DNA of 64,000 nt from positions 3,200,001 to 3,264,000 of the forward strand of contig OZ246001.1 in NCBI GenBank assembly GCA_965230295.1, given 5' to 3'. This stretch comes from Marinicella sp. (GTDB lineage: Bacteria > Pseudomonadota > Gammaproteobacteria > Xanthomonadales > Marinicellaceae). This document shows, piece after piece, positions 1 through 64,000 of this stretch. The notes under the pieces are model-generated. The model saw only the letters and a list, made by a program, of their open reading frames with translations. It ran no database searches and had not been told where the DNA came from. A program made the translations under genes and the position numbers. Positions within the stretch are counted from its first letter, which is position 1. Each line of letters starts with the position of its first letter.

Positions 1-1
1 T

Positions 2-445
2 CCATTTATTCAGAGCGTACTGAGCAGAGAAAACATATCTAAGTTAACACTCGATCAATTTATAGAAGTTTGTGGATATACTCATGCCACAGAAGACCAC
101 ATAATTAAATTTCCATTGGAACTATTAGGAAAAGGAGAAATAAAGTCCATGTCACAAGAAAAGAGGATCCCAGTTGTTTCAGAATGGATTTGGAATCAAA
201 GAAATGAAAAAGGGTGGAATGTGGCTCAACTTTTGAGCTATGTTTTATATGGAGGAAAAGATACCGACTTATGGGAGCGGCTTTACAACAGTGGTCGTGA
301 ACCTGAATACAGAATTAAACGTTATGGATTGAACTCAATTGCTGAAGTTATTGGCTGGGCAAGACCTGACATAAGTCCTCCAAGAAATGGAAGGACGAGT
401 AAGGGGTTAAGAGCACTGGGTTACAGTGTGGAAATATACACATGA
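2..445 (+). CDS. 5'-truncated hypothetical protein (C-terminal part only)
   Basis: The frame is open from base 2 (CCA TTT ATT CAG...) through the 116..445 ORF, so the true start lies upstream of the window. It ends ...RNGRTSKGLRALGYSVEIYT. Confidence 0.7.
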   Translation, partial: PFIQSVLSRENISKLTLDQFIEVCGYTHATEDHIIKFPLELLGKGEIKSMSQEKRIPVVSEWIWNQRNEKGWNVAQLLSYVLYGGKDTDLWERLYNSGREPEYRIKRYGLNSIAEVIGWARPDISPPRNGRTSKGLRALGYSVEIYT

Positions 446-472
446 AACCCCAAACCATTCAATAATCAGTCA

Positions 473-1717
473 ATGACAGATAAATCAAACCATCAATCAC
501 CAGCTCTTTTGAAAGGTATCAAAGTCTTGGATTTGAGTCGTATTTTGGCTGGGCCTTGGGCCAGTCAGGCTTTGGCTGATTTTGGGGCGACGGTTTGGAA
601 GATCGAGAAACCGGGTGTGGGTGATGATACACGTCATTGGGGGCCGCCTTATTTGGCTGGTGGTTCGGTTGATGAATCGTTGTCGGCTTATTTTCTTGCG
701 GCCAATCGTGGTAAGCATTCTGTTTGTATTGATTTCACTCAAGAAGAGGGGCAGCGTTTGATCATTGAGTTGGCTCGTAAGGCTGATGTGTTGATTGAAA
801 ATTTTAAGGTGAGTGGTCTTGAGAAGTATGGGCTGGATTATGAAAGTTTAGCTCAGATTAATCCTGGTTTGATTTATTGTTCGATCACAGGTTTTGGGCA
901 AACTGGACCCAAAGCCCATGAGGCGGGTTATGATGCGATGATTCAGGCCTGTGGTGGTTTGATGAGTGTTACTGGAGAACCTGCGGAGGTGGGTGGTCAG
1001 GCGCAGAAAGTGGGTGTGGCGGTTACGGATCTGATGACCGGCATGTATGCCACCTCGGGAATTCTGGCAGCGTTGAATCATCGGCATGTGAATGGTGAAG
1101 GACAGCACATTGATCTGTCGTTATTGGACACACAAATCGCCATGCTGGCCAATCAGGGTATGAATTATCTGGTCAGTGGGAATATTCCTCAGCGTCATGG
1201 CAATGGTCATCCCAATATTGTGCCTTATCAAGCCTTCAGTTGTGATGATGGAGAGGTTTTGTTGGCGGTGGGGAATGATGATCAGTTCAGGAGGGCTTGT
1301 TTTGTTTTAGGACTTGATGATTTGGTTGAAGACGATCGATTTGTCACCAACAGTGATCGGGTGACTAATAGAAATCAATTGATACCTTTATTGGCTAAGG
1401 TGTTTTTGTCGCAAAGTTGTCAGCATTGGCTGACTTTGTTACAAGAGGCTGGTGTGCCTTGTGGGCCGGTGAATGACATTGGTCAGGCCATGAATGAGCC
1501 GCAGGTGAAACATCGGGAGATGGTGTTTGATCTGGTCGGTGATGATGGCCGGAAAATTCCGCAAGTGGCCAATCCGTTGAAGTTTTCTAAGTCGGGTTTG
1601 GCTTATGATTTGCCACCGCCTGTTTTGGGTGGTTCGACCAGGCAAGTGTTGTCCGAGGAGTTGGGGTTGTCTGAGACAGAGATAAGTGAATTGATGGGGA
1701 AGGGGGTGGTTTCTTAG
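473..1717 (+). CDS. CaiB/BaiF family (class III) CoA-transferase
   Basis: Motifs LKGIKVLDLSRILAGP, KIEKPGVGDDTR, ANRGKHS, ADVLIENF, SITGFGQTGP and GYD are typical of family III CoA-transferases. Confidence 0.95.
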   Translation: MTDKSNHQSPALLKGIKVLDLSRILAGPWASQALADFGATVWKIEKPGVGDDTRHWGPPYLAGGSVDESLSAYFLAANRGKHSVCIDFTQEEGQRLIIELARKADVLIENFKVSGLEKYGLDYESLAQINPGLIYCSITGFGQTGPKAHEAGYDAMIQACGGLMSVTGEPAEVGGQAQKVGVAVTDLMTGMYATSGILAALNHRHVNGEGQHIDLSLLDTQIAMLANQGMNYLVSGNIPQRHGNGHPNIVPYQAFSCDDGEVLLAVGNDDQFRRACFVLGLDDLVEDDRFVTNSDRVTNRNQLIPLLAKVFLSQSCQHWLTLLQEAGVPCGPVNDIGQAMNEPQVKHREMVFDLVGDDGRKIPQVANPLKFSKSGLAYDLPPPVLGGSTRQVLSEELGLSETEISELMGKGVVS

Positions 1718-1733
1718 GTTGTCTTTATTATGC

Positions 1734-1890
1734 CGTCATTGTGGCGTCATTGTGGCGTTGGCCGCGACCAAGTGTCTTAATTGTTTAAATTTTAGTAGGT
1801 ATTGGGTTCTAGATAGTACATCAAGATGACGTCGACGCTCTGGAAATGTTTATTAAAAAATGGATCCCCGGGTCAAGCCCGAGGATGACG
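1734..1890. repeat. REP-like GTCAT palindromes in inverted arrangement
   Basis: 1861-1890 TGGATCCCCGGGTCAAGCCCGAGGATGACG is a palindromic unit. A degenerate opposite-facing unit (CGTCATTGTGG duplicated, then CGTTGGCCGCGACCA) lies at 1734-1770. The pair sits between convergent genes. Confidence 0.55.
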
Positions 1891-1949
1891 GTATCTGAAA
1901 CTTCTTTTGGTTAAAACTCGTTCATATTTCTAATACGAATCTACAGCAA

Positions 1950-4900
1950 TCAATTCAAGCCTCTACCAGGGGTGTAGGGGGCGCCGGCGGTTTCTAGTTC
2001 GGTTTCGAATGTTTCCAGTTGTTCTATGTAGGCTTTGAGGTCTTCACGGAATTGTTGGAAGTCTTGTTCGGCGCTTTCTATGGCTTTTTGTTGGGTGGCG
2101 GTGGGGGTTTGGGTGGTGCGCCAGTGGCCGTATGTCACGTAGCCGACTCGGGGTCTGATGGCGGCTTTGGTGCTTTCATAGAGGCTTTGGCGTGTTGCAT
2201 CGCCGTTCAGGCGGTGGCGCAAGTCGGTGAGCTGGTCTTGTAGGTCATTCAGATCTGCGAACTGTTTTTCACTGGCTTGTGGCGTTTTAAGTAGGGCGGC
2301 TTTGATGTGTCTTAGGCGGTTGGCCGCTTCCTGTAACTTGTTTCCGGCACTGGAGACCTGGCGAGACAGTTCACTGGTTTTGTGCTGGAAGGTGGTGGTG
2401 GCGACATATTCAGCCTGTGATGTGGATTGGTTCACGGGTTTAACTGTGAATGTTTGTGGTTCACCATAGGTATCCAGTTTACCTTCGTGGGCGATGTGCA
2501 GCGAAACGCGGTAGTTACCAGGTGCCACCATTGGACCTGCCGGATCGGTGACCCAAGGTGGTCTGAAGCCCGGTTTGGTCAGGTTAATCGGATTGGGTGC
2601 TGAGCGTTTTAAATCCCAGCTGGTGCGGTGCAGTCCTTTTTTATTGGCACCTTTGAGCCAGCGTATGGGTTGGCCTTGTTCGTCACTGACCAGCAGCAAG
2701 ACTTGAGGTTGGTCTTCTTTGGCTTCTGCGGCGAGTTGTTCCCATCCGGGGAATGGCACGTTGGCATTTTTCTTGGCCAGAGCTTTCTCCGATTTTTGTC
2801 TTTGTTCTTTGGCCGTTTGTGGCACGTTGTTGAGGTAATAGGTGAACACCGCGCCGAAGGGTGGGTTGTCGCTGGCAAAGCGGGTGGTGCCTTGACCTGG
2901 CATGCCTGCGGCCTGCATGGGCACACTGGGCACATACCACCAAGCATCCCTGACCGGGAAGAGGGCGTTGGTTTTGTCCTCGATGACCTGACCGATCTGT
3001 CTCAGGGGTGAATAATCATCCAATACATAGAAGCCGCGGCCAAAAGTGGCGCCAACCAGGTCATGGTCACGGTGATGGATTTCGATGTCACGGAAGGAGA
3101 TGGTCGGAACACCGGCACCTAATTTGATCCAGTTGTCTCCCTGGTTGGGTGAAAAGTAGATGCCAAATTCGGTGCCGATGAACAGCAGGTTTTCATCAAC
3201 AGGGTCTTGTTTGAGCACCCAAACCAGGGTGTTATCGGGCAGGTCTCCGGCAATGGATTGCCAGCTTTTGCCTCGATCTTTACTGATAAAAATCAGGGGT
3301 CTGAAATCTCCGAATTTATGCGCATCGGCCACCGCGAATACGGTGTTTGTATCATGATGGGAGGCTTCCACGTCATTGATGAAGGAACGGGTTGGGATTT
3401 TGGGTAGCTTACTGGATTTCCAGTTTTGTCCACCGTCCTCGCTGACATGAACCAGTCCATCATCAGAGCCGGTGTACAGCAGGCCTTCGGCCACGGGTGA
3501 TTCATCAATCGCACTCAAGGTGGCGTATTTAGACATGGCGCGGGTGTCGTACAGAGAGTCAACACTCCACACCCGGTTGTCCATCATTTCCAGTTCGTAG
3601 CGGTTGGTGTTGGTGGTCAAATCACCGCTGATGGGGGTCCATGAGTCACCTCGGTCATCACTTTGCCACACCCGCTGGGAGCCAAAATAGATGCGTTTGT
3701 GGTTATGTGGGCTGACTTCAATGGGGCTGTCCCAGTTCCAGCGTTCAGGTGGGTCATTGGGACCTGCCAGTGGCTGAATGAAAATGACTTCTTCCGTGCG
3801 TCGGTCATGTCGGTGCAGGGTGCCTTGTTGAATTTGTTGGTAAGAAATATAAGGGTCTTCGGGATCAAACACGGCATCTGAGCCATCAGCGCCTAAAGGT
3901 ACGTACCAGTCCTGGTTACGCACACCTTCGGTGTTCATGGTTCTTGATGGCCCATGCAGGGTGCCCAAATCCTGGGTGCCACCAATGATGTTATAAAAGG
4001 GTTCGGTGTTGTCCAAATCCAGTTTGTAAAATTGTGATATGGGCAAGTTGGTGAAATGGCGCCAGGTGGTGCCTTCGTCATAACTTTCATACAAGCCGCC
4101 ATCCGTGCCAGAGATCAGGTGCTTGCCATCTTCCGGATCAATCCACAGGGCATGGTTGTCACTGTGTTTTTCCCGTCCTGTGCCCAGGTAATCAAAGGTT
4201 TTTCCGCCATCACGGGTGACGTGGTAGAACACATCCATCTGATAAACCAGATCAGGATTCTGGGCTGAGGCTTCTATTTCCTGATAGTAGTGTGGTCCGG
4301 TCCCGCCGGAGATGTAGCTGTTGCGTTTTTCCCAGCTTTCGCCTTTGTTGGTGGATCGGTAAAAGCCTTTTTCCTTGTTGTTTGCTTCAATGGTGGCATA
4401 AACCAGGTTGGGATTGGCAGGCGTGACAGCCAGTCCGATCTTACCCATGTGGCCTTTGGGCAGGCCGGTTTTGACCTGATACCAATCATCACCGTTGTTG
4501 GTTGATTTATAGATGCCTGAGTTGGGCCCGCCTCCTAAAAAGGACCAGGTGGTTCTGAATCTTTGGTATGCAGCGGCGTAAAGAACATCCGGGTTGGATG
4601 GGTCAAATTCCACATCGGTCACACCGGTGTTTTTGTCGATTTCAAGTTCCAATGTCCAGGAGTTGCCACCGTCAGTGGATTTGTACAAGCCGCGTTCACC
4701 CCCAGCTGACCACAAGGGACCTTCGGCGGCCACAAACACCACATCGCTGTTTCTGGGATCGATCAATATTTTTCCAATGTGTTGGGATTTTTCTAAGCCC
4801 ATTTGTTGCCAGGTTTGGCCACCGTCTTTACTTTTGTATACGCCATCACCCCAGGCCACATGGCGACCACTGACGTTTTCACCCGTACCCACCCAAATCA

Positions 4901-5225
4901 CGTCTGAGTTGTTAGGGTCAATGGTTACCGCGCCTATGGAGTAGGAATTTTGGCTGTCAAAAACAGGTTTCCAAGTGGTGCCCCGGTTGGTGGTTTTCCA
5001 CAGGCCACCAGAGCCAACGGCCACATACCAGGTGCTCTTGTCCGTTGGGCTCACGGCAATGTCCGCAATGCGTCCACCCATGAATGCGGGCCCGATCTCG
5101 CGCAGTTTTAGTCCGGCAACGGCCTTGGAGATGGCTTTGTTGTGTTCTGTTTTGGCAATAAGCTGGGTTGAGGCAATGAATGGAATGGTGATGAATAAGG
5201 TGAGGATAAAACGGTTTTTAAACAT
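1950..5225 (-). CDS. Secreted VPS10/BNR (Asp-box) repeat glycosyl hydrolase-like protein
   Basis: Signal peptide, IGPAFMGGRIADIAV start of the mature chain, many S/T-x-D-x-G-x-T/S-W Asp-boxes, ATFGRGFYVLDD and a C-terminal coiled coil. Confidence 0.9.
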   Translation of the reverse strand: MFKNRFILTLFITIPFIASTQLIAKTEHNKAISKAVAGLKLREIGPAFMGGRIADIAVSPTDKSTWYVAVGSGGLWKTTNRGTTWKPVFDSQNSYSIGAVTIDPNNSDVIWVGTGENVSGRHVAWGDGVYKSKDGGQTWQQMGLEKSQHIGKILIDPRNSDVVFVAAEGPLWSAGGERGLYKSTDGGNSWTLELEIDKNTGVTDVEFDPSNPDVLYAAAYQRFRTTWSFLGGGPNSGIYKSTNNGDDWYQVKTGLPKGHMGKIGLAVTPANPNLVYATIEANNKEKGFYRSTNKGESWEKRNSYISGGTGPHYYQEIEASAQNPDLVYQMDVFYHVTRDGGKTFDYLGTGREKHSDNHALWIDPEDGKHLISGTDGGLYESYDEGTTWRHFTNLPISQFYKLDLDNTEPFYNIIGGTQDLGTLHGPSRTMNTEGVRNQDWYVPLGADGSDAVFDPEDPYISYQQIQQGTLHRHDRRTEEVIFIQPLAGPNDPPERWNWDSPIEVSPHNHKRIYFGSQRVWQSDDRGDSWTPISGDLTTNTNRYELEMMDNRVWSVDSLYDTRAMSKYATLSAIDESPVAEGLLYTGSDDGLVHVSEDGGQNWKSSKLPKIPTRSFINDVEASHHDTNTVFAVADAHKFGDFRPLIFISKDRGKSWQSIAGDLPDNTLVWVLKQDPVDENLLFIGTEFGIYFSPNQGDNWIKLGAGVPTISFRDIEIHHRDHDLVGATFGRGFYVLDDYSPLRQIGQVIEDKTNALFPVRDAWWYVPSVPMQAAGMPGQGTTRFASDNPPFGAVFTYYLNNVPQTAKEQRQKSEKALAKKNANVPFPGWEQLAAEAKEDQPQVLLLVSDEQGQPIRWLKGANKKGLHRTSWDLKRSAPNPINLTKPGFRPPWVTDPAGPMVAPGNYRVSLHIAHEGKLDTYGEPQTFTVKPVNQSTSQAEYVATTTFQHKTSELSRQVSSAGNKLQEAANRLRHIKAALLKTPQASEKQFADLNDLQDQLTDLRHRLNGDATRQSLYESTKAAIRPRVGYVTYGHWRTTQTPTATQQKAIESAEQDFQQFREDLKAYIEQLETFETELETAGAPYTPGRGLN

Positions 5226-5395
5226 AATGATGGCTCTTGATTGGATGATACTTTGATTGAGAACGAAAATATCTAATCATAAATGGCAGGCATAAGCAAA
5301 CCCTAAGAATGCATTGGTGGCGAAGTGATTCATGGTTTTTTGTGGTTTCTTGATGTTAAAATACGCCTTGTATTTTTTCAAACCCATACTTCTAT

Positions 5396-7225
5396 ATGAC
5401 CTTACCAAAAAAATTGTTATTTTTGTTCTTCATGGCTGCCTGTTTGCCAAATCTGTCTGAATCAGCAGAACACAACTTATTAAATCAGGGGCTGAAAGAG
5501 GTGCGCTTGAATGATGTGATTTACATGGCTCAAAACCAAGAAATCAAGAGGTATGATTTAAGCAGTTCAAGTTGGTTGTCAGCCGTCAGTTTGAATTCAG
5601 GACCCGATGCTTTTAATGTGAACCCCCATGGCATCTTTGTGGCTCATGGCAACGAATTGTATGAGTATTCAGCCAGCGGTGCGCCAAGAACTTTGGTTTA
5701 TACCAACACTGATCCAATATTGGAAGTGGTTTATTTAAGCGATCACTTGATATTTGCCACGGCTGATAATACCTATGCTTTTGACTTATTGAGCCAAACA
5801 TTGACCAGTGAAATTCCTTCTGGTGTCAAAGGTTTGGTTGCTGTGCCGGGCCGGCGACACGTTTTTGCCATAAAAGTTGACACCATTCCACGTGACATCG
5901 TGAAGACCAGCTTATCAGAAGCTGGGGTGTTGGACTATTTTCGTGACAGTAATTACCACGGAAACTACCCACAGGGAGAGCGGATGTATACCTTTCCTGA
6001 TGAAAGGCGGGTCGTTGATGCATCGGGTATTGTGTATTTTACTGTGGACATGACGTTTTCTGCTGATTTGCAAGGTTCATTCAGTCATTTGGATTTTTAT
6101 GGTGATCTACCTATCGTGTTGAGAAACGGTGAATTATCAGCCTATTCGAATACATTCGAAATCACGGGTTCTTATACACCACAAATTCAAAGTGACTTTT
6201 TTTATGTCTACAATGATGAAATTCATGCATTTTCTGATCAAGGCAATGACTTTCTGGTTGAAACTTTTGACATCAGTTTATTGACATCAGACATACCTTT
6301 TCAGGCGATTGATCCTACCGGGCTTCAATACGAACCATATCGATTGTCCTATGACAATCACCAAACTGTTTATCTATTGGACCGACCTAACTTGAGTATT
6401 TACCCGTATGATGTTGGCTCTGAGTCTTATCAAGACACCATTTCACTTGAGAACCCTCCTACAGAAATGGAGTATTCAGTAGAAAACAGCAAACTCTACT
6501 TAACGGTGGCCAATAATTCCATCCTTGAATACGACCCTGCATCAAAAGAAATGTCAGTTTTGATTGATGAAGACCCGTATTTAAACTTTGCAAACAACTA
6601 CCTACACAAACTTGAAATGGCAGGGGAGTACTTGTTGGTGCTTCATTATTTGCCAATTTCATTTCGTGGCTTCTCCTTATTTGATCATTCAGGCACATTG
6701 ATTGCGTCCCAAGACATTTTTGAATCTACTGATTACTTGTCATGGGATAGTGGCAAGCGCATCATGTACTTTTACCATAACAATGCCACAACAGGAGCCA
6801 TTCGTGGCATTGAGATCAACGAAGCAGGAGAGTTTGGTGACGAAATCATCAGAAACCAGAGCTTGTTTTTTGATCCTGTATTTTTGTGTACGAGCCCGGA
6901 TGGCGATTTGTTGGTTCAATCCCGTGGATATGTTCTGGAAACTGATGATTATGAAGTGGTTGAGTACTTACCGCATGCAATCACTGATTGCAGTTGGTCA
7001 AATGGCACTTTGTATACACTTGAAGATGCCGGAACGTTGCGGCTCCAGTCATGGAGTGAAAATTTCGAAGAAACACTGGTGACCGACTTGTTCGCTGCAC
7101 CGTTAGGCATGCAGGGTTTGACCAGTGGCGCCGTCTTCTTGATGTATAAGGAGTTTGATGGAGTTCCTCAATTCAGCATTGAAAACGATGTCATTTTCAA
7201 CAACCATTTTGAACAGGGAGAGTAA
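5396..7225 (+). CDS. Secreted beta-propeller-like hypothetical protein with C-terminal DVIFNNHFE tag
   Basis: 609-aa ORF with a signal peptide, repeated short beta-strand pattern and terminal tag. Confidence 0.8.
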   Translation: MTLPKKLLFLFFMAACLPNLSESAEHNLLNQGLKEVRLNDVIYMAQNQEIKRYDLSSSSWLSAVSLNSGPDAFNVNPHGIFVAHGNELYEYSASGAPRTLVYTNTDPILEVVYLSDHLIFATADNTYAFDLLSQTLTSEIPSGVKGLVAVPGRRHVFAIKVDTIPRDIVKTSLSEAGVLDYFRDSNYHGNYPQGERMYTFPDERRVVDASGIVYFTVDMTFSADLQGSFSHLDFYGDLPIVLRNGELSAYSNTFEITGSYTPQIQSDFFYVYNDEIHAFSDQGNDFLVETFDISLLTSDIPFQAIDPTGLQYEPYRLSYDNHQTVYLLDRPNLSIYPYDVGSESYQDTISLENPPTEMEYSVENSKLYLTVANNSILEYDPASKEMSVLIDEDPYLNFANNYLHKLEMAGEYLLVLHYLPISFRGFSLFDHSGTLIASQDIFESTDYLSWDSGKRIMYFYHNNATTGAIRGIEINEAGEFGDEIIRNQSLFFDPVFLCTSPDGDLLVQSRGYVLETDDYEVVEYLPHAITDCSWSNGTLYTLEDAGTLRLQSWSENFEETLVTDLFAAPLGMQGLTSGAVFLMYKEFDGVPQFSIENDVIFNNHFEQGE

Positions 7226-7229
7226 GTTC

Positions 7230-8513
7230 ATGAATACCCAAAGTTACAACAGTAGGTTACTCACCATGGCCCTGGCCATGCTCCTTTTTTCAGTTTCAGT
7301 TTGGAGTCAGAACACCTCTGACAACAGCTCTTTGAGACAGGATTTTGATGGGTTGGTTTTGCCGGATCATTCGTGGACAGGCATGCAGTTTGGTTGGGAT
7401 GTTGCCGCTGAAGACGATACATTAGTCGTGTCCAATTTCGGAACAGCCATCACGGCATCTGTCTATGTATTTAAACGCATCAATCACCAATGGCAACAAA
7501 CACAAAGAATCATCCAGCCCAGTAATTCAGAAGATTTTGCCATTACCTTCGATTTATTCAAAGATCGCATGATTGTCAGTGCCCCTGATTACAGATTCCA
7601 GGCTCATAAGAATCGTGGCAGTGCACCAGGAGCCGCATATATTTATGAGTTTGATGGGGCGATGTGGGAACAGACTGGTCTGGTTTTCGCTGAAGATGAA
7701 TCTAATTTCAACGAAGAATTTGGATACAGGGTGAAAATTTATGGGGATACCGCCATTGTTTCAGCTCCGGAAGATGACGACGGCATGTATGAAAGTTATG
7801 GAGCGGTCTATGTGTTCACCAAAGGTGTTGATGGATGGAGCCAGTCAAAAAAGATTATATTGCCCATCAGAAGGGTTGACGAGTTTTTTGGTGTTGAAAT
7901 TGATTTGGGGGTGACCAGTCCTGAGAAACTGAACGGTGATCGAATTGTGATTGGCACATTGAAATCTGAAGCGGTGTATATTTTCGAGTTGATCAATGAA
8001 GATTGGATCTTGGTAGATCAACTGTTTGCCAATGATTACGGGTCCCAAAGTGGCTGGGGTAGGTCGTTGTCAATTCAGGATGATCTGTTGGTGGTGGGTT
8101 CACCCCTCGAAGAAAAAGGCGTCGTTAATGTGTTCAAAAAAATGGATGATACATGGACCCATCAAGAAACATTTACTAACCTCATTGATGATGGCTCACT
8201 TTATTTTGGAAATCGTGTGACCTTACACAACAATAAGATACTGGTGTCTTATTTAATGGATCCAGGCAGCATCAACGACAATGGCCAAAATTTTCTTTAT
8301 CAATTTAATGGGATTGAATGGATTAGAACCCATGCATTCAACACTGAACTCAGTAACTTCAATTTTGGTCAAGCGTTGACTGATGATTGGGTGTTTTTGG
8401 GTACGCCAAAAACCAACCGACATCCCAATACAGTTACCGGAGTGGTGTATGCAATCAGCATTGACAACCTATTTTGTAGTGGTTTTGAAATCAGTCCTGA
8501 TGCGTGCAAGTAA
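7230..8513 (+). CDS. Secreted FG-GAP repeat protein with near-terminal DNLFCSGFE tag
   Basis: Repeats FGWDVA..LVVS, FGYRVKI..AIVSAP..GAVYVF, WGRSLS..LVVGSP. The start is moved to ATG 7230, just after the upstream stop, where a signal peptide follows. Confidence 0.85.
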   Translation: MNTQSYNSRLLTMALAMLLFSVSVWSQNTSDNSSLRQDFDGLVLPDHSWTGMQFGWDVAAEDDTLVVSNFGTAITASVYVFKRINHQWQQTQRIIQPSNSEDFAITFDLFKDRMIVSAPDYRFQAHKNRGSAPGAAYIYEFDGAMWEQTGLVFAEDESNFNEEFGYRVKIYGDTAIVSAPEDDDGMYESYGAVYVFTKGVDGWSQSKKIILPIRRVDEFFGVEIDLGVTSPEKLNGDRIVIGTLKSEAVYIFELINEDWILVDQLFANDYGSQSGWGRSLSIQDDLLVVGSPLEEKGVVNVFKKMDDTWTHQETFTNLIDDGSLYFGNRVTLHNNKILVSYLMDPGSINDNGQNFLYQFNGIEWIRTHAFNTELSNFNFGQALTDDWVFLGTPKTNRHPNTVTGVVYAISIDNLFCSGFEISPDACK

Positions 8514-8578
8514 TCAAGTCTGAGTCATTTGCTTACAATTGAATGCTTATTTCAATAGTGACATAGGTGATTAATTTT

Positions 8579-10564
8579 TTATGTATTATCAAGCCTGCCC
8601 TGAATAATCACTTTACTTTCTATCAGGCTGCCGACAGCTAAATCAGAAATTTTGATGTTGGATTGATGCACCAATACAGGCAGGGTATAAAAATCCTTGG
8701 CATCGTCGGTGAGTTTCAATTTAACTGTTAACAACAGCAGATTTTGATTCTGCAAAGTATATTTTTTGATGGACAAGACTTTTCCCATGATTGAAGCATG
8801 AAAATCACTGTATTCGGACCATAAATGGTAGTCCTTTTCCTGTACTTCTCCAACCATGGCAACATAGGCTTCTTCTGCCTGGAATGGCAGTTTTACACTG
8901 GCTGCGATCGCTGATAAGCACACCTTCTGGGTACCTCCCTTGCCATAGGTGCTTTGGTTTTCTGCATAATCAACCGGGATAAAATCGAAGGTGGTAAAAC
9001 AATCTGCATGCCCGGCGGTGATTTCTGCTTGCAGCTTATTCGAGCCTTTCCAGTGTTTGATGTTCCTGATGTCTAATTCAGTTGGGTTAAAACATGGAAC
9101 AATCGGGTATGAATCAATGATTTTCGAGTCATCACTGACGGTGTGAATTTTTATCTCGGATGATTCATCGTTATCAACAGCAAGGCTCTGATTTAATTTG
9201 AGTAATTTCCAAACTTTGGTTTTGTAACCGGCTTTAATCAAGTCATAAATGATGTTGGCGCCTTCACCGTTTTGTTGCAACAGGTATTGATCAAAGTATC
9301 TCCTTAACTCGGGTATCATGGTGTTTTTTTGGTGGTCTTTGGTGGGTTTAAAACCAAACTGTTCCACCAATATTTTGATCAATGACAGGCCACCGTGTCT
9401 GCATGCAGCTTTGGCAATGAGGTCTTGGGTTGATAATGTTGGATCAGCACCCAATTCAATTTGAGCCAATGCATTCTTGATGAGGCCCCAAGAGATGGCC
9501 CTGTCTAAGGGTGATTTTTTGGTCGGACCAGCTTGTGCGTTGATGTTTGCACCCAAGGCCACCAGTTCTTTCAGTGCATCAATTTGATCATCATCGATTG
9601 CATAATGAACGGCTGCCTTGTCATGTCGATCCCTGTCGTTGATGTTTGCACCAAGATTAATAAGAGTTTTGACTGAATCGATGTGGTTTATTTGGGTGGC
9701 ATAATGCAGGGCTTTTAAACCATAACTGTTTTCAACAGCAATGAGGTCAGGATTGGTTTGTATCTGTTGTTTCAGTTGGTCTTGGTCATTGTTGAAAATG
9801 GCATCAAACAGCTTCTTGCCGTGATCTAATTTGAACCTGAAGTCATTGGACTTGATGTTGTTGTGATGGGCCTTTTTGACTTTTTCGTAGAGGGCTTTTG
9901 ATTGTTGATAAGAAGCAAAGCCCAAACCTTCTTCAAGGCTGATCGGTTGAGCGGATACACTGATGATATGGATCACATGAGGATTTTGCTCAAGCCTTTG
10001 GTATGCCTCCAATTTATGATGGCCATCCAATACATACATGGTTTGTATGTTTTGGTGAACCGAAGCGGTAATCAACTTGGGCTTTTTGCCTGCCTTGATG
10101 CTTTTCATGTGCTGTAGGACGGCCTCTTCGTTCAATTGAATGGATGGTTGTGTACTGATCAAAATATCTTCATAAGGATAGTAATTACAATGTGATTTTT
10201 TCGGTTTGAGGTAATCGTATTCATCCAGCTCAATGGCTTTCAATAGGTACTGCCCCGGCTCGAACATGGACAGCAGGCCCTCAAGTGATTGAGAGAGCGG
10301 TAAATCACTGGTCTCGTCATTGACAAGCTGACGAATTTGTTTCAAGGTTTGTGTCGGGTCATCATCGTTCGAACTTCTGACCAAATATTGATCGACACTG
10401 CCTTGGCAATCTGACCAATGAAACGCTATTGGCTGGCCTTCAAATAAGATTGCTGATTCGAATGAGTCGCCCCTCAATGAAATTTGTGAGGATGAGTTTT
10501 CCAGTTCGAAGATCTCATATCCCTGCAAATAATGATCTTCGTAAGTGATGTATTGTATGTCCAT
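8579..10564 (-). CDS. ParB/Srx-like domain plus ankyrin repeats plus unknown C-terminal domain
   Basis: YVLDGHHKLEAY is a ParB-like motif. ALHYA..LINLGANIN, AVHYA..LVALGANIN and SPLDRA..ELGADP are ankyrin repeats. Confidence 0.75.
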   Translation of the reverse strand: MDIQYITYEDHYLQGYEIFELENSSSQISLRGDSFESAILFEGQPIAFHWSDCQGSVDQYLVRSSNDDDPTQTLKQIRQLVNDETSDLPLSQSLEGLLSMFEPGQYLLKAIELDEYDYLKPKKSHCNYYPYEDILISTQPSIQLNEEAVLQHMKSIKAGKKPKLITASVHQNIQTMYVLDGHHKLEAYQRLEQNPHVIHIISVSAQPISLEEGLGFASYQQSKALYEKVKKAHHNNIKSNDFRFKLDHGKKLFDAIFNNDQDQLKQQIQTNPDLIAVENSYGLKALHYATQINHIDSVKTLINLGANINDRDRHDKAAVHYAIDDDQIDALKELVALGANINAQAGPTKKSPLDRAISWGLIKNALAQIELGADPTLSTQDLIAKAACRHGGLSLIKILVEQFGFKPTKDHQKNTMIPELRRYFDQYLLQQNGEGANIIYDLIKAGYKTKVWKLLKLNQSLAVDNDESSEIKIHTVSDDSKIIDSYPIVPCFNPTELDIRNIKHWKGSNKLQAEITAGHADCFTTFDFIPVDYAENQSTYGKGGTQKVCLSAIAASVKLPFQAEEAYVAMVGEVQEKDYHLWSEYSDFHASIMGKVLSIKKYTLQNQNLLLLTVKLKLTDDAKDFYTLPVLVHQSNIKISDLAVGSLIESKVIIQGRLDNT

Positions 10565-10888
10565 ATTTCATTATCTCTTCTTTTGCTGGCTGGAGCCGGC
10601 CTGGATGGTAATCATATGATAATTTTTCATCTATTTTCCATGTTTTTTTCAGGATTTTATTTTCTGAATCCATTCAAATAGTACCCGAATATCCCAATGA
10701 TGATTGTGGCGCTCCTTGCTGTTTGTCAGATGATTTTGCTGTAGAGGTTCCGGCGGCCATATTCAGTCCATTTGTTACAGCGGTCACATTGTTGGTAAAT
10801 ATTAATAATTAAAATGATGCGTTCAGCATGAATGACATGCTTGGTGATTGATAGACACCATTGTCCATAAGCTTGGGAGGCTTGATAG

Positions 10889-13800
10889 ATGTTTTATAGG
10901 TCAAAAGTTTTTATATTGATGATCGGTTTGCTTGGGTTGCCTTTGCATGCATTTTCAGGAACAGCAGGCAATGACCTCATTCATAAGAATGGTTTTGAAC
11001 TGTTTCCCTTGAACTTTTTCAAAAGTGAAGTGCAGCCTAAATTGGATGCCGAATGTTCCAGTTGTCACGTTGGAGAACGTTTTGGCATCACGACCTTACA
11101 AAAATCAGGAGCGGTTTTTACCGATGAAGACACGGCTGTTAATTACCAACGATTTAAGTTGATGCTGTCATTGGATGAGCCAGTACAAAGTCGCTTGTTG
11201 GCCAAAGTCATCCCCAGTACAGATCCCCGTGCCATACCGCATGCCGGTGGTGAATTGATAAGCCTTGGTAGCGACATGTATCAATCCATAGTGGCGTGGG
11301 CAAACCTGGAAAAAAGCGTGGATTGTGCCAATTGTGGCACCACGGCAGACAAGGCGTACATAGCCTATTTAGACCAGCCTGCCTGGCATTGGGGGGTGAA
11401 CAGGATGCCTGTCAGGACTGATTGGGGTTTGAGGTCCGGTGCAAGAATCATGCTGCAGCAAGTCAACCCATCTTCTTTACAGCCCATCGGTGCACCGATA
11501 GATTTTTTGAATGGTTCTTTTTGTGGTTCTGATGGCATGTGTGATTTTGGGCGATCGTCAGCCAACCATGCAGGTGATCAATTGGTTTTCGAGTGTCGGG
11601 TCAATCCCGGTCAAGATGACATTCCTTGGTTGGATTTGAGTTGGAATATTTGTCTTGCTGAAATTGGTGCAGATGGTCATGCGGTTAACCCCAGATTTTT
11701 ACGCCCGGAAAGTGATCGGCATGTGGGTTGGTCGGTGTCCAGGATTGATCCTTTGGGTTTGTTTGACAGTGATGGCAGGGGTGTCAGGGGGTTGTATGAT
11801 GATCATGTGAGGATGCGCAAAAAGAACGATTTTTACCCCATTTTTTCACCTGATGATCAGCGCATTTATTTCAGCAGTCGATCAGCCGATCCTCGTTCAA
11901 GCGTTGGTGGTACCCGTGCATACCATGGATTTGAGCACACCAACAACATCATCTCTACCAACCTGCAAGGTGGTGATGCCAAAAGCATCTATCTGAACGA
12001 AGGCGGGACTGCTTTGGAGATGGCTTTTCTTAAAAATGGCAATTTGGCCGTCCATGTCTGGAACTTAGAGCGCATGGACCGGCACAGTTACATCCAAATG
12101 ACTGCCGATGGCATGATGGAATTGCCTGTGTTGTTTGGCCGGGTTCAAGGCCGCAACATGTGGGGGGATATCATGCAGTTAGCCAATGGACGAACCATTG
12201 GCATGACTGGTAGGAGGCGGGGCTCCATCAGCAACTTCTTGCCATTTTCGGCAGATCACACCACCGGTACTGGATTGGATCCTGTCTTTCCGGGATTTGA
12301 AATTCTTGATCCAGCCATCGATGCAGAAATGGATGACAGCTTTGCCTATTGTAGCAATCCGCCAGAAGGGCAGAACTGCCACACTTCGCGATTCTATGAC
12401 GACCCTTCTTATGCCCCCAATGGCACCGCTCTGATCACATACCACCCGAATAAAACCTACTATTCTAATGACGATGCAGCCGATGGTTTTTGGCAAAACT
12501 ATGGCGGTTCCATCCAAGCCATCATGCCTTATGTACCGGAACTGACTGTGGCATCGATTGATCACGCTGGTAACACCCAAGTACTGTTAACACCGCCCAC
12601 TGGTCGGGCCTTCAGATACCCAAGCTGGGTAGGGCGCATCCATCCACCAGCCATTCAAGCTGTGGTTACCGACGAAGCTCAAGACACTGCTGAATTACAT
12701 ATCGCCGACTTTCCGCTGTGGTTGTCTTTTGCGGTGAATAACTCTCAAAATAAAACCCATTTAATCAACCAGTTGGATTCAATTGTTGCGGTGCGGGTAT
12801 TGAGAAAGTCCATCGATGCCAATGCCTGTACCAGTGATGCTGAAACCATCCGTAAAAATGTCTGGACAGCCGTCTATGACCACCCAACCCATTTAGGCAT
12901 CAACAACGCCACGGGCTATACACGCCTTAAGGTGCCACAAGCGTTGGGTGGTGATGTCAATGGTGACATTCCATTGAATAATGACAAGTCCATCAGGTTG
13001 ACAGTACCTGCGGGGCAACTGTTGTTGTTCCAAGGCATTGATGCAGAAGGGTTTTTGGTTGAACAACATGACCGGGTGTTTGCTTTACCACCGGGTCACC
13101 GCATAGATTCGTCGGTAAAAAGAAGCCAATACAATGCACAATGTTCGGCTTGTCATGGGGCATTCAATGCACCTTTTACCAGCATTTTGGATTATGACCA
13201 ATTGGCCACAGGGATGGATTTCAACACCCAGGCCATCACATCCATTGATGTTACAGATGCCGCCACAGTGGAGGAAAAACTGACTTTCAAGAGTTTGTTC
13301 AGGCCGATCATCAATGACCGTTGTGTCAGTTGTCATGATGCGGCTGATCCTGAAGGGGACTTAACCCTGGTTGAAACCTATTCATTGACTGCAAACTATC
13401 CCATGCCAGGCAGCCAATGGGCCTCATCTGTTAATCAGAATTATGACAGTTTGGTACCGGTGGCTGAACGGGTTTACGGTTTTGCCTGGTCTGCTGCCAG
13501 AAACTACATCATCACCGAAGGCAGTGATTACATCAATGAATTCATCAACCCCACTGATCCGTACCAACCCATGGGAAATCTGGCGCCTTGGGACCCGGGT
13601 TATCAGGCACTGTTTTTACCTGATGTGAACGATGAGCTCAATTACCTCACTGATTACCCTTATCAATCGCATTTTGGTCGGGGTGGTGATTTTGCCAGAA
13701 CCAGTTTCTTATTGGAGGTTTTAACCGGGCAGGATCTGGATCCCAGAAAAGATTATGCGGGCAGTCATGACCACACCGGCATATTGAGTGAGCAAGAAAT

Positions 13801-13927
13801 CATTTCCTTAAAGGCTTTGATTGATAATGGTTTTCCGTACATGTCTCAATGTGATGACAAAGTGGTGACTGAAGGGATCAATACCGGTTTACCATGGGGG
13901 GATCCTGTAGAACAAGATCATTTATGA
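10889..13927 (+). CDS. Secreted tri-heme c-type cytochrome with beta-propeller and hydrazine synthase alpha (HzsA) middle-domain-like region
   Basis: CSSCH (11054-11068), CSACH (13142-13156) and CVSCH (13322-13336). PIFSPDDQRIYFSS is a WD40/PD40-like repeat. VPAGQLLLFQGIDAEG..LPPG precedes the second heme motif. Signal peptide and GGAGG RBS present. Confidence 0.8.
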   Translation: MFYRSKVFILMIGLLGLPLHAFSGTAGNDLIHKNGFELFPLNFFKSEVQPKLDAECSSCHVGERFGITTLQKSGAVFTDEDTAVNYQRFKLMLSLDEPVQSRLLAKVIPSTDPRAIPHAGGELISLGSDMYQSIVAWANLEKSVDCANCGTTADKAYIAYLDQPAWHWGVNRMPVRTDWGLRSGARIMLQQVNPSSLQPIGAPIDFLNGSFCGSDGMCDFGRSSANHAGDQLVFECRVNPGQDDIPWLDLSWNICLAEIGADGHAVNPRFLRPESDRHVGWSVSRIDPLGLFDSDGRGVRGLYDDHVRMRKKNDFYPIFSPDDQRIYFSSRSADPRSSVGGTRAYHGFEHTNNIISTNLQGGDAKSIYLNEGGTALEMAFLKNGNLAVHVWNLERMDRHSYIQMTADGMMELPVLFGRVQGRNMWGDIMQLANGRTIGMTGRRRGSISNFLPFSADHTTGTGLDPVFPGFEILDPAIDAEMDDSFAYCSNPPEGQNCHTSRFYDDPSYAPNGTALITYHPNKTYYSNDDAADGFWQNYGGSIQAIMPYVPELTVASIDHAGNTQVLLTPPTGRAFRYPSWVGRIHPPAIQAVVTDEAQDTAELHIADFPLWLSFAVNNSQNKTHLINQLDSIVAVRVLRKSIDANACTSDAETIRKNVWTAVYDHPTHLGINNATGYTRLKVPQALGGDVNGDIPLNNDKSIRLTVPAGQLLLFQGIDAEGFLVEQHDRVFALPPGHRIDSSVKRSQYNAQCSACHGAFNAPFTSILDYDQLATGMDFNTQAITSIDVTDAATVEEKLTFKSLFRPIINDRCVSCHDAADPEGDLTLVETYSLTANYPMPGSQWASSVNQNYDSLVPVAERVYGFAWSAARNYIITEGSDYINEFINPTDPYQPMGNLAPWDPGYQALFLPDVNDELNYLTDYPYQSHFGRGGDFARTSFLLEVLTGQDLDPRKDYAGSHDHTGILSEQEIISLKALIDNGFPYMSQCDDKVVTEGINTGLPWGDPVEQDHL

Positions 13928-13945
13928 AAACCAATTCAGTTGAAT

Positions 13946-14245
13946 AAGGAATGTTCTTGGGGCTTCATTCTGGTTCATGGTCTGACAGGTCTTCATATTT
14001 GCTGCGCAAATAAACCGACCTTTACAGACTATTGTCTGAGCAGTTGCTTCGCATTGCATGTCTGTTCCTGACAAAAGTGAAAACGACCACGGCGAACATA
14101 ACTTGCTACCTCGCACGAATAACGCCATTCACATAAGGCTTCTTGACTTCGTCAAATCGCCATATGTTCATTGGCTATTCTCTTCGCCTCTGATTCGCTA
14201 TGCTCACCAACCGGCTCGGCGGGTCAAGCTGCTCAGCAGCTTTCC
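13946..14245 (+). mobile_element. Modular structured intergenic element, copy A (300 bp)
   Basis: Begins AAGGAATGTTCTTGGGGCTTCATTC and ends AAGCTGCTCAGCAGCTTTCC. It shares the core with copies at 19160, 22890, 38060 and 60787 and carries inserts at 13971-14062 and 14117-14180. Mobility is inferred. Confidence 0.8.
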
Positions 14246-14287
14246 GGGGTGGTGCTGGCCACCCCATGTCTCATGATTGGTGGTAAG

Positions 14288-15604
14288 TCAAAATTCAGCC
14301 AGCCAATCCAAAACCACTCCACTGACGGCATCGGTCCACTTACCGGGTTTGCCGTCGAAAGAATCTTTGGCGGATTCATGGATACTTTCCCAATGGTCTA
14401 ATCCGGGGTGTTTATACAGCACATGATCTTGATGACCGGCGGCTTTGAGGATTTCAATGATCAGGTCATTGTCTGCTTCACTCATGATCCAGTCATTGGT
14501 ACCCCAGCGTATGCGGGCGGGAACCTTCAATTGTTCCCATTCCCCAGCCACATCGAAGTGTTGTAGTTGTTGGTAATACTTCATGGGTCTGCCGTACATG
14601 TGCTCAGGGCTGTGATAATTATCCGCAGCGATGGCTGGGTAGGTATCGATCACATCCTGGTAGCTTTTCCTTTCGATCAACATACCATGGTAGAGTGGAA
14701 TGTATGATTGGTTCACCTTTTGGGTGATCTCGCTTTGACTGAAACCTTTGAAAGCCAAAATCCTGCGCTCAATTTCCAACATGTGCTCATACCAGCTTTT
14801 GACAAAAGTGCCGTCAGAAACCACAGCAGCGAAATCAAATTTATTGGCAATATGGGGTGCCAGGGCAGATCCCATTGAACTACCATAAACCACAATGCGT
14901 TCCGGGTCGACATAGGGCAGTGTTTTCAACAATTCAGCTGCGGTGTGGTAGCCATTCAATTCGGTTTTGAAATCAGTGCGTGAGCAGTTGCCTTCTGAGT
15001 CCCCCAATCCTGGTTTCTCGATCCGAAGCACCACTTTGTTACTCTTGGTAACGATTTCCCGAATCATGCGGGTGAAAGGCGTGATGCGGTTGGGGTTGAT
15101 CTCGATGCTGGAACAACTCAGTCCTTGTAACAGCATGATGGCGGGTTGCCTCTCTGTCGTGTTCTCAGGACGGGTGATGATCACCCGCTGACGAATACCA
15201 TAGTCACTGGTGATGTGGGTGTAAGTGGTTTCAATGCCGTCATGGGTCTCTTGGGGCTGGGCTTTAAAACGAACAGTGATCGTTTTGCTTTCAAGACCGC
15301 GTTTGTAGGTGAGCTTGTATGGTTTTTTGGCCACCAATGCATCAGTCAAATCGCGCCAGTCCTCAGGCCTTAAAATCGGTTGGCCATTGACAGCGATGAT
15401 GTGGTCTTGGGCTTGTAAGCCCGCTTTTGCCAAGGGTGTATTGGGTTCAAGTGTACGGATGATCATGCCCGCGGTGTTCGTTTCCGGGAATTGGAACCGG
15501 GCTTCCCAGCTGGCGCGCCTGGGTAAATCATCGGCCAAAATGTGTGCCGTGAATGTCAAAAGCCAAATCAATGTCATCAGTGTCAATACAGGTCGTGTTT
15601 TCAT
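14288..15604 (-). CDS. Secreted PDZ-domain alpha/beta hydrolase (peptidase-like)
   Basis: Signal peptide, PDZ segment (PLAKAGLQAQDHIIAVNG), nucleophile elbow GSSMG, and candidate triad residues Asp (GTNDW) and His (GLDHW). Confidence 0.88.
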   Translation of the reverse strand: MKTRPVLTLMTLIWLLTFTAHILADDLPRRASWEARFQFPETNTAGMIIRTLEPNTPLAKAGLQAQDHIIAVNGQPILRPEDWRDLTDALVAKKPYKLTYKRGLESKTITVRFKAQPQETHDGIETTYTHITSDYGIRQRVIITRPENTTERQPAIMLLQGLSCSSIEINPNRITPFTRMIREIVTKSNKVVLRIEKPGLGDSEGNCSRTDFKTELNGYHTAAELLKTLPYVDPERIVVYGSSMGSALAPHIANKFDFAAVVSDGTFVKSWYEHMLEIERRILAFKGFSQSEITQKVNQSYIPLYHGMLIERKSYQDVIDTYPAIAADNYHSPEHMYGRPMKYYQQLQHFDVAGEWEQLKVPARIRWGTNDWIMSEADNDLIIEILKAAGHQDHVLYKHPGLDHWESIHESAKDSFDGKPGKWTDAVSGVVLDWLAEF

Positions 15605-15707
15605 CTCTTATCTCGTATTGAAAATGAGATATACTAAGCAAACCGCGATGCGGTGAAGCTGATTTATGACGAAACTCAACCTTGACGATGCCAAAAGCCG
15701 ATAATTC

Positions 15708-16493
15708 ATGATGACCATTCCGCTGCTAAAACTAGATCTGAAGCGCACCTACTCAAATTACTACCTGTTCAACTCAAGAATCCTCACTCATGTGGTTTTT
15801 TGGTTGACTTACTATGTCTGTTTTTCTGTGATTTGGTCAGGCCGATATGGCTTGTATGGATCGTTCTACCTGGAGTTTATTTTATTACCGATGCGGATTG
15901 CCGCTACTTATTTGGTCATGTATTGGGCCATGCCCCGTTTTTTATTACCGGCCAAGTTGCTCAGTTTTTTATTGAGCCTGTGTGGTATTTTATTGATATG
16001 TGGGATCTTCCAAAGGCTGTCGATTTACTTTTTTTATGAGGAATTTCTCGACATCACGCAAAGCGCTTTGTTCAGCCCTCAAGCCATGTTCAGGGCCATT
16101 TTGTTGATCAACACCACAGTGATGTTGGCGATGACCATTAAATTTTACGGCCTCTATCAAGAACTCAGACGCCAAGGTGGCAAAGAAACCGTGAAGATGA
16201 TTGAACTGAAATCAGAGCGCCGCATGCACCTCATTCACCCGGATGACATCACCCACATTCAGGGCTTGGGCAATTACATCACCATCCACCTCAATGATGA
16301 TCAGGAGTTGACCAGTTACATCACTTTGAAAAACATCATGGCGCAATTGCCCGATCATTTTCTCAGGGTCCACAAATCCCACATCATCAACAAGAAACAC
16401 CTCAAGTCCTACAACAATGAAGACCTACAAATCGGCCAAAAGACGATTCCTCGTGGCAAAGACATCAAGGATGAAGATTTGAAAATCCGTTAG
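15708..16493 (+). CDS. Membrane-anchored LytTR-domain transcriptional regulator
   Basis: About four N-terminal hydrophobic helices followed by a LytTR domain (ITHIQGLGNY..FLRVHKSHIIN). Confidence 0.88.
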   Translation: MMTIPLLKLDLKRTYSNYYLFNSRILTHVVFWLTYYVCFSVIWSGRYGLYGSFYLEFILLPMRIAATYLVMYWAMPRFLLPAKLLSFLLSLCGILLICGIFQRLSIYFFYEEFLDITQSALFSPQAMFRAILLINTTVMLAMTIKFYGLYQELRRQGGKETVKMIELKSERRMHLIHPDDITHIQGLGNYITIHLNDDQELTSYITLKNIMAQLPDHFLRVHKSHIINKKHLKSYNNEDLQIGQKTIPRGKDIKDEDLKIR

Positions 16494-16507
16494 CCACCAT
16501 TGTTTTT

Positions 16508-16545
16508 GGGCCTGTTAACACTGTTTGCATCGTGTTAACAGGCCC
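16508..16545. terminator. 14-bp perfect inverted repeat between convergent genes
   Basis: GGGCCTGTTAACAC-N10-GTGTTAACAGGCCC. No long U-tract follows, so a terminator role is uncertain. Confidence 0.5.
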
Positions 16546-16550
16546 TGGTT

Positions 16551-17153
16551 TCAGTCATAGATTCTGATGATCTGGCCGTTGTCCCGGCCTTGGACACTTC
16601 GGACATAGCCATTGACCACTTTTACCATGGGGATGGGGTTATGGCCCGGGAAGAAATCCCGGTATTTTTCATAAGCATCTGCAACCACGCCTGATGACAC
16701 CACATTGACTCTGATGTTGTTGTCCAACTCCAATGACACGGCCTTGACAAAACTATGGATCGCCCCATTGACCATGGCGGCACTGGTGGTCATTAAAACA
16801 GGGTCATCTGCCAAAATGCCGGTTGTCAGGGTTAGCGAGCCATTTGGGTTCAGGAAATTTTGTCCGATTCTGACCAAGTTGACTTGTCCCATCAATTTAC
16901 TGTTGATCCCGATGTGAAAATCGGCTTCTGTGAGGTTGTTAAAGCGATCCCACTTGGCTTCGCCAGCAATGCCTATGATGGCATCAACCTGGCCAACTTG
17001 ATTGAACATGTTCTTGATGGATTCACTGTTTGAAATATCAACTGTATATTCCGAGCCGGTTCGGCCAGCAATCAAAACTTCATGATTTTGTTTGAAATGA
17101 GCGGTGACTTTTTTGCCAATGGTTCCATGGCCTCCAATGATCAATATCTTCAT
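16551..17153 (-). CDS. Short-chain dehydrogenase/reductase
   Basis: MKILIIGGHGTIG Rossmann motif, plus SKLMGQVNLV and IRVNVVSSG. Confidence 0.92.
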   Translation of the reverse strand: MKILIIGGHGTIGKKVTAHFKQNHEVLIAGRTGSEYTVDISNSESIKNMFNQVGQVDAIIGIAGEAKWDRFNNLTEADFHIGINSKLMGQVNLVRIGQNFLNPNGSLTLTTGILADDPVLMTTSAAMVNGAIHSFVKAVSLELDNNIRVNVVSSGVVADAYEKYRDFFPGHNPIPMVKVVNGYVRSVQGRDNGQIIRIYD

Positions 17154-17593
17154 GTTAATGCCTTTAAAGTGTGTTCAAAATGATAACCAATGATGCCGAA
17201 GCCATGGTTGAAATAAAATTTATGCGATGGGGTGTTTTGTACATATGTATTGAGCCCGATGGCGGTGAAATTTTTCTGTGCTGACCATTGTTTAATGGCA
17301 TTCATGAAAAAAGCCCCCAGACCTTTTGATTGATGATTTGGATCAATCACGACATTGTCTATTTCAAGTTGTTTGCCACAATAGATTCTGACTGTGATCC
17401 AGCCACTGGAAATGCCAACCATTTTGTTATCTAGGAACAAGCCAAAACAGGTGTAGTTGGGCATGTCTGCCATGGCACTCAGGTGGTTTTCTATGAGATT
17501 TGGTGACATCGAAGGGTTCAGATGCTGAAGCAAATACAGGGCTGTTTTTTTGTGGTCTATCGGGTTGATGACACAAAATTGGGGATCATTCAT
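17150..17593 (-). CDS. GNAT family N-acetyltransferase
   Basis: VVIDPNHQSKGLG acetyl-CoA motif and NTPSHKFY..GF. The stop overlaps the SDR start. Confidence 0.92.
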   Translation of the reverse strand: MNDPQFCVINPIDHKKTALYLLQHLNPSMSPNLIENHLSAMADMPNYTCFGLFLDNKMVGISSGWITVRIYCGKQLEIDNVVIDPNHQSKGLGAFFMNAIKQWSAQKNFTAIGLNTYVQNTPSHKFYFNHGFGIIGYHFEHTLKALT

Positions 17594-17605
17594 GGTTGTT
17601 TATAA

Positions 17606-17630
17606 ATATACATATCGAAATATGTAGATA
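17606..17630. promoter_or_regulatory. Palindromic operator candidate for the adjacent ArsR regulator
   Basis: TACATAT-CGAA-ATATGTA (17609-17626) lies in the 50-bp gap upstream of the GNAT-SDR genes. Confidence 0.5.
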
Positions 17631-17643
17631 TGATGAATTAAAA

Positions 17644-17952
17644 TTACTGATTTGTCAAGAACCGGGCATAGGTTTCAATCAATTGTTCATTTCTTTTGAG
17701 GTATGTCCACTTACCGTGCCTGGTTGAAATGAGTAAACCACACTTTTCCATGTTGCTCAGGTAAGTTGAAATGGTGGACTGCGACAGGCCTGATTTTTCC
17801 TGGATAAAGGTGACACAGACACCGTCATCAAAGTGGTTGATGGCTTGGTGTGGTGGGAAGTTCTTTTCTGGTTCCTTCAACCACTCCATAATACGCAACC
17901 GTGCATGGTTAGATAAGCATTTTCCAATTTCTGTGGCGGTCTTTAAGTCCAT
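17644..17952 (-). CDS. ArsR/SmtB family transcriptional regulator
   Basis: LSNHARLRIMEWL, GVCV, GLSQSTISTYL and RHGKWTY winged-HTH pattern. Confidence 0.92.
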   Translation of the reverse strand: MDLKTATEIGKCLSNHARLRIMEWLKEPEKNFPPHQAINHFDDGVCVTFIQEKSGLSQSTISTYLSNMEKCGLLISTRHGKWTYLKRNEQLIETYARFLTNQ

Positions 17953-18171
17953 GGTTTATATCTTGTTACTTGGTTTGTTATGAATCAAGTGTGGTGTGAA
18001 TGACATTATTCAAGTTCAATCACAGTGATGGTAAACATGATACCACAAGCTCATCCAATCAATGGAATCAGAGGGTTTAGACTCAGATCCAATAATTCCA
18101 TCTGAAAATCAATGTTGAAGCAATCAATGGTGATTTAAAACGATTGTCCTCAATAGAAAAGTGAAGCCGGT

Positions 18172-19050
18172 TCAGTTGGCATCGTTCAGTGCGGGATAGA
18201 GGTGGAGCAGGCAGCCTTTACCGGCAAAAGTCAGCTGGTACTTGGGTTCGGGGCCGTTGGGGTCGGTGTTTTCCAGAACACCTTTCTCGACCAGATAGTC
18301 AAACAAGGTTTTGGACAACTGTTTGGCTTTGAGCTTGGCAGTGATTTCCAGACGACTGGCGACCCCTTTGGCCATGTAAACGGCTTTCAGGATCCGTGCA
18401 TCTGTTTCTGACAATTCAGGCATGGGTCCGGTGTATTCGGGGTACTGTAATTCAGGGTATTTACCTTGGATTTTCTTATAAGATTCCTGGATGGAGCGGA
18501 TGTCGTCTTCTTTGTTATCAGTTAGGTGATAGGTATGAAAGACGCCTGATTGTTTGTTCTTGAAGTCGACCTTTGCCAGGAAGATGGGCAATTCAGTGCC
18601 TTTGGCCAAATGATAGAAGCCGGTTTTCCAGCGTTCGGTTTTGCCACGTGTGCCTTCAGGCGTAACCAGAAAAAAGATCTGGCGTGACTTGTGTTTTTCC
18701 ACAAACCGAGTGATCTTGCCGATTTGACCTTGGGCTCCGCCCTTGCGGTTGATCGGAATGGCTCCCAGCCACATCATGATGCGACCAATGATCGGCTTGC
18801 GACACCAGCTTTCTTTGATCGAAAAGTATATTTTGATGTCCAGGATGATGGCAGCTCCCATGGCATAGATGACATCCCAGTTGGAGGTGTGTGGTGCTGC
18901 AATCGTGATGCCAGCCCCTTTGTATCCGGCATCTATGACTTGCCAGCCGGCGATTTTGAACCATACTTTGAAGATGAGTTTCAGGAAGTATTTTCCAATG
19001 ATGCCATCAAAGATGGTTTTATCGCGAATTTCGAGTGAACTGTTTGCCAT
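18172..19050 (-). CDS. PlsC-like 1-acyl-sn-glycerol-3-phosphate acyltransferase with C-terminal winged-helix-like extension
   Basis: APHTSNWD (HxxxxD), PEGTRG and WKTGFYHLA, followed by an extra ~80-aa tail. Confidence 0.88.
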   Translation of the reverse strand: MANSSLEIRDKTIFDGIIGKYFLKLIFKVWFKIAGWQVIDAGYKGAGITIAAPHTSNWDVIYAMGAAIILDIKIYFSIKESWCRKPIIGRIMMWLGAIPINRKGGAQGQIGKITRFVEKHKSRQIFFLVTPEGTRGKTERWKTGFYHLAKGTELPIFLAKVDFKNKQSGVFHTYHLTDNKEDDIRSIQESYKKIQGKYPELQYPEYTGPMPELSETDARILKAVYMAKGVASRLEITAKLKAKQLSKTLFDYLVEKGVLENTDPNGPEPKYQLTFAGKGCLLHLYPALNDAN

Positions 19051-19159
19051 TGAAGTGCCTGTGTTTGGATTTTATTGATTGTGTCAGTCATTATATGGGC
19101 ACAATTCAGAAGAAAAAGTGAAATTTTGTGGCAGGATGCCATTGGGTTCATTGAATGAA

Positions 19160-19310
19160 AAGGAATGTCCTTGGGACTTCATTCACTTTTGTTTTCTACA
19201 AAAGTGAAAGCGGCCACGGCGGACATGACTTACTACTTCGGGCTTGCACTCTCTGGCTCAGCGAGGCTTCGCCAACCAAGTGCGCCAGTCGAACTGTTCC
19301 ACAGTTCTCC
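19160..19310 (+). mobile_element. Modular intergenic element, copy B (151-bp core without inserts, subfamily 2)
   Basis: AAGGAATGTCCTTGGGACTTCATTCACTTTTGT..ACAAAAGTGAA...GAACTGTTCCACAGTTCTCC. Near-identical to 60787-60937. Confidence 0.8.
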
Positions 19311-19355
19311 TTGGCTGCTTGTGGCTATGACATGGACTGAAGTCCACGCTCCGAT

Positions 19356-20717
19356 TTATTCTTGCACACCCACCAGATTTACATTTGGCCCCATGTCTTG
19401 TCCATCATCACCGGCTAGGTGGCCTATTGAGCCTGGTAGCAGCTGATAATCTGTGATCTGATTCAATGCCGGGTTGGTGAATGTTGGGCTGCCACTGAGT
19501 GAATGGGCATCTTGCGAATGGTGAGTCTGCCATTGTGTTAAATCATAGGCTTGGTTGTTTTCAAAAATGTCGGCCACATAAAGGTTGTGATCCATGGTGC
19601 TTTCATGCGGTGTGGTATCCCATGGATGCAGATAAAATCGTGAGACAATGATGTTGTTGAATAAGCTGTTTTGATAGGCGCCTTGATCTGTGGCGCCATC
19701 TGAGCAACCGTCAAACCCCAAATCGTAGAAGTAATTATTGGTCAAGTGGTTGTAATCACCACCTTCACCCGTGGCTCCTGAACAATGGTTCAATGAGAAT
19801 GTGCCAGCTGATGCCGTGCTGATGTTGTTGTGAATGTGGGTGTATCGGGTGTTCAAACGAGCAGCTATGGAAACATCACGGATGTAGTTATTGGCAATCA
19901 CTGAACCTGTATTGCCGATCGATGGAAAATGATCGTGTTTATAATGTATACCGGTTCGGTGATTGGATATTTCGTTGTTCAATATCCTGACATGGCGATC
20001 ATGGGTGTAATAAATGCCGGCTGAATTCATTGATCCCAAGTTGGGCCCTGGGCCATCTATGCGGTTGTTTTGAACCACCGTATCCAGGCCAAACTGAAAT
20101 ACAGTCACACTGCCGGCATTGTCGTTGACAAAATGTGTGCCGGAAAACTGGTTGTTCTCAACCATGACCTTGATCACGTCTTCGGTGATGCGGTTTTCTC
20201 CCACATTAACGCCGATTTTACAGTCAAGAAACACCAGATTGCTGATGGTGATGTGGCTTTGGTCGATATAAAAACACTGGGCACCGGTGTCGCTGTTGAT
20301 GTCATACTGACCATCGATGGTGACTTGTTCACCCGGATAGGATCTGATGGTGATTCGATTCCAAGCATCAGGCTGTGGTGATTGAAAAGTATGTGACCGT
20401 CCGAATGCCATCACCATGTCATAATTACCATAAGCGCCTTCGGTGAACAAGAAAGTGTCGTTATAAACACCACCCATCAAATAGAGTATATCACCACCAC
20501 TTAACAGGTTTTGTGCCGTGCGTAAATCACATGGATCGGCATACTCACAACTGGCAGCCATTGATGCCCCGGGTGCCGCATAAAAACAATCATTTTTGGC
20601 AGCACAAACCACCGATTCAAAATCTGCCTTGTACACCATGTCACCGTAACTCACCAATGGATTGGTACTTGCACCAGCAGTCCAAAAAAGTAAACATAAA
20701 AGCACCCTTATCATCAT
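19356..20717 (-). CDS. Secreted right-handed parallel beta-helix protein with N-terminal DMVYKADFE tag
   Basis: CFYAAPG..GGDILYLMGGVY..ITIRSYPGEQVTIDG is a pectate-lyase-like cap, followed by Asn-ladder repeats (IxNN). The start is moved to ATG 20717, where a signal peptide begins. Confidence 0.85.
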   Translation of the reverse strand: MMIRVLLCLLFWTAGASTNPLVSYGDMVYKADFESVVCAAKNDCFYAAPGASMAASCEYADPCDLRTAQNLLSGGDILYLMGGVYNDTFLFTEGAYGNYDMVMAFGRSHTFQSPQPDAWNRITIRSYPGEQVTIDGQYDINSDTGAQCFYIDQSHITISNLVFLDCKIGVNVGENRITEDVIKVMVENNQFSGTHFVNDNAGSVTVFQFGLDTVVQNNRIDGPGPNLGSMNSAGIYYTHDRHVRILNNEISNHRTGIHYKHDHFPSIGNTGSVIANNYIRDVSIAARLNTRYTHIHNNISTASAGTFSLNHCSGATGEGGDYNHLTNNYFYDLGFDGCSDGATDQGAYQNSLFNNIIVSRFYLHPWDTTPHESTMDHNLYVADIFENNQAYDLTQWQTHHSQDAHSLSGSPTFTNPALNQITDYQLLPGSIGHLAGDDGQDMGPNVNLVGVQE

Positions 20718-20924
20718 ATCTGACTGAACTTCTAAAAAAGGATCAGTATCCAATAAGAGTGAACTGCTGTTTGTGACCCAAATCAAACTAAATAAAATAA
20801 GTTATCCGAAATCGTGCGCCTCGGTCGACAACAGGTGATAAAGCTGTGGCTTTAATTGGTGTTTTTTATCACTTTTAGAGTGAAGTGCCATTACAATGGT
20901 TTTTATTTTTTTTAAAAGAGATTT

Positions 20925-22109
20925 ATGCTGGAAACACCTTTCAAATCCAAGTTACCACATGTAGGCACCAGTATTTTTACTGAGATGTCACTGATGGCTG
21001 CACAGTACGGGGCGATCAATTTATCACAAGGGTTTCCTGAGTTCGACGCGCCTGAATTTCTGAAATCGGCAATCAGTCAAGCCATTGCTGAAGGTAAGAA
21101 TCAATATTGTCAGTCATCAGGCTTACCCGATTTATTGTTACAAATTGGTGCTCTGGTGGATCGGTGTTACCGGTCAAGCTCAGATCAGCAGTTGGATGCG
21201 ATGAACACCGTTACGGTGACTTCGGGTGCCACTGAAGCTTTGTGGGTGGCTTTCCAGTCTGTGGTCCGCCCAGGTGATGAAGTCATCATATTTGATCCAG
21301 CCTATGATTCTTATGAACCAGCGGTTGAATTGGCGGGTGGTCGATGTCGACACATTGCCATGACGGCACCAGATTATGCGATTGACTGGTCTCAGGTGGC
21401 CCAAACCATCAATGACAAAACACGGGCCATCGTGATCAACAGCCCACATAATCCGACCGGGACATTATTGGGTGCTGATGACATGGAAGCTTTGCAGGCG
21501 CTGGTGTTAAAACATGATCTTTATGTGATCAGTGATGAAGTGTATGAGCACATCACGTTCGATGGAGCGCGCCATGAAAGTGTGTTGGCCTATCCGGATT
21601 TGTTTGAGCGGGCCTTTGTGATTTCCAGTTTTGGCAAGACATTTCATTGTACCGGATGGAAGATGGGCTATTGTGTGGCGCCAAAGCATTTAACGGCTGA
21701 GTTCAGGAAGGTTCACCAGTATGTGACATTTTGTTCATTCACACCGGCTCAATTTGCCATCGCTACCATGTTGAAAACCCATCCTGAACACATCGGTGAA
21801 TTGGGCGGTTTCTACCAGCAAAAAAGGGATGTATTGGTTGAAGCATTAAAACCCTCACGATTTAAAGTTTTGCCCGCCAAAGGAACTTACTTTGTTTTAT
21901 TGGACTATTCTGAAATTTCCGATAAGACCGATGTTGAGTTTTGTCATTGGCTGACCCAGGAAGTGGGGGTGGCCGCGATTCCACTCAGCCCGTTTTATCA
22001 GGCTGACATTCTGGATGCCTATCATCAGGAAAACAAGGTGGTGCGTTTGTGCTTTGCCAAACAGGATGAAACTTTATTAAAAGCAGCAGAGATACTATGT
22101 CAACTCTAA
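20925..22109 (+). CDS. ybdL: PLP-dependent methionine aminotransferase (class I/II)
   Basis: SKLPHVGTSIF, AINLSQGFP, NSPHNPTG, SDEVYEH and SFGKTFHCTGWKMGY (PLP lysine). Confidence 0.92.
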   Translation: MLETPFKSKLPHVGTSIFTEMSLMAAQYGAINLSQGFPEFDAPEFLKSAISQAIAEGKNQYCQSSGLPDLLLQIGALVDRCYRSSSDQQLDAMNTVTVTSGATEALWVAFQSVVRPGDEVIIFDPAYDSYEPAVELAGGRCRHIAMTAPDYAIDWSQVAQTINDKTRAIVINSPHNPTGTLLGADDMEALQALVLKHDLYVISDEVYEHITFDGARHESVLAYPDLFERAFVISSFGKTFHCTGWKMGYCVAPKHLTAEFRKVHQYVTFCSFTPAQFAIATMLKTHPEHIGELGGFYQQKRDVLVEALKPSRFKVLPAKGTYFVLLDYSEISDKTDVEFCHWLTQEVGVAAIPLSPFYQADILDAYHQENKVVRLCFAKQDETLLKAAEILCQL

Positions 22110-22888
22110 CCATAGCAGCCATACAGTACGACATCCAGTGGTTAGCAAGACAGGCCAATCTTGCCAAGCTGGAAACCATGATTGAACAATTCTTTTCATC
22201 ACATGATGCGGTGGATCTGTTGCTGTTACCGGAAACTTTTTCGACCGGTTTCTGCACCACTGATCCGGCTGTCAGCGAGCCAGAGTATGGTGGTGGTGAT
22301 TTGCTTTGGCTTAAGCAAATGGCTCAAAAGTATAACTGTGTGGTGGCGGGCAGTGTTTTTGTGAAGCAGGATGACAAAAAAGCCAACCGATTTTATTGGG
22401 CTGGACCGGATGGTGTGGTGGCTTATTACGACAAAAGACATTTGTTTCGATTGGGCAATGAAGGAGATTATGTGGTTCAGGGTAAGGACAGGAAAGTTTT
22501 TAACATCAAAGGGGTAAATATATTACCTCAGGTGTGTTATGACCTGCGTTTTCCGGTCTTCTCAAGGAACAGGCAAGATTATGACTTGATGATCAATGTG
22601 GCCAATTGGCCAGCCGCCAGGCGCCATGTTTGGGACACATTGCTCAAAGCTCGGGCGATGGAAAACCAAGCCTATGTGGTGGGTGTGAATCGGGTTGGTG
22701 AAGACGGCCACGGGGTTGCGCATTCCGGGGGCACATGTGTGCTGGATTATGCTGGTGAACCATTGCTTACAGCTGAGGATGATACTGAACAGGTGATCAG
22801 CTTGGCATTGGATTTTTCAGCATTAGATAAATTCAAGGAAGATTTTCCTGCCTATTTGGATGCAGATGATTTTAATCTTGTTCAGTAA
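22097..22888 (+). CDS. yafV: Omega-amidase / carbon-nitrogen hydrolase
   Basis: Glu-Lys-Cys triad in LPETFSTGF, YDKRHLF and VCYDLRFP, plus ARAMENQ. It overlaps ybdL. Confidence 0.9.
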   Translation: MSTLTIAAIQYDIQWLARQANLAKLETMIEQFFSSHDAVDLLLLPETFSTGFCTTDPAVSEPEYGGGDLLWLKQMAQKYNCVVAGSVFVKQDDKKANRFYWAGPDGVVAYYDKRHLFRLGNEGDYVVQGKDRKVFNIKGVNILPQVCYDLRFPVFSRNRQDYDLMINVANWPAARRHVWDTLLKARAMENQAYVVGVNRVGEDGHGVAHSGGTCVLDYAGEPLLTAEDDTEQVISLALDFSALDKFKEDFPAYLDADDFNLVQ

Positions 22889-22889
22889 T

Positions 22890-23158
22890 AAGGAATGTTC
22901 TTGGGGCTCCATTCACTTTTGTTCTAGACAAAAGTGAAAGCGACCACGACGAACATGGCATGGTACCTCGCGCTCTTCGCCTCTGATTGGCCTACATGGA
23001 TGTAGGTCTGCCGCGATAGCTAGGAGCGATAGCGGCCGCTATAACAAAAGCTCACGGCTAATCAATCATTACATCAAGGCTTCTTTGCTTTGCAAAATCG
23101 CCAAGATTGCATGATTTGCCTAACCGGCTCGGCGGGTCAAGCTGCTCAACAGCTTTCC
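22890..23158 (+). mobile_element. Modular intergenic element, copy C (269 bp)
   Basis: Same termini as copy A, with inserts at 22989-23036 and 23056-23120. It starts one base after the yafV stop codon. Confidence 0.8.
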
Positions 23159-23201
23159 TGAGACCGGACATTTAAACCAACCATGAAATACCATTAATTT
23201 T

Positions 23202-23231
23202 ATAGCCAGCTCTGTGAATTGAGCTGGCTAT
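23202..23231. terminator. Hairpin between convergent genes, probable terminator
   Basis: ATAGCCAGCTC-N8-GAGCTGGCTAT. Confidence 0.6.
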
Positions 23232-23277
23232 TTCTGTGGCAATCATCTTTGCTGGATGGGCCGAGCTGCACCCTTAA

Positions 23278-25377
23278 TCAGTCAAACCCGTTGGTAAAAA
23301 TTGTGTCATTACAGTTGGCAATGCAGGTTACGTTGAATTCATAATATTCACCATTGGCATAGTCGTCATTGAACTGACGAATGCGAACGTCGTACCGTCC
23401 TGTTTCGGTGACTGTCCAATCGATCTGTGAGGCACGACCCGTCCCGCCATCATCATCAAAAGCCAATTCTGCTCCACATTCCTTTTGTAGGGACATGGTG
23501 GTGTCAGCACCTCCATTTAAATTGGATGTTTCAATCCGATAAGTGGCACCGGCCTGGCCATTAAAGTGAACCCAATCGGCATCACAATGTAGGTGGGCTT
23601 GGGTGAAACCCAAATGGATTTGTGAACCAGAACAAAAGTCATCAGTGCCACCAGAACCCATGTTTTCCCAGCCATCATCTGCACAGGTTTGAACCCCTTG
23701 AACAGTAATGACGCGATCCAACCAGGATGAATTGTTGTTCAATACAGTATCAACAGATGAGTTGATGTTGGCCGCCAGGTAGTAATTACCTGCTGGCAAA
23801 TTAGTTGGTATGGTGACAGGGATGTTATCCAGGTGGAAATAGCTGTCTGGATTCATGTTGCCACTGACGGTACTGCCAATGAATGTGGCACCGATCCAAT
23901 CATTGATGTTGTGCGTCAAGTACCAGTTTATGGTGGTACTGGCTTGGGCGGTGCCGGAATTTTCTAAGACAAAATCAGATACTTCAAAGGTGTCTCCAAC
24001 AGTCAGGTTGGTGCTGCTTAAAGTGGCATCGTCATAATTTTGGAAGCCGGGTGAATGAAACAAAGAAATGCTGAAATCAGTTTGCGACACTGCTGTACCT
24101 GGAAATGCATTTCTGACTGCCATCACATCATCACCATATAATACGGTATAAGCACGGTATTTTTTCGGTGCGTAGTTCATCACCGATAATTCTTCGAATT
24201 GATGGTTCAAGCCCCAAGCATGACCCAGTTCATGTAATAAAGTGCGGTTGGCATTGTATAAGCCGTTGTTAGAGTAGGTGGCATAATCATCAACACTCCA
24301 ATTAAATGCCGGGTTGACTGCTATATCTGCCTCAATACTTAAACCGGTACCATCCCATCGCAACCAACAGATGGCCAAAGTGTTAGCCCCCCAACCCTGG
24401 CCGAATTGGTCAATCATGGTTTGGTTATTAACGAAGCCGGCGATGTCATAAACATTGTTCTGCCATGCCCAAGTTGAAGGCGGATTGACATGGACCTGGA
24501 AGATGTCTGAATAATCATTCCAATAAGACATTTGGTACTCATCATGCAAGCCCAAAAGGCCTCCGGGACCCAGTTGGTTGTATACAATTGGAGTGAATTT
24601 GGCTGGGTGGTCGTAGGACCAGCGATTGCTTAATTGTTCAGGTAAATGGGTATCTAAAGTTGTCGATTGCATTGCCATACTGTCCACAGGGCCCATATTG
24701 GCCGATGGTTTCATTGAGTGATGCTCGTGGTTTGCATGAGGGCGTGTTGTATTGACTGATGCCGATAAGTTTTTGACAAAATCACTGTCATAAGATTTAA
24801 CAGGCAGGTCTTTGATGACATGTTTTTCCGCACCGGGTGATAATTTTCTGGATGGCAATGCTTTGCTTTTGGCCAGAGGAATTTCTTGCTTGATTTGTTC
24901 AACAAATTCATCAAAGCTGATCGTTGAATGACCAGCTTTGATCACTTCACCTAAACCGCCGATAACCGATGCCTTGTTTTCACTGGCGCTGAATTTTCCC
25001 TGATATAAGCCAGTCACTGGGCTTATCAACGGTTTAATCGGGCTTTCAAGCATCAACAACACTTCTTCATCAACCGCAAATTCTGGTACATCGCTCAGCG
25101 ATTGGCCTTCTTCTGGTAACTGCCCGCCCGCAAAAGTCAAAGTCAATTCATCGGCATAGTATTGACCAAATAAAACTTCATCTATGGAGAATTCATAATC
25201 TGTAACGATTAAGTTGCCTTGTGTGTTCCATCGAGATTTCTTAGACCTGACTTCACCAACAAAAATCATTTCTGATCTTTGAATCACTTCTTCTCTTTCC
25301 ATTTGAACGACTGCAGCTTGAATCACCTGTATGTTGATCAGAAATGCGCCTATTAATATGTATATAAATTTTTTCAT
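23278..25377 (-). CDS. Secreted metzincin (matrixin-like) metalloprotease with CARDB/PPC-like domains and DTIFTNGFD tag
   Basis: HELGHAWGLNH zinc motif with SVM Met-turn, PPC-like DDDGG..ASQI segment, and signal peptide. Confidence 0.9.
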   Translation of the reverse strand: MKKFIYILIGAFLINIQVIQAAVVQMEREEVIQRSEMIFVGEVRSKKSRWNTQGNLIVTDYEFSIDEVLFGQYYADELTLTFAGGQLPEEGQSLSDVPEFAVDEEVLLMLESPIKPLISPVTGLYQGKFSASENKASVIGGLGEVIKAGHSTISFDEFVEQIKQEIPLAKSKALPSRKLSPGAEKHVIKDLPVKSYDSDFVKNLSASVNTTRPHANHEHHSMKPSANMGPVDSMAMQSTTLDTHLPEQLSNRWSYDHPAKFTPIVYNQLGPGGLLGLHDEYQMSYWNDYSDIFQVHVNPPSTWAWQNNVYDIAGFVNNQTMIDQFGQGWGANTLAICWLRWDGTGLSIEADIAVNPAFNWSVDDYATYSNNGLYNANRTLLHELGHAWGLNHQFEELSVMNYAPKKYRAYTVLYGDDVMAVRNAFPGTAVSQTDFSISLFHSPGFQNYDDATLSSTNLTVGDTFEVSDFVLENSGTAQASTTINWYLTHNINDWIGATFIGSTVSGNMNPDSYFHLDNIPVTIPTNLPAGNYYLAANINSSVDTVLNNNSSWLDRVITVQGVQTCADDGWENMGSGGTDDFCSGSQIHLGFTQAHLHCDADWVHFNGQAGATYRIETSNLNGGADTTMSLQKECGAELAFDDDGGTGRASQIDWTVTETGRYDVRIRQFNDDYANGEYYEFNVTCIANCNDTIFTNGFD

Positions 25378-25920
25378 GTTGTACTCTCGATAGCGTTATT
25401 TACTTGCGTTTGTTGACCGCCTTGTGATTAATCATGCGCTTTGAAATAAGAATGTGCGCCGGTTAATTTGAGCAATAAAGCAAATCATGAATCAGTTCAC
25501 GTTTTGCTTAATGTTTGATTAATATTCGGTTTGTTTAAGGGTGATTGGCGGATTTATTTCTGGTTTGGTTAATCTACAAAATGACCGTAAATTACGTTCT
25601 CTTGATATATGTCTACGTGTTGATTTATTGGTGAATTTGATCATCAAAATCAGTCTTGAAGAAATTATTGTTGGTGTGGGTATTGAACTGATCACCCGTT
25701 CTCCCATGTCCGATATAAACAGCAGCAACTTGTAACCACAGGCCATCAACTTAACTTCTGAGGACACAGCGGCAAACCACATTTAACCAACACTTGATTA
25801 TAAATGACCATCCCATGCGTTCTCGGGACCAAGGTTTGTACTTTGCCGCCAACCCCTTGTTTTCATTGAGTTTCCTTTCAACAATGAAATTCGATTTCAA
25901 AGTTCATTTAAGAGGGTTGT

Positions 25921-28900
25921 ATGAAAAACGTCAAAGTTATTAATCATGGTATCAAGTTCAACAGTGATCGACACAACGGATTAAAGTTGCCTGTATTTCT
26001 GTGGTTACTGACCGTTCTCTGGTTGCCATTGGCTGCTGCCAAAGACATGCCTGGGGCGTCACCCACGTCTTATGCAGTTTCACCATCAGGTGCCTTTCAA
26101 TATTCAATTCCTTTGCTGATGCCAACTGGACGAAACGGCGTTCAGCCTCAGTTGAGTTTGAATTTTTCCAGTGACCGCGGCAATGGCTTGCTGGGAGTGG
26201 GCTGGGGCCTTTCAGGGCTGTCTGCCATCACCCGTTGTGGTCAGACTTTTGTCACCAATGGCAGAAAAAGGGGTGTTTGGCACAACAACAACGATCGATT
26301 TTGTATGAATGGCAGCCAACTCATTTTGGTCAGTGGTACTTATGGTGCAAATGGTTCAACCTATCGCACAGAATTGGACACTTTTGCCAAGATTGAAGCG
26401 ATGGGTAATGGTTCAGTGAATCATAACGGAGGTCGTGCGCCTTCTGGGTGGAAGGTTTGGTCCAAAGACGGCAAAGTCTTTTACTATGGCACGGTTGATC
26501 CGGGCCAGTCGAATTCTGCGCAGAACCGATTGCCGGGGACCAACAGCATCCACCGTTGGAATTTGGCTCGAATGGAAGATCGCAGCGGAAACTATTACGA
26601 GGTTCATTACTACAGTGGCAATGGAAGACCCAATAAAATTCTCTACACCCTGAAAAATGGCATTTCAACTGGCCAGGAAATCAAATTCAATTACCAATCA
26701 ACCCGGCCTGATCCGCGTCACGTGTATGTAGCCGGTAAGCGCATAGACCATACCCAAAGACTCAAGAACATCAATATCAAGAACGCGGGCCAGGCTTTTC
26801 GGCAGTATCACATGGTTTATGAACAAGCACCGGTAACAGGTCGTTCGCGATTAACTGCCATTCGTGAATGTGGTGTTAATGGTTCAACATGCTTTCCCGA
26901 CATCAAAATAAAGTGGCAGGCCAACCAGGCCGGATACCGCAATGCCACAGCTGCGGAAGACAAAGCGCCCGATAACATGATTGCCTACTACACATACACC
27001 AAACACTTGGGTGGTGGTCAAGTTGAACACAACAGCGTCAAAGAAATCAATCGTGGTGAATGGGTGGACCTGAATGGCGATGGAGAGGCTGACCAGGTTA
27101 TTGCTTATGTGGCGCCAGGCGGCAATTATGTGCGTAAAGTATATCTGCGTGATCACAGTCGACCCAGTGGATGGAGTACTGATCAAGGCCGATGGCATTT
27201 ACCCAAACCATTGCGCAGCTACACCAATGCTGTGGTCAACACCACCACAGCACGATTTGGTTCAGGAGTGATCAATATGGGCCAGTTTGCTGATGTCAAC
27301 GGCGACGGGCTGGTGGACATCGTGTATTCATACCGTTTGGATCGGGCGCGACAGCAATATGCAGACCCCAACAACCCCATCAGTCAAATCGAGGATTTCC
27401 GGCATACGTACCTCAATACTGGTAATGGCTGGCAATTAAGTGCGGTCTGGAAGCCCAAAGACCTGCTGTACGATTATGTATCCAACGGGGCCGGTTATTA
27501 TCGGGTAGAAACCGTCCGTGGGCGCTTGCTGGATATCAATGGTGATGGGCTGGTTGATTGGGTGCGTGCGTATTTTGATTACATCGCGAACAACACCGGA
27601 CGGCCATTCAGGAACACCTGGATCAATGACGGTTCGGGTTGGAACCACCATGTTGGTTATAAATTGCCTGATGTGTTTGCTCACTATCGAGGCATCTATT
27701 CGATTCCACATGGGCAATTTGTTGATGTCAATGGAGATGGTTTGCCTGATTGGGTGCAGTCGTATCATGCCAGTACAGAAACACCGCAACGCAAAACATG
27801 GGTGAATACCGGCAGTGGCTGGTCCAGACAAAGTCGCTTTGACTTACCCGATTTGATGTATGACAACCTGGGTGGCTGGAACGACGTCACTCCCAATAAA
27901 CGCGGTAGCTTTGTTGACATCAATGGAGATGGTTTGCGGGATTGGGTTGAATCTTATGAAACCGGAGGTGGCTTTCAACGCCGAGGTATTCGACTGAACA
28001 CTGGTAATGGTTGGGGTGGACGCAATGTTGGTTTTGCAGCACCGCCATTCGCCCATGTCAATTTCAGGTATTCAAACTTTGGTCATGGCTACCCGATCAA
28101 CAAACGAGGTGAGTATTTGGACTTGAATGGCGATGGATTGATGGATTATGTCGAATCATACAAATCTTCGGCAACAGGTTTCCCGACATCTCGCAAAGCC
28201 TACATCAACGTGGGTAATCGATGGCAATTACAAGCGGCCAACAGCGTCTATACACCCAGGGTTTTGTACTATGACTACAGTGGGCGCAGGAATGCCAAGT
28301 CCAAAATTGGCCAGTTTGTCGATATCAATGCGGACGGTTCTGCTGATTGGGTGGCTTCACGTTCTGACATCACCAATTATTCACGCCTAAAAAGGCAACA
28401 CGTGATGGATCAAGTGGCTTCGATCACATCCACAATGGGTGTTGAAGTGAAACCCACATTGCTGCCACTGACTCACAATGACATCATCTATCAGAAGCGA
28501 CCCAATCAGATGGCCAATGGACAGCCAGCACCGCTGACCAATCATGCCCGTTTTGTTGAATCGCCGATGTATGTGACCTCAAAACTATTGACTTCAAGGC
28601 CAGACAGCAACACCGAATACAACACCACCAAGTATCGCTATGGTGGCTTACAAGTACACCGCCTGGGGCGTGGGGCATTGGGCTTTTTCAGATTCGAAAC
28701 CATTGATTCATTGGGTGTTTCAACGGTTCAGGAATTCAAACAAGTGTTCCCATTGGCAGGGCAGGTCAAGCAGGTCAGACAGCGTAAATCCGGGCGAATA
28801 TTATCGGATCAGAAGAACAATTATAAGGTAGAGGCTACTGATCGCAAGCTTGGTAAAACCTACTTTGCCGCACTGCAGCAAACCACCCGTGATGACAATG

Positions 28901-31900
28901 AATTCAGTGCCAATCAGACTTACCGCAAAACGGTGCAACAACGACAGTTTGAACCTTATGGTCAAGGGGCAGGTGATTATGGCAACTTGTCATCGGTCAA
29001 AACACAAACTTATGGAGTCAGGAACGGTCAGTCTACTTTGTTACACACCATCCTTTTTGACCCGTCCTACGATCCGGCTGACACCAATAATTGGCTGATC
29101 AATCGTTTACAGTCGGTGTCCGTGACGACCACCCAAAGCAATGCCACAGGTCAAAGTGCAGACCAAGAAACATTAGTCACTGAATTTGATTACGATTCAA
29201 AGGGCCGGATCACGAGAATGGTGCGCCAACCCAATGATGCACCTGCCGAGAACACCACACTCACAACTCAGTTCACCTACCATCCAAGCTATGGTGTTTT
29301 AACCCAGCAAAGCATCATGTCAGGCTCGGAAACACGCAGCAATTTCATAGGCTATGACGCTGATTACAGGCTGCCGAATACCTTTACCAATGCCTTGGGC
29401 CACCGCGCTCAAATCACTGCATACCATCCAGTCTGTGAGTTGCCAACTCTGATAAAAGATGCCAATGCCTTGCAAACACAAATAGATTACGACAACTTCT
29501 GTCGACAAACATCAATCACTGAACCAACCGGAATCACCCAGACAGTCAGTTACAGTGAGCCGCCTACCGGTTGTGTAGACTGTCAAAGTGAACCCCAACT
29601 GATGATCACAGAGTCGACGCCTAACAGCCAGTCTCAAGATGTGATTTACTTTTTGAATCGCTATGGCCAAACCATTCGATCACAAACCAAGGGCAAGACT
29701 GATCAACACATTTGGCAATACACCCACTACACACGTTTTGGTCAAATCAAGAGTCAAACCCAACCCTTTTACCAACAGGGTGTCGATGATTTCACAACGC
29801 ATTATGCCTATGATGATTTGAATCGATTGATTCAAGTGAGGCTGCCATTTGATGATGTCAACCAAAATCCAGAAACGGTTGAGCATGATTTTGGCATTGA
29901 TGCGGCCACCGGATGGATGAGACATGCTTCCATTGATCCGGAAGACAAGCTCACCATCACCTACCTCAATGCACTGGGTCACGTTATGCGCGTGACCAAT
30001 GAATTAGGTCATTCAATGCACTATGCCTATGATGCCCACGGCAACCTCGTACAAACCAAAGATGCAGGGGTTGCTGGTAATGGCTTAAACGCCAATATCA
30101 CATCAATCAGCTATGACCAGCTGGGGCGACGCATCAGCCTGCAAGACCCTGATTTAGGGACGACTAACTACCGTTATTCTGCATTTGATGAATTGTTGTC
30201 ACAGACCGATGCCAAAGGCAATGTTCAAAGCATGCGATATGACCCACTGGGCAGATTGATTGAGCGACAAGTGGCAGGCACGAACGGTCGATCTTCTTAT
30301 ACCCAGTGGATATATGACAGCGTCAATGCAAGCAGTGACAGTTCTTTTGCAGGAGTCGGTGCATTGCATAAAGTGATGAGTAACCTCTCTTCACCAGGTA
30401 ACCCGGCCAGTGCCAATCATGTCAAAGAGTATAACTACGGTGCTGTTGGGCGGTTGGTTGAGGACTTAACTTATTTTGAAGGGGAAGTGTATCAACAGCA
30501 ATACAGTTACAGCCATGCCGATGGTTTTCTTGAGACACGTCAGTACCCGACTGTCATTGATATCAACAATCAAAAACAACCCATCTCAACGCCGTTCAAA
30601 TTGAAATACAAGTATGACAATGGTTATCTGGCATTGGTGGTCAGTGTCGATGAAAGTGATCCGCAAAATTATGTTGAACAGGATCAATGGTCGATAGACA
30701 GATACGATGCCCAAGGTCGTGTGATTACAGAGACTCTGGGAGATGTGGTTCAGTCCCAAAGCCAATACAAAGCAGGTATGGGCGGATTGGAACGCATCAT
30801 ATCAACTGTAGTCAGTGGCAATAATTTGGATCTGGTTGTTCAAGACATTGGTTACACGTTTGATGGCGTTGGAAATGTCACTTCTCGATCCGGTTACCTG
30901 AATGGCATTTCTGAGCATTTTAATTACGATGCGCTGCATCGCTTGACTCGTTACTCACACTCGGGAATCGATGCGCGACCTGCTGTGGATTTAACCTATG
31001 ATGCCATTGGTAACATTACCCACAAATCTGACGTAGGTACCTATATATATGACAACACCCAGGCTGGCCCACATGCACTGAGTCGAATCATAGATCCACC
31101 CGGTGTAGACAGTCGTCATCATTTTGATGTGAGTTGGGCCTGGCAAGCAGATTCAATGCCACATCCAGACCCGGGTTTTGACTCAGGGTTGTATTCAAGT
31201 GGTCCTGGCAACCATGTCTTCACATACGATGCCAACGGCAACCTGATACAAAATGGTCAGCGAAACATCAGCTGGACAGCGTTTGATAAGCCCAGGCGAT
31301 TGGTTCGACAAACCACGGAAGGGTTTGTGGGATCACAATTCAGTTACGATGGCCATTTCAACCGAATCAAAAAAGTTGAATCTGTGTATTCACCGTCAAT
31401 GATCGTTCTGGAGAATAAAGAAGAAACATTCTACATCGGTAAGGATTACGAAAAGATCACCAACCCGGCCAACCAATCTGTCCTTCATCGCTATACCCTG
31501 AATTTGGGGCAGCACATGATACAAGTCGAACGAGCAGGTGATGCGGGCAATGATCAGACCCACTACATGCTTGCCGATAACCAGGGTTCAACCCAAGTGG
31601 TGCTCAATTCAGCAGGTGAGGTCAAACAAACGCTGAACTTTGACCCATGGGGCAAAAGGCTTCAAACAGCCCCTTCTGAATTGCCTGTTAACCAAATAAC
31701 CAACCGGGGTTATACCGGGCATGAAATGGATGATGAGTTGGGATTGGTCAATATGAACGCCCGAATTTACGATCCGGCCATTGGGCGATTCCTCAGTGCA
31801 GATCCTGTCTTACCAGATGCATTCAACATGCAGCAATACAACAGGTACAGTTATGTGACCAATAACCCAATGTCTTTTACCGACCCTTCCGGAAATTTTG

Positions 31901-32793
31901 GTGTTGGTTTAACAACCATTTGTCAAAGCTCAAATGGTGGGGAAAGTTACTCTTGTACAGGATTCCCGACCTCTGGAACAGTGCTGTGGCCAGGGAAACC
32001 ATTCGATGCCGACATCGTCATTGGCAAGGCAGAAGAGGATTACTACGAAGGATCAATTACGCAAGAACAACTACTCGGAACGGTGATCGCAGCCACTCAC
32101 AGTACCTTGACACCTTATTCTCCAGTGGATGCGAATGGTGATGACACAGATGACTCGCCGATATTGCCAGGAGATACCAATGAAGACGGCGAAATAAGTA
32201 ATGGTGAAGCATTGGTCATCATTTGGGACGTCATCGCAGAAAACTGGCGCTGGATCTTGAATGACACCTTCAAAAGGACCCGTGAGCAATTCCCGGAAAC
32301 CGAGATCTTGATAGATTTTTCGGGCCTGGAAGACAGCAAGGATGTTATCATTGCTACTGCCGATGGTGATTTTTCCGGTGCGGCTCAACATGGCGTAGGG
32401 ATACTGGCTAATAAAGTGCCAGGCGGCCGACAAATTAAGGAAAAAGTACTTGAGGGTGTGCAGGCAAATAGGGCACAAGGCAAAGCAGGGGAGCGCGTAA
32501 CCGAAGCCAACCTCAAGAAGGAAGGTTCTTTAGCTGGTAAGCAAGTGACCTTTGAGACTTCAACAGGCGACAGGACTGTGATTGATTTTGTGACAGATGT
32601 CAAAGGAGGCAAAGGCGTGGTTGAGACCAAGACAGGTAATGCCAGGTTGACTAAAGGTCAAAAACAACTCTTTGATGACATAGAAAAGGGTAAACCAGTC
32701 ATACCAAGGGGCCTAAACGCAGATGATGCAGGTCTGACTCCTGGTGTCCCTGTTGTGCTGAAAAGTTGTGAACTTGATAGACCATGTATTTAA
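25921..32793 (+). CDS. RHS/YD-repeat polymorphic toxin: SpvB-like N-terminus, FG-GAP propeller, RHS core, C-terminal PD-(D/E)xK nuclease-like domain
   Basis: GAFQYSIPL..QPQLSL..GNGLLGVGW, seven D-x-N-G/A-D-G repeats, YD repeats, RGYTGHE..MNARIYDP..GRFLSAD..YSYVTNNP..DPSG core, and a tip containing IDF..VETK. Confidence 0.93.
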   Translation: MKNVKVINHGIKFNSDRHNGLKLPVFLWLLTVLWLPLAAAKDMPGASPTSYAVSPSGAFQYSIPLLMPTGRNGVQPQLSLNFSSDRGNGLLGVGWGLSGLSAITRCGQTFVTNGRKRGVWHNNNDRFCMNGSQLILVSGTYGANGSTYRTELDTFAKIEAMGNGSVNHNGGRAPSGWKVWSKDGKVFYYGTVDPGQSNSAQNRLPGTNSIHRWNLARMEDRSGNYYEVHYYSGNGRPNKILYTLKNGISTGQEIKFNYQSTRPDPRHVYVAGKRIDHTQRLKNINIKNAGQAFRQYHMVYEQAPVTGRSRLTAIRECGVNGSTCFPDIKIKWQANQAGYRNATAAEDKAPDNMIAYYTYTKHLGGGQVEHNSVKEINRGEWVDLNGDGEADQVIAYVAPGGNYVRKVYLRDHSRPSGWSTDQGRWHLPKPLRSYTNAVVNTTTARFGSGVINMGQFADVNGDGLVDIVYSYRLDRARQQYADPNNPISQIEDFRHTYLNTGNGWQLSAVWKPKDLLYDYVSNGAGYYRVETVRGRLLDINGDGLVDWVRAYFDYIANNTGRPFRNTWINDGSGWNHHVGYKLPDVFAHYRGIYSIPHGQFVDVNGDGLPDWVQSYHASTETPQRKTWVNTGSGWSRQSRFDLPDLMYDNLGGWNDVTPNKRGSFVDINGDGLRDWVESYETGGGFQRRGIRLNTGNGWGGRNVGFAAPPFAHVNFRYSNFGHGYPINKRGEYLDLNGDGLMDYVESYKSSATGFPTSRKAYINVGNRWQLQAANSVYTPRVLYYDYSGRRNAKSKIGQFVDINADGSADWVASRSDITNYSRLKRQHVMDQVASITSTMGVEVKPTLLPLTHNDIIYQKRPNQMANGQPAPLTNHARFVESPMYVTSKLLTSRPDSNTEYNTTKYRYGGLQVHRLGRGALGFFRFETIDSLGVSTVQEFKQVFPLAGQVKQVRQRKSGRILSDQKNNYKVEATDRKLGKTYFAALQQTTRDDNEFSANQTYRKTVQQRQFEPYGQGAGDYGNLSSVKTQTYGVRNGQSTLLHTILFDPSYDPADTNNWLINRLQSVSVTTTQSNATGQSADQETLVTEFDYDSKGRITRMVRQPNDAPAENTTLTTQFTYHPSYGVLTQQSIMSGSETRSNFIGYDADYRLPNTFTNALGHRAQITAYHPVCELPTLIKDANALQTQIDYDNFCRQTSITEPTGITQTVSYSEPPTGCVDCQSEPQLMITESTPNSQSQDVIYFLNRYGQTIRSQTKGKTDQHIWQYTHYTRFGQIKSQTQPFYQQGVDDFTTHYAYDDLNRLIQVRLPFDDVNQNPETVEHDFGIDAATGWMRHASIDPEDKLTITYLNALGHVMRVTNELGHSMHYAYDAHGNLVQTKDAGVAGNGLNANITSISYDQLGRRISLQDPDLGTTNYRYSAFDELLSQTDAKGNVQSMRYDPLGRLIERQVAGTNGRSSYTQWIYDSVNASSDSSFAGVGALHKVMSNLSSPGNPASANHVKEYNYGAVGRLVEDLTYFEGEVYQQQYSYSHADGFLETRQYPTVIDINNQKQPISTPFKLKYKYDNGYLALVVSVDESDPQNYVEQDQWSIDRYDAQGRVITETLGDVVQSQSQYKAGMGGLERIISTVVSGNNLDLVVQDIGYTFDGVGNVTSRSGYLNGISEHFNYDALHRLTRYSHSGIDARPAVDLTYDAIGNITHKSDVGTYIYDNTQAGPHALSRIIDPPGVDSRHHFDVSWAWQADSMPHPDPGFDSGLYSSGPGNHVFTYDANGNLIQNGQRNISWTAFDKPRRLVRQTTEGFVGSQFSYDGHFNRIKKVESVYSPSMIVLENKEETFYIGKDYEKITNPANQSVLHRYTLNLGQHMIQVERAGDAGNDQTHYMLADNQGSTQVVLNSAGEVKQTLNFDPWGKRLQTAPSELPVNQITNRGYTGHEMDDELGLVNMNARIYDPAIGRFLSADPVLPDAFNMQQYNRYSYVTNNPMSFTDPSGNFGVGLTTICQSSNGGESYSCTGFPTSGTVLWPGKPFDADIVIGKAEEDYYEGSITQEQLLGTVIAATHSTLTPYSPVDANGDDTDDSPILPGDTNEDGEISNGEALVIIWDVIAENWRWILNDTFKRTREQFPETEILIDFSGLEDSKDVIIATADGDFSGAAQHGVGILANKVPGGRQIKEKVLEGVQANRAQGKAGERVTEANLKKEGSLAGKQVTFETSTGDRTVIDFVTDVKGGKGVVETKTGNARLTKGQKQLFDDIEKGKPVIPRGLNADDAGLTPGVPVVLKSCELDRPCI

Positions 32794-32798
32794 TAAAT

Positions 32799-33437
32799 AT
32801 GAAAAGTAAATGTGATGCAGCATTCAAGAAGCAAATTCTGAGTAAATGCTATGATGCCCTAGAAAGCATTGGTTTTACCAGATTCAATAAAAACGGGGTC
32901 GATTGGCCTTTGGGTGAGGGGTTTAACTGTTGGGTCGGATTAAATTCTGCATTGCATTCAGATAGGGTCGAGTTGGTTCCTAATATTGGCTTGCATGTGG
33001 AACCTGTGGAGCGGATGATCTTTGAAACAGATCAATCTGGAAATTTCCCAAAGTACAATCGAAAAGTGGCTACTTATGCATTCAATATAGGTACAATCGA
33101 TTCAATCAGTGATGAGCCTGCATTTGCATTCAGCCCCAACCAAAGCAACTCGTTTTTAGAGTCTGAATGTGAGAGGTTAGCCTACCTATATACAAATAAT
33201 GGGCTTGAATATGTAAGAACGTTGGCCTCGTATGATGCTTTAGCACCTTTACTGAAAGAGTATGTCAATTCTCTGGGGGGCAACCCTGAACGGTATGCTG
33301 TTTGTCTATATTTGTTGGGGCTAAAGCATGAATCAATGAACTTCTTAGAAAACTTTCCGGAGCAATACAAGAGCTACATTCAAGGATTTGCGGTTCCTTT
33401 CATAGCTAAGATTCAATCAGAGTTAGGCACGCTTTGA
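32799..33437 (+). CDS. Putative cognate immunity protein
   Basis: Lies immediately after the RHS stop (alternative start 32784 overlaps it). About 212 aa, no signal peptide. The assignment rests on position. Confidence 0.7.
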   Translation: MKSKCDAAFKKQILSKCYDALESIGFTRFNKNGVDWPLGEGFNCWVGLNSALHSDRVELVPNIGLHVEPVERMIFETDQSGNFPKYNRKVATYAFNIGTIDSISDEPAFAFSPNQSNSFLESECERLAYLYTNNGLEYVRTLASYDALAPLLKEYVNSLGGNPERYAVCLYLLGLKHESMNFLENFPEQYKSYIQGFAVPFIAKIQSELGTL

Positions 33438-33526
33438 ACCGCGAAATGAACCAGACAGAACTTTTGCTTGCCTCCCTGTTTTTTTGGTCAGTGACCGTAA
33501 TCCACATCATATGTTGGTGTGTAAAA

Positions 33527-33596
33527 AGGACGAAAATGTATAAATGTGGGAAGGGCGGATGTCATTTCAGGACATAAGATGTTAATTTGAGGACAT
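33527..33596 (+). promoter_or_regulatory. 21-bp-phased AGGAC direct repeats (candidate AraC/HTCS sites)
   Basis: AGGAC occurs at 33527, 33569 and 33590. The last two lie within GATGTcATTTcAGGACAT and GATGTtAaTTTgAGGACAT. Confidence 0.5.
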
Positions 33597-33659
33597 GGGT
33601 TTGACGGTTATTTGTGCTTCATATAAAGTACTCAGATTCCAATGAAATGAGAAAAACGT

Positions 33660-33971
33660 ATGAAAAAGCACACTTGTTCTGTCCTCATTATCTTGATGTT
33701 CAGTGTTACCGCAGCTTCTTCAAAACAGAAATATGGCGCAGGCCCTTATGGATGTTTTCATGGTAATATGATTTATGGGTACACCAGCAGTAAAAACATT
33801 GCTACGTGCCCATCCATCCATCAAGTCTTTCAAAATCCATCAAGGTCAGCCCACCCGCATCATGGGGGCAGGCGTTCTGCACACACCCCGTCAATTTCCC
33901 AAAAGCCTGATTTTGCGCATAAACATGATCCGGACACATGTCCTGTTTCAGTCAGATTCATAGGGGATTGA
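33660..33971 (+). CDS. Small secreted His/Pro/Cys-containing hypothetical protein
   Basis: MKK plus hydrophobic core plus TAA/AAS signal peptide. It fills the gap before the sensor gene and is preceded by phased repeats. Confidence 0.55.
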   Translation: MKKHTCSVLIILMFSVTAASSKQKYGAGPYGCFHGNMIYGYTSSKNIATCPSIHQVFQNPSRSAHPHHGGRRSAHTPSISQKPDFAHKHDPDTCPVSVRFIGD

Positions 33972-34044
33972 CCAGATTCCGTATCAATAGATAGAATGTT
34001 GTCTTTTGTATCTTGAGTGAATGTATTTCTACTGAAATTGAATC

Positions 34045-37000
34045 ATGACATTGCGATTGCTGTTGATTTCTGCATTGTTGCTGGGTATACACGTTGATGG
34101 ACTGTCCACCAATCCGGTCAGATTCAATCATTTGTCTCAGGCCACTGATAACACCACTGTTCAAATCATCAGAGACATCGCCCAAGACAGCAAAGGGTTT
34201 ATATGGATTGTAACGGCTCACCAAGGACTGTTTAAATATGATGGTTACAAGTTAACGCCGGTTTCGATTTTCAATGATTCAAAAAGGTTATTGATCAACT
34301 CATTGGTCATTGATGATCGGGATGTGCTTTGGATAGGTACGGAACAGAATGGTCTGGTTCGCTATGATGGTGGTGACATATCGGTGTTTCGATCGGTATC
34401 AACTGCTGATGCCCAAATAAGTTCTGATCATGTGCAAGCGCTGTTTGTAGATGAAGCTGATCTGTTGTGGGTGGCCACTGACATAGGCATAGATCGAGTT
34501 GATCTGGCCTCCCAAAACATTCAACAGGTTGCATCATTTAAGGAATCGATTGATGTCAAAGACCTGTATATGATCAATAAGAGGTTGTTGATTGGATCAA
34601 CGATTGGCTTGTTTGAGCTTGACCCCAATATCCAGGCAATCATCCGCAGTGAAGTGCCTACAGAGATGAACAATGTGGCAATCAATGCTTTTCATGTTGA
34701 TGAAAAACAACAGCTTTGGATGGGAACTAATCGAGGGTTGTTCGTCAAAAAATCCTACTCCTCCAACATCAAAGCCTTTGAGCCACAAATCATCAGTGGT
34801 CGTGTTTTTGCCATTGAATCAGAAGGCGATACACTTTGGGTTGGTACGCTTTTTGATGGATTGTATAAAGTACACAAGGACAGTTTGGATATCGAGAATT
34901 TCCGTTATGCTGCGACCATCGTTGATGGGATCAGTGACAACAGTATCTTGTCCTTGATGGTTGATGACATGGGCATTTTATGGGTCGGAACATTCAATGA
35001 TGGGATCAACTACATCGACTCGAAAACCAGTCACTTTGGTTTGCAAAATGATTCGCCGGCCAGTTTGTATTGTTCACAAACCAAGGTGTTTTATCACTTT
35101 TACCAGAACCCCTCAGGCTTGTTATGGGTTGCCAGTGAAAAGGGACTGATTAAATTTCATCAACTGCAAAAATCATGTGAGCTGATCGGATTGACTGGTA
35201 ATGAATCCAGTTCATTCTCGCATGAATTGATTTATCATGTCATACCAGATGGTGATTTTGGTTTGTGGGTTTCGACAGCCAGGGGGCTCAATCACTTGAC
35301 AACACAGACGGGTAAAATAAATCAATTGTTGGGGGCTGTTCCGGCAACCAATACATTTTTTACCGTTCAAGAGTCTCCTACCTCATTGCTGCTAGGAACC
35401 AATCAAGGACTGTATCGCTATTATCCTTCGTCGTTGTATTCTGAACCCGTTTCTGAATTGTACCCACCAGCCAGTCCGCTCAACCTTTATCACTATGCGA
35501 TAACTGCCAACAAGCAATATATATTTGCCACGGACCAGGGTGTCTATCAACTCAACGGAGCCGGTCAGCTAGCGCCACATGCCGCCATCCAATCACAATT
35601 GCCTGCTACTGAAATCATGTCATTGCACGTTGATGAACAAGGACATATCTGGGTTGGCACATTCCTGTTTGGTTTGTATCAATTCAATCAAGCAGGGCAT
35701 TTGTTAACTGTTTATGGCCAAGACCATGGTATGAGTAAAGACATGTCTATCAACAGCATCCTCAGTGATGATAACGACCATTTATGGCTGGGTACTGATA
35801 AAGGATTGGTGCGGCTTAACAAATCACAAAAGAACGCCCATGTTTTCCGCCGCAGTGATGGCTTACAGAGTGACACATTCATAAAAATATCAGCGTATAA
35901 ATCTGATACAGGTCAGCTGTATTTTGGTGGTCGTGGTGGGTTCAATGCTTTTGATCCTGACACCATTGAGTTCAATCACAGCCCACCCAACATTGTCATC
36001 ACCCAATTCAATCACTTTGGTGAACAGATTGAACCACATGATGATTCACAACAATTTTCACTGGCCAAACCGATCAATGAAATGGACTCACTGGTACTGA
36101 CGCATAAGGATTATGTGATTGGATTTGAATTTGCTGCCCTGGACTATGCAGACCCATCAAGAAATCAGTATGCTTATACAATGGCTGGTTTGGATCCGGA
36201 CTGGATTTACACCAGTGCCAACGATCGCCGGGTCAATTACACCAATTTAGCGCCAGGAAAATACATATTCAAAGTCAAGGGTGCCAACAAAGATGGGGTC
36301 TGGTCTAGCCAGCCGAAGTCTATTGAGATTCTGGTTTTGTCTCCACCTTGGCTCAGGTGGTGGGCCATTTCTGCTTATGTTGCTGTGATATTTGGTCTCA
36401 TATCCTGGTATTTCAGGAAAAAGCAAAGACGCAATGTGATGATGACCCAATTGTTGAGAGAGGAAGTGGCAAAAAGAACAGAAGAGTTGCAGCTACAAAA
36501 AAAGAAAGTTGAAAATCTGTTGTTCAAAAAAAATGAATTCTTTACTCACATGTCTCATGAGTTCAGGACACCACTGACTTTGATCTTGGGTCCCATCAAT
36601 CAATTGTTGAATCAGTCTCTTCAGGCCAGTGACATGCAATCTTTGCAAATGGTAAAACGCAATGCCAATCGGTTGCTGACCATGATTGAACAGTTGTTAC
36701 AAATGGCAAAAGTATCAGACGAAGAAAAAATAGAATTCAAAGTTGTTCAAGTGCAACAAAAACTCAGCAGCATGGTTGATTCTTTTCAATGTTTGGTCAC
36801 TGATAAGAAAATCAAACTTGAATTAATTGCCAATCCCGAAGTCAGCATCGAAACCACTGATGATGCTTTGGATACTGTCATAGGTAACTTGATTTCAAAT
36901 GCCATCAAGTACACACCTGACGGAGGTCAAGTCAGCATCAATTCTTTTGTTGACGGGCAGCGGTTGTGTATCCAGGTTTCAGATTCAGGAGTCGGCCTCA

Positions 37001-38058
37001 GTCATCAGCAGCAACAAGACATCTTCCAACGTTTTAAGCGCTTGGAAATGCACCAAAACATTGAGGGCACAGGGATGGGTCTGGCCATAGTCAAAGAAGT
37101 CATGAGAATGAATCAGGGAGAGATTGAAATTTCCAGTGTGGTCGGGCAAGGCAGTCAGTTTTCTGTCTATTTCAAATTGGCTGATACCACAGTCATTAAT
37201 GAGCAAGGTCAGGCTGTACATCCTTTGGTCAAACAGTTGTCAACTGATCTACAGGCTGAGCGACTCATTGAACACACAGCTGGTGACCAACAAAATGAAA
37301 CGGTGCTGATCATTGATGACAGTCAAGATATGCGAAAACTGCTGGGGGATATTTTGAAAAATCAATACCATTGTGTTTTTGCTGAACAAGGTAAAACAGG
37401 TATTGCATTGGCTCTTAAACATGTTCCTGATGTCATCATTTGTGATGTGATGATGCCTGAAATGGATGGCTTTCAGGTCAGCCGAATTCTGCGGTCTGAT
37501 ACACGCACATCACACATTCCATTGATTTTGTTGACGGCATTAACTGACCAGGAAAACCGGATCAAAGGCTGGCGTGAACATGTTGATGCCTATTTGACCA
37601 AACCATTTGATGAACAGGAACTGTTGTTGCAAATGAGCAGTGTTCTGGCTGTGCGCAACATCTTGAAGTCAAAAGCCAGTCAGATGATCAGTTCCAATCG
37701 CCAGGATCATACATTTGCCTTACCAGAGAAAGATCAAAAATTCATAGATAAATTAATCGATTTGATTGAACAGAATCATGAAAATGTCAATTACCTGCGA
37801 TCTCATATGGCACATGACATGGCTGTCAGTGAAAGGCAACTGCAACGCAAGCTCAAGGCATTAACTGGTAAAAACCCTGGCGATTTGATACGAGAATACC
37901 GCTTGAAGAAGGCGGGCCAATTATTAAAAGATGGCTATCAAGTGGCTCAAATTGCTGATCAATGTGGATTCAGTTCACCTGCTTATTTCTCGAAATGTTT
38001 CAAAGCTCAATTCGGTATGGCGCCAAAGCACTATCAAGATTTGTGTATGAAGGGTTAG
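34045..38058 (+). CDS. Hybrid two-component sensor-regulator (Reg_prop propellers, Y_Y_Y, TM, HisKA, HATPase, REC, AraC)
   Basis: IAQDSKGFIWI and LWIGT repeats, YTNLAPGKYIFKVKG, PPWLRWW, SHEFRTPL, NAIKYT, GTGMGL, DVMMPEMDG and CGFSSPAYFSKCFK. Confidence 0.96.
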   Translation: MTLRLLLISALLLGIHVDGLSTNPVRFNHLSQATDNTTVQIIRDIAQDSKGFIWIVTAHQGLFKYDGYKLTPVSIFNDSKRLLINSLVIDDRDVLWIGTEQNGLVRYDGGDISVFRSVSTADAQISSDHVQALFVDEADLLWVATDIGIDRVDLASQNIQQVASFKESIDVKDLYMINKRLLIGSTIGLFELDPNIQAIIRSEVPTEMNNVAINAFHVDEKQQLWMGTNRGLFVKKSYSSNIKAFEPQIISGRVFAIESEGDTLWVGTLFDGLYKVHKDSLDIENFRYAATIVDGISDNSILSLMVDDMGILWVGTFNDGINYIDSKTSHFGLQNDSPASLYCSQTKVFYHFYQNPSGLLWVASEKGLIKFHQLQKSCELIGLTGNESSSFSHELIYHVIPDGDFGLWVSTARGLNHLTTQTGKINQLLGAVPATNTFFTVQESPTSLLLGTNQGLYRYYPSSLYSEPVSELYPPASPLNLYHYAITANKQYIFATDQGVYQLNGAGQLAPHAAIQSQLPATEIMSLHVDEQGHIWVGTFLFGLYQFNQAGHLLTVYGQDHGMSKDMSINSILSDDNDHLWLGTDKGLVRLNKSQKNAHVFRRSDGLQSDTFIKISAYKSDTGQLYFGGRGGFNAFDPDTIEFNHSPPNIVITQFNHFGEQIEPHDDSQQFSLAKPINEMDSLVLTHKDYVIGFEFAALDYADPSRNQYAYTMAGLDPDWIYTSANDRRVNYTNLAPGKYIFKVKGANKDGVWSSQPKSIEILVLSPPWLRWWAISAYVAVIFGLISWYFRKKQRRNVMMTQLLREEVAKRTEELQLQKKKVENLLFKKNEFFTHMSHEFRTPLTLILGPINQLLNQSLQASDMQSLQMVKRNANRLLTMIEQLLQMAKVSDEEKIEFKVVQVQQKLSSMVDSFQCLVTDKKIKLELIANPEVSIETTDDALDTVIGNLISNAIKYTPDGGQVSINSFVDGQRLCIQVSDSGVGLSHQQQQDIFQRFKRLEMHQNIEGTGMGLAIVKEVMRMNQGEIEISSVVGQGSQFSVYFKLADTTVINEQGQAVHPLVKQLSTDLQAERLIEHTAGDQQNETVLIIDDSQDMRKLLGDILKNQYHCVFAEQGKTGIALALKHVPDVIICDVMMPEMDGFQVSRILRSDTRTSHIPLILLTALTDQENRIKGWREHVDAYLTKPFDEQELLLQMSSVLAVRNILKSKASQMISSNRQDHTFALPEKDQKFIDKLIDLIEQNHENVNYLRSHMAHDMAVSERQLQRKLKALTGKNPGDLIREYRLKKAGQLLKDGYQVAQIADQCGFSSPAYFSKCFKAQFGMAPKHYQDLCMKG

Positions 38059-38059
38059 T

Positions 38060-38691
38060 AAGGAATGTTCTTGGGGCTTCATTCTGATTCATGGTCTGAC
38101 AGGTCTTCATATTTGCTGCGCAAATAAACCGACCTTTACAGACTATTGTCTGAGCAGTTGCTTCGCACTGCATGTCTGTTCTAGACAAAAGTGAAAACGA
38201 CTGCTTACATGGATGTAAGTATGCAGCGATAGCAGGCAGGAATTGTTCCCAACAATTCTCTGCATTCACCCCGTCCTGGGGATCGATGCGGTAGCTGCCG
38301 AGGCGAACATGACTTGCTACCTCGCACGCACTACGGTATTCAAATCGGGCTTCTTTATCTTCGATAAAACCGCCCAACTTTCATTACCTGTGCTATAACG
38401 CCATTCACATAAGGTTTCTTGACTTCGTCAAATCACCATATGTTCATTGGCTATTCTCTTCGCCTCTGATTGGCTTACATGGAAGTAAGTCCTCTGAGGA
38501 GGCAGGATGCCGGTATCAGAGGTGACTACATGGATGTAGGTCTGCCGCGATAGCTAGGAGCGATAGCGGCCGCTATAACAAAAGCTCACGGCTAATCAAT
38601 CATTACATCAAGGCTTCTTTGCTTTGCAAAATCGCCATGATTGCATGATTTGCCTAACCGGCTCGACGGGTCAAGCCGCTCAGCAGCTTTC
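38060..38691 (+). mobile_element. Modular intergenic element, copy D (~632 bp, most heavily loaded)
   Basis: Same core as A and C, with inserts at 38085-38176, 38202-38298, 38328-38393, 38394-38456, 38472-38523, 38524-38570 and 38590-38654. Confidence 0.82.
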
Positions 38692-38721
38692 TTCTGATTG
38701 GACTCAAGCCGACTTTTCAGC

Positions 38722-40566
38722 TCAATACAGCTGATACACCCAGGCCAAAATACCAGAAAGCATGACCCAAGTGATGATGGTTAATGGCACACCAACTTTA
38801 ACAAAATCAGCAAATTTATACCCACCGGCATTCATGACCAACAGGTTGGTTTTATAAGCCATTGGAGTGGCAAAACTCAAGTTGGCACCAAACAAAACAC
38901 CCAGCACAAACGGTTCAACTGGCATGCCCAGGCGCTGTGCAATACTCACCGCAATGGGCGTACCTATCACCGCTGCTGCATTGTTGGATAATATATTGGT
39001 CATGACAGCAATGAAGAATATCAAAATGGCCAATAGCCAGGCAGGTGATAACCCATAGGTGAAGACCACAAACAGGTCGGCCAGGTAATCTGCAGCACCG
39101 GTAATGATCAAAGCCATACCCAGAGCCAGGGAAACTACAATAATCAGGATAACTTGTGCACTTAAGGCATGGGTCGCATCCCGCCACCTCAGACAGCCAG
39201 TTGCAATCAGAACAAAACAGCCAACAGTGGCACTTATGGCTATGGGCAAGAAGCCAAATGCAGCCAATCCGACCACCAGCATCATCACCATCAATGCAAT
39301 AGGCGCTTTTGATGTGTGTGGAAGTTCTTCGCCACCATCCAGTACCAGCAGTGATCCCGCATTTTTTACTTTTTTGATGGCATCATTGGAGCCTTGAACC
39401 AGCAGTACATCGCCAGCTCTGAACATCAATTCCTCAATACCTTGGGAATTGGCCATGGTTTCTTTACCATGTGAATGAACAGCCAATAAAACCAGATCAT
39501 ATTTTGATTTTAATCTGGCGTCTGCCACCCTGACCCGGTCCAACAACGAGCCACTGGTGACCACCAACTCAGCAATTGATTGATCTCCAGCGGTTAACGG
39601 GTTGGCTTCATCAACTTCAATTTCACCCGTATAAAGAGAGCCACCCAACTCAATTTCAAATTCTCTTAAGTTTTCCGAGGTGTCGTTGACCAATAAACTA
39701 TCACCGGCTTTGATCTGCACGTCTGGTAATGTGGCGATGGTGAGTTGCTCGTTGCGGACAATTTTTTGAATGGCTATCTTGCCATCTGTATGATCTCTGA
39801 TTTCAGCTACGGTTTTATTGGCTGCAAAGCCGCCTTCGTTGATTTTAATGGCAGCGGTGAAAATGCGTGGTGAGGTGTTCGCCATGGGTGGTTTTCTGTC
39901 AGGCAGGATTCTCGGAGCAATGAGCCATAAATACAAAATAGCAACCACGCTGGTGATCACCACAGGAATGGCAAAATCAAACATACCGAACTTGGGAACC
40001 CCTAAATCTTCAGCGACCTTAACCACCAGTAAGTTCGTTGAGGTACCAATGGTGGTGGCCATCCCACCCAAAAGCGTAGCCAATCCCATCGGTAACAGTG
40101 TACCCGACGTGGATTGGCCGGTTTTTATAGCAACACTGATCAATACGGGTAACAACAGTACCACGATGGGTGTGTTGTTGACAAAAGCACTGAGTACTGC
40201 ACCAGTGATTAAAGTCAACAGTAACGACAGTGACGGGCTGATTTTCCATATTTTAGCCAGCACCCGACCAATGGGTTCCATGGCGCCTGTTCTGACCAGC
40301 GCCTGGCCGGCAATCATTAAGGCACAAACAGCTATCAATGCTTCATTGCCAAACCCATGGAAAAAATTTCTAACCAGAAACAGTGAGCCATCTTTGTTGG
40401 TGAATGGAAACAGGTGGAAGCCAAGCGCCAATAAACACAAGACCAACAAGCTGGAAGTTTCAAGGGGGATTTTATCTCTTGTGAACAAGATCAATGCCAC
40501 CAAAGTCAGTATCAGTACACCGATGGCATGAGGCTGTGGTGAATTTATGATTAATTCAGATTCCAC
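38722..40566 (-). CDS. SLC13 family permease with two TrkA-C (RCK_C) domains
   Basis: SAFVNNTP, GGMATTIGTSTNLLV, LSNNAAA and ATPMAYKTNLLV, with a central soluble region. Confidence 0.93.
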   Translation of the reverse strand: MESELIINSPQPHAIGVLILTLVALILFTRDKIPLETSSLLVLCLLALGFHLFPFTNKDGSLFLVRNFFHGFGNEALIAVCALMIAGQALVRTGAMEPIGRVLAKIWKISPSLSLLLTLITGAVLSAFVNNTPIVVLLLPVLISVAIKTGQSTSGTLLPMGLATLLGGMATTIGTSTNLLVVKVAEDLGVPKFGMFDFAIPVVITSVVAILYLWLIAPRILPDRKPPMANTSPRIFTAAIKINEGGFAANKTVAEIRDHTDGKIAIQKIVRNEQLTIATLPDVQIKAGDSLLVNDTSENLREFEIELGGSLYTGEIEVDEANPLTAGDQSIAELVVTSGSLLDRVRVADARLKSKYDLVLLAVHSHGKETMANSQGIEELMFRAGDVLLVQGSNDAIKKVKNAGSLLVLDGGEELPHTSKAPIALMVMMLVVGLAAFGFLPIAISATVGCFVLIATGCLRWRDATHALSAQVILIIVVSLALGMALIITGAADYLADLFVVFTYGLSPAWLLAILIFFIAVMTNILSNNAAAVIGTPIAVSIAQRLGMPVEPFVLGVLFGANLSFATPMAYKTNLLVMNAGGYKFADFVKVGVPLTIITWVMLSGILAWVYQLY

Positions 40567-40999
40567 GTGATTAAGACTTCAAAATATCCATGATAAAAGT
40601 CTATCAAATCAGGGATAAAACTTGTGTAAAAACTGAACAGAGTTGGTTAAAAGCTTTTTTTTCAACAACTTATCAATGACGTAATAATGACATGATAGTT
40701 CGGTTTTTTTGGTAATGGGTAAAGTGTTGGCTGTCTAATTCATCCTGATTGGCAAATTATTCAGAATATTTCTTAGATTTCTGGGTGTAGAACCTTTTTT
40801 TATTCTAAACATGGTCAATGCAACATAAATTGATAAAAATGCCAATTGAGTTCAAACATTCACCACATCAGTCGTGGTATCATCTCTTGGCGAAAATTCT
40901 TACCCCCGAATTAACGCTTTTTACAAGTTTAAACAAGATGCCATTTTGTTCCCCTTATTTATCGTAATTGAATGGTATTTCATTAAGAGGAGAGATATT

Positions 41000-43900
41000 T
41001 TGAAACACAAGAGTAAACTAAGATCCAGCTTGTTGGTTTTGACTTGCTTGTTGGTTTGTCAGGCTGCCATGGCCACAACCACACGAGTGGGTGCAGAGTT
41101 TGTTGGTGAAACGGTTACCCCGGTGACTGTTACGGTTAATTTAGCCAACGGCACCAAGCCGAACCAATGGAAACCAGGTGACCCGGTCAAAGAGATCCCG
41201 ATGCGCTTTCGTCGCCCCAAAGGCTGGGAGCGTCCTGAGGCCTTGCCACGTGGCTATGGTATAGATCCCCTGGCCTTGAAACAGTGGGATGCCACACCCA
41301 GCAATGGTTTTGGTGGTGGTGCGCAGTTTGACACCCCGCTGGTCAATGTTGATGGCTTGGACTTCACAGGAGTCAATCCATCTGACACCAATGGTGATGT
41401 GGGTATTGACCACTACGTCCAATCAATCAACAACAGTGCCAGTTCAGGGATCTTGATTTTGAACAAAGCCGATGGCACCACTGCAGCGCAGTTTGTCCTT
41501 GATGACATTGCGGCAGGTTCAGGTACCGGTTGTGGGGGCGGCAGAGGCGACCCTGTGATCATGTATGACCAATACGTGGACAACGGTCCAGGTAACCCGA
41601 AAGGCCGTTGGGTGTTGACGGAGTTTACCAGCACTTCATTGTGTATTTACATATCGGTCACCGAAAGCCCGATTGGCCCCACCAATGACAGCACCTGGCA
41701 CATTTATGAGTTCAATTCAGCCTCAGGTGGCTTGCCTGATTATCCCAAGTTTGGTGTTTGGCGTGATGCTTATTACATGGGTGCCAATGAGAGCAACCGT
41801 CAGTATGCCTTTGACCGTGACAACATGATCAATGGTGATCCTGCACGTGGATACCAAGTGTTCAGCACGGTTGGTTTGCCCGGTTTTGGGTTCCAACACT
41901 TGATGCCGGCTGATGCCGATGGAGAGACATTACCGCCGGCTGGTGCGCCGGGTATTTTCATGCGACACCGCGATGCACAGTACCACGGTGATCCAGGCAG
42001 TGATGTGTTGGAGATTTGGGAGTTTACCACCGATTTTGACAACCCTGGCAACAGTGCGATCACCGGTCCGATCAACATCGATGTTTCAGATTTTGATACC
42101 AATTTGGGTGGCACCAACTTTGGTGATTTATCGGTACCACAGCCCGATGGTGCGACCAACCTGTTTCCCTTGAAGCAGCCATTGATGTGGCGTGTTCAGC
42201 ACAGGACATTGGATGACAAGCAATATTTGATTGGAAACATGACCACGGATGTGAATGGTAATGATTACCATGGTGTACGTTGGTGGATTTTAGAGCGTCC
42301 GGCGGCGAGTACGGCCGGCGGTTGGATCTTGTCTGATGAGGGCACTTACACATCAGGTGATGGCATCACCACGGGAGATGGTGTACACCGTTGGATGGCG
42401 TCAGCGGCGATGGATGGTTCAGGCAACGTGGCCATTGGTTACAACACTTCATCGGTGGCAGGTAACAACAACTCGGCAGCTGATGTTTATGCGGGTATGC
42501 GTTATGCGGGTCGATTGGCCTCGGATCCTGCTGGGACGATGCCACGTGGTGAGAACTCGATCATTGAGGGTACGGCATCGAACTCCTCGGGTCGTTATGG
42601 TGATTACACCTCATTGAGTGTTGATCCTGTTGATGAGTGTACCTTCTGGTATACGGCCCAGTACAACACGTCGGGAAATTGGTCGACCCGAGTGGCTTCA
42701 TTCAGGTTTGAGCAATGTGGTTGTTTGTTAAGTATTGATCCTGTTACATTGACATCGGTCAATGCCGACAGTGACAACAACATCAATGTGGCTTGGGATG
42801 ATGCCCCTAATGCAGAAATCACCGAGTATCGGATTTACCGATCAACCACACCAGGTGCTGGTTATGTGTTGATTGACACTGTGGTAGACACCTCACCGGG
42901 TGTAGCCAATTCAGGCTTGTATGATTATGATGACAACAGCGTATCAGCTGGAACCACTTATTACTATGTGGTTCGTTCATCAGATGGTGCCGCCTGTTCC
43001 AGTGCCAACTCTGTTGAATTGTCAGCCACTGCGACAGGTTTGTGTACTTTGGCCCCGGATTTCAATGGTGTGGTCAGTGCGTCCAATAATGCCGCAGCAA
43101 CTTGTGGTATTACAGTCGACTGGACTGCGGGCAGCAGTTTATGCCCAGCCGGTTCAGGTGATCTGACTTATTCGGTTTATCGCTCTACAGATCCTGGTTT
43201 TGTCCCTTCATTGGCCAACCAAATTGCCACTGGCTTGGATGTATTGATCTATGATGATCAAGATCCGGGTTTGGTTTCAGACACTGATTATTACTATGTA
43301 GTGAGGGCCACTGATACTGATAACAGCTTGGAAGAAAGCAATGATGAGGTTGTATCAGCCTTCCCAACAGGAAGTATCACTCCGCAAGTGTTCTTGGAAG
43401 ACTTGAATGCTTACGCCGATATCACTGATGCTCAGGCTGCTGGCTGGTCTACTGTTGCTGATCAGGGTGTCAATGATTGGCGCATCGAGATTGGTGATGA
43501 CAATCCCAATGGCCCATCCAACGGCAGTGGCAGTGCATTCGTGTCTACTGATGTGGCAACGGCCGCTGATAAATCATTGATCACTAAATCTTTTTCACCA
43601 TCAGTCACTTCTGTGTTGAGTTTTTATCACAAACACGATTTTGAATTTGATCCAACTCCTTGGGATGGTGGTGTACTTGAGATCACTTTCGATGGAGGCA
43701 ACAACTGGCAAGATTTGGGTGGACAAATTACCCAAGGCGGTTACAACGTAACCTTAAATGGTAGTGGTGGTGCCAACCCATTAGGAGCGGTTCCTGCATG
43801 GGGTGGTTTACAAGCAACATATACACAAGTCTTGGTTGACCTGGGCCCCTATGCCGGGCAGTTGGTTCAAGTCAGGTGGCGCATGGGTACAGATGCCTTT

Positions 43901-44011
43901 GTAGGTGCGGGAGACTGGGAAATCGATGACATTGAAATCACAGATTCTGGTTCTTTTGGTGTGTGTAATTTGCCACCGAGCGATCTTATTTTTGAAAACG
44001 GATTTGATTAA
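41000..44011 (+). CDS. Large secreted protein with FN3 domains, MAM/jelly-roll-like domain and DLIFENGFD tag
   Basis: TTG start at 41000 after a GAGGAG RBS, signal peptide, PSDTNGDVG..DYPK..RYGDY N-terminal domain, two YRS..YYYVVR FN3 units, and a WDGGVLE..WEIDDI domain. Confidence 0.88.
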   Translation: MKHKSKLRSSLLVLTCLLVCQAAMATTTRVGAEFVGETVTPVTVTVNLANGTKPNQWKPGDPVKEIPMRFRRPKGWERPEALPRGYGIDPLALKQWDATPSNGFGGGAQFDTPLVNVDGLDFTGVNPSDTNGDVGIDHYVQSINNSASSGILILNKADGTTAAQFVLDDIAAGSGTGCGGGRGDPVIMYDQYVDNGPGNPKGRWVLTEFTSTSLCIYISVTESPIGPTNDSTWHIYEFNSASGGLPDYPKFGVWRDAYYMGANESNRQYAFDRDNMINGDPARGYQVFSTVGLPGFGFQHLMPADADGETLPPAGAPGIFMRHRDAQYHGDPGSDVLEIWEFTTDFDNPGNSAITGPINIDVSDFDTNLGGTNFGDLSVPQPDGATNLFPLKQPLMWRVQHRTLDDKQYLIGNMTTDVNGNDYHGVRWWILERPAASTAGGWILSDEGTYTSGDGITTGDGVHRWMASAAMDGSGNVAIGYNTSSVAGNNNSAADVYAGMRYAGRLASDPAGTMPRGENSIIEGTASNSSGRYGDYTSLSVDPVDECTFWYTAQYNTSGNWSTRVASFRFEQCGCLLSIDPVTLTSVNADSDNNINVAWDDAPNAEITEYRIYRSTTPGAGYVLIDTVVDTSPGVANSGLYDYDDNSVSAGTTYYYVVRSSDGAACSSANSVELSATATGLCTLAPDFNGVVSASNNAAATCGITVDWTAGSSLCPAGSGDLTYSVYRSTDPGFVPSLANQIATGLDVLIYDDQDPGLVSDTDYYYVVRATDTDNSLEESNDEVVSAFPTGSITPQVFLEDLNAYADITDAQAAGWSTVADQGVNDWRIEIGDDNPNGPSNGSGSAFVSTDVATAADKSLITKSFSPSVTSVLSFYHKHDFEFDPTPWDGGVLEITFDGGNNWQDLGGQITQGGYNVTLNGSGGANPLGAVPAWGGLQATYTQVLVDLGPYAGQLVQVRWRMGTDAFVGAGDWEIDDIEITDSGSFGVCNLPPSDLIFENGFD

Positions 44012-44035
44012 ATAAACCCACACCAGTCATTAAGA

Positions 44036-44071
44036 AAGGCCAGCGTGATTTGTCATGTTGGTCTTTTTTTT
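44036..44071 (+). terminator. Rho-independent terminator
   Basis: AAGGCCAGCGTGA-TTTG-TCATGTTGGTCTT followed by a T run, just after the stop at 44011. Confidence 0.8.
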
Positions 44072-44124
44072 CCCAAAAAAGTATCAAAAAAGGGCGCCAT
44101 GGGGGTTTCAGTCAATTATTTGGG

Positions 44125-44152
44125 TGACAGTGAATATCAATAACTTTCGTAT
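44125..44152 (+). promoter_or_regulatory. Candidate ECF promoter TGACAGT-N16-CGTAT
   Basis: Upstream of the kinase-ECF pair. The same boxes and spacing recur at 47458-47485. Confidence 0.65.
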
Positions 44153-44197
44153 AAACTATATAAGCAATCTAATGGAAAGTTAACCCGGTAATAAGAA

Positions 44198-46849
44198 ATG
44201 AATTCAGAACATTGGAAAAAGGCAATGAGTCATTATGATCAACTGATCAAAATGACTGAGACTGAAAGAGCAAAAGAACTGAGCGCCATTCAGGCAAGTG
44301 ACCCTCCATTGGCAGATGTCTTGATTAAAATGTTTGAGTCTGAAAAAAAACCTCAATTCTTACAGCATGCACCTGAGATTTCGATTGAAGAAATATGGAC
44401 GCAAAATATAAAACCAAACTTTGGTCGTTATAACATCATTGAAAAAGTGGCATTGGGTGGCATGGGAAGAATTTATAAGGCCCAATTAGAGGAAAGTGAT
44501 GTCATTATTCACGTGGCCTTAAAAATGATTCGCAGTGAGCTGTTAAGCGATTCAATGTTCAATCGGTTTCAAGCTGAAAAGAATATATTGTCCGGATTGG
44601 ATCATCCGAATATAGCTGCATTGGTTGATGCCGGTGTGGTAGGTGACATACCGTACTTGGCAACAGCATGGTTTGATGGTCAGCCTTTGAACCGTTATAT
44701 CAAGGATCGGGGCCTTGCGATCAATGAAAAACTGAAGTTATTTTTTCAAGTGTGTGAAGCAGTGATTTATGCCCATGGTCGCTTGGTTATTCATCGGGAC
44801 TTGAAACCAGGAAATATACTTGTTAATGAAGAAGGTACAGTAAAACTTTTGGATTTTGGCATTGCCAAGATGTTGAATGAAAGTCAACATGATGCCACCC
44901 ACACCCATGTTTTCACTCCGGACTATGCAGCACCAGAGCAAATCAACGGCCAGCCGTGTACCACTGCCACTGATGTTTACGCTTTAGGTGTGTTGTTGAA
45001 AGAACTGCTGACCGAAAGCAATCGATTTGAATTCGAAGACATTTCAATTGCATCAAAAATCGAACAAATTTTATCCAATGAAGTGATATTGGCCAGCCAG
45101 TTGGCCAAATCCAATGGCAATCTGGTGATGGCTCAGAAATTGACAGGCCCATTGGATAAGATCATTGCTAAGGCCATGCATGTTGACATAGATCGTCGCT
45201 ACCAATCGGTTGCTGAAATGATGGATGATTTGATCAGGTATAAAAAACATTTACCCATCAAGGCCATGGGCGATGGTTGGTTTTATCGGACTCGCATGTT
45301 TTGGAAGCGGAATGCATGGTCTGGCGCATTTTCGATGCTTTTCGTCATGTCTCTGTTGGTCGGAATGACGGTGAGCTTGAAGCAAAGAAATGAAGCGGTC
45401 ATGGCACAACAAGCAACCTTGATTGAAGCGGAGAAAAACCAACAAATCGTCAACTTTTTCAGAACGATGTTCAATCAAGCGGCTCCATTAGAGGGTGGTC
45501 TTGCTAACATCAGTGTGCAAGAAATGCTCCAAAAAGGTTATGAGGACTTTGACTTTAACCTCATTGATAATCCGGAAACCAAAGCCTATGTTGCTTCACA
45601 AATGGGCTTGCTGTTTGCTGAATTCAGCGATTTTGAAAAACAGCATCATTTGTATGATCTGGCAGCTACAGCTGTGGCCGCTGATTTAGATAATTATGGC
45701 AGTATTTATCTACACCATGCAAATTTTGCAGCCAGTGCTTTGAATGACATGGAACAGCCGCAAGCTGCGATTGAATATATTGAAAAAGCATTGGAATTAT
45801 TAGCCGATATTGAAATAGACTCCAGTAAACGAGCCGAATCAAAACTACATATCGGGAGTTTTTACATGGCATTGGGTCAAGAAGAATCGGCCTTGCAAGA
45901 ATTCATGTCTGTGGAATCGTTTTCTAAGCAACATGATCTGGATGAACAATTGGCCAAAAGTTTTTACTATCAGCACATCTTACAACAGGATAAATTAAGT
46001 CCCGCTGAATCCCTGGAGTTGCTGGAGCAAGCCAGGGCACTGATGATCCAACAACCCAAAGAAAACATAAATATGTTGTTTAGCATCAACAACTCTTTGG
46101 CGTTGCGTTATAAAGATCAGGGCAAATTTCGTTCATGCATCGACTTGTTGAGTGAAGTGGACCATGAATACCGCAATATATATGGCGTTTCGAGTGAAGA
46201 TCATTTGATCAATTTAGCTGATGCACATTTTTATGTAGGTGATTTTGAGCAAGTGGTTGATTTAACAACAAGAGCCATTGCTATCATGCAAGACAAACAA
46301 ATCAATACAGGGTTTGTCTATATGGCGGCCTTGATCATTCAAGCCAGGAGCTTAACGGAATTAAGACAATTCATTGCAGCGGAAGCCAATTATCAGGCTG
46401 CATTACAATTTTTTAATGAAAAATTTCCCAAAGACCACATAGCCGTGGTCACCCTGAATGGGTATTGGATTGATTTTATCGTGAAATCCAATCGAGGTGA
46501 CATGCCTGATCAGCAAGCCTTGAGTCAGATCAACACTTCGGCAGAACAACAACTCAATGCATCAGATCGATCAAAACACAGGTATGTGAATGCGAAGGTT
46601 ATTGCTGCAACGGCTCTTTGGCATTCAGGGCATTTAGCAGCAGCAGAGGAGATGCTGATGCAAGCTTTTGACCAGCATCCCATGCCTGAATCATCAGAAG
46701 ATTGGCGGGTGTCATTGATGATTGCTGGAATTGAACAACTTCGTAAGGACCTGGGAAAGCCTTATGATGATCAAATTAAAAAACTTCATGAACAACAATT
46801 ATTTGCCCAAATTGGTCAGGATCACTGGTATCATGACTTTTTCAAATGA
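44198..46849 (+). CDS. Membrane Ser/Thr protein kinase with periplasmic TPR-like domain
   Basis: GGMGRIY, VALK, HRDLKPGN, DFG, YAAPEQ and DVYALG, followed by a TM helix and helical repeats. Confidence 0.95.
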   Translation: MNSEHWKKAMSHYDQLIKMTETERAKELSAIQASDPPLADVLIKMFESEKKPQFLQHAPEISIEEIWTQNIKPNFGRYNIIEKVALGGMGRIYKAQLEESDVIIHVALKMIRSELLSDSMFNRFQAEKNILSGLDHPNIAALVDAGVVGDIPYLATAWFDGQPLNRYIKDRGLAINEKLKLFFQVCEAVIYAHGRLVIHRDLKPGNILVNEEGTVKLLDFGIAKMLNESQHDATHTHVFTPDYAAPEQINGQPCTTATDVYALGVLLKELLTESNRFEFEDISIASKIEQILSNEVILASQLAKSNGNLVMAQKLTGPLDKIIAKAMHVDIDRRYQSVAEMMDDLIRYKKHLPIKAMGDGWFYRTRMFWKRNAWSGAFSMLFVMSLLVGMTVSLKQRNEAVMAQQATLIEAEKNQQIVNFFRTMFNQAAPLEGGLANISVQEMLQKGYEDFDFNLIDNPETKAYVASQMGLLFAEFSDFEKQHHLYDLAATAVAADLDNYGSIYLHHANFAASALNDMEQPQAAIEYIEKALELLADIEIDSSKRAESKLHIGSFYMALGQEESALQEFMSVESFSKQHDLDEQLAKSFYYQHILQQDKLSPAESLELLEQARALMIQQPKENINMLFSINNSLALRYKDQGKFRSCIDLLSEVDHEYRNIYGVSSEDHLINLADAHFYVGDFEQVVDLTTRAIAIMQDKQINTGFVYMAALIIQARSLTELRQFIAAEANYQAALQFFNEKFPKDHIAVVTLNGYWIDFIVKSNRGDMPDQQALSQINTSAEQQLNASDRSKHRYVNAKVIAATALWHSGHLAAAEEMLMQAFDQHPMPESSEDWRVSLMIAGIEQLRKDLGKPYDDQIKKLHEQQLFAQIGQDHWYHDFFK

Positions 46850-46863
46850 CTCGATGTTAAATC

Positions 46864-47427
46864 TTGCTTGAAATCAATCAAATCACTCAGTTTTTAAACC
46901 AAAATGACCTTGATGATTCTGCATGGGAGCAAGTGTTGCCTATTGTTTACAAACAACTCAAACATTTGGCCAGAAAAATTAAGGCAGATCACAAAGCCAG
47001 TCCGACATTGAACACAACAGCCCTGGTGCATGATGTTTATTTGAAAATTAAAAAAAGTGGTTCACTGAATATTCAAGGGCGTAAACATTTTTATCGATTA
47101 GCGGCTAAGGCCATGCGCCAAATATTAATTGATGCCGCCAGAGCCAAGCAAACTGGCAAAAGAGCAGGGCATGTTGTTGAATGGGAAGATGATTTAGCCA
47201 TCAGTATCCATGATCATCCCAATTGCTCCAACGATGACTTACTGGTTATTGATCAAGCCCTGATTCAATTGAACTCAATTGACCCTAAAATGGTTGAGCT
47301 TATTGAGTTGCATTTTTTTGCCGGGTATGGATTTGCACAAGTGGCTGAGATCATGGAAACCTCGGAAAGCACCGTTTTTCGGATGTGGAAAAAAGCAAGG
47401 GCGCTTTTGTACGCACATATCTATTAA
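46864..47427 (+). CDS. ECF sigma factor of the Ser/Thr-kinase-associated type (TIGR02999-like)
   Basis: VYKQLKHLA, TLNTTALVH, AMRQILIDAAR and ELHFFAG..WKKARA. Confidence 0.92.
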   Translation: MLEINQITQFLNQNDLDDSAWEQVLPIVYKQLKHLARKIKADHKASPTLNTTALVHDVYLKIKKSGSLNIQGRKHFYRLAAKAMRQILIDAARAKQTGKRAGHVVEWEDDLAISIHDHPNCSNDDLLVIDQALIQLNSIDPKMVELIELHFFAGYGFAQVAEIMETSESTVFRMWKKARALLYAHIY

Positions 47428-47457
47428 ACAGACACCATCAATTTTTTTACATTTTCT

Positions 47458-47485
47458 TGACAGTTAAATGCAGCCTATCCCGTAT
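47458..47485 (+). promoter_or_regulatory. Candidate ECF promoter TGACAGT-N16-CGTAT
   Basis: Ends 33 bp upstream of ATG 47519 and matches 44125-44152. Confidence 0.65.
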
Positions 47486-47518
47486 GGGGGAAGACTAAAT
47501 TTAACAAAGGAGAAAATC

Positions 47519-48277
47519 ATGAAAAAAATGATCACAGGTTTGTTGTTGCTTGCCTCATTGAATGTATGGGCCAAACCAGGACAATATCAAATCAATCAGG
47601 CTTGTCTATCTGTAGGTTGTTTCGCTGGTGACAACCCGGCAACCGACACCGTTGAAATCACCCAATCTGCAGGTACATTCATTTTAACCAGCAACCTCAC
47701 TGTTGATTCCAATGGAGCGCCTGCTATTTTGGTAGATAACAGTTTAGGTGCTTCTTCAGTGGTTATTGATTTGAATGGCTTTCGTATCCACCACAGTGGA
47801 ATTGCTGACACGAATACACATGGGATACAGGTTTTAGGCCAAAACAGCATGGTGACCATAAAAAATGGTCAAATTTCTGCCTTTCAAGATGGTGTTCAAG
47901 CACTTGAAGGGGCCGGGTTGTTGGTGCAAAACATGACATTTCGAATCAACAGAGATGATGGCATCTCATTAACCCGCGGTCGCATTGAAAACAGTGTGTT
48001 TCATGCCAATGAATATGGCGTATTTGCTGTTACAGGTCCTGGTGGAGCCGGTTTAGAAGAATTGAGCAAAAAGGTGATGCTTGTTGCTAATTTGTTCTCA
48101 GATGTCACAGTTGATCAAAGGAGTACTGCAGGTTTCTCCAGTGACGGTTATTGTAAAGACAATGTAGTCACTATTCAGGACCCCAATCAGTTTGGTCAAT
48201 GTACTTTGGTAGGAGAAAATCGCTGTGATGGTGCATTATGTAGCGTCAACAGAAGCCACTTTAAAACCGAGGAATGA
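47519..48277 (+). CDS. Secreted beta-helix-like protein
   Basis: AGGAG RBS, then MKKMITGLLLLASLNVWA. INQACLSVGCFAGD..FILTSNL..VVIDLNGF..VTIKNG. Confidence 0.85.
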   Translation: MKKMITGLLLLASLNVWAKPGQYQINQACLSVGCFAGDNPATDTVEITQSAGTFILTSNLTVDSNGAPAILVDNSLGASSVVIDLNGFRIHHSGIADTNTHGIQVLGQNSMVTIKNGQISAFQDGVQALEGAGLLVQNMTFRINRDDGISLTRGRIENSVFHANEYGVFAVTGPGGAGLEELSKKVMLVANLFSDVTVDQRSTAGFSSDGYCKDNVVTIQDPNQFGQCTLVGENRCDGALCSVNRSHFKTEE

Positions 48278-49467
48278 CCATGAAGTATCTTATCTTTAGC
48301 TGGTTATTGCTGTGGTCAATAACAGCGCAGGCCACCCCTGAATTGATCTACATGGTTCCTAACGAAACGGTTGAAATATCTGGTGCAGTCGTTAAACCTA
48401 ATCAGGCATTAAAAATAGTCAACATCGACAATGTAACGGGTCGATCTGTCAGGAGTTTTGAGGAGTTTGATATGTTTCCATTGCCTGATGGTGTGAAAAT
48501 TATAGGTTTGAGCCGTGTCAAGGACCCAAGCCGTTGGAGCTTTGTACTGTCATCGGCATTGTCACATCCTGGTGGTTCACCTCCTGCTTCTCGAGCAGGA
48601 GATGTGTTGTTGTGTGCCAGTTTTGAGTTTTGCTTACCCATGTTCAGCGCCCAGGATAATTTGGGATTAAACGCCAACATACAAGTAGATGCCATTGAAT
48701 GGGAATTGGGTCTTGATGGAGAAAATGACTTGTTGGTCTCTTTCAACATGGACTTTGAATACGATGGTGTTGTGTATGACCACAACAACACATATCGGAT
48801 TGATTACCCTCAGAATGGTGATCCCATATCAGGGTTTGTAGATTCCTCTGGTTATGACTTCAACATACAAAATAACATGAACATGACAGCATACAGTTCG
48901 TATGATGCTGATGACCGTTTTTTGTTCTATGTTTCTGATACTGTTTTTTCCAGAGAAACAGGAGCAGTGATCTTTCCTTCAGAATTTTTTGAATTTTCAT
49001 CGTCCTCAGTCACCAATTCTTTTATCAACGAATTCAAGTTGGCAGCACGCGGGATTTCGGCGATGACCATGGCTGATACAGGCTGGGTTCAGTGGAATGA
49101 TTCAGGATCGGTTTATGAGGTCTATGAAAATGAAGGGTCTATAGCCATTCCCATCAGCCGGATAAACGGTGCGGAGTATAACACATCTTTTGTCATCACT
49201 GCCGTAGATGGCAGTGCTGTCAGTGGCATAGATTTTCAACTGAATGACACCTTGAAAAATTGGGCCAATGGAGAAAGTGGAGAAAAATTCGTTACCTTGG
49301 ACGTGTTAAATAACCAAGTTCAGGATGGTACTCGGGAGCTTGAACTGGTTGTCAGTGCCAATACAGGCTATGAATTTTCCCTGGTTGCTTTGAACCAAAC
49401 CAATCGAGTGACAGTGATGATCAGAGATGATGACAGTGACTTGATTTTTTACGATGGATTTCAGTGA
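48274..49467 (+). CDS. Secreted protein with Calx-beta domain and DLIFYDGFQ tag
   Basis: VYENEG..DGSAVSGIDF..WANGE..VMIRDDD Calx-beta pattern. ATGA overlap with the upstream gene. Confidence 0.85.
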   Translation: MTMKYLIFSWLLLWSITAQATPELIYMVPNETVEISGAVVKPNQALKIVNIDNVTGRSVRSFEEFDMFPLPDGVKIIGLSRVKDPSRWSFVLSSALSHPGGSPPASRAGDVLLCASFEFCLPMFSAQDNLGLNANIQVDAIEWELGLDGENDLLVSFNMDFEYDGVVYDHNNTYRIDYPQNGDPISGFVDSSGYDFNIQNNMNMTAYSSYDADDRFLFYVSDTVFSRETGAVIFPSEFFEFSSSSVTNSFINEFKLAARGISAMTMADTGWVQWNDSGSVYEVYENEGSIAIPISRINGAEYNTSFVITAVDGSAVSGIDFQLNDTLKNWANGESGEKFVTLDVLNNQVQDGTRELELVVSANTGYEFSLVALNQTNRVTVMIRDDDSDLIFYDGFQ

Positions 49468-49476
49468 TTTGAGGAG

Positions 49477-50166
49477 ATGAACATGAAAACTATAAGCTTA
49501 ATGCTGTTGTGCTTTATGGTTTTGACGGATATCAGCCGTGCTGAAATGCTGGCTGATTATAACTTCAATAACAACTTATCAGGTGGCATGATTGCTGCTC
49601 CTGACTTGAACTTGACATCAGGCAGTACAGCATTTGCCACAGAAAACCCATTTGGGTTCCAAAAGCAAGTCTTGTTGTTTGATGAGTCGCAAGGACTGGC
49701 TTTGGACCTAAGCCAATGGTCATTAGACGATGTGTTCAGTCTGGTGATGTATTTGCGAATTGAGGATGTGAACAGTTACCGGAAAATCATAGATTTCAAT
49801 GAAAGGGCAGGAGATTCCGGTTTGTATGTTAACAGTGGTGCCATCGAACTTGTGCAACCCAATGCTGCGGCAGCCCCCAGTGTGTCAAATAACCAATACT
49901 TTCAACTTGTGGTGACACGTGATGACAGTGACCAGTTGAAAATATATCAAGACGGGGTACTGTTATTAGACATCAATGAATTTCAGTTAACAACTGATCT
50001 TGCTAACACGCCAGTTTTGTATTTTGTGATTGATGATTTATCCACCAATACAGAAAACCCTTCAGGTGCTTTGGCAAGATTGACTGTTTACAATGAAACA
50101 CTGAATCAGTTTCAGGTTGACGGGTTGGGTATTGTGGATGTGATTTTTATTGACGATTTTCAATAA
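49477..50166 (+). CDS. Secreted LamG/ConA-like jelly-roll protein with DVIFIDDFQ tag
   Basis: YNFNNNL, YFQLVVTRD..KIYQDG and LTVYNETL. GAGGAG RBS. Confidence 0.85.
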   Translation: MNMKTISLMLLCFMVLTDISRAEMLADYNFNNNLSGGMIAAPDLNLTSGSTAFATENPFGFQKQVLLFDESQGLALDLSQWSLDDVFSLVMYLRIEDVNSYRKIIDFNERAGDSGLYVNSGAIELVQPNAAAAPSVSNNQYFQLVVTRDDSDQLKIYQDGVLLLDINEFQLTTDLANTPVLYFVIDDLSTNTENPSGALARLTVYNETLNQFQVDGLGIVDVIFIDDFQ

Positions 50167-50233
50167 TGATATGAATCCTGCCATGTAAAATTTGTACATT
50201 CAATAACAGGTATATTACGTTTGATTTCATATG

Positions 50234-50264
50234 GTTGACAATGTCAACTGATCGCCATCATAAT
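50234..50264 (+). promoter_or_regulatory. Sigma70-like promoter whose -35 lies in a palindrome
   Basis: TTGACA-N18-CATAAT. The palindrome GTTGACA-A-TGTCAAC (50234-50248) overlaps the -35 box. Confidence 0.55.
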
Positions 50265-50288
50265 GAATGACTCTGATTGGGTTATTTC

Positions 50289-51815
50289 ATGACACAAAGC
50301 GCCAACCATTACCTTTCTTGGATAGACGTAGACAATGAATTGCATTGTGAGGTATTGAACCCTGAAAAAAAACAATACGCTGTAGGACGATCTGATCAGG
50401 CAGATGTTGAGGTGTTGAACACCAGTGTTTCACGACAACATTTACAGCTTTACTGGCACCAGGGAACCTTGTGGATTAAAGACCTCAATTCCAGTTATGG
50501 CACTTGGGTAGATGGTATCAAGCTTGATGCAGGAGCCACAGCAAAATTACAAGCAGACACTGAAATTAAGTTGGGCAACCTCAGCATGTGGTATGAGTTG
50601 CGGCGAGGCAATGAATCACAGGAGTTGTTTCAAACTTGTTTTCACCCCAAAAATAACACTGAAGAATTCGAATTATCCAGTGAATTCAATGACTTCAGGG
50701 TTAAACTTCTGTTTCTTTTGCAAGATAACTTCGGTGACAACACCCTGAACGTTCAATTGATCAAAAACATTGATGAAGAGTTGTATCAACTCATCAACAC
50801 ACAGGAATTGAGACTGAAAGAACAGCGCATCCTGAATTCCATCAGTCACATCTTGAATCGAAGTTTAACTTTGTCTGAGTTATTGAAAACATCATTGAAT
50901 TTGGTCAGTAAAGTGCTTAATGCAGAACGTGGCTTTGTGGTAGTCCACCATGGGGTTGAAGATGAATATGAAATTTTGGCACTGAGAAACTTCAGTCAAC
51001 TGGAATGGTCTGTAGACAAAGAGTTGCTTCAGGAATACAGCCAAACTCTGGTGGAGCGTTGTTTTCAACAAAACAAAATTTTGATCGTAGGCGATACTGA
51101 ACTCAATAAAACCTTGATCGACATGAAGTCTGTTGAATCAGGGGGTGGGCGCAGTATTGTGACCATTCCATTGGTGCAAGATGATCAGGTTATTGGTGTA
51201 ATTTACTTGGACAACCAAAATAAATCGCACAACTTCAACCCGCAGCAAATACCATTTTTAACCACATTTGCTGCACATACCAGCATCGCACTGCATAACA
51301 CCTTGTTGTATAAGCGTGCCATTACCGATGATTTAACCCAGCTTTTTACCCGACAACACATTGATGAAGTCCTGAATCTTGAGATGCAAAGGGCTTACCG
51401 GTATAAAAATGAATTGTCGTTGTTGATTTTGGACTTAGATCACTTCAAGCACATCAATGACAACTACGGGCACACCACGGGTGATCAGGTGTTACAAGTT
51501 TTTTCAGCCATCATCAAAGACCACATCAGAGAGTGCGACCTGGCAGGTCGCTTTGGCGGTGAAGAATTCATCATCATCCTACCGGACACCAATGAAGCGG
51601 GCGCTTACACGTTTGCTGAACGCATTCGCAAGGCGGTAGAAAAGCACACATTCAGTAAAAACAATGAAAACATCAAGGTCACAGTTAGTATTGGTGCCGC
51701 TGAATACCAGGCCCACCATTATGACAATGCTGTGATGTTATTGGATGATGCTGATAAGGCCCTTTATCAAGCCAAAGAACAAGGTCGCAATCGAACCATC
51801 TTCTTTAAAAATTGA
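50289..51815 (+). CDS. FHA-GAF-GGDEF diguanylate cyclase
   Basis: FHA (GRS..VSRQH..DLNSSYGT), GAF (RSIVTIPL..GVIYLD), GGEEF with RECD I-site. Confidence 0.93.
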   Translation: MTQSANHYLSWIDVDNELHCEVLNPEKKQYAVGRSDQADVEVLNTSVSRQHLQLYWHQGTLWIKDLNSSYGTWVDGIKLDAGATAKLQADTEIKLGNLSMWYELRRGNESQELFQTCFHPKNNTEEFELSSEFNDFRVKLLFLLQDNFGDNTLNVQLIKNIDEELYQLINTQELRLKEQRILNSISHILNRSLTLSELLKTSLNLVSKVLNAERGFVVVHHGVEDEYEILALRNFSQLEWSVDKELLQEYSQTLVERCFQQNKILIVGDTELNKTLIDMKSVESGGGRSIVTIPLVQDDQVIGVIYLDNQNKSHNFNPQQIPFLTTFAAHTSIALHNTLLYKRAITDDLTQLFTRQHIDEVLNLEMQRAYRYKNELSLLILDLDHFKHINDNYGHTTGDQVLQVFSAIIKDHIRECDLAGRFGGEEFIIILPDTNEAGAYTFAERIRKAVEKHTFSKNNENIKVTVSIGAAEYQAHHYDNAVMLLDDADKALYQAKEQGRNRTIFFKN

Positions 51816-51855
51816 CATCATAATAAACTTAAAATGAATATTGTAGGGTGTTGAT

Positions 51856-51885
51856 TTGACTCTGCTTATGTCCAGTCCATATAAT
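51856..51885 (+). promoter_or_regulatory. Sigma70-like promoter
   Basis: TTGACT-N18-TATAAT, about 40 bp upstream of the kinase start. Confidence 0.55.
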
Positions 51886-51924
51886 CACATACCATGATTG
51901 TCATGACACCCCAAAGCATTAACC

Positions 51925-54756
51925 ATGGTTAATCAAACGACCATAACTTGTCCCCAATGTTTGAATGAAAACCCGGCCAACTCATCCAAGTGTGAGCTGT
52001 GTGACTGGCCTTTGTCCGATGATCCGGGTGAAGCAACGATCATGCCCAAGTTGGCTCCTGATCCCGATCAAACCATAGCGCCTGAAATGATGGCCGGTTC
52101 ACTTGATAGAAATGAAACGGATCCTTTACAAACCGTGGCGCCTGATCAGCAGTTTACTGATTCCCATTCAATTGCAGAGAAACATGCCTTTCACTTGGCT
52201 GGCGATCTGGCACATTTCGAAGTGCTTGAAATCATTGGGCAAGGCGGTATGGGTGCGGTTTATCACGCCATGGACAAAACCCTACAAAGAGACGTTGCAC
52301 TGAAGTTATTGCGGCCATTGGCTTTTGTTTCTGATGCCAGTACGGATGCTTTATTGGATGAAGCACGCATGGCCAGTAAACTGAATCACCCAAATATCGT
52401 GACCATTTATGATGTGGCTCGAGCTGATGACAGTCATTACATCGTGATGGAGTGGGTTGATGGACAGCCACTGGCCGAACTGATTCCTGAATCAGGAATG
52501 TCATTAGAGCAAGCACTTGGCTATGCTTGCCAAATTGCCGATGGCTTGGTGGCAGCCCACAAAAAATACATGATACATCGAGACATCAAACCTCAAAACA
52601 TCATGCTCACAGCCAACGGCACCATCAAGATATTGGACTTCGGAATTGCAGGCTTGGTCAATCCATTGGATGAAGGTAATGAGGACCATGCTCAAGAACG
52701 ACCAACCAGTGTGGTTGGCACCCCCAGTTACATGTCGCCAGAACAAGCACAAGGTTTCAACTTAGATCAACGGTCCGATATATTTTCCTTTGGAATCTTG
52801 TTGTATGAAATGTTAAGTGGGCAGCGCCCATTCAATGGCAGCGGTTCTGCAGCCATTACCAAAGCGGTGTGCGAAGGCCAATATCAGCCTATTCAAGAAG
52901 TGGTTGCTGATTTACCACCGCAGGTCGTAACTTTACTGGATAAGATGTTGGCCAAGCAGAAAGATGAACGTTGGCAAAGTTCCGCAGAATTGGCTGATGA
53001 ACTACATGGTATACACCATGACCTGACTCACAAAAAAAATTGGTGGCAACGCCAACATTGGTTGACTAAAGCGGCAGTTTTGATTCCCTTTGTCTTGGCT
53101 TTGGGTTGGAGTGTCAAAGAAATTCTATTCCCGGCATCTACTCAAGAATTGATCGAGCAACAATTGGCAGAAGCCACCACTGTGGCGATCTTACCCTTTG
53201 ATAACATCAGTGGAGACCCTTTGTTACAAATGTTCGGTGATGGTCTGGCAGTGAACCTCAGTACTGACCTCACCACGGTGGCCAGTGAAATAGGGGACAC
53301 CTGGATTGTGCCAGCAACAGAAATAGCCCGCATGAAAGAGGTTACACCCAAAACTGTGGCTGATAAGTACGGCGTAGAACTGATCCTCACTGGCAGCATG
53401 CAACACATGGGTTCAACTCGATTGATGGTATTGAATTTACTGGATGCGCAAAGTGGCCAACAACTCAGAACCACTGAACTCAGCATCAATGCTGATGATT
53501 TGTTTGGCGGACACGCGCTGATCCGAGAGCAAGCCATGGAGTTACTGGAATGGCCGATGTCTGAGACATTGATGACCACATTCAACGCGGAAAGACCTCA
53601 ACTTGATGGCGCGTACAAGCAATATGTTGAAGGACGCGGTTATTTGTATCGGTATGACCAGGAAGGGAATCTTGAAGAGGCCATCAATGCATTCAAATCA
53701 GCCCTTGATCTGGATGAATCTTATGAAAACGCCCAAGTTGGACTGGCTGAAGCCTACCTCAATCAATTCACCAAGACCAAGGATAAAGATTGGCTAGACA
53801 AAATGGTTGAGTCCATTGAAAACCTAAAAATAATTAATAAAGACAATACCTTGATTAATTATCTGTCTGCAGAAGCTGAAGTCAACCTTGGCAATTATGA
53901 TCAAGCCATCAAGCTCTATCAATCCAGCATAGCAGATAACCCTAATAATCTAGATGCGCAGATTGGTTTGGCCAATGCGTTCAATAAAGCCGGAAAGTCA
54001 GAATTTGCTGAAGCTACTTATTTAGAAGCCATGAGAATCGCGCCGAATAATTGGAATGTCATTGTAAATCTGGGCGTTTTTTACGCGCAAACTGGTGAAT
54101 ACGAGAAAGCATTGGAACAGTTCCAGGAATTGATAGAAATCAGCCCAAACAATCACATCGGTTATCGCAATGTTGCTGGCATATATTACATAATGAATGA
54201 CATTGACAATGCAATCAAATTCAGTGAGCAAGCCATTTCGATCAAACCTTCAGACAGGGCTTACTCCAATTTAGGCACCATGTACTTTTCTAAGGGTGAA
54301 TATGAAAATGCAAAGAACAATTATTTAAAAGCAATTGAGTTGAACGGCAACTTTTACATCCATTGGGGTAATTTGGCAGATAACTATAAACTAATTGGTG
54401 ACCATCAAGCGTCATTTAATGCCTATAAAGAGGCAGTGAAAATATCACGGGAGATGTTGGTTATTAATCCAAATGATACAAAAGTAAAAGTTGATCTTTC
54501 CTACTACTTATCAAATATTAAATCAGATAAAGAGGCATTAAAACTCGCATCGCAAATAAACCTGGATAGTACCGGTTTAGAAAACTTCATCATTGCCTTA
54601 ACATATGATCAGTTGGGGAAAGTAGATCTTGCTATTCAACACTTGAATTGGGCACTTGACAAAAAATACCCTTTAGAAGAAATTGAAACCACTCCATTTT
54701 TAGAAAATTCAAAATCAACCGAAGATTTTAAGAAATTATTATTAAGTAGACAGTAA
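51925..54756 (+). CDS. Ser/Thr protein kinase with zinc ribbon, TM helix, TolB-N/FlgO-like domain and TPRs
   Basis: CPQC..CELC, GQGGMGAVY, HRDIKPQN, DFG, GTPSYMSPEQ, VAILPFDN and TPR repeats. Confidence 0.95.
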   Translation: MVNQTTITCPQCLNENPANSSKCELCDWPLSDDPGEATIMPKLAPDPDQTIAPEMMAGSLDRNETDPLQTVAPDQQFTDSHSIAEKHAFHLAGDLAHFEVLEIIGQGGMGAVYHAMDKTLQRDVALKLLRPLAFVSDASTDALLDEARMASKLNHPNIVTIYDVARADDSHYIVMEWVDGQPLAELIPESGMSLEQALGYACQIADGLVAAHKKYMIHRDIKPQNIMLTANGTIKILDFGIAGLVNPLDEGNEDHAQERPTSVVGTPSYMSPEQAQGFNLDQRSDIFSFGILLYEMLSGQRPFNGSGSAAITKAVCEGQYQPIQEVVADLPPQVVTLLDKMLAKQKDERWQSSAELADELHGIHHDLTHKKNWWQRQHWLTKAAVLIPFVLALGWSVKEILFPASTQELIEQQLAEATTVAILPFDNISGDPLLQMFGDGLAVNLSTDLTTVASEIGDTWIVPATEIARMKEVTPKTVADKYGVELILTGSMQHMGSTRLMVLNLLDAQSGQQLRTTELSINADDLFGGHALIREQAMELLEWPMSETLMTTFNAERPQLDGAYKQYVEGRGYLYRYDQEGNLEEAINAFKSALDLDESYENAQVGLAEAYLNQFTKTKDKDWLDKMVESIENLKIINKDNTLINYLSAEAEVNLGNYDQAIKLYQSSIADNPNNLDAQIGLANAFNKAGKSEFAEATYLEAMRIAPNNWNVIVNLGVFYAQTGEYEKALEQFQELIEISPNNHIGYRNVAGIYYIMNDIDNAIKFSEQAISIKPSDRAYSNLGTMYFSKGEYENAKNNYLKAIELNGNFYIHWGNLADNYKLIGDHQASFNAYKEAVKISREMLVINPNDTKVKVDLSYYLSNIKSDKEALKLASQINLDSTGLENFIIALTYDQLGKVDLAIQHLNWALDKKYPLEEIETTPFLENSKSTEDFKKLLLSRQ

Positions 54757-54814
54757 CAAGGCATATGATAATTTCCGATAGGTTCATATGCCTTGATGAT
54801 GTAATGACAATAAA

Positions 54815-55183
54815 TCAATCAGGGTCAATAATGATTTGTGGGTCCGTTGAATAGGTTTGGCCGCCAATGGTTAATGTCAGCTCATAAGTGTCAGTGGTTA
54901 CCGTGGCATTTTGTTGTACAGTCAGTGAATGACTGGCTGACTGGGATGGGGGGGTTCTGTTCATGTCAAATGATGTGTTACCACCATCTTCGTCGTTGAA
55001 TGGATCTTGGTCACCACTGTCACTGAAATCCAATGCACATGTGATGCTGTTTGCGCCAGCTGAAGGCCAGGTCACGTTCACATCGAGTTGATGTCCTTCT
55101 TGTACTTCAACACTGTCAGTGACGGTTGGTACAGTTCCAGCATCCAATGAGCTGAGGTTTACATTTATGGTCGGGTTAGGCAT
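54815..55183 (-). CDS. Small acidic beta-rich protein ending STDPQIIIDPD (DP-EP-family-like)
   Basis: 122 aa with an AGAGGA RBS and no signal peptide. The family resemblance is recalled, not searched. Confidence 0.7.
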   Translation of the reverse strand: MPNPTINVNLSSLDAGTVPTVTDSVEVQEGHQLDVNVTWPSAGANSITCALDFSDSGDQDPFNDEDGGNTSFDMNRTPPSQSASHSLTVQQNATVTTDTYELTLTIGGQTYSTDPQIIIDPD

Positions 55184-55545
55184 AGTTTTTCCTCTTTGAT
55201 ATTATAGATAGTTTGTTATTAATCATGATGAAGTCATGGCATACTTCTTCCCCCTTAAGTACCCATGACTTCACAAGTAAAGCTTTAAGTTCAGAACTTA
55301 ATACACTTAACTTAAAGAAGATGATAACTGACATTACGCAAAAAAGATATTACAAGTTATTACAAAGAATGGTGTATTTTCGCTGCGTCAGAACCGGTGT
55401 TTAAAAACAGTGATTAATCCATCAAATTCATGCCGGCAATCACTTTATTGGCAGCCATGAATCAGGCTTGTGACAAAATTCATCATATAATTTAAAAAAA
55501 TATTTAAGCGTCAATGCATGCTTAAAAATTTGATATGATTTATTC

Positions 55546-56493
55546 ATGGCTAAGCTTTTAAACACCCAAACCAACGAACAGGCTTTGTTAAGAAGTCAGC
55601 ACATATTTGGCCGCCATTCGGCAAGCTCTCATACCATCCTTGAAAACCCAGAAGCTTCCCGGTTGCATGCCTCAATCATGTGGAATGGCACCTTTTGGAT
55701 GTTGCAAGACACCAGCAGCAATGGTACCTATTTAAATGGTGAAGCCTTGATTTCTGGTACGAAAAGTCGCTTGAAACAAGGTGATGTCATCAAGTTTGGT
55801 GCATTGAATGCTTGTGCTTGGGTATTAAAAAATGACGATGAGCCTAAAAGTTTACTTTGTCCAATCAATAAAAACCATGATCCCATTGAACTTGACGGTA
55901 TGGTGGTGTTGCCAGATTCAGACTCTCCTGAACTGACAATTTATCAATTACCCAATGAGGAATGGGTCTGTGAAAATCAATCTGGCCTGATCAAGTTGGC
56001 ATCGGGTACAAAAGTTTCAACACGCACAGACAGTTGGTACTTTGTGGATGCCAATACTTTTGAAAAGACCCAACAAGCCGCCAACAAAGGTCAGATGTCC
56101 TCTGTTCTTATCAAGGTTCATTTCACCGTTAGTCAGAATGAAGAGCATGTTTCTATGTCAGTGACTGTGGGAAACATGCAACTTGACTTAGGAGAGAGGG
56201 CTCACCATTACTTGATGATGTATTTGGCCCGACAAAGACTGGCTGACTTGCAAAAGGGTGTTGAGGACAGTGAGCAAGGCTGGATTGATAAAGATGTGTT
56301 GTGCCAGGAAACTGGTTTGGATGAAAAGCACATCAATTTGCAGATCTACCGATTCAGGAAACAATTGGTTCAATCACAGCCAGCCATCCAAGAACTGATC
56401 CAAATCATTGAACGTCGGCGCGGTGAACTCAGGTTTGCATTCACCTCAATTGAAATCATTGGTGGCAATGATTTACTGAAATCCAAACAATGA
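55546..56493 (+). CDS. FHA domain protein with C-terminal winged-helix-like DNA-binding region
   Basis: FGRH..ASRLHA..DTSSNGT FHA motifs and an INLQIYRFRKQL..IIERRRG tail. Confidence 0.85.
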   Translation: MAKLLNTQTNEQALLRSQHIFGRHSASSHTILENPEASRLHASIMWNGTFWMLQDTSSNGTYLNGEALISGTKSRLKQGDVIKFGALNACAWVLKNDDEPKSLLCPINKNHDPIELDGMVVLPDSDSPELTIYQLPNEEWVCENQSGLIKLASGTKVSTRTDSWYFVDANTFEKTQQAANKGQMSSVLIKVHFTVSQNEEHVSMSVTVGNMQLDLGERAHHYLMMYLARQRLADLQKGVEDSEQGWIDKDVLCQETGLDEKHINLQIYRFRKQLVQSQPAIQELIQIIERRRGELRFAFTSIEIIGGNDLLKSKQ

Positions 56494-56547
56494 ACAGGCC
56501 AATTAAATCAATCAATTGACCTGTGTTAATGAACTTATTCCTGTTGA

Positions 56548-57990
56548 CTACTTTTTATCGAGGTCTTTCCCCATTTTCACTGCTTTAGCCAAATCATCTT
56601 TGGTGGCGACAAGTGAACTGTGAGCGGACAAAATCTTCTTGGCTTTTATTTTCTTAGCCTTCAGGTTTTTAGCAAAATCCTGTGTGGCTGGATTGGCAGG
56701 GTTGATGTTACCAGCTGCTTGCAGGCCAAAGTGATCGGCTTCAAACAGGATGCCTTCTTTGGGTAAGTATGCCACCAATAAATGCTCTGAGTGGTTGGTC
56801 GGTCCAACATCAATGACACGCAATTCACGGCCTTTGCTTTTGAAAGTGCGTTTGTCATCGACCGTTTCAATTTTAAGTGCTTTGTTTTCTGTTGCTTCTC
56901 GAATAACGGCTTCATGAGCTGCAGCAGCGATGACAGTGGTGCCTTCATCTGCATAGGCTTGGGCGCCAACAATGTGGTCGTTGTGGTGGTGAGTCATGAT
57001 GCCAAACTTAATGGGTTTGTTAGGTATCACTTCTTTAAGCAGGGCAATGCGATCTGGAATCCCTGCAGTGCCACCCACAGCAATCACATGATCATCCATT
57101 TCAACAAACATCGCATAGGTGCCTGTACCGCCAATCAGATAGACACCCTTGTCAATTTCTTGGCGCTTCAATGGATCTGGCTGGATGGGCGTACCTACAG
57201 TCATGCCTTCATGCACATGGGTGTGCTGATCAACAGGTGGATTGACTCTGGCATGGGTGTTTGTACGTTGCATGTTGTTGTCGCCATTGACAAACAGTTC
57301 AAAACGATCATTGAATGGAATGCCAGAAACTTTTTTGTAATCATGAAAGCGATACCCAACCATGCCAAATGGTGGTAGGTAGCGCTCACTTTTGTTCAAT
57401 AAACGGGTTTCTTGATCAAAATACAGACTGATGGAAGGGCCCACTTCCATCACCAAAGTTATCACATCGTGAGGACGACCATCGACATCAGTCTGGCCCA
57501 GGTAATGTGAGGTTTGTTGCCGTTGCATCAATTGTTTGACCAACAGTGCCGGGGTGACTCGAATGAAAGGTCCAGCTGTGTTCAAGAAATTGGGTTCAGC
57601 GATGGGTGTGGCGCTGTTGGCGCGGAAGTTGAGTTGGTAACTTTGGTCACCATTGATCACGGTGCCATTATTAAAGGCCTGTCTGTCTGTTTCACTTTTG
57701 GCTTGGGTCACGAATTGTTGTTTTTCGAAGTCGACCATGGTGCTGCCAGACAGTTTGTTTTCATCCCAAGGTGGTCCCGGTTTCCTGCTTTGATTGACTG
57801 CTAAATTGGTGGTTTCAAAATCTATCGCCACAGAATTCAGTTGATTCAGTTTATCCCTGCCTCCATAAGCCTCAATCACTTGGTCAATAACAGCACGGGC
57901 TTTATCGACACTTTGTTGAGTGAGGTTTTGAGCAGAAACCAGGCTGCTAAGGGACAGTATTCCTGCCATGATAAGTATTCTATTTTTCAT
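56548..57990 (-). CDS. Secreted MBL-fold metallo-hydrolase
   Basis: THHHNDH, HSEH, FEAD and SAHS metal ligands. Signal peptide begins at MKNRIL. Confidence 0.88.
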   Translation of the reverse strand: MKNRILIMAGILSLSSLVSAQNLTQQSVDKARAVIDQVIEAYGGRDKLNQLNSVAIDFETTNLAVNQSRKPGPPWDENKLSGSTMVDFEKQQFVTQAKSETDRQAFNNGTVINGDQSYQLNFRANSATPIAEPNFLNTAGPFIRVTPALLVKQLMQRQQTSHYLGQTDVDGRPHDVITLVMEVGPSISLYFDQETRLLNKSERYLPPFGMVGYRFHDYKKVSGIPFNDRFELFVNGDNNMQRTNTHARVNPPVDQHTHVHEGMTVGTPIQPDPLKRQEIDKGVYLIGGTGTYAMFVEMDDHVIAVGGTAGIPDRIALLKEVIPNKPIKFGIMTHHHNDHIVGAQAYADEGTTVIAAAAHEAVIREATENKALKIETVDDKRTFKSKGRELRVIDVGPTNHSEHLLVAYLPKEGILFEADHFGLQAAGNINPANPATQDFAKNLKAKKIKAKKILSAHSSLVATKDDLAKAVKMGKDLDKK

Positions 57991-58232
57991 AATTGGCTCC
58001 ATAATGTTGATCCGAACACACGTACGGACTGTTGCTATTAAATATTCTACGGTGATTATTTTTAGGGTGAAGTGAAATGAGGTGAATGGAATTATCTATG
58101 CGACCAAAGGTGCTTTAATCCAGGCAATTGGTTCAGACTAACCCCTTCATAAGTATTTGATTACGCAACTGACCAATACAAAATTTTGACGTGGCCTGTG
58201 ATAACTTATCAATTTTTGAATATTCTAGGCTC

Positions 58233-58742
58233 ATGACTGAAATGGCATTAAAAAAATCCACCCCGCATCTGGTCATTGGATTAATCGGGTGGTTGATACT
58301 TTGTTTCGGCGCTTCTGCCATTGGTGCTTTGGCCAACTTCAAGGCACAAGCCATGTATGGTCAAATGATTCAACCATCATGGGCGCCACCTGGGTGGTTG
58401 TTTGGGCCGGTATGGACCACTTTGTACACCATGATGGCAGTGGCAGCTTGGCTGATTTGGCGCCGCGGTGGTTTCACTGAAAACCGAGTTGCTTTAACTT
58501 GGTTCATGGTTCAATTGACACTCAATGCGTTGTGGAGCTGGATGTTCTTTGCATGGATGCAAGGGATGTGGTCTTTTGTGAATATCGTTTTATTGTGGAT
58601 AACCATCATAATCACCATTGTTGTTTTTTGGCGAACCCACAAAGTGGCTGGAGCCTTATTGATTCCATACGTCCTTTGGGTCAGTTTTGCGGCGGTTTTG
58701 AATTTGATCATGTGGCAACTGAATCCAGTGCTTTTGGGTTAA
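58233..58742 (+). CDS. tspO: TspO/MBR tryptophan-rich sensory protein
   Basis: PSWAPPGWLFGPVWTTLY, QLTLNALWS and LLIPYVLWVSFA. Confidence 0.93.
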   Translation: MTEMALKKSTPHLVIGLIGWLILCFGASAIGALANFKAQAMYGQMIQPSWAPPGWLFGPVWTTLYTMMAVAAWLIWRRGGFTENRVALTWFMVQLTLNALWSWMFFAWMQGMWSFVNIVLLWITIIITIVVFWRTHKVAGALLIPYVLWVSFAAVLNLIMWQLNPVLLG

Positions 58743-58904
58743 GGCTTGATATTGAGTTTCCAAGTCTGAAAATCCAAGCTAAGTTTACAGCTAAGTATGT
58801 GGGGTTAATAAAGAACTGAACTGATAGTTATTAAGTTCAGTGGCACAATTCAAAAGAAAAAAGAAAGGTAAAGAGTTTAATGATTTCGAGTGAATTCGAT
58901 TGAT

Positions 58905-58940
58905 AAAAAAACGCCTGCTGAAGAAAATTAACAGCAGGCG
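58905..58940 (-). terminator. Rho-independent terminator
   Basis: CGCCTGCTG-N11-CAGCAGGCG flanked by A7, giving a U-tract on the minus strand. Confidence 0.8.
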
Positions 58941-58963
58941 CAACGAGGTGATTCAATGATATA

Positions 58964-60400
58964 TCAATCGAAGTTACTTCTGAAGATCCGATCTCCCTTC
59001 CAGCCATATACGGTGGGTGACTGTGCACCACAACCCGTGGCTGCTGAGCAGCTTGATACACTGTACCACCAAATGTCCCAAATGGGGCCAGGTGCAAAAT
59101 GTGTGTAACTGTTACCCACAACATTGATGTTGAATGGTAATCCGACTGAAGGGATGATCAATACGTTGTATGATGTTGCACCTGCCACTGAACTCCAATT
59201 GACGACGATGCGATCATCGAATGTGCCCAGAGAGGCACTCACTGAATTGGGTGGAGCCAATGCGGTGTTGGCAGCCCAGCCTGTGTCCATGGCGCTGTGA
59301 TTGCCGCAACCCCATTGGTTACAAGCCCTGACAGAATACTCATAAGTGACACCAGGAATGGCGACTGTATCATCTGTAGTCGTACCTTGTACAAATGAAT
59401 TCCATAAGGTCCAGGTTGATTGACCTGGATCCCTGCGGTACAAAGCATAAGAAGTGGTGTTAGAAACCGTGGTCCATGTCACTCTGACACGATCGGTAAA
59501 GGTCCCGTCACTGGCAGCCACATTGGTTGGGGTTGTTGGTGGATTTCCGGTGGCAACCCACGTTTCATCAATGGTGAATGCACGCAAGGCTCCTGGAGAA
59601 CTGGTGGTGTTAAAATCAGATGCCGGGAACTGGATGTTTACATTACTCAGTGAGTTCAAGTCCAATACTCGGATACTGCTGTCACTGGCGGCATAATACA
59701 TGTAATGTTGCCCAGCTGGCCATTTGACAATTTCAAAATAGCGGTATTGACCGGGGTTGCTACCAACTTGTTGACTGAATGGGATTTCAACACCCGTGTA
59801 GTTCATGCTTGATTGGACGGGATTGAATTGTTTGAAGGAGCCATCGGCAGCGGCATACCACAAGAAGCCATTGTCATCGACTGCCAACTGTCTTAAGTTA
59901 CCAGGATTGGGTTCACTGTTGCCCCATCTGGTGAATGGAATGGTGTACATATAAGTGTTGTTAACCAAGTTATAGACTTTCACATCGCCTTGAGAAGTGG
60001 ATATGTACAAACGTCTGCTGTTTTCATCAATGGCCAAGGTTCTGATGGCGCCATAAAAACCATCGTTGATGTCATTGATGATGGGCCCAGCGCCACCTGA
60101 TGCCCAATCAATTGAGTGTACATGGTTGTCAGAGGCTGCATACCACATCAAGCCTTCTACACGATCAAATGCGATGTTGCGTCCGGTTGCAGGAGTGGGT
60201 GGGGTACCAAAAAAAGCAAACGGTCCCAATTGAGGGCCTGTGTATGGACCTACCGTCATGTTTTTGCCCATCAAGCTGCCATCTTCAAGAGAATAGAAAA
60301 TCACACCCAATGCATGGGTTTGACTTGTGAACAAAGCGAAAAATAAAAACACCCCAAAGGTGGTTACTGAAAATCTGTTTGTTTTTGCTGTATTTGTCAT
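58964..60400 (-). CDS. Secreted beta-propeller plus two FN3 domains, with DRIFRSNFD tag
   Basis: Repeated WY/YY-AASD/AAAD blades, ASDGTFTDRVRVTW and ASLGTFDDRIVVNW FN3 units. AGGA RBS before ATG 60400. Confidence 0.87.
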   Translation of the reverse strand: MTNTAKTNRFSVTTFGVFLFFALFTSQTHALGVIFYSLEDGSLMGKNMTVGPYTGPQLGPFAFFGTPPTPATGRNIAFDRVEGLMWYAASDNHVHSIDWASGGAGPIINDINDGFYGAIRTLAIDENSRRLYISTSQGDVKVYNLVNNTYMYTIPFTRWGNSEPNPGNLRQLAVDDNGFLWYAAADGSFKQFNPVQSSMNYTGVEIPFSQQVGSNPGQYRYFEIVKWPAGQHYMYYAASDSSIRVLDLNSLSNVNIQFPASDFNTTSSPGALRAFTIDETWVATGNPPTTPTNVAASDGTFTDRVRVTWTTVSNTTSYALYRRDPGQSTWTLWNSFVQGTTTDDTVAIPGVTYEYSVRACNQWGCGNHSAMDTGWAANTALAPPNSVSASLGTFDDRIVVNWSSVAGATSYNVLIIPSVGLPFNINVVGNSYTHFAPGPIWDIWWYSVSSCSAATGCGAQSPTVYGWKGDRIFRSNFD

Positions 60401-60786
60401 GATAATTCCTGTTTCTTTCAAGCCTAAAAAATAAAGGCGAAGATTGTTGTAAGTTCATATATTCATGCGTCGGCCATGAAAATATGGCGCCAGAAATTAC
60501 TGAGACCCAGTTCTCACTTTTTGAAATAAAACGGTGTTTTTAGCGAATTATTGGCATTTTTTTTCAAAATTTGTCCGTAAGCGCTGGTTGATAGATGATA
60601 TGAGGTTGTCGAATCATGCCTCAACCGACAACATTCTTTTTTCATTCAGGCTCCAAACCAATCTGGTTAACTTGGAAAAAGCACATTATTAGGCGTCAGA
60701 CACATGCAAGCCATCAATGAAGTTAATTTGAATGGTCAACCCACATAAACAGGCAGCTGTTAGAAGATAGGTTGTATACAGTCAAA

Positions 60787-60937
60787 AAGGAATGTCCTTG
60801 GGACTTCATTCACTTTTGTTCTTTACAAAAGTGAAAGCGGCCACGGCGGCCATGGCTTACTACTTCGGGCTTGCACTCTCTGACTCAGCTTGGCTTCGCC
60901 AACCGAGTGCGCCGGTCGAACTGTCCGACAGTTCTCC
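60787..60937 (+). mobile_element. Modular intergenic element, copy E (151-bp core without inserts, subfamily 2)
   Basis: Colinear, near-identical copy of 19160-19310. Confidence 0.8.
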
Positions 60938-61153
60938 CAAGTCTGTGATGGCTGAATAATAGTTGATGTGGATGGGTACTTAAATGAGTGGGCCTTTATT
61001 AGACAATAATTAACCAACTCTTTTGGGAAATTTGGTTTTTGTTATGAGTTTGATAATAAACCAGATGAACCGACAGATAATTAAGGTGAACTGAAGGAAC
61101 TTGTGGTGATAAACTCTTTATACTTGGACCCATGAATCAAAAATAATCGCTTT

Positions 61154-62221
61154 ATGCTCAAAGAAAAACTACTTAATAACAAAAACTATCAATTTTTTGC
61201 CCTCAATATTGCAGGTTGGGTGGGTTACTGTCTGACCTCGTATGTGGGGCTGTATTATTGGGATAAACCGGCCAAGTATTACTACATGTTATTACTGGGT
61301 TCGGTCATGGGTTTTATCATAACTATCTTCCTGCGGCTGATTTACCGTAAAATTTGGCACCATTCCATCTTCAACATCGTGTTGATGGTGTTGTTGGTCA
61401 GTTACATTTCTTCATTGGTATGGGTGGTGCCCTACAACATTGCCTTTTATGAATGGTTCAAAGGTGGTTGGAAACCAGAACACTGGACCACCTATTTTAT
61501 GGGTGGACCCAATATATTCTATATTTTGTTGTGTTGGAGCTGTTTGTACTTTGGCATCAAGTTTTATCAAGGCATGGAAAAAGCCAGCCAAAAGGCTTTG
61601 AAAGCCACTGCTTTGGCGCATCAGGCCCAACTGAAAATGTTGCGCTATCAATTGAATCCACACTTTTTATTCAACACTTTGAATGCCATTTCTACTTTGA
61701 TTTTGGATAACAGCAACAAAAGAGCGAATGAAATGGTGATTCGTTTGTCTAACTTTTTGCGACACTCATTGGATAATGATCCAATGCAGAAAGTGACCTT
61801 GGAACAAGAGGTGATGACATTGGAATTGTATTTAGGTATTGAAAAGGTCAGATTTGAAGACAATTTAAAGTTGGATTTTGTGATTGAAGAAGAAGCCAAA
61901 GAGGCATTGATTCCCAGTTTGATTTTACAACCGTTGGTTGAAAATTCCATCAAATATGCCATCACCAAATCTGAAAACGGTGGCACCATCAGCTTCAGAG
62001 CCAAAATATTTGGCAATGAATTGTTGATGGAGCTCAAAGATGATGGACCAGGCGTTGATTTGGTTGATGGTGAACTGCCTTGTGGAAGGGGCGTGGGTAT
62101 AGCCAATACCCGAGAACGATTGAATCAACTGTATGAAGATGGACATGCTTTTGCGGTATCCAATGTAGACCCACATGGCTTACAAATCAACATACGTTTG
62201 CCTTTCCAACAAGAACAATAA
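61154..62221 (+). CDS. LytS-family sensor histidine kinase
   Basis: Four TM helices, QLNPHFLFNTLN, LQPLVENSIKY and GVGIANTRERL. Confidence 0.95.
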   Translation: MLKEKLLNNKNYQFFALNIAGWVGYCLTSYVGLYYWDKPAKYYYMLLLGSVMGFIITIFLRLIYRKIWHHSIFNIVLMVLLVSYISSLVWVVPYNIAFYEWFKGGWKPEHWTTYFMGGPNIFYILLCWSCLYFGIKFYQGMEKASQKALKATALAHQAQLKMLRYQLNPHFLFNTLNAISTLILDNSNKRANEMVIRLSNFLRHSLDNDPMQKVTLEQEVMTLELYLGIEKVRFEDNLKLDFVIEEEAKEALIPSLILQPLVENSIKYAITKSENGGTISFRAKIFGNELLMELKDDGPGVDLVDGELPCGRGVGIANTRERLNQLYEDGHAFAVSNVDPHGLQINIRLPFQQEQ

Positions 62222-62233
62222 ACGGGGATTTGC

Positions 62234-63049
62234 ATGAACGAAAAAATCAGAACACTCATAGTAGATGATGAACTGTTGGCCAGGCGAGGCATGGCTTTGC
62301 GTTTGGATGAATACGAAGACATCGATGTGGTGGCGGAATGTGAAAATGGCCGAGAAGCCTTAGAAAAAATCACTGAACTCACACCGGATTTGGTTTTTCT
62401 AGACATCCAAATGCCTGGTATCAATGGCTTTGAAGTGGTTGAAAAAATGCAAAGTGATGACATGCCTTTGGTGGTTTTTGTCACAGCATTTGATAAGTAT
62501 GCGGTGGAAGCGTTTGAAGTGCATGCTGTTGATTATGTTTTGAAGCCCATTGAAGACAGTCGCTTAGAAGTGGCCATAGAACGGGTCAGAACCCAACTGA
62601 ATCAAAGCGATGCCACCAATCAAAAACAAAGGCTGATTGATTTGATCACCAACATCACCGGTAAAAAGCCTTCACAAATAGATCAGATGCTGGAAAATGG
62701 TCATGACTTGAAGTCGACTTATCCGGAAAAGCTGGCGATCAAGGATGCCGGCAAGACCACTTTAATTCCAGTGGCAGACATCAGCTGGGTGGAAGCTGCC
62801 GGTGATTATATGTGTATCCACAGCAACAACCCCAAACAAGTCAATGTGTTGCGCAGCACCATGAAAGATCTGGAGGAAAAACTCAATCCAGCGTTATTTC
62901 AAAGGGTACATCGATCCACGATTGTGAACATCGACTGTATTCAGAAGATCTGTTCACACATCAATGGTGAATATTTCTTGATTCTGGATGATGAGGCTAA
63001 GATTAAAATGAGCCGTTCCTACCGCAGCAAGATTAAGCACATCATTTGA
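62234..63049 (+). CDS. LytTR-family response regulator
   Basis: IVDDE, FLDIQMP, FVTAFD and FQRVHRSTIVN. Confidence 0.95.
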   Translation: MNEKIRTLIVDDELLARRGMALRLDEYEDIDVVAECENGREALEKITELTPDLVFLDIQMPGINGFEVVEKMQSDDMPLVVFVTAFDKYAVEAFEVHAVDYVLKPIEDSRLEVAIERVRTQLNQSDATNQKQRLIDLITNITGKKPSQIDQMLENGHDLKSTYPEKLAIKDAGKTTLIPVADISWVEAAGDYMCIHSNNPKQVNVLRSTMKDLEEKLNPALFQRVHRSTIVNIDCIQKICSHINGEYFLILDDEAKIKMSRSYRSKIKHII

Positions 63050-63069
63050 CATTTATTCGAAGAACTAAT

Positions 63070-63179
63070 GTCATCCTGAGCGTTGTCGAAGGATCTCCAA
63101 TAGATTTGAGATACCTCCATTACTGAGTTCGATCGATTTGACAAGTATTCGCCATCCCGAGCGCAGTCGAGGGATCTCC
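63070..63179 (+). repeat. Two tandem REP-like palindromic units
   Basis: GTCATCCTGAGCGTTGTCGAAGGATCTCC (63070-63098) and GCCATCCCGAGCGCAGTCGAGGGATCTCC (63151-63179). Confidence 0.7.
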
Positions 63180-63409
63180 CAATGACGGTTTGTTTTTCAA
63201 CCTCATCACACCGTTTCAGCACGAGATCACGCAAATTAACCCCTCTCAATCTTTAGAAATGAGTAAATAAACACCCCTGCCAGAAGTCATGAATGGCAAC
63301 ATTTTGATGTTTTTTATCGTATATTTTCGTCACTTAATCGCATTACCCTAGGCTTTCAACCTGGTTTATTAGATCATGTTTCGTATCAAGATTATTGTGG
63401 GCATGACAG

Positions 63410-64000
63410 ATGAAATTAACGACACAAGCACTGAAAAATCCGGCAGCCATTGGCATCGGTATTGTATTTATTGTATTCATGGGCGTGGTCAGTTTATTCA
63501 AACTCCCTGTTCAATTATTTCCTGATATTGAACGTCCCAGAATATCTATTCAAACCAATTGGCGATCGGCATCACCCCAAGAAGTGGAATCTGAAATAGT
63601 TGAACCTCAAGAGCAAATACTCAGGGGCATTCCCGGATTGTCCTCACTCAATGCTTTTGTTAATCGTGGTAATGCTTTTATCAACTTAGAGTTCGGTGTT
63701 GACACCAATATGGAGCAAACGCTGATCGAAGTGATCAGCCGCATGACTCGTTTACCACCACTGCCTGCAGATGCCACACCTCCAAGAATCATGCTCGGTG
63801 GCTTTGGCGGTGGTGGACCCGCGTTGACATGGTTTTTTCTGCAGGCTTTGCCAGAAAATGATCGCCACATTTTTGATTATTTTGAATATGTGGACTCAAC
63901 CATCAGGCCGCGACTAGAAAGTATTCCAGGGGTGTCCAGTGTTCAAACCTTTGATAACAACAATGCTGAAGAAATTCAAATCAGATTCGATCCGGTCAAG
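63410..64000 (+). CDS. RND efflux permease (AcrB/AcrD/AcrF family), 3'-truncated by the window
   Basis: Manual translation gives MKLTTQALKNPAAIGIGIVFIVFMGVVSLFKLPVQLFPDIERPRISIQTNWRSASPQEVESEIVEPQE. It is absent from the ORF track because no stop lies in the window. Confidence 0.92.
   Translation, partial: MKLTTQALKNPAAIGIGIVFIVFMGVVSLFKLPVQLFPDIERPRISIQTNWRSASPQEVESEIVEPQEQILRGIPGLSSLNAFVNRGNAFINLEFGVDTNMEQTLIEVISRMTRLPPLPADATPPRIMLGGFGGGGPALTWFFLQALPENDRHIFDYFEYVDSTIRPRLESIPGVSSVQTFDNNNAEEIQIRFDPVK

Follow-up and report, generated by a model that had tools for sequence, protein, structure and literature searches.

A nine-residue peptide on unrelated exported proteins of Marinicella that looks like an address label

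The window analysed here, a stretch of 64,000 nucleotides (64 kb) from a Marinicella sp. genome, raises the question of why exported proteins with unrelated folds carry the same short peptide, in most cases at or near the C-terminus. Nine copies of this peptide, here called the tag, were listed in an earlier note; all nine were recovered at the same positions, and the seven C-terminal or near-C-terminal ones translate exactly as written there. It resembles an address label, not described before, by which proteins could be sorted or docked outside the cell.

The tag in the window and in the genome

Two of the seven copies are followed by a few residues. DVIFNNHFE (7187..7213, + strand) stands three residues before the stop codon of ORF 5396-7225, which encodes a 609-aa protein with a signal peptide and without a Pfam family in the Pfam scan, and DNLFCSGFE (8463..8489, + strand) stands seven residues before the stop codon of ORF 7227-8513, an FG-GAP_2 repeat protein. 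In the other five, the stop codon directly follows the motif. DTIFTNGFD (23281..23307, - strand) ends ORF 23278-25377, an M10-like metalloprotease with a PPC domain, and the tag is retained, as DVIFTSGFD, in the Marinicella meishanensis orthologue. DLIFENGFD (43982..44008, + strand) ends ORF 40874-44011, which has a MAM-like C-terminal domain and a paralogue elsewhere in the genome with the tag inside an internal 17-residue insertion. The Calx-beta protein of ORF 48274-49467 ends in DLIFYDGFQ (49438..49464, + strand), and the Laminin_G_3 protein of ORF 49477-50166 ends in DVIFIDDFQ (50137..50163, + strand); a metagenomic homologue of the latter (38% identical) has the C-terminal end ...DIIFADVFEAELP. 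The last copy, DRIFRSNFD (58967..58993, - strand), belongs to ORF 58964-60421, which has a weak fn3 match. A signal peptide is visible in all seven proteins.

Two N-terminal copies had also been proposed, and they differ in strength. DLIHKNGFE (10973..10999, + strand) lies directly 3' of the signal peptide in ORF 10889-13927 (1012 aa, with haem-motif and PD40 matches); it scored 20.8 against the position matrix described below and is a convincing N-terminal copy. DMVYKADFE (20616..20642, - strand), in the NosD-like beta-helix protein of ORF 19356-20786, scored a weak 12.3, and its membership is doubtful. In Pfam and NCBIfam scans of the nine window carriers, the tag tail was covered by no model. 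A search of solved structures with a profile of the seven window tags returned two chains, both with E above 1; both matches fall in an ArtA N-terminal stretch and were rejected as chance. Literature searches found no description of the motif.

The whole-proteome scan that the note had proposed was run on the 4.008 Mb genome, with 3425 de-overlapped ORFs taken as uncurated longest-ORF calls and the regular expression [ILVM][FY]xx[GDNH]F[EDQ]. It gave 144 matches, 63 exactly C-terminal and 38 with one to seven residues after the motif, so that 101 matches lie within seven residues of the C-terminus, compared with 0.7 expected from 20 residue shuffles. The shuffles gave 34.7 matches in total, and the real matches lying over 30 residues away from the C-terminus number 35, equal to the shuffled total. 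A position matrix then assigned the tag to 140 ORFs, about 4% of the proteome.

The consensus is D-[LV]-I-F-x-[DN]-[GD]-F-[ED], with S also found at position 6, and conservation extends over 9-10 residues. Among the 101 copies near the C-terminus, I stands at position 3 in 88, F at position 4 in 96 and one of D, N and S at position 6 in 91, while F at position 8 was imposed by the collecting expression. The last residue is E in 60, D in 35 and Q in 6, these three being the only ones that the expression allowed. Third codon positions of the tag vary between copies and, in the 75 exactly terminal copies, the 40 bases 3' of the stop codon hold at most 0.19 bit per position. Conservation is therefore at the level of protein and not of DNA, in agreement with the earlier observation that the DNA of the copies differs.

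The tag is portable, exposed in models and mobile

The 140 carriers fall into 76 unrelated sequence clusters, 59 of them singletons; the largest comprises 24 FG-GAP paralogues, some in tandem. The 71 carriers that were scanned are soluble multi-domain proteins with 58 Pfam families among them, which bears out the proposal of a portable tag on many folds. S8 subtilases and M10-, M14-, M36- and M64-type peptidases are included. N-termini, taken from the starts of the longest ORFs, were judged with a crude hydrophobicity rule. They resemble a signal peptide in 86% of the 140 carriers vs 31% of the 3285 untagged ORFs, so that the predicted enrichment among signal-peptide proteins was found; the 20 carriers that fail the rule are mostly borderline. 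One carrier is a DUF1501 protein with a Tat signal, and its counterpart in another family of the order is also tagged. A lipobox was found in 4 of the 140. One strong match was present in 132 ORFs and two in one ORF. The tag is thus restricted to exported proteins, portable, and present in one copy each. Some orthologues of carriers, in genomes G032, G026 and G037, are without it.

Two further kinds of tail were noted in the same genome. About seven IPTL-CTERM-like tails were recognised by eye, and none is combined with the tag. Three proteins continue past the tag with a domain of about 88 residues, the end of which reads DGDGxxNxxDxxPF. Pfam offers nothing for this domain beyond a weak hint of TSP_3, and the genome contains no free-standing copy of it.

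The tag usually comes directly after the last strand of the final domain, without a low-complexity linker, and internal copies exist at domain borders. The note had described a terminal tag, and strict terminal placement did not hold, because internal copies also occur, in loops and linkers. In a pair of paralogues with 840 identical columns in an alignment of 1062, one has the tag in a 17-residue internal insertion and the other has it at the C-terminus. In orthologues of a PA-domain peptidase it is C-terminal in five genomes; in the G024 orthologue it lies in a 13-residue loop insertion, and the C-terminal copy is absent. Among 120 subtilases of S8-PA-fn3_6 architecture, 92 are tagged (7.8 expected) and 88 have exactly one tag. 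In this family the tag follows the last strand in 20 proteins, stands just before it in 21 and otherwise lies further upstream. Judged from these alignments, the tag has changed position within three protein families, between C-terminus, surface loop and linker. Since the single copy may lie in a loop or linker, or just behind the signal peptide, a reader that needs a free C-terminus is unlikely.

Structure models agree with an exposed peptide. In the AlphaFold2 model of a propeller (mean pLDDT 89), the last seven residues score below 50, and in that of a protein with an internal copy, a poor model with a mean of 59, the tag falls in a low-confidence gap between two beta domains. The tag is modelled as unstructured and exposed, not packed on its carrier; any short terminal peptide would be modelled with low confidence, so that the models exclude only a strongly co-evolving packed strand.

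Distribution and comparison with known sorting systems

Relatives were counted with a DNA pattern that requires D at position 1 and Ile at position 3 and leaves out the Leu and Val variants, many of which were seen, so that the counts given here are too low. In Marinicellaceae, the tag was found in all genomes sampled, with 14-132 matches each; in the family genomes set against a reversed-pattern control, 21-132 matches compare with 0-1. Another family of the order had 0-105 matches per genome, and one genus 0-25. In 300 other Gammaproteobacteria, matches were at chance level; one of these genomes, G154, with one match, is flagged as unpublished and enters this tally alone. Named Marinicella species, Tahibacter and Dokdonella are cultured genera with the tag. 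The tag is thus conserved across the order (Lysobacterales/Xanthomonadales), where its occurrence is patchy, and abundant throughout the family. For four tagged proteins of the 25-match genome, no homologue was found in three tag-free genomes of its family, one of them of the same genus, and two of the four had homologues in the two tag-rich genomes searched. When orthologues that had lost the tag were sought in a tag-free sister species, the cargo families themselves were not found. This distribution fits that of an accessory module.

Among 80 FG-GAP_2 homologues, five carry this tag (the query's own record counted), 14 carry the T9SS Por_Secre_tail (from a precomputed Pfam column), PEP-CTERM-like tails were recognised by eye in two, and the source names one as MYXO-CTERM. 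The tag therefore stands at the place where homologues from other phyla have surface-sorting signals.

Known sorting systems resemble the tag in part. LPXTG/sortase, PEP-CTERM/exosortase, GlyGly-CTERM/rhombosortase, MYXO-CTERM/myxosortase and IPTL-CTERM likewise consist of a short, lineage-restricted signature on unrelated signal-peptide proteins. Unlike these, the tag lacks both a transmembrane helix and a basic tail, as had been noted against the first three of them; in the C-terminal tails listed, a hydrophobic stretch is absent behind it and the protein ends at most seven residues on, and the internal and N-terminal copies could not be used by the membrane-embedded protease or transpeptidase of such tripartite signals. 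The T9SS C-terminal domain (PF18962) also marks a large and diverse set of Sec-exported surface or secreted proteins, but it is a folded domain of 70-100 residues and, as had been claimed, the tag with its nine is far shorter. PF18962/TIGR04183 was found in none of the nine window proteins and does not figure in the 25 commonest families of the 71 carriers, and T9SS is not known from Gammaproteobacteria. In cellulosomes, one dockerin module per enzyme is shared by many unrelated catalytic proteins; a dockerin, however, is a calcium-binding domain of about 70 residues, built from a duplicated loop-helix segment and bound by a known partner, the cohesin, and dockerin models had no match among the window carriers in the Pfam scan.

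The lipoprotein export signal (LES) of Bacteroidota surface lipoproteins, a very short acidic motif with poorly defined machinery, routes exported proteins to the surface. It lies directly after a lipidated cysteine, whereas the tag is aromatic as well as acidic, mostly C-terminal, and rarely on a lipobox protein. The beta-signal of BamA substrates is a C-terminal strand with an aromatic last residue, usually Phe, and belongs to beta-barrels; here the collecting expression allowed only E, D or Q as last motif residue, 63 of the 101 copies end the protein there, and the carriers are soluble. Type I secretion uses a signal in the last 50-60 residues of proteins without a signal peptide, and 86% of the carriers are signal-peptide-like. 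Type II substrates are likewise folded periplasmic proteins, on which an exposed element could be read anywhere, and typical cargo is found among the carriers; the type II secretion genes do not co-vary with the tag.

What the tag may do

The reading that we put first, tentatively and a little short of an even chance, is that the tag is a self-contained exposed address peptide, present once per exported protein and read in trans, which docks its carrier non-covalently at the cell surface. The carriers, mostly extracellular-type proteins of Marinicellaceae and other families of the order, would be exported by Sec or Tat, with the tag kept separate from the carrier fold, hanging off the last domain or lying in a loop or linker. 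An envelope component would read it in trans, and the folded carrier would cross the outer membrane, probably via the type II secretion system of these genomes. The tag would then dock the carrier to a cell-surface receptor, either a protein or a lipopolysaccharide/glycan, so that adhesin-like repeat proteins and hydrolases would be held on the cell and not lost by diffusion. The preferred working model thus resembles dockerin-cohesin docking; the nature of the carriers and analogy with known systems suggest their surface location.

Alternatively, though we consider it unlikely, the tag may itself be the export signal, a position-independent linear mark for pickup by the type II system (perhaps via an adaptor) or by another outer-membrane translocon. 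Every carrier enters the periplasm first, an exporter of folded substrates could read a single exposed copy wherever it lies on the folded protein, and the subtilases and peptidases listed above are classic type II cargo. We know of no shared linear signal for type II secretion substrates; in Dickeya PelI, an exposed loop of about nine residues reportedly contacts GspC and GspD, which counts in favour of such a signal. The Dyella subtilase IssA is described in a preprint as type II-secreted (10.1101/2024.05.07.592856); nothing about the tag is drawn from this. A full xpsE-to-xpsD operon lies at 857482-867919 of the genome, and a secretin match was found in all 36 motif-bearing relatives.

The same genes also argue against an export signal, since the secretin, the XpsN partner and the second pseudopilin set are conserved in tag-free genomes. 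Of 41 relatives, 39 have a secretin orthologue (E <=1e-90), and four of the five tag-free genomes (G029, G030, G036 and G040) are among them. In family f12, five of five genomes have one, irrespective of the number of tags; G392, G344 and G361 are also tag-free with a secretin. The GspK-like gene of the second pseudopilin cluster was present in 39 of 41 relatives, including the tag-free G029, G030 and G040. The type II system hence works in the absence of the tag, and its genes are not gained or lost together with it. Low-tag families have only a handful of carriers, though many type II substrates would be expected, and about 140 substrates would make an unusually large type II secretome. Type II secretion, whose genes the note had proposed to profile for co-occurrence, is accordingly disfavoured as the reader of the tag, its genes being present with and without tags and no correlation being found.

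Next to the secretion operon lies a paralogue family, of which the 473-residue member L009 has no Pfam match and falls, in a protein atlas, only in unnamed 'cell surface protein' clusters.

Gene neighbourhoods pointed only to regulators. The recurring untagged neighbours of carriers in genome G000 were a 95-member family, ECF sigma factor/Ser-Thr kinase pairs, DUF1800 and DUF4915, all but the first of these being also specific; DUF1800 adjoins the tagged DUF1501. Among 20 stretches, each about 20 kb long, of the low-tag genomes G027, G028, G038, G347, G372 and G415, no untagged family occurred in more than three loci, and a Ser-Thr kinase was again among the recurring families. Neighbourhood and co-occurrence analysis found no receptor or machine for the tag. 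Neither a family model (Pfam and NCBIfam, window carriers) nor a literature description was found, and the apparatus supposed to be encoded elsewhere did not come to light.

An improbable explanation is that the tag acts in cis or in turnover, as a folding or stability cap, a maturation-protease site or a degradation mark for unexported carriers. Its usual place immediately behind the last strand, with no low-complexity linker between, would suit a cap, the [DN]-G pair is a typical former of tight turns, and the internal copies stand at domain borders, which are common processing sites. On the other side, AlphaFold2 does not pack the tag on its carrier, the 76 unrelated clusters and 58 Pfam families leave no shared fold to cap, and the tag moves between terminus, loop and linker inside one family. 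Cleavage at a C-terminal copy would remove only 0-7 residues, and at a loop copy it would cut a domain.

It is highly improbable that the tag is a sequon for modification of exported proteins (glycosylation, hydroxylation or cross-linking). Like bacterial glycosylation sequons, it is short, exposed and confined to exported proteins, and D, N or S prevails at position 6; no modifiable residue is invariant at any position, however, the invariant ones being hydrophobic (I, F), sequons usually occur several times per protein vs one tag here, and neither a modifying enzyme nor a sorting candidate recurs beside carriers in G000 or the 20 low-tag neighbourhoods. Finally, an artefact of chance, composition, one expanded paralogue family or a translated DNA repeat has a practically negligible probability and was ruled out, for despite the 24 partly tandem FG-GAP paralogues, real matches near the C-terminus outnumber those in the shuffles about 140-fold, 59 carriers are singletons, codons differ with unconserved DNA 3' of the stop, and the reversed pattern gives 0-1 matches per family genome.

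Non-covalent docking of an address peptide is our preferred reading. A bolder claim, possible but on the doubtful side, is that nine residues placed anywhere on a folded periplasmic protein may be a sufficient and transplantable surface-sorting code, acting through a type II-linked or other outer-membrane pathway or through a natural tag-and-receptor display that would keep about 140 different proteins on the cell. How Gram-negative bacteria choose folded periplasmic proteins for exit or for the surface is largely unsolved beyond T9SS and membrane-anchored signals. Here the case is a sharply defined nine-residue motif on about 4% of the proteome, one per protein and repeatedly relocated between exposed sites, and its defined properties and its presence in the cultured genera Marinicella, Tahibacter and Dokdonella make the question directly testable. 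If sufficient for sorting, the tag would be a very small surface-display tag and could be the first linear signal for a type II-linked or other outer-membrane pathway; if it proves to be no more than a structural quirk, it would still help to annotate hundreds of exported proteins of the order that are now called 'hypothetical'.

Terminal copies of the tag and their carriers

The genome of Marinicella sp. is a single contig of 4,008,074 bases with 44% G+C, in which the window spans bases 3200001-3264000, and the genus is placed by the NCBI taxonomy in Marinicellaceae, order Lysobacterales. An ORF set of at least 80 residues with overlaps removed comprised 3425 ORFs and covered 91% of the genome. 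The regular expression [ILVM][FY]xx[GDNH]F[EDQ] matched 144 times in this set: 63 matches were exactly C-terminal, 38 lay 1-7 residues before the end, 8 lay 8-30 residues before it and 35 were deeper. Since 20 shuffles of each protein gave 34.7 expected matches overall and 0.7 near the C-terminus, the excess is entirely terminal; the terminal enrichment proposed in the earlier note was thus borne out across the proteome, with 101 of the 144 matches at most 7 residues from the C-terminus. A position matrix of ten columns, scored in bits, was built on these 101 copies, whose consensus (number of copies after each residue) is D(79) [L37/V21] I(88) F(96) [A34/K16/E12] [D54/N22/S15] [G67/D25/N8] F(101) [E60/D35/Q6]. 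At 12 bits, a copy was found at most 10 residues from the end in 140 ORFs, here called carriers, besides 22 internal and 6 N-proximal matches. The residues trailing the tag are often proline-rich (TPAP, TPPP, APVAAP). Conservation at the protein level, with differing DNA, had also been claimed, and this holds: third codon positions vary in the 75 exactly terminal copies, the last Phe codon being TTT in 61 and TTC in 14. All three types of stop codon follow these copies, and none of the 40 positions downstream of the stop has an information content above 0.19 bit. The tag is not a DNA element.

Nine motifs had originally been read in the window, seven at or near protein ends and two at mature N-termini. 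Every one translates as written at its coordinates; of the seven, five end their protein, and in the other two the protein continues for 3 and 7 residues. The N-terminal pair is unequal: DLIHKNGFE (10973-10999) stands directly after the signal peptide and scores well against the matrix, whereas DMVYKADFE scores weakly and is doubtful.

The expected enrichment among signal-peptide proteins was found with a crude hydrophobicity rule (signal-peptide-like N-terminus and no later membrane helix), which 86% of the 140 carriers satisfy against 31% of the 3285 other ORFs; most of the 20 carriers that fail it are borderline. The median length of carriers is 498 residues against 278, and a lipobox is rare among them (4 of 140, against 98 of 1512 other signal-peptide-like ORFs). 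With the tag removed, the carriers fell into 76 single-linkage clusters, 59 of them singletons, the biggest being a set of 24 FG-GAP proteins and a set of 12 whose C-terminal domain is MAM-like. In 71 carriers searched against Pfam, 58 families were represented, including FG-GAP variants (up to 10 members), DUF285 (7), Laminin_G_3 (3), S8 subtilase, DUF1501, Kelch, LRR, PA, reprolysin-like, GEVED, CotH, M14 and M64, to which the window carriers add an M10-like protease with a PPC domain, Calx-beta and fn3.

In three large proteins (loci L015-L017; genome positions 3172793-3178705, 1502239-1506363 and 1421560-1424421) the tag is followed by a common C-terminal domain of ~88 residues ending DGDGxxNxxDxxPF (thrombospondin-type-3-like), which was assigned to no Pfam family and does not occur on its own in this genome. 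The closest named relatives of the window metalloprotease 23278-25377 are from Marinicella meishanensis (67% identity, full length) and a Marinicella MAG. Its homologues in a Planctomycetaceae MAG (locus L002; 57% identity, seemingly split over two frames, without PPC domain or tag) and a Cloacimonadota MAG (locus L004; 32% identity, running on into a repeat region of great length) may point to transfer across phyla. The window also encodes an untagged signal-peptide protein of 1091 aa, at 1950-5225 (-), which we take to resemble the sortilin/VPS10-BNR repeat proteins that are widespread in marine bacteria.

Distribution and comparison with known sorting signals

Genomes were compared by a degenerate DNA pattern for D-x-I-F-x-x-[GDE]-F-[DE], for which a rough calculation gives ~0.1 chance matches per genome and which undercounts tags because Leu and Val variants are common in high-G+C families. 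It matched 65 times in the Marinicella sp. genome, 21-95 times in 23 genomes of the same genus, 132 times in a second genus of the family, and 26 and 45 times in two genomes of another family; 5 of 41 relatives had zero matches, and the reversed-pattern control gave 0-1. In an order sample of 121 genomes, each at least 90% complete, at least one match was found in every genome of families f1 (14/14), f3 (7/7), f9 (10/10), f11 (14/14) and f5 (2/2), and in 13/14 genomes of f4, 7/14 of f7, 5/14 of f12, 4/14 of f8, 2/15 of f2 and 0/2 of f6. Family f12 is very patchy (0 to 105 matches), a single genus having both 25 and 0. None of 300 genomes from the rest of the class exceeded 3 matches, close to the control (0-2). 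A stop follows directly on roughly half of the matches overall (40 of 65 in Marinicella sp., 57 of 132 in genome G024), and likewise in families with few copies. All 15 pattern-plus-stop sites taken from five genomes of other families are the end of a long ORF, and all 9 of these ORFs with complete N-termini look exported. Ten scanned carriers from other families include S8 subtilases, a PA-domain peptidase, FG-GAP, VesB-like Ig domains and a Tat-signal DUF1501 protein. The DUF1501 and PA-domain carriers have tagged counterparts in Marinicella sp., and therefore the tag is old and maintained. No published description of it was found in the literature searched.

Among 80 homologues of the window FG-GAP protein a choice-of-anchor pattern was seen: the nine-residue tag is present on 5 (the query's own record included), the Por_Secre_tail of T9SS on 14 (precomputed Pfam column), PEP-CTERM-like tails on 2 and dockerin-like ends on some (both by eye), one carries the name MYXO-CTERM in its source record, and many have no anchor or signal of these kinds. 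Models of myxosortase- and rhombosortase-dependent M36 peptidases match the pre-tag region of window protein 40874-44011. The tag therefore occupies the site of the surface-sorting signals of other lineages. It had been held to be unlike known signals, and in its make-up it does not fit the sequence features that define T9SS, PEP-CTERM, MYXO-CTERM, IPTL-CTERM or dockerin signals. About seven tails in the genome (for example at 2778439-2783760, 3946541-3948502, 820214-821107 and 982792-983415) were judged by eye to be IPTL-CTERM-like, with a PVPVP-type motif, hydrophobic helix and basic end; they look like a second, classical sorting signal, and none of these proteins also carries the nine-residue tag.

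Secretion genes and neighbours of the carriers

The type II secretion operon is complete (xpsE-F-G-H-I-J-K-L-M-N-D and a small overlapping lipoprotein gene, 857073-867919), the genes being named from order, size and prepilin motifs, with Pfam confirmation for the secretin only, and a second pseudopilin cluster is present. Profiling for co-occurring type II secretion genes, suggested in the earlier note as a route to the apparatus, did not lead to it: across genomes, neither the secretin nor the second pseudopilin cluster co-varies with the tag. In family f12, four tagged proteins of the 25-match genome have no homologue in its tag-free congener or two other tag-free genomes, and two of them have many homologues in two tag-rich genomes; thus cargo and tag are gained and lost together, like an accessory module, which an accessory receptor fits better than a core secretion machine. 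That the tag is an export signal is a possible but rather unlikely reading, and docking of the carriers at the cell surface is preferred. In genomes G034, G036, G344 and G361 the secretin orthologue matches as two consecutive pieces in one long open frame, which suggests that the gene is not broken but has a middle region that is inserted or strongly diverged.

Untagged neighbours of carriers in Marinicella sp. are mainly regulators, namely ECF sigma/Ser-Thr kinase pairs. Of the untagged neighbours that are specific, the kinase family (23 members) and the sigma family (10) come up most often, with neighbour counts of 10 and 6, and among 20 neighbourhoods taken from other families 3 likewise have the kinase next to tagged genes; these pairs may be a dedicated regulatory layer for the tagged secretome. 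At window 44198-47427, just upstream of two tagged genes, lie a Ser/Thr-kinase-like gene of ~880 aa and an adjacent ECF-type sigma factor gene, named by eye from sequence features. All three genes of a DUF4915 paralogue family (570623-572896, 988615-990657 and 3021874-3022914, loci L007 and L008 among them; DUF4915 in the two members scanned) adjoin tagged genes, one member being fused to TPR repeats and a glycosyltransferase-9 piece; the association could be with one particular family of paralogous carriers and not with the tag as such. Another family, of 11 exported proteins of ~470-490 residues (locus L009 at 855496-856917 and 10 paralogues), has no Pfam match; one member immediately follows the type II secretion operon, the family contributes three counts to the neighbours of tagged genes, and one member is tagged.

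A single copy of changing position

At 16 bits, one copy was found in 132 ORFs and two copies, in tandem, in a single ORF, although carriers reach 3682 residues. The copy changes place in three protein families. The first comprises window protein 40874-44011, which ends ...GVCNLPPSDLIFENGFD, and a paralogue encoded at genome 1827755-1830751 that agrees with it at 840 of 1062 alignment columns. Only the paralogue contains a 17-residue insertion, VIVDPDLIYANGFDGET, and its C-terminus reads ...GVCTPAP. By reading of the sequence, the insertion would be located early in a fibronectin-type-III-like domain. The PA-domain peptidase orthologues of Marinicella sp. and genomes G003, G010, G039 and G031 end ...DIGW plus the tag; that of G024 stops right after DIGWSINEP and has a 13-residue insertion, VVLADVIFADGFD, in the loop after the PA domain, and those of G032, G026 and G037 have no tag. 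The untagged peptidases of G026 and G037 (both f3; loci L045 and L047) share a proline-rich, Cys-containing tail (...PP..DC....PLP-end), which may be another lineage-specific tail. In the best 120 homologues of the S8-PA-fn3_6 subtilase (named sources Tahibacter, Dokdonella fugitiva, and Rhodanobacteraceae, Xanthomonadales and Lysobacterales MAGs), the motif is present in 92, exactly once in 88, against 7.8 expected from 50 shuffles. It follows the last strand in 20 (...RLSVAIRGT..IFANGFE-end), stands just before it in 21 (...LFKNGFEDP..ARMTLTVQGTL-end), and lies near residue 517 or residues 700-780 in longer forms; degenerate copies are visible in several homologues scored as motif-less.

An AlphaFold2 model of a 529-residue FG-GAP carrier, from 20 aligned, mostly tagged sequences, gave a confident propeller (mean pLDDT 89.0, pTM 0.89), in which assigned secondary structure stops at residue 516 at the latest and the tag (residues 523-529) scores under 50. 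For a 261-residue piece around the internal copy of the paralogue described above, overall model quality was poor (mean 59.1); the insertion, at positions 106-122 of the piece, has low confidence and separates two beta domains of better quality. When each cluster was represented by a single carrier, the 12 positions preceding the tag did not resemble a linker (Cys enriched 1.9-fold, Lys depleted), and therefore no more than a few residues usually separate the tag from the last strand.

The movement of a single copy within three families indicates that selection keeps one exposed copy at any position. This argues for recognition in trans, and against a reader (the envelope component that would recognise the tag) that needs a free C-terminus, of PDZ or sortase type; an action of the tag in cis is improbable, and its being a modification sequon even more so. 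The tag is a real, large-scale, conserved feature, and that the pattern is an artefact is scarcely credible. We read it as an address peptide that lies exposed and, once the carrier has been exported, is recognised in trans; surface docking, in which the carrier would be held at the cell surface through its tag, is our preferred reading, tentatively held at slightly below an even chance.
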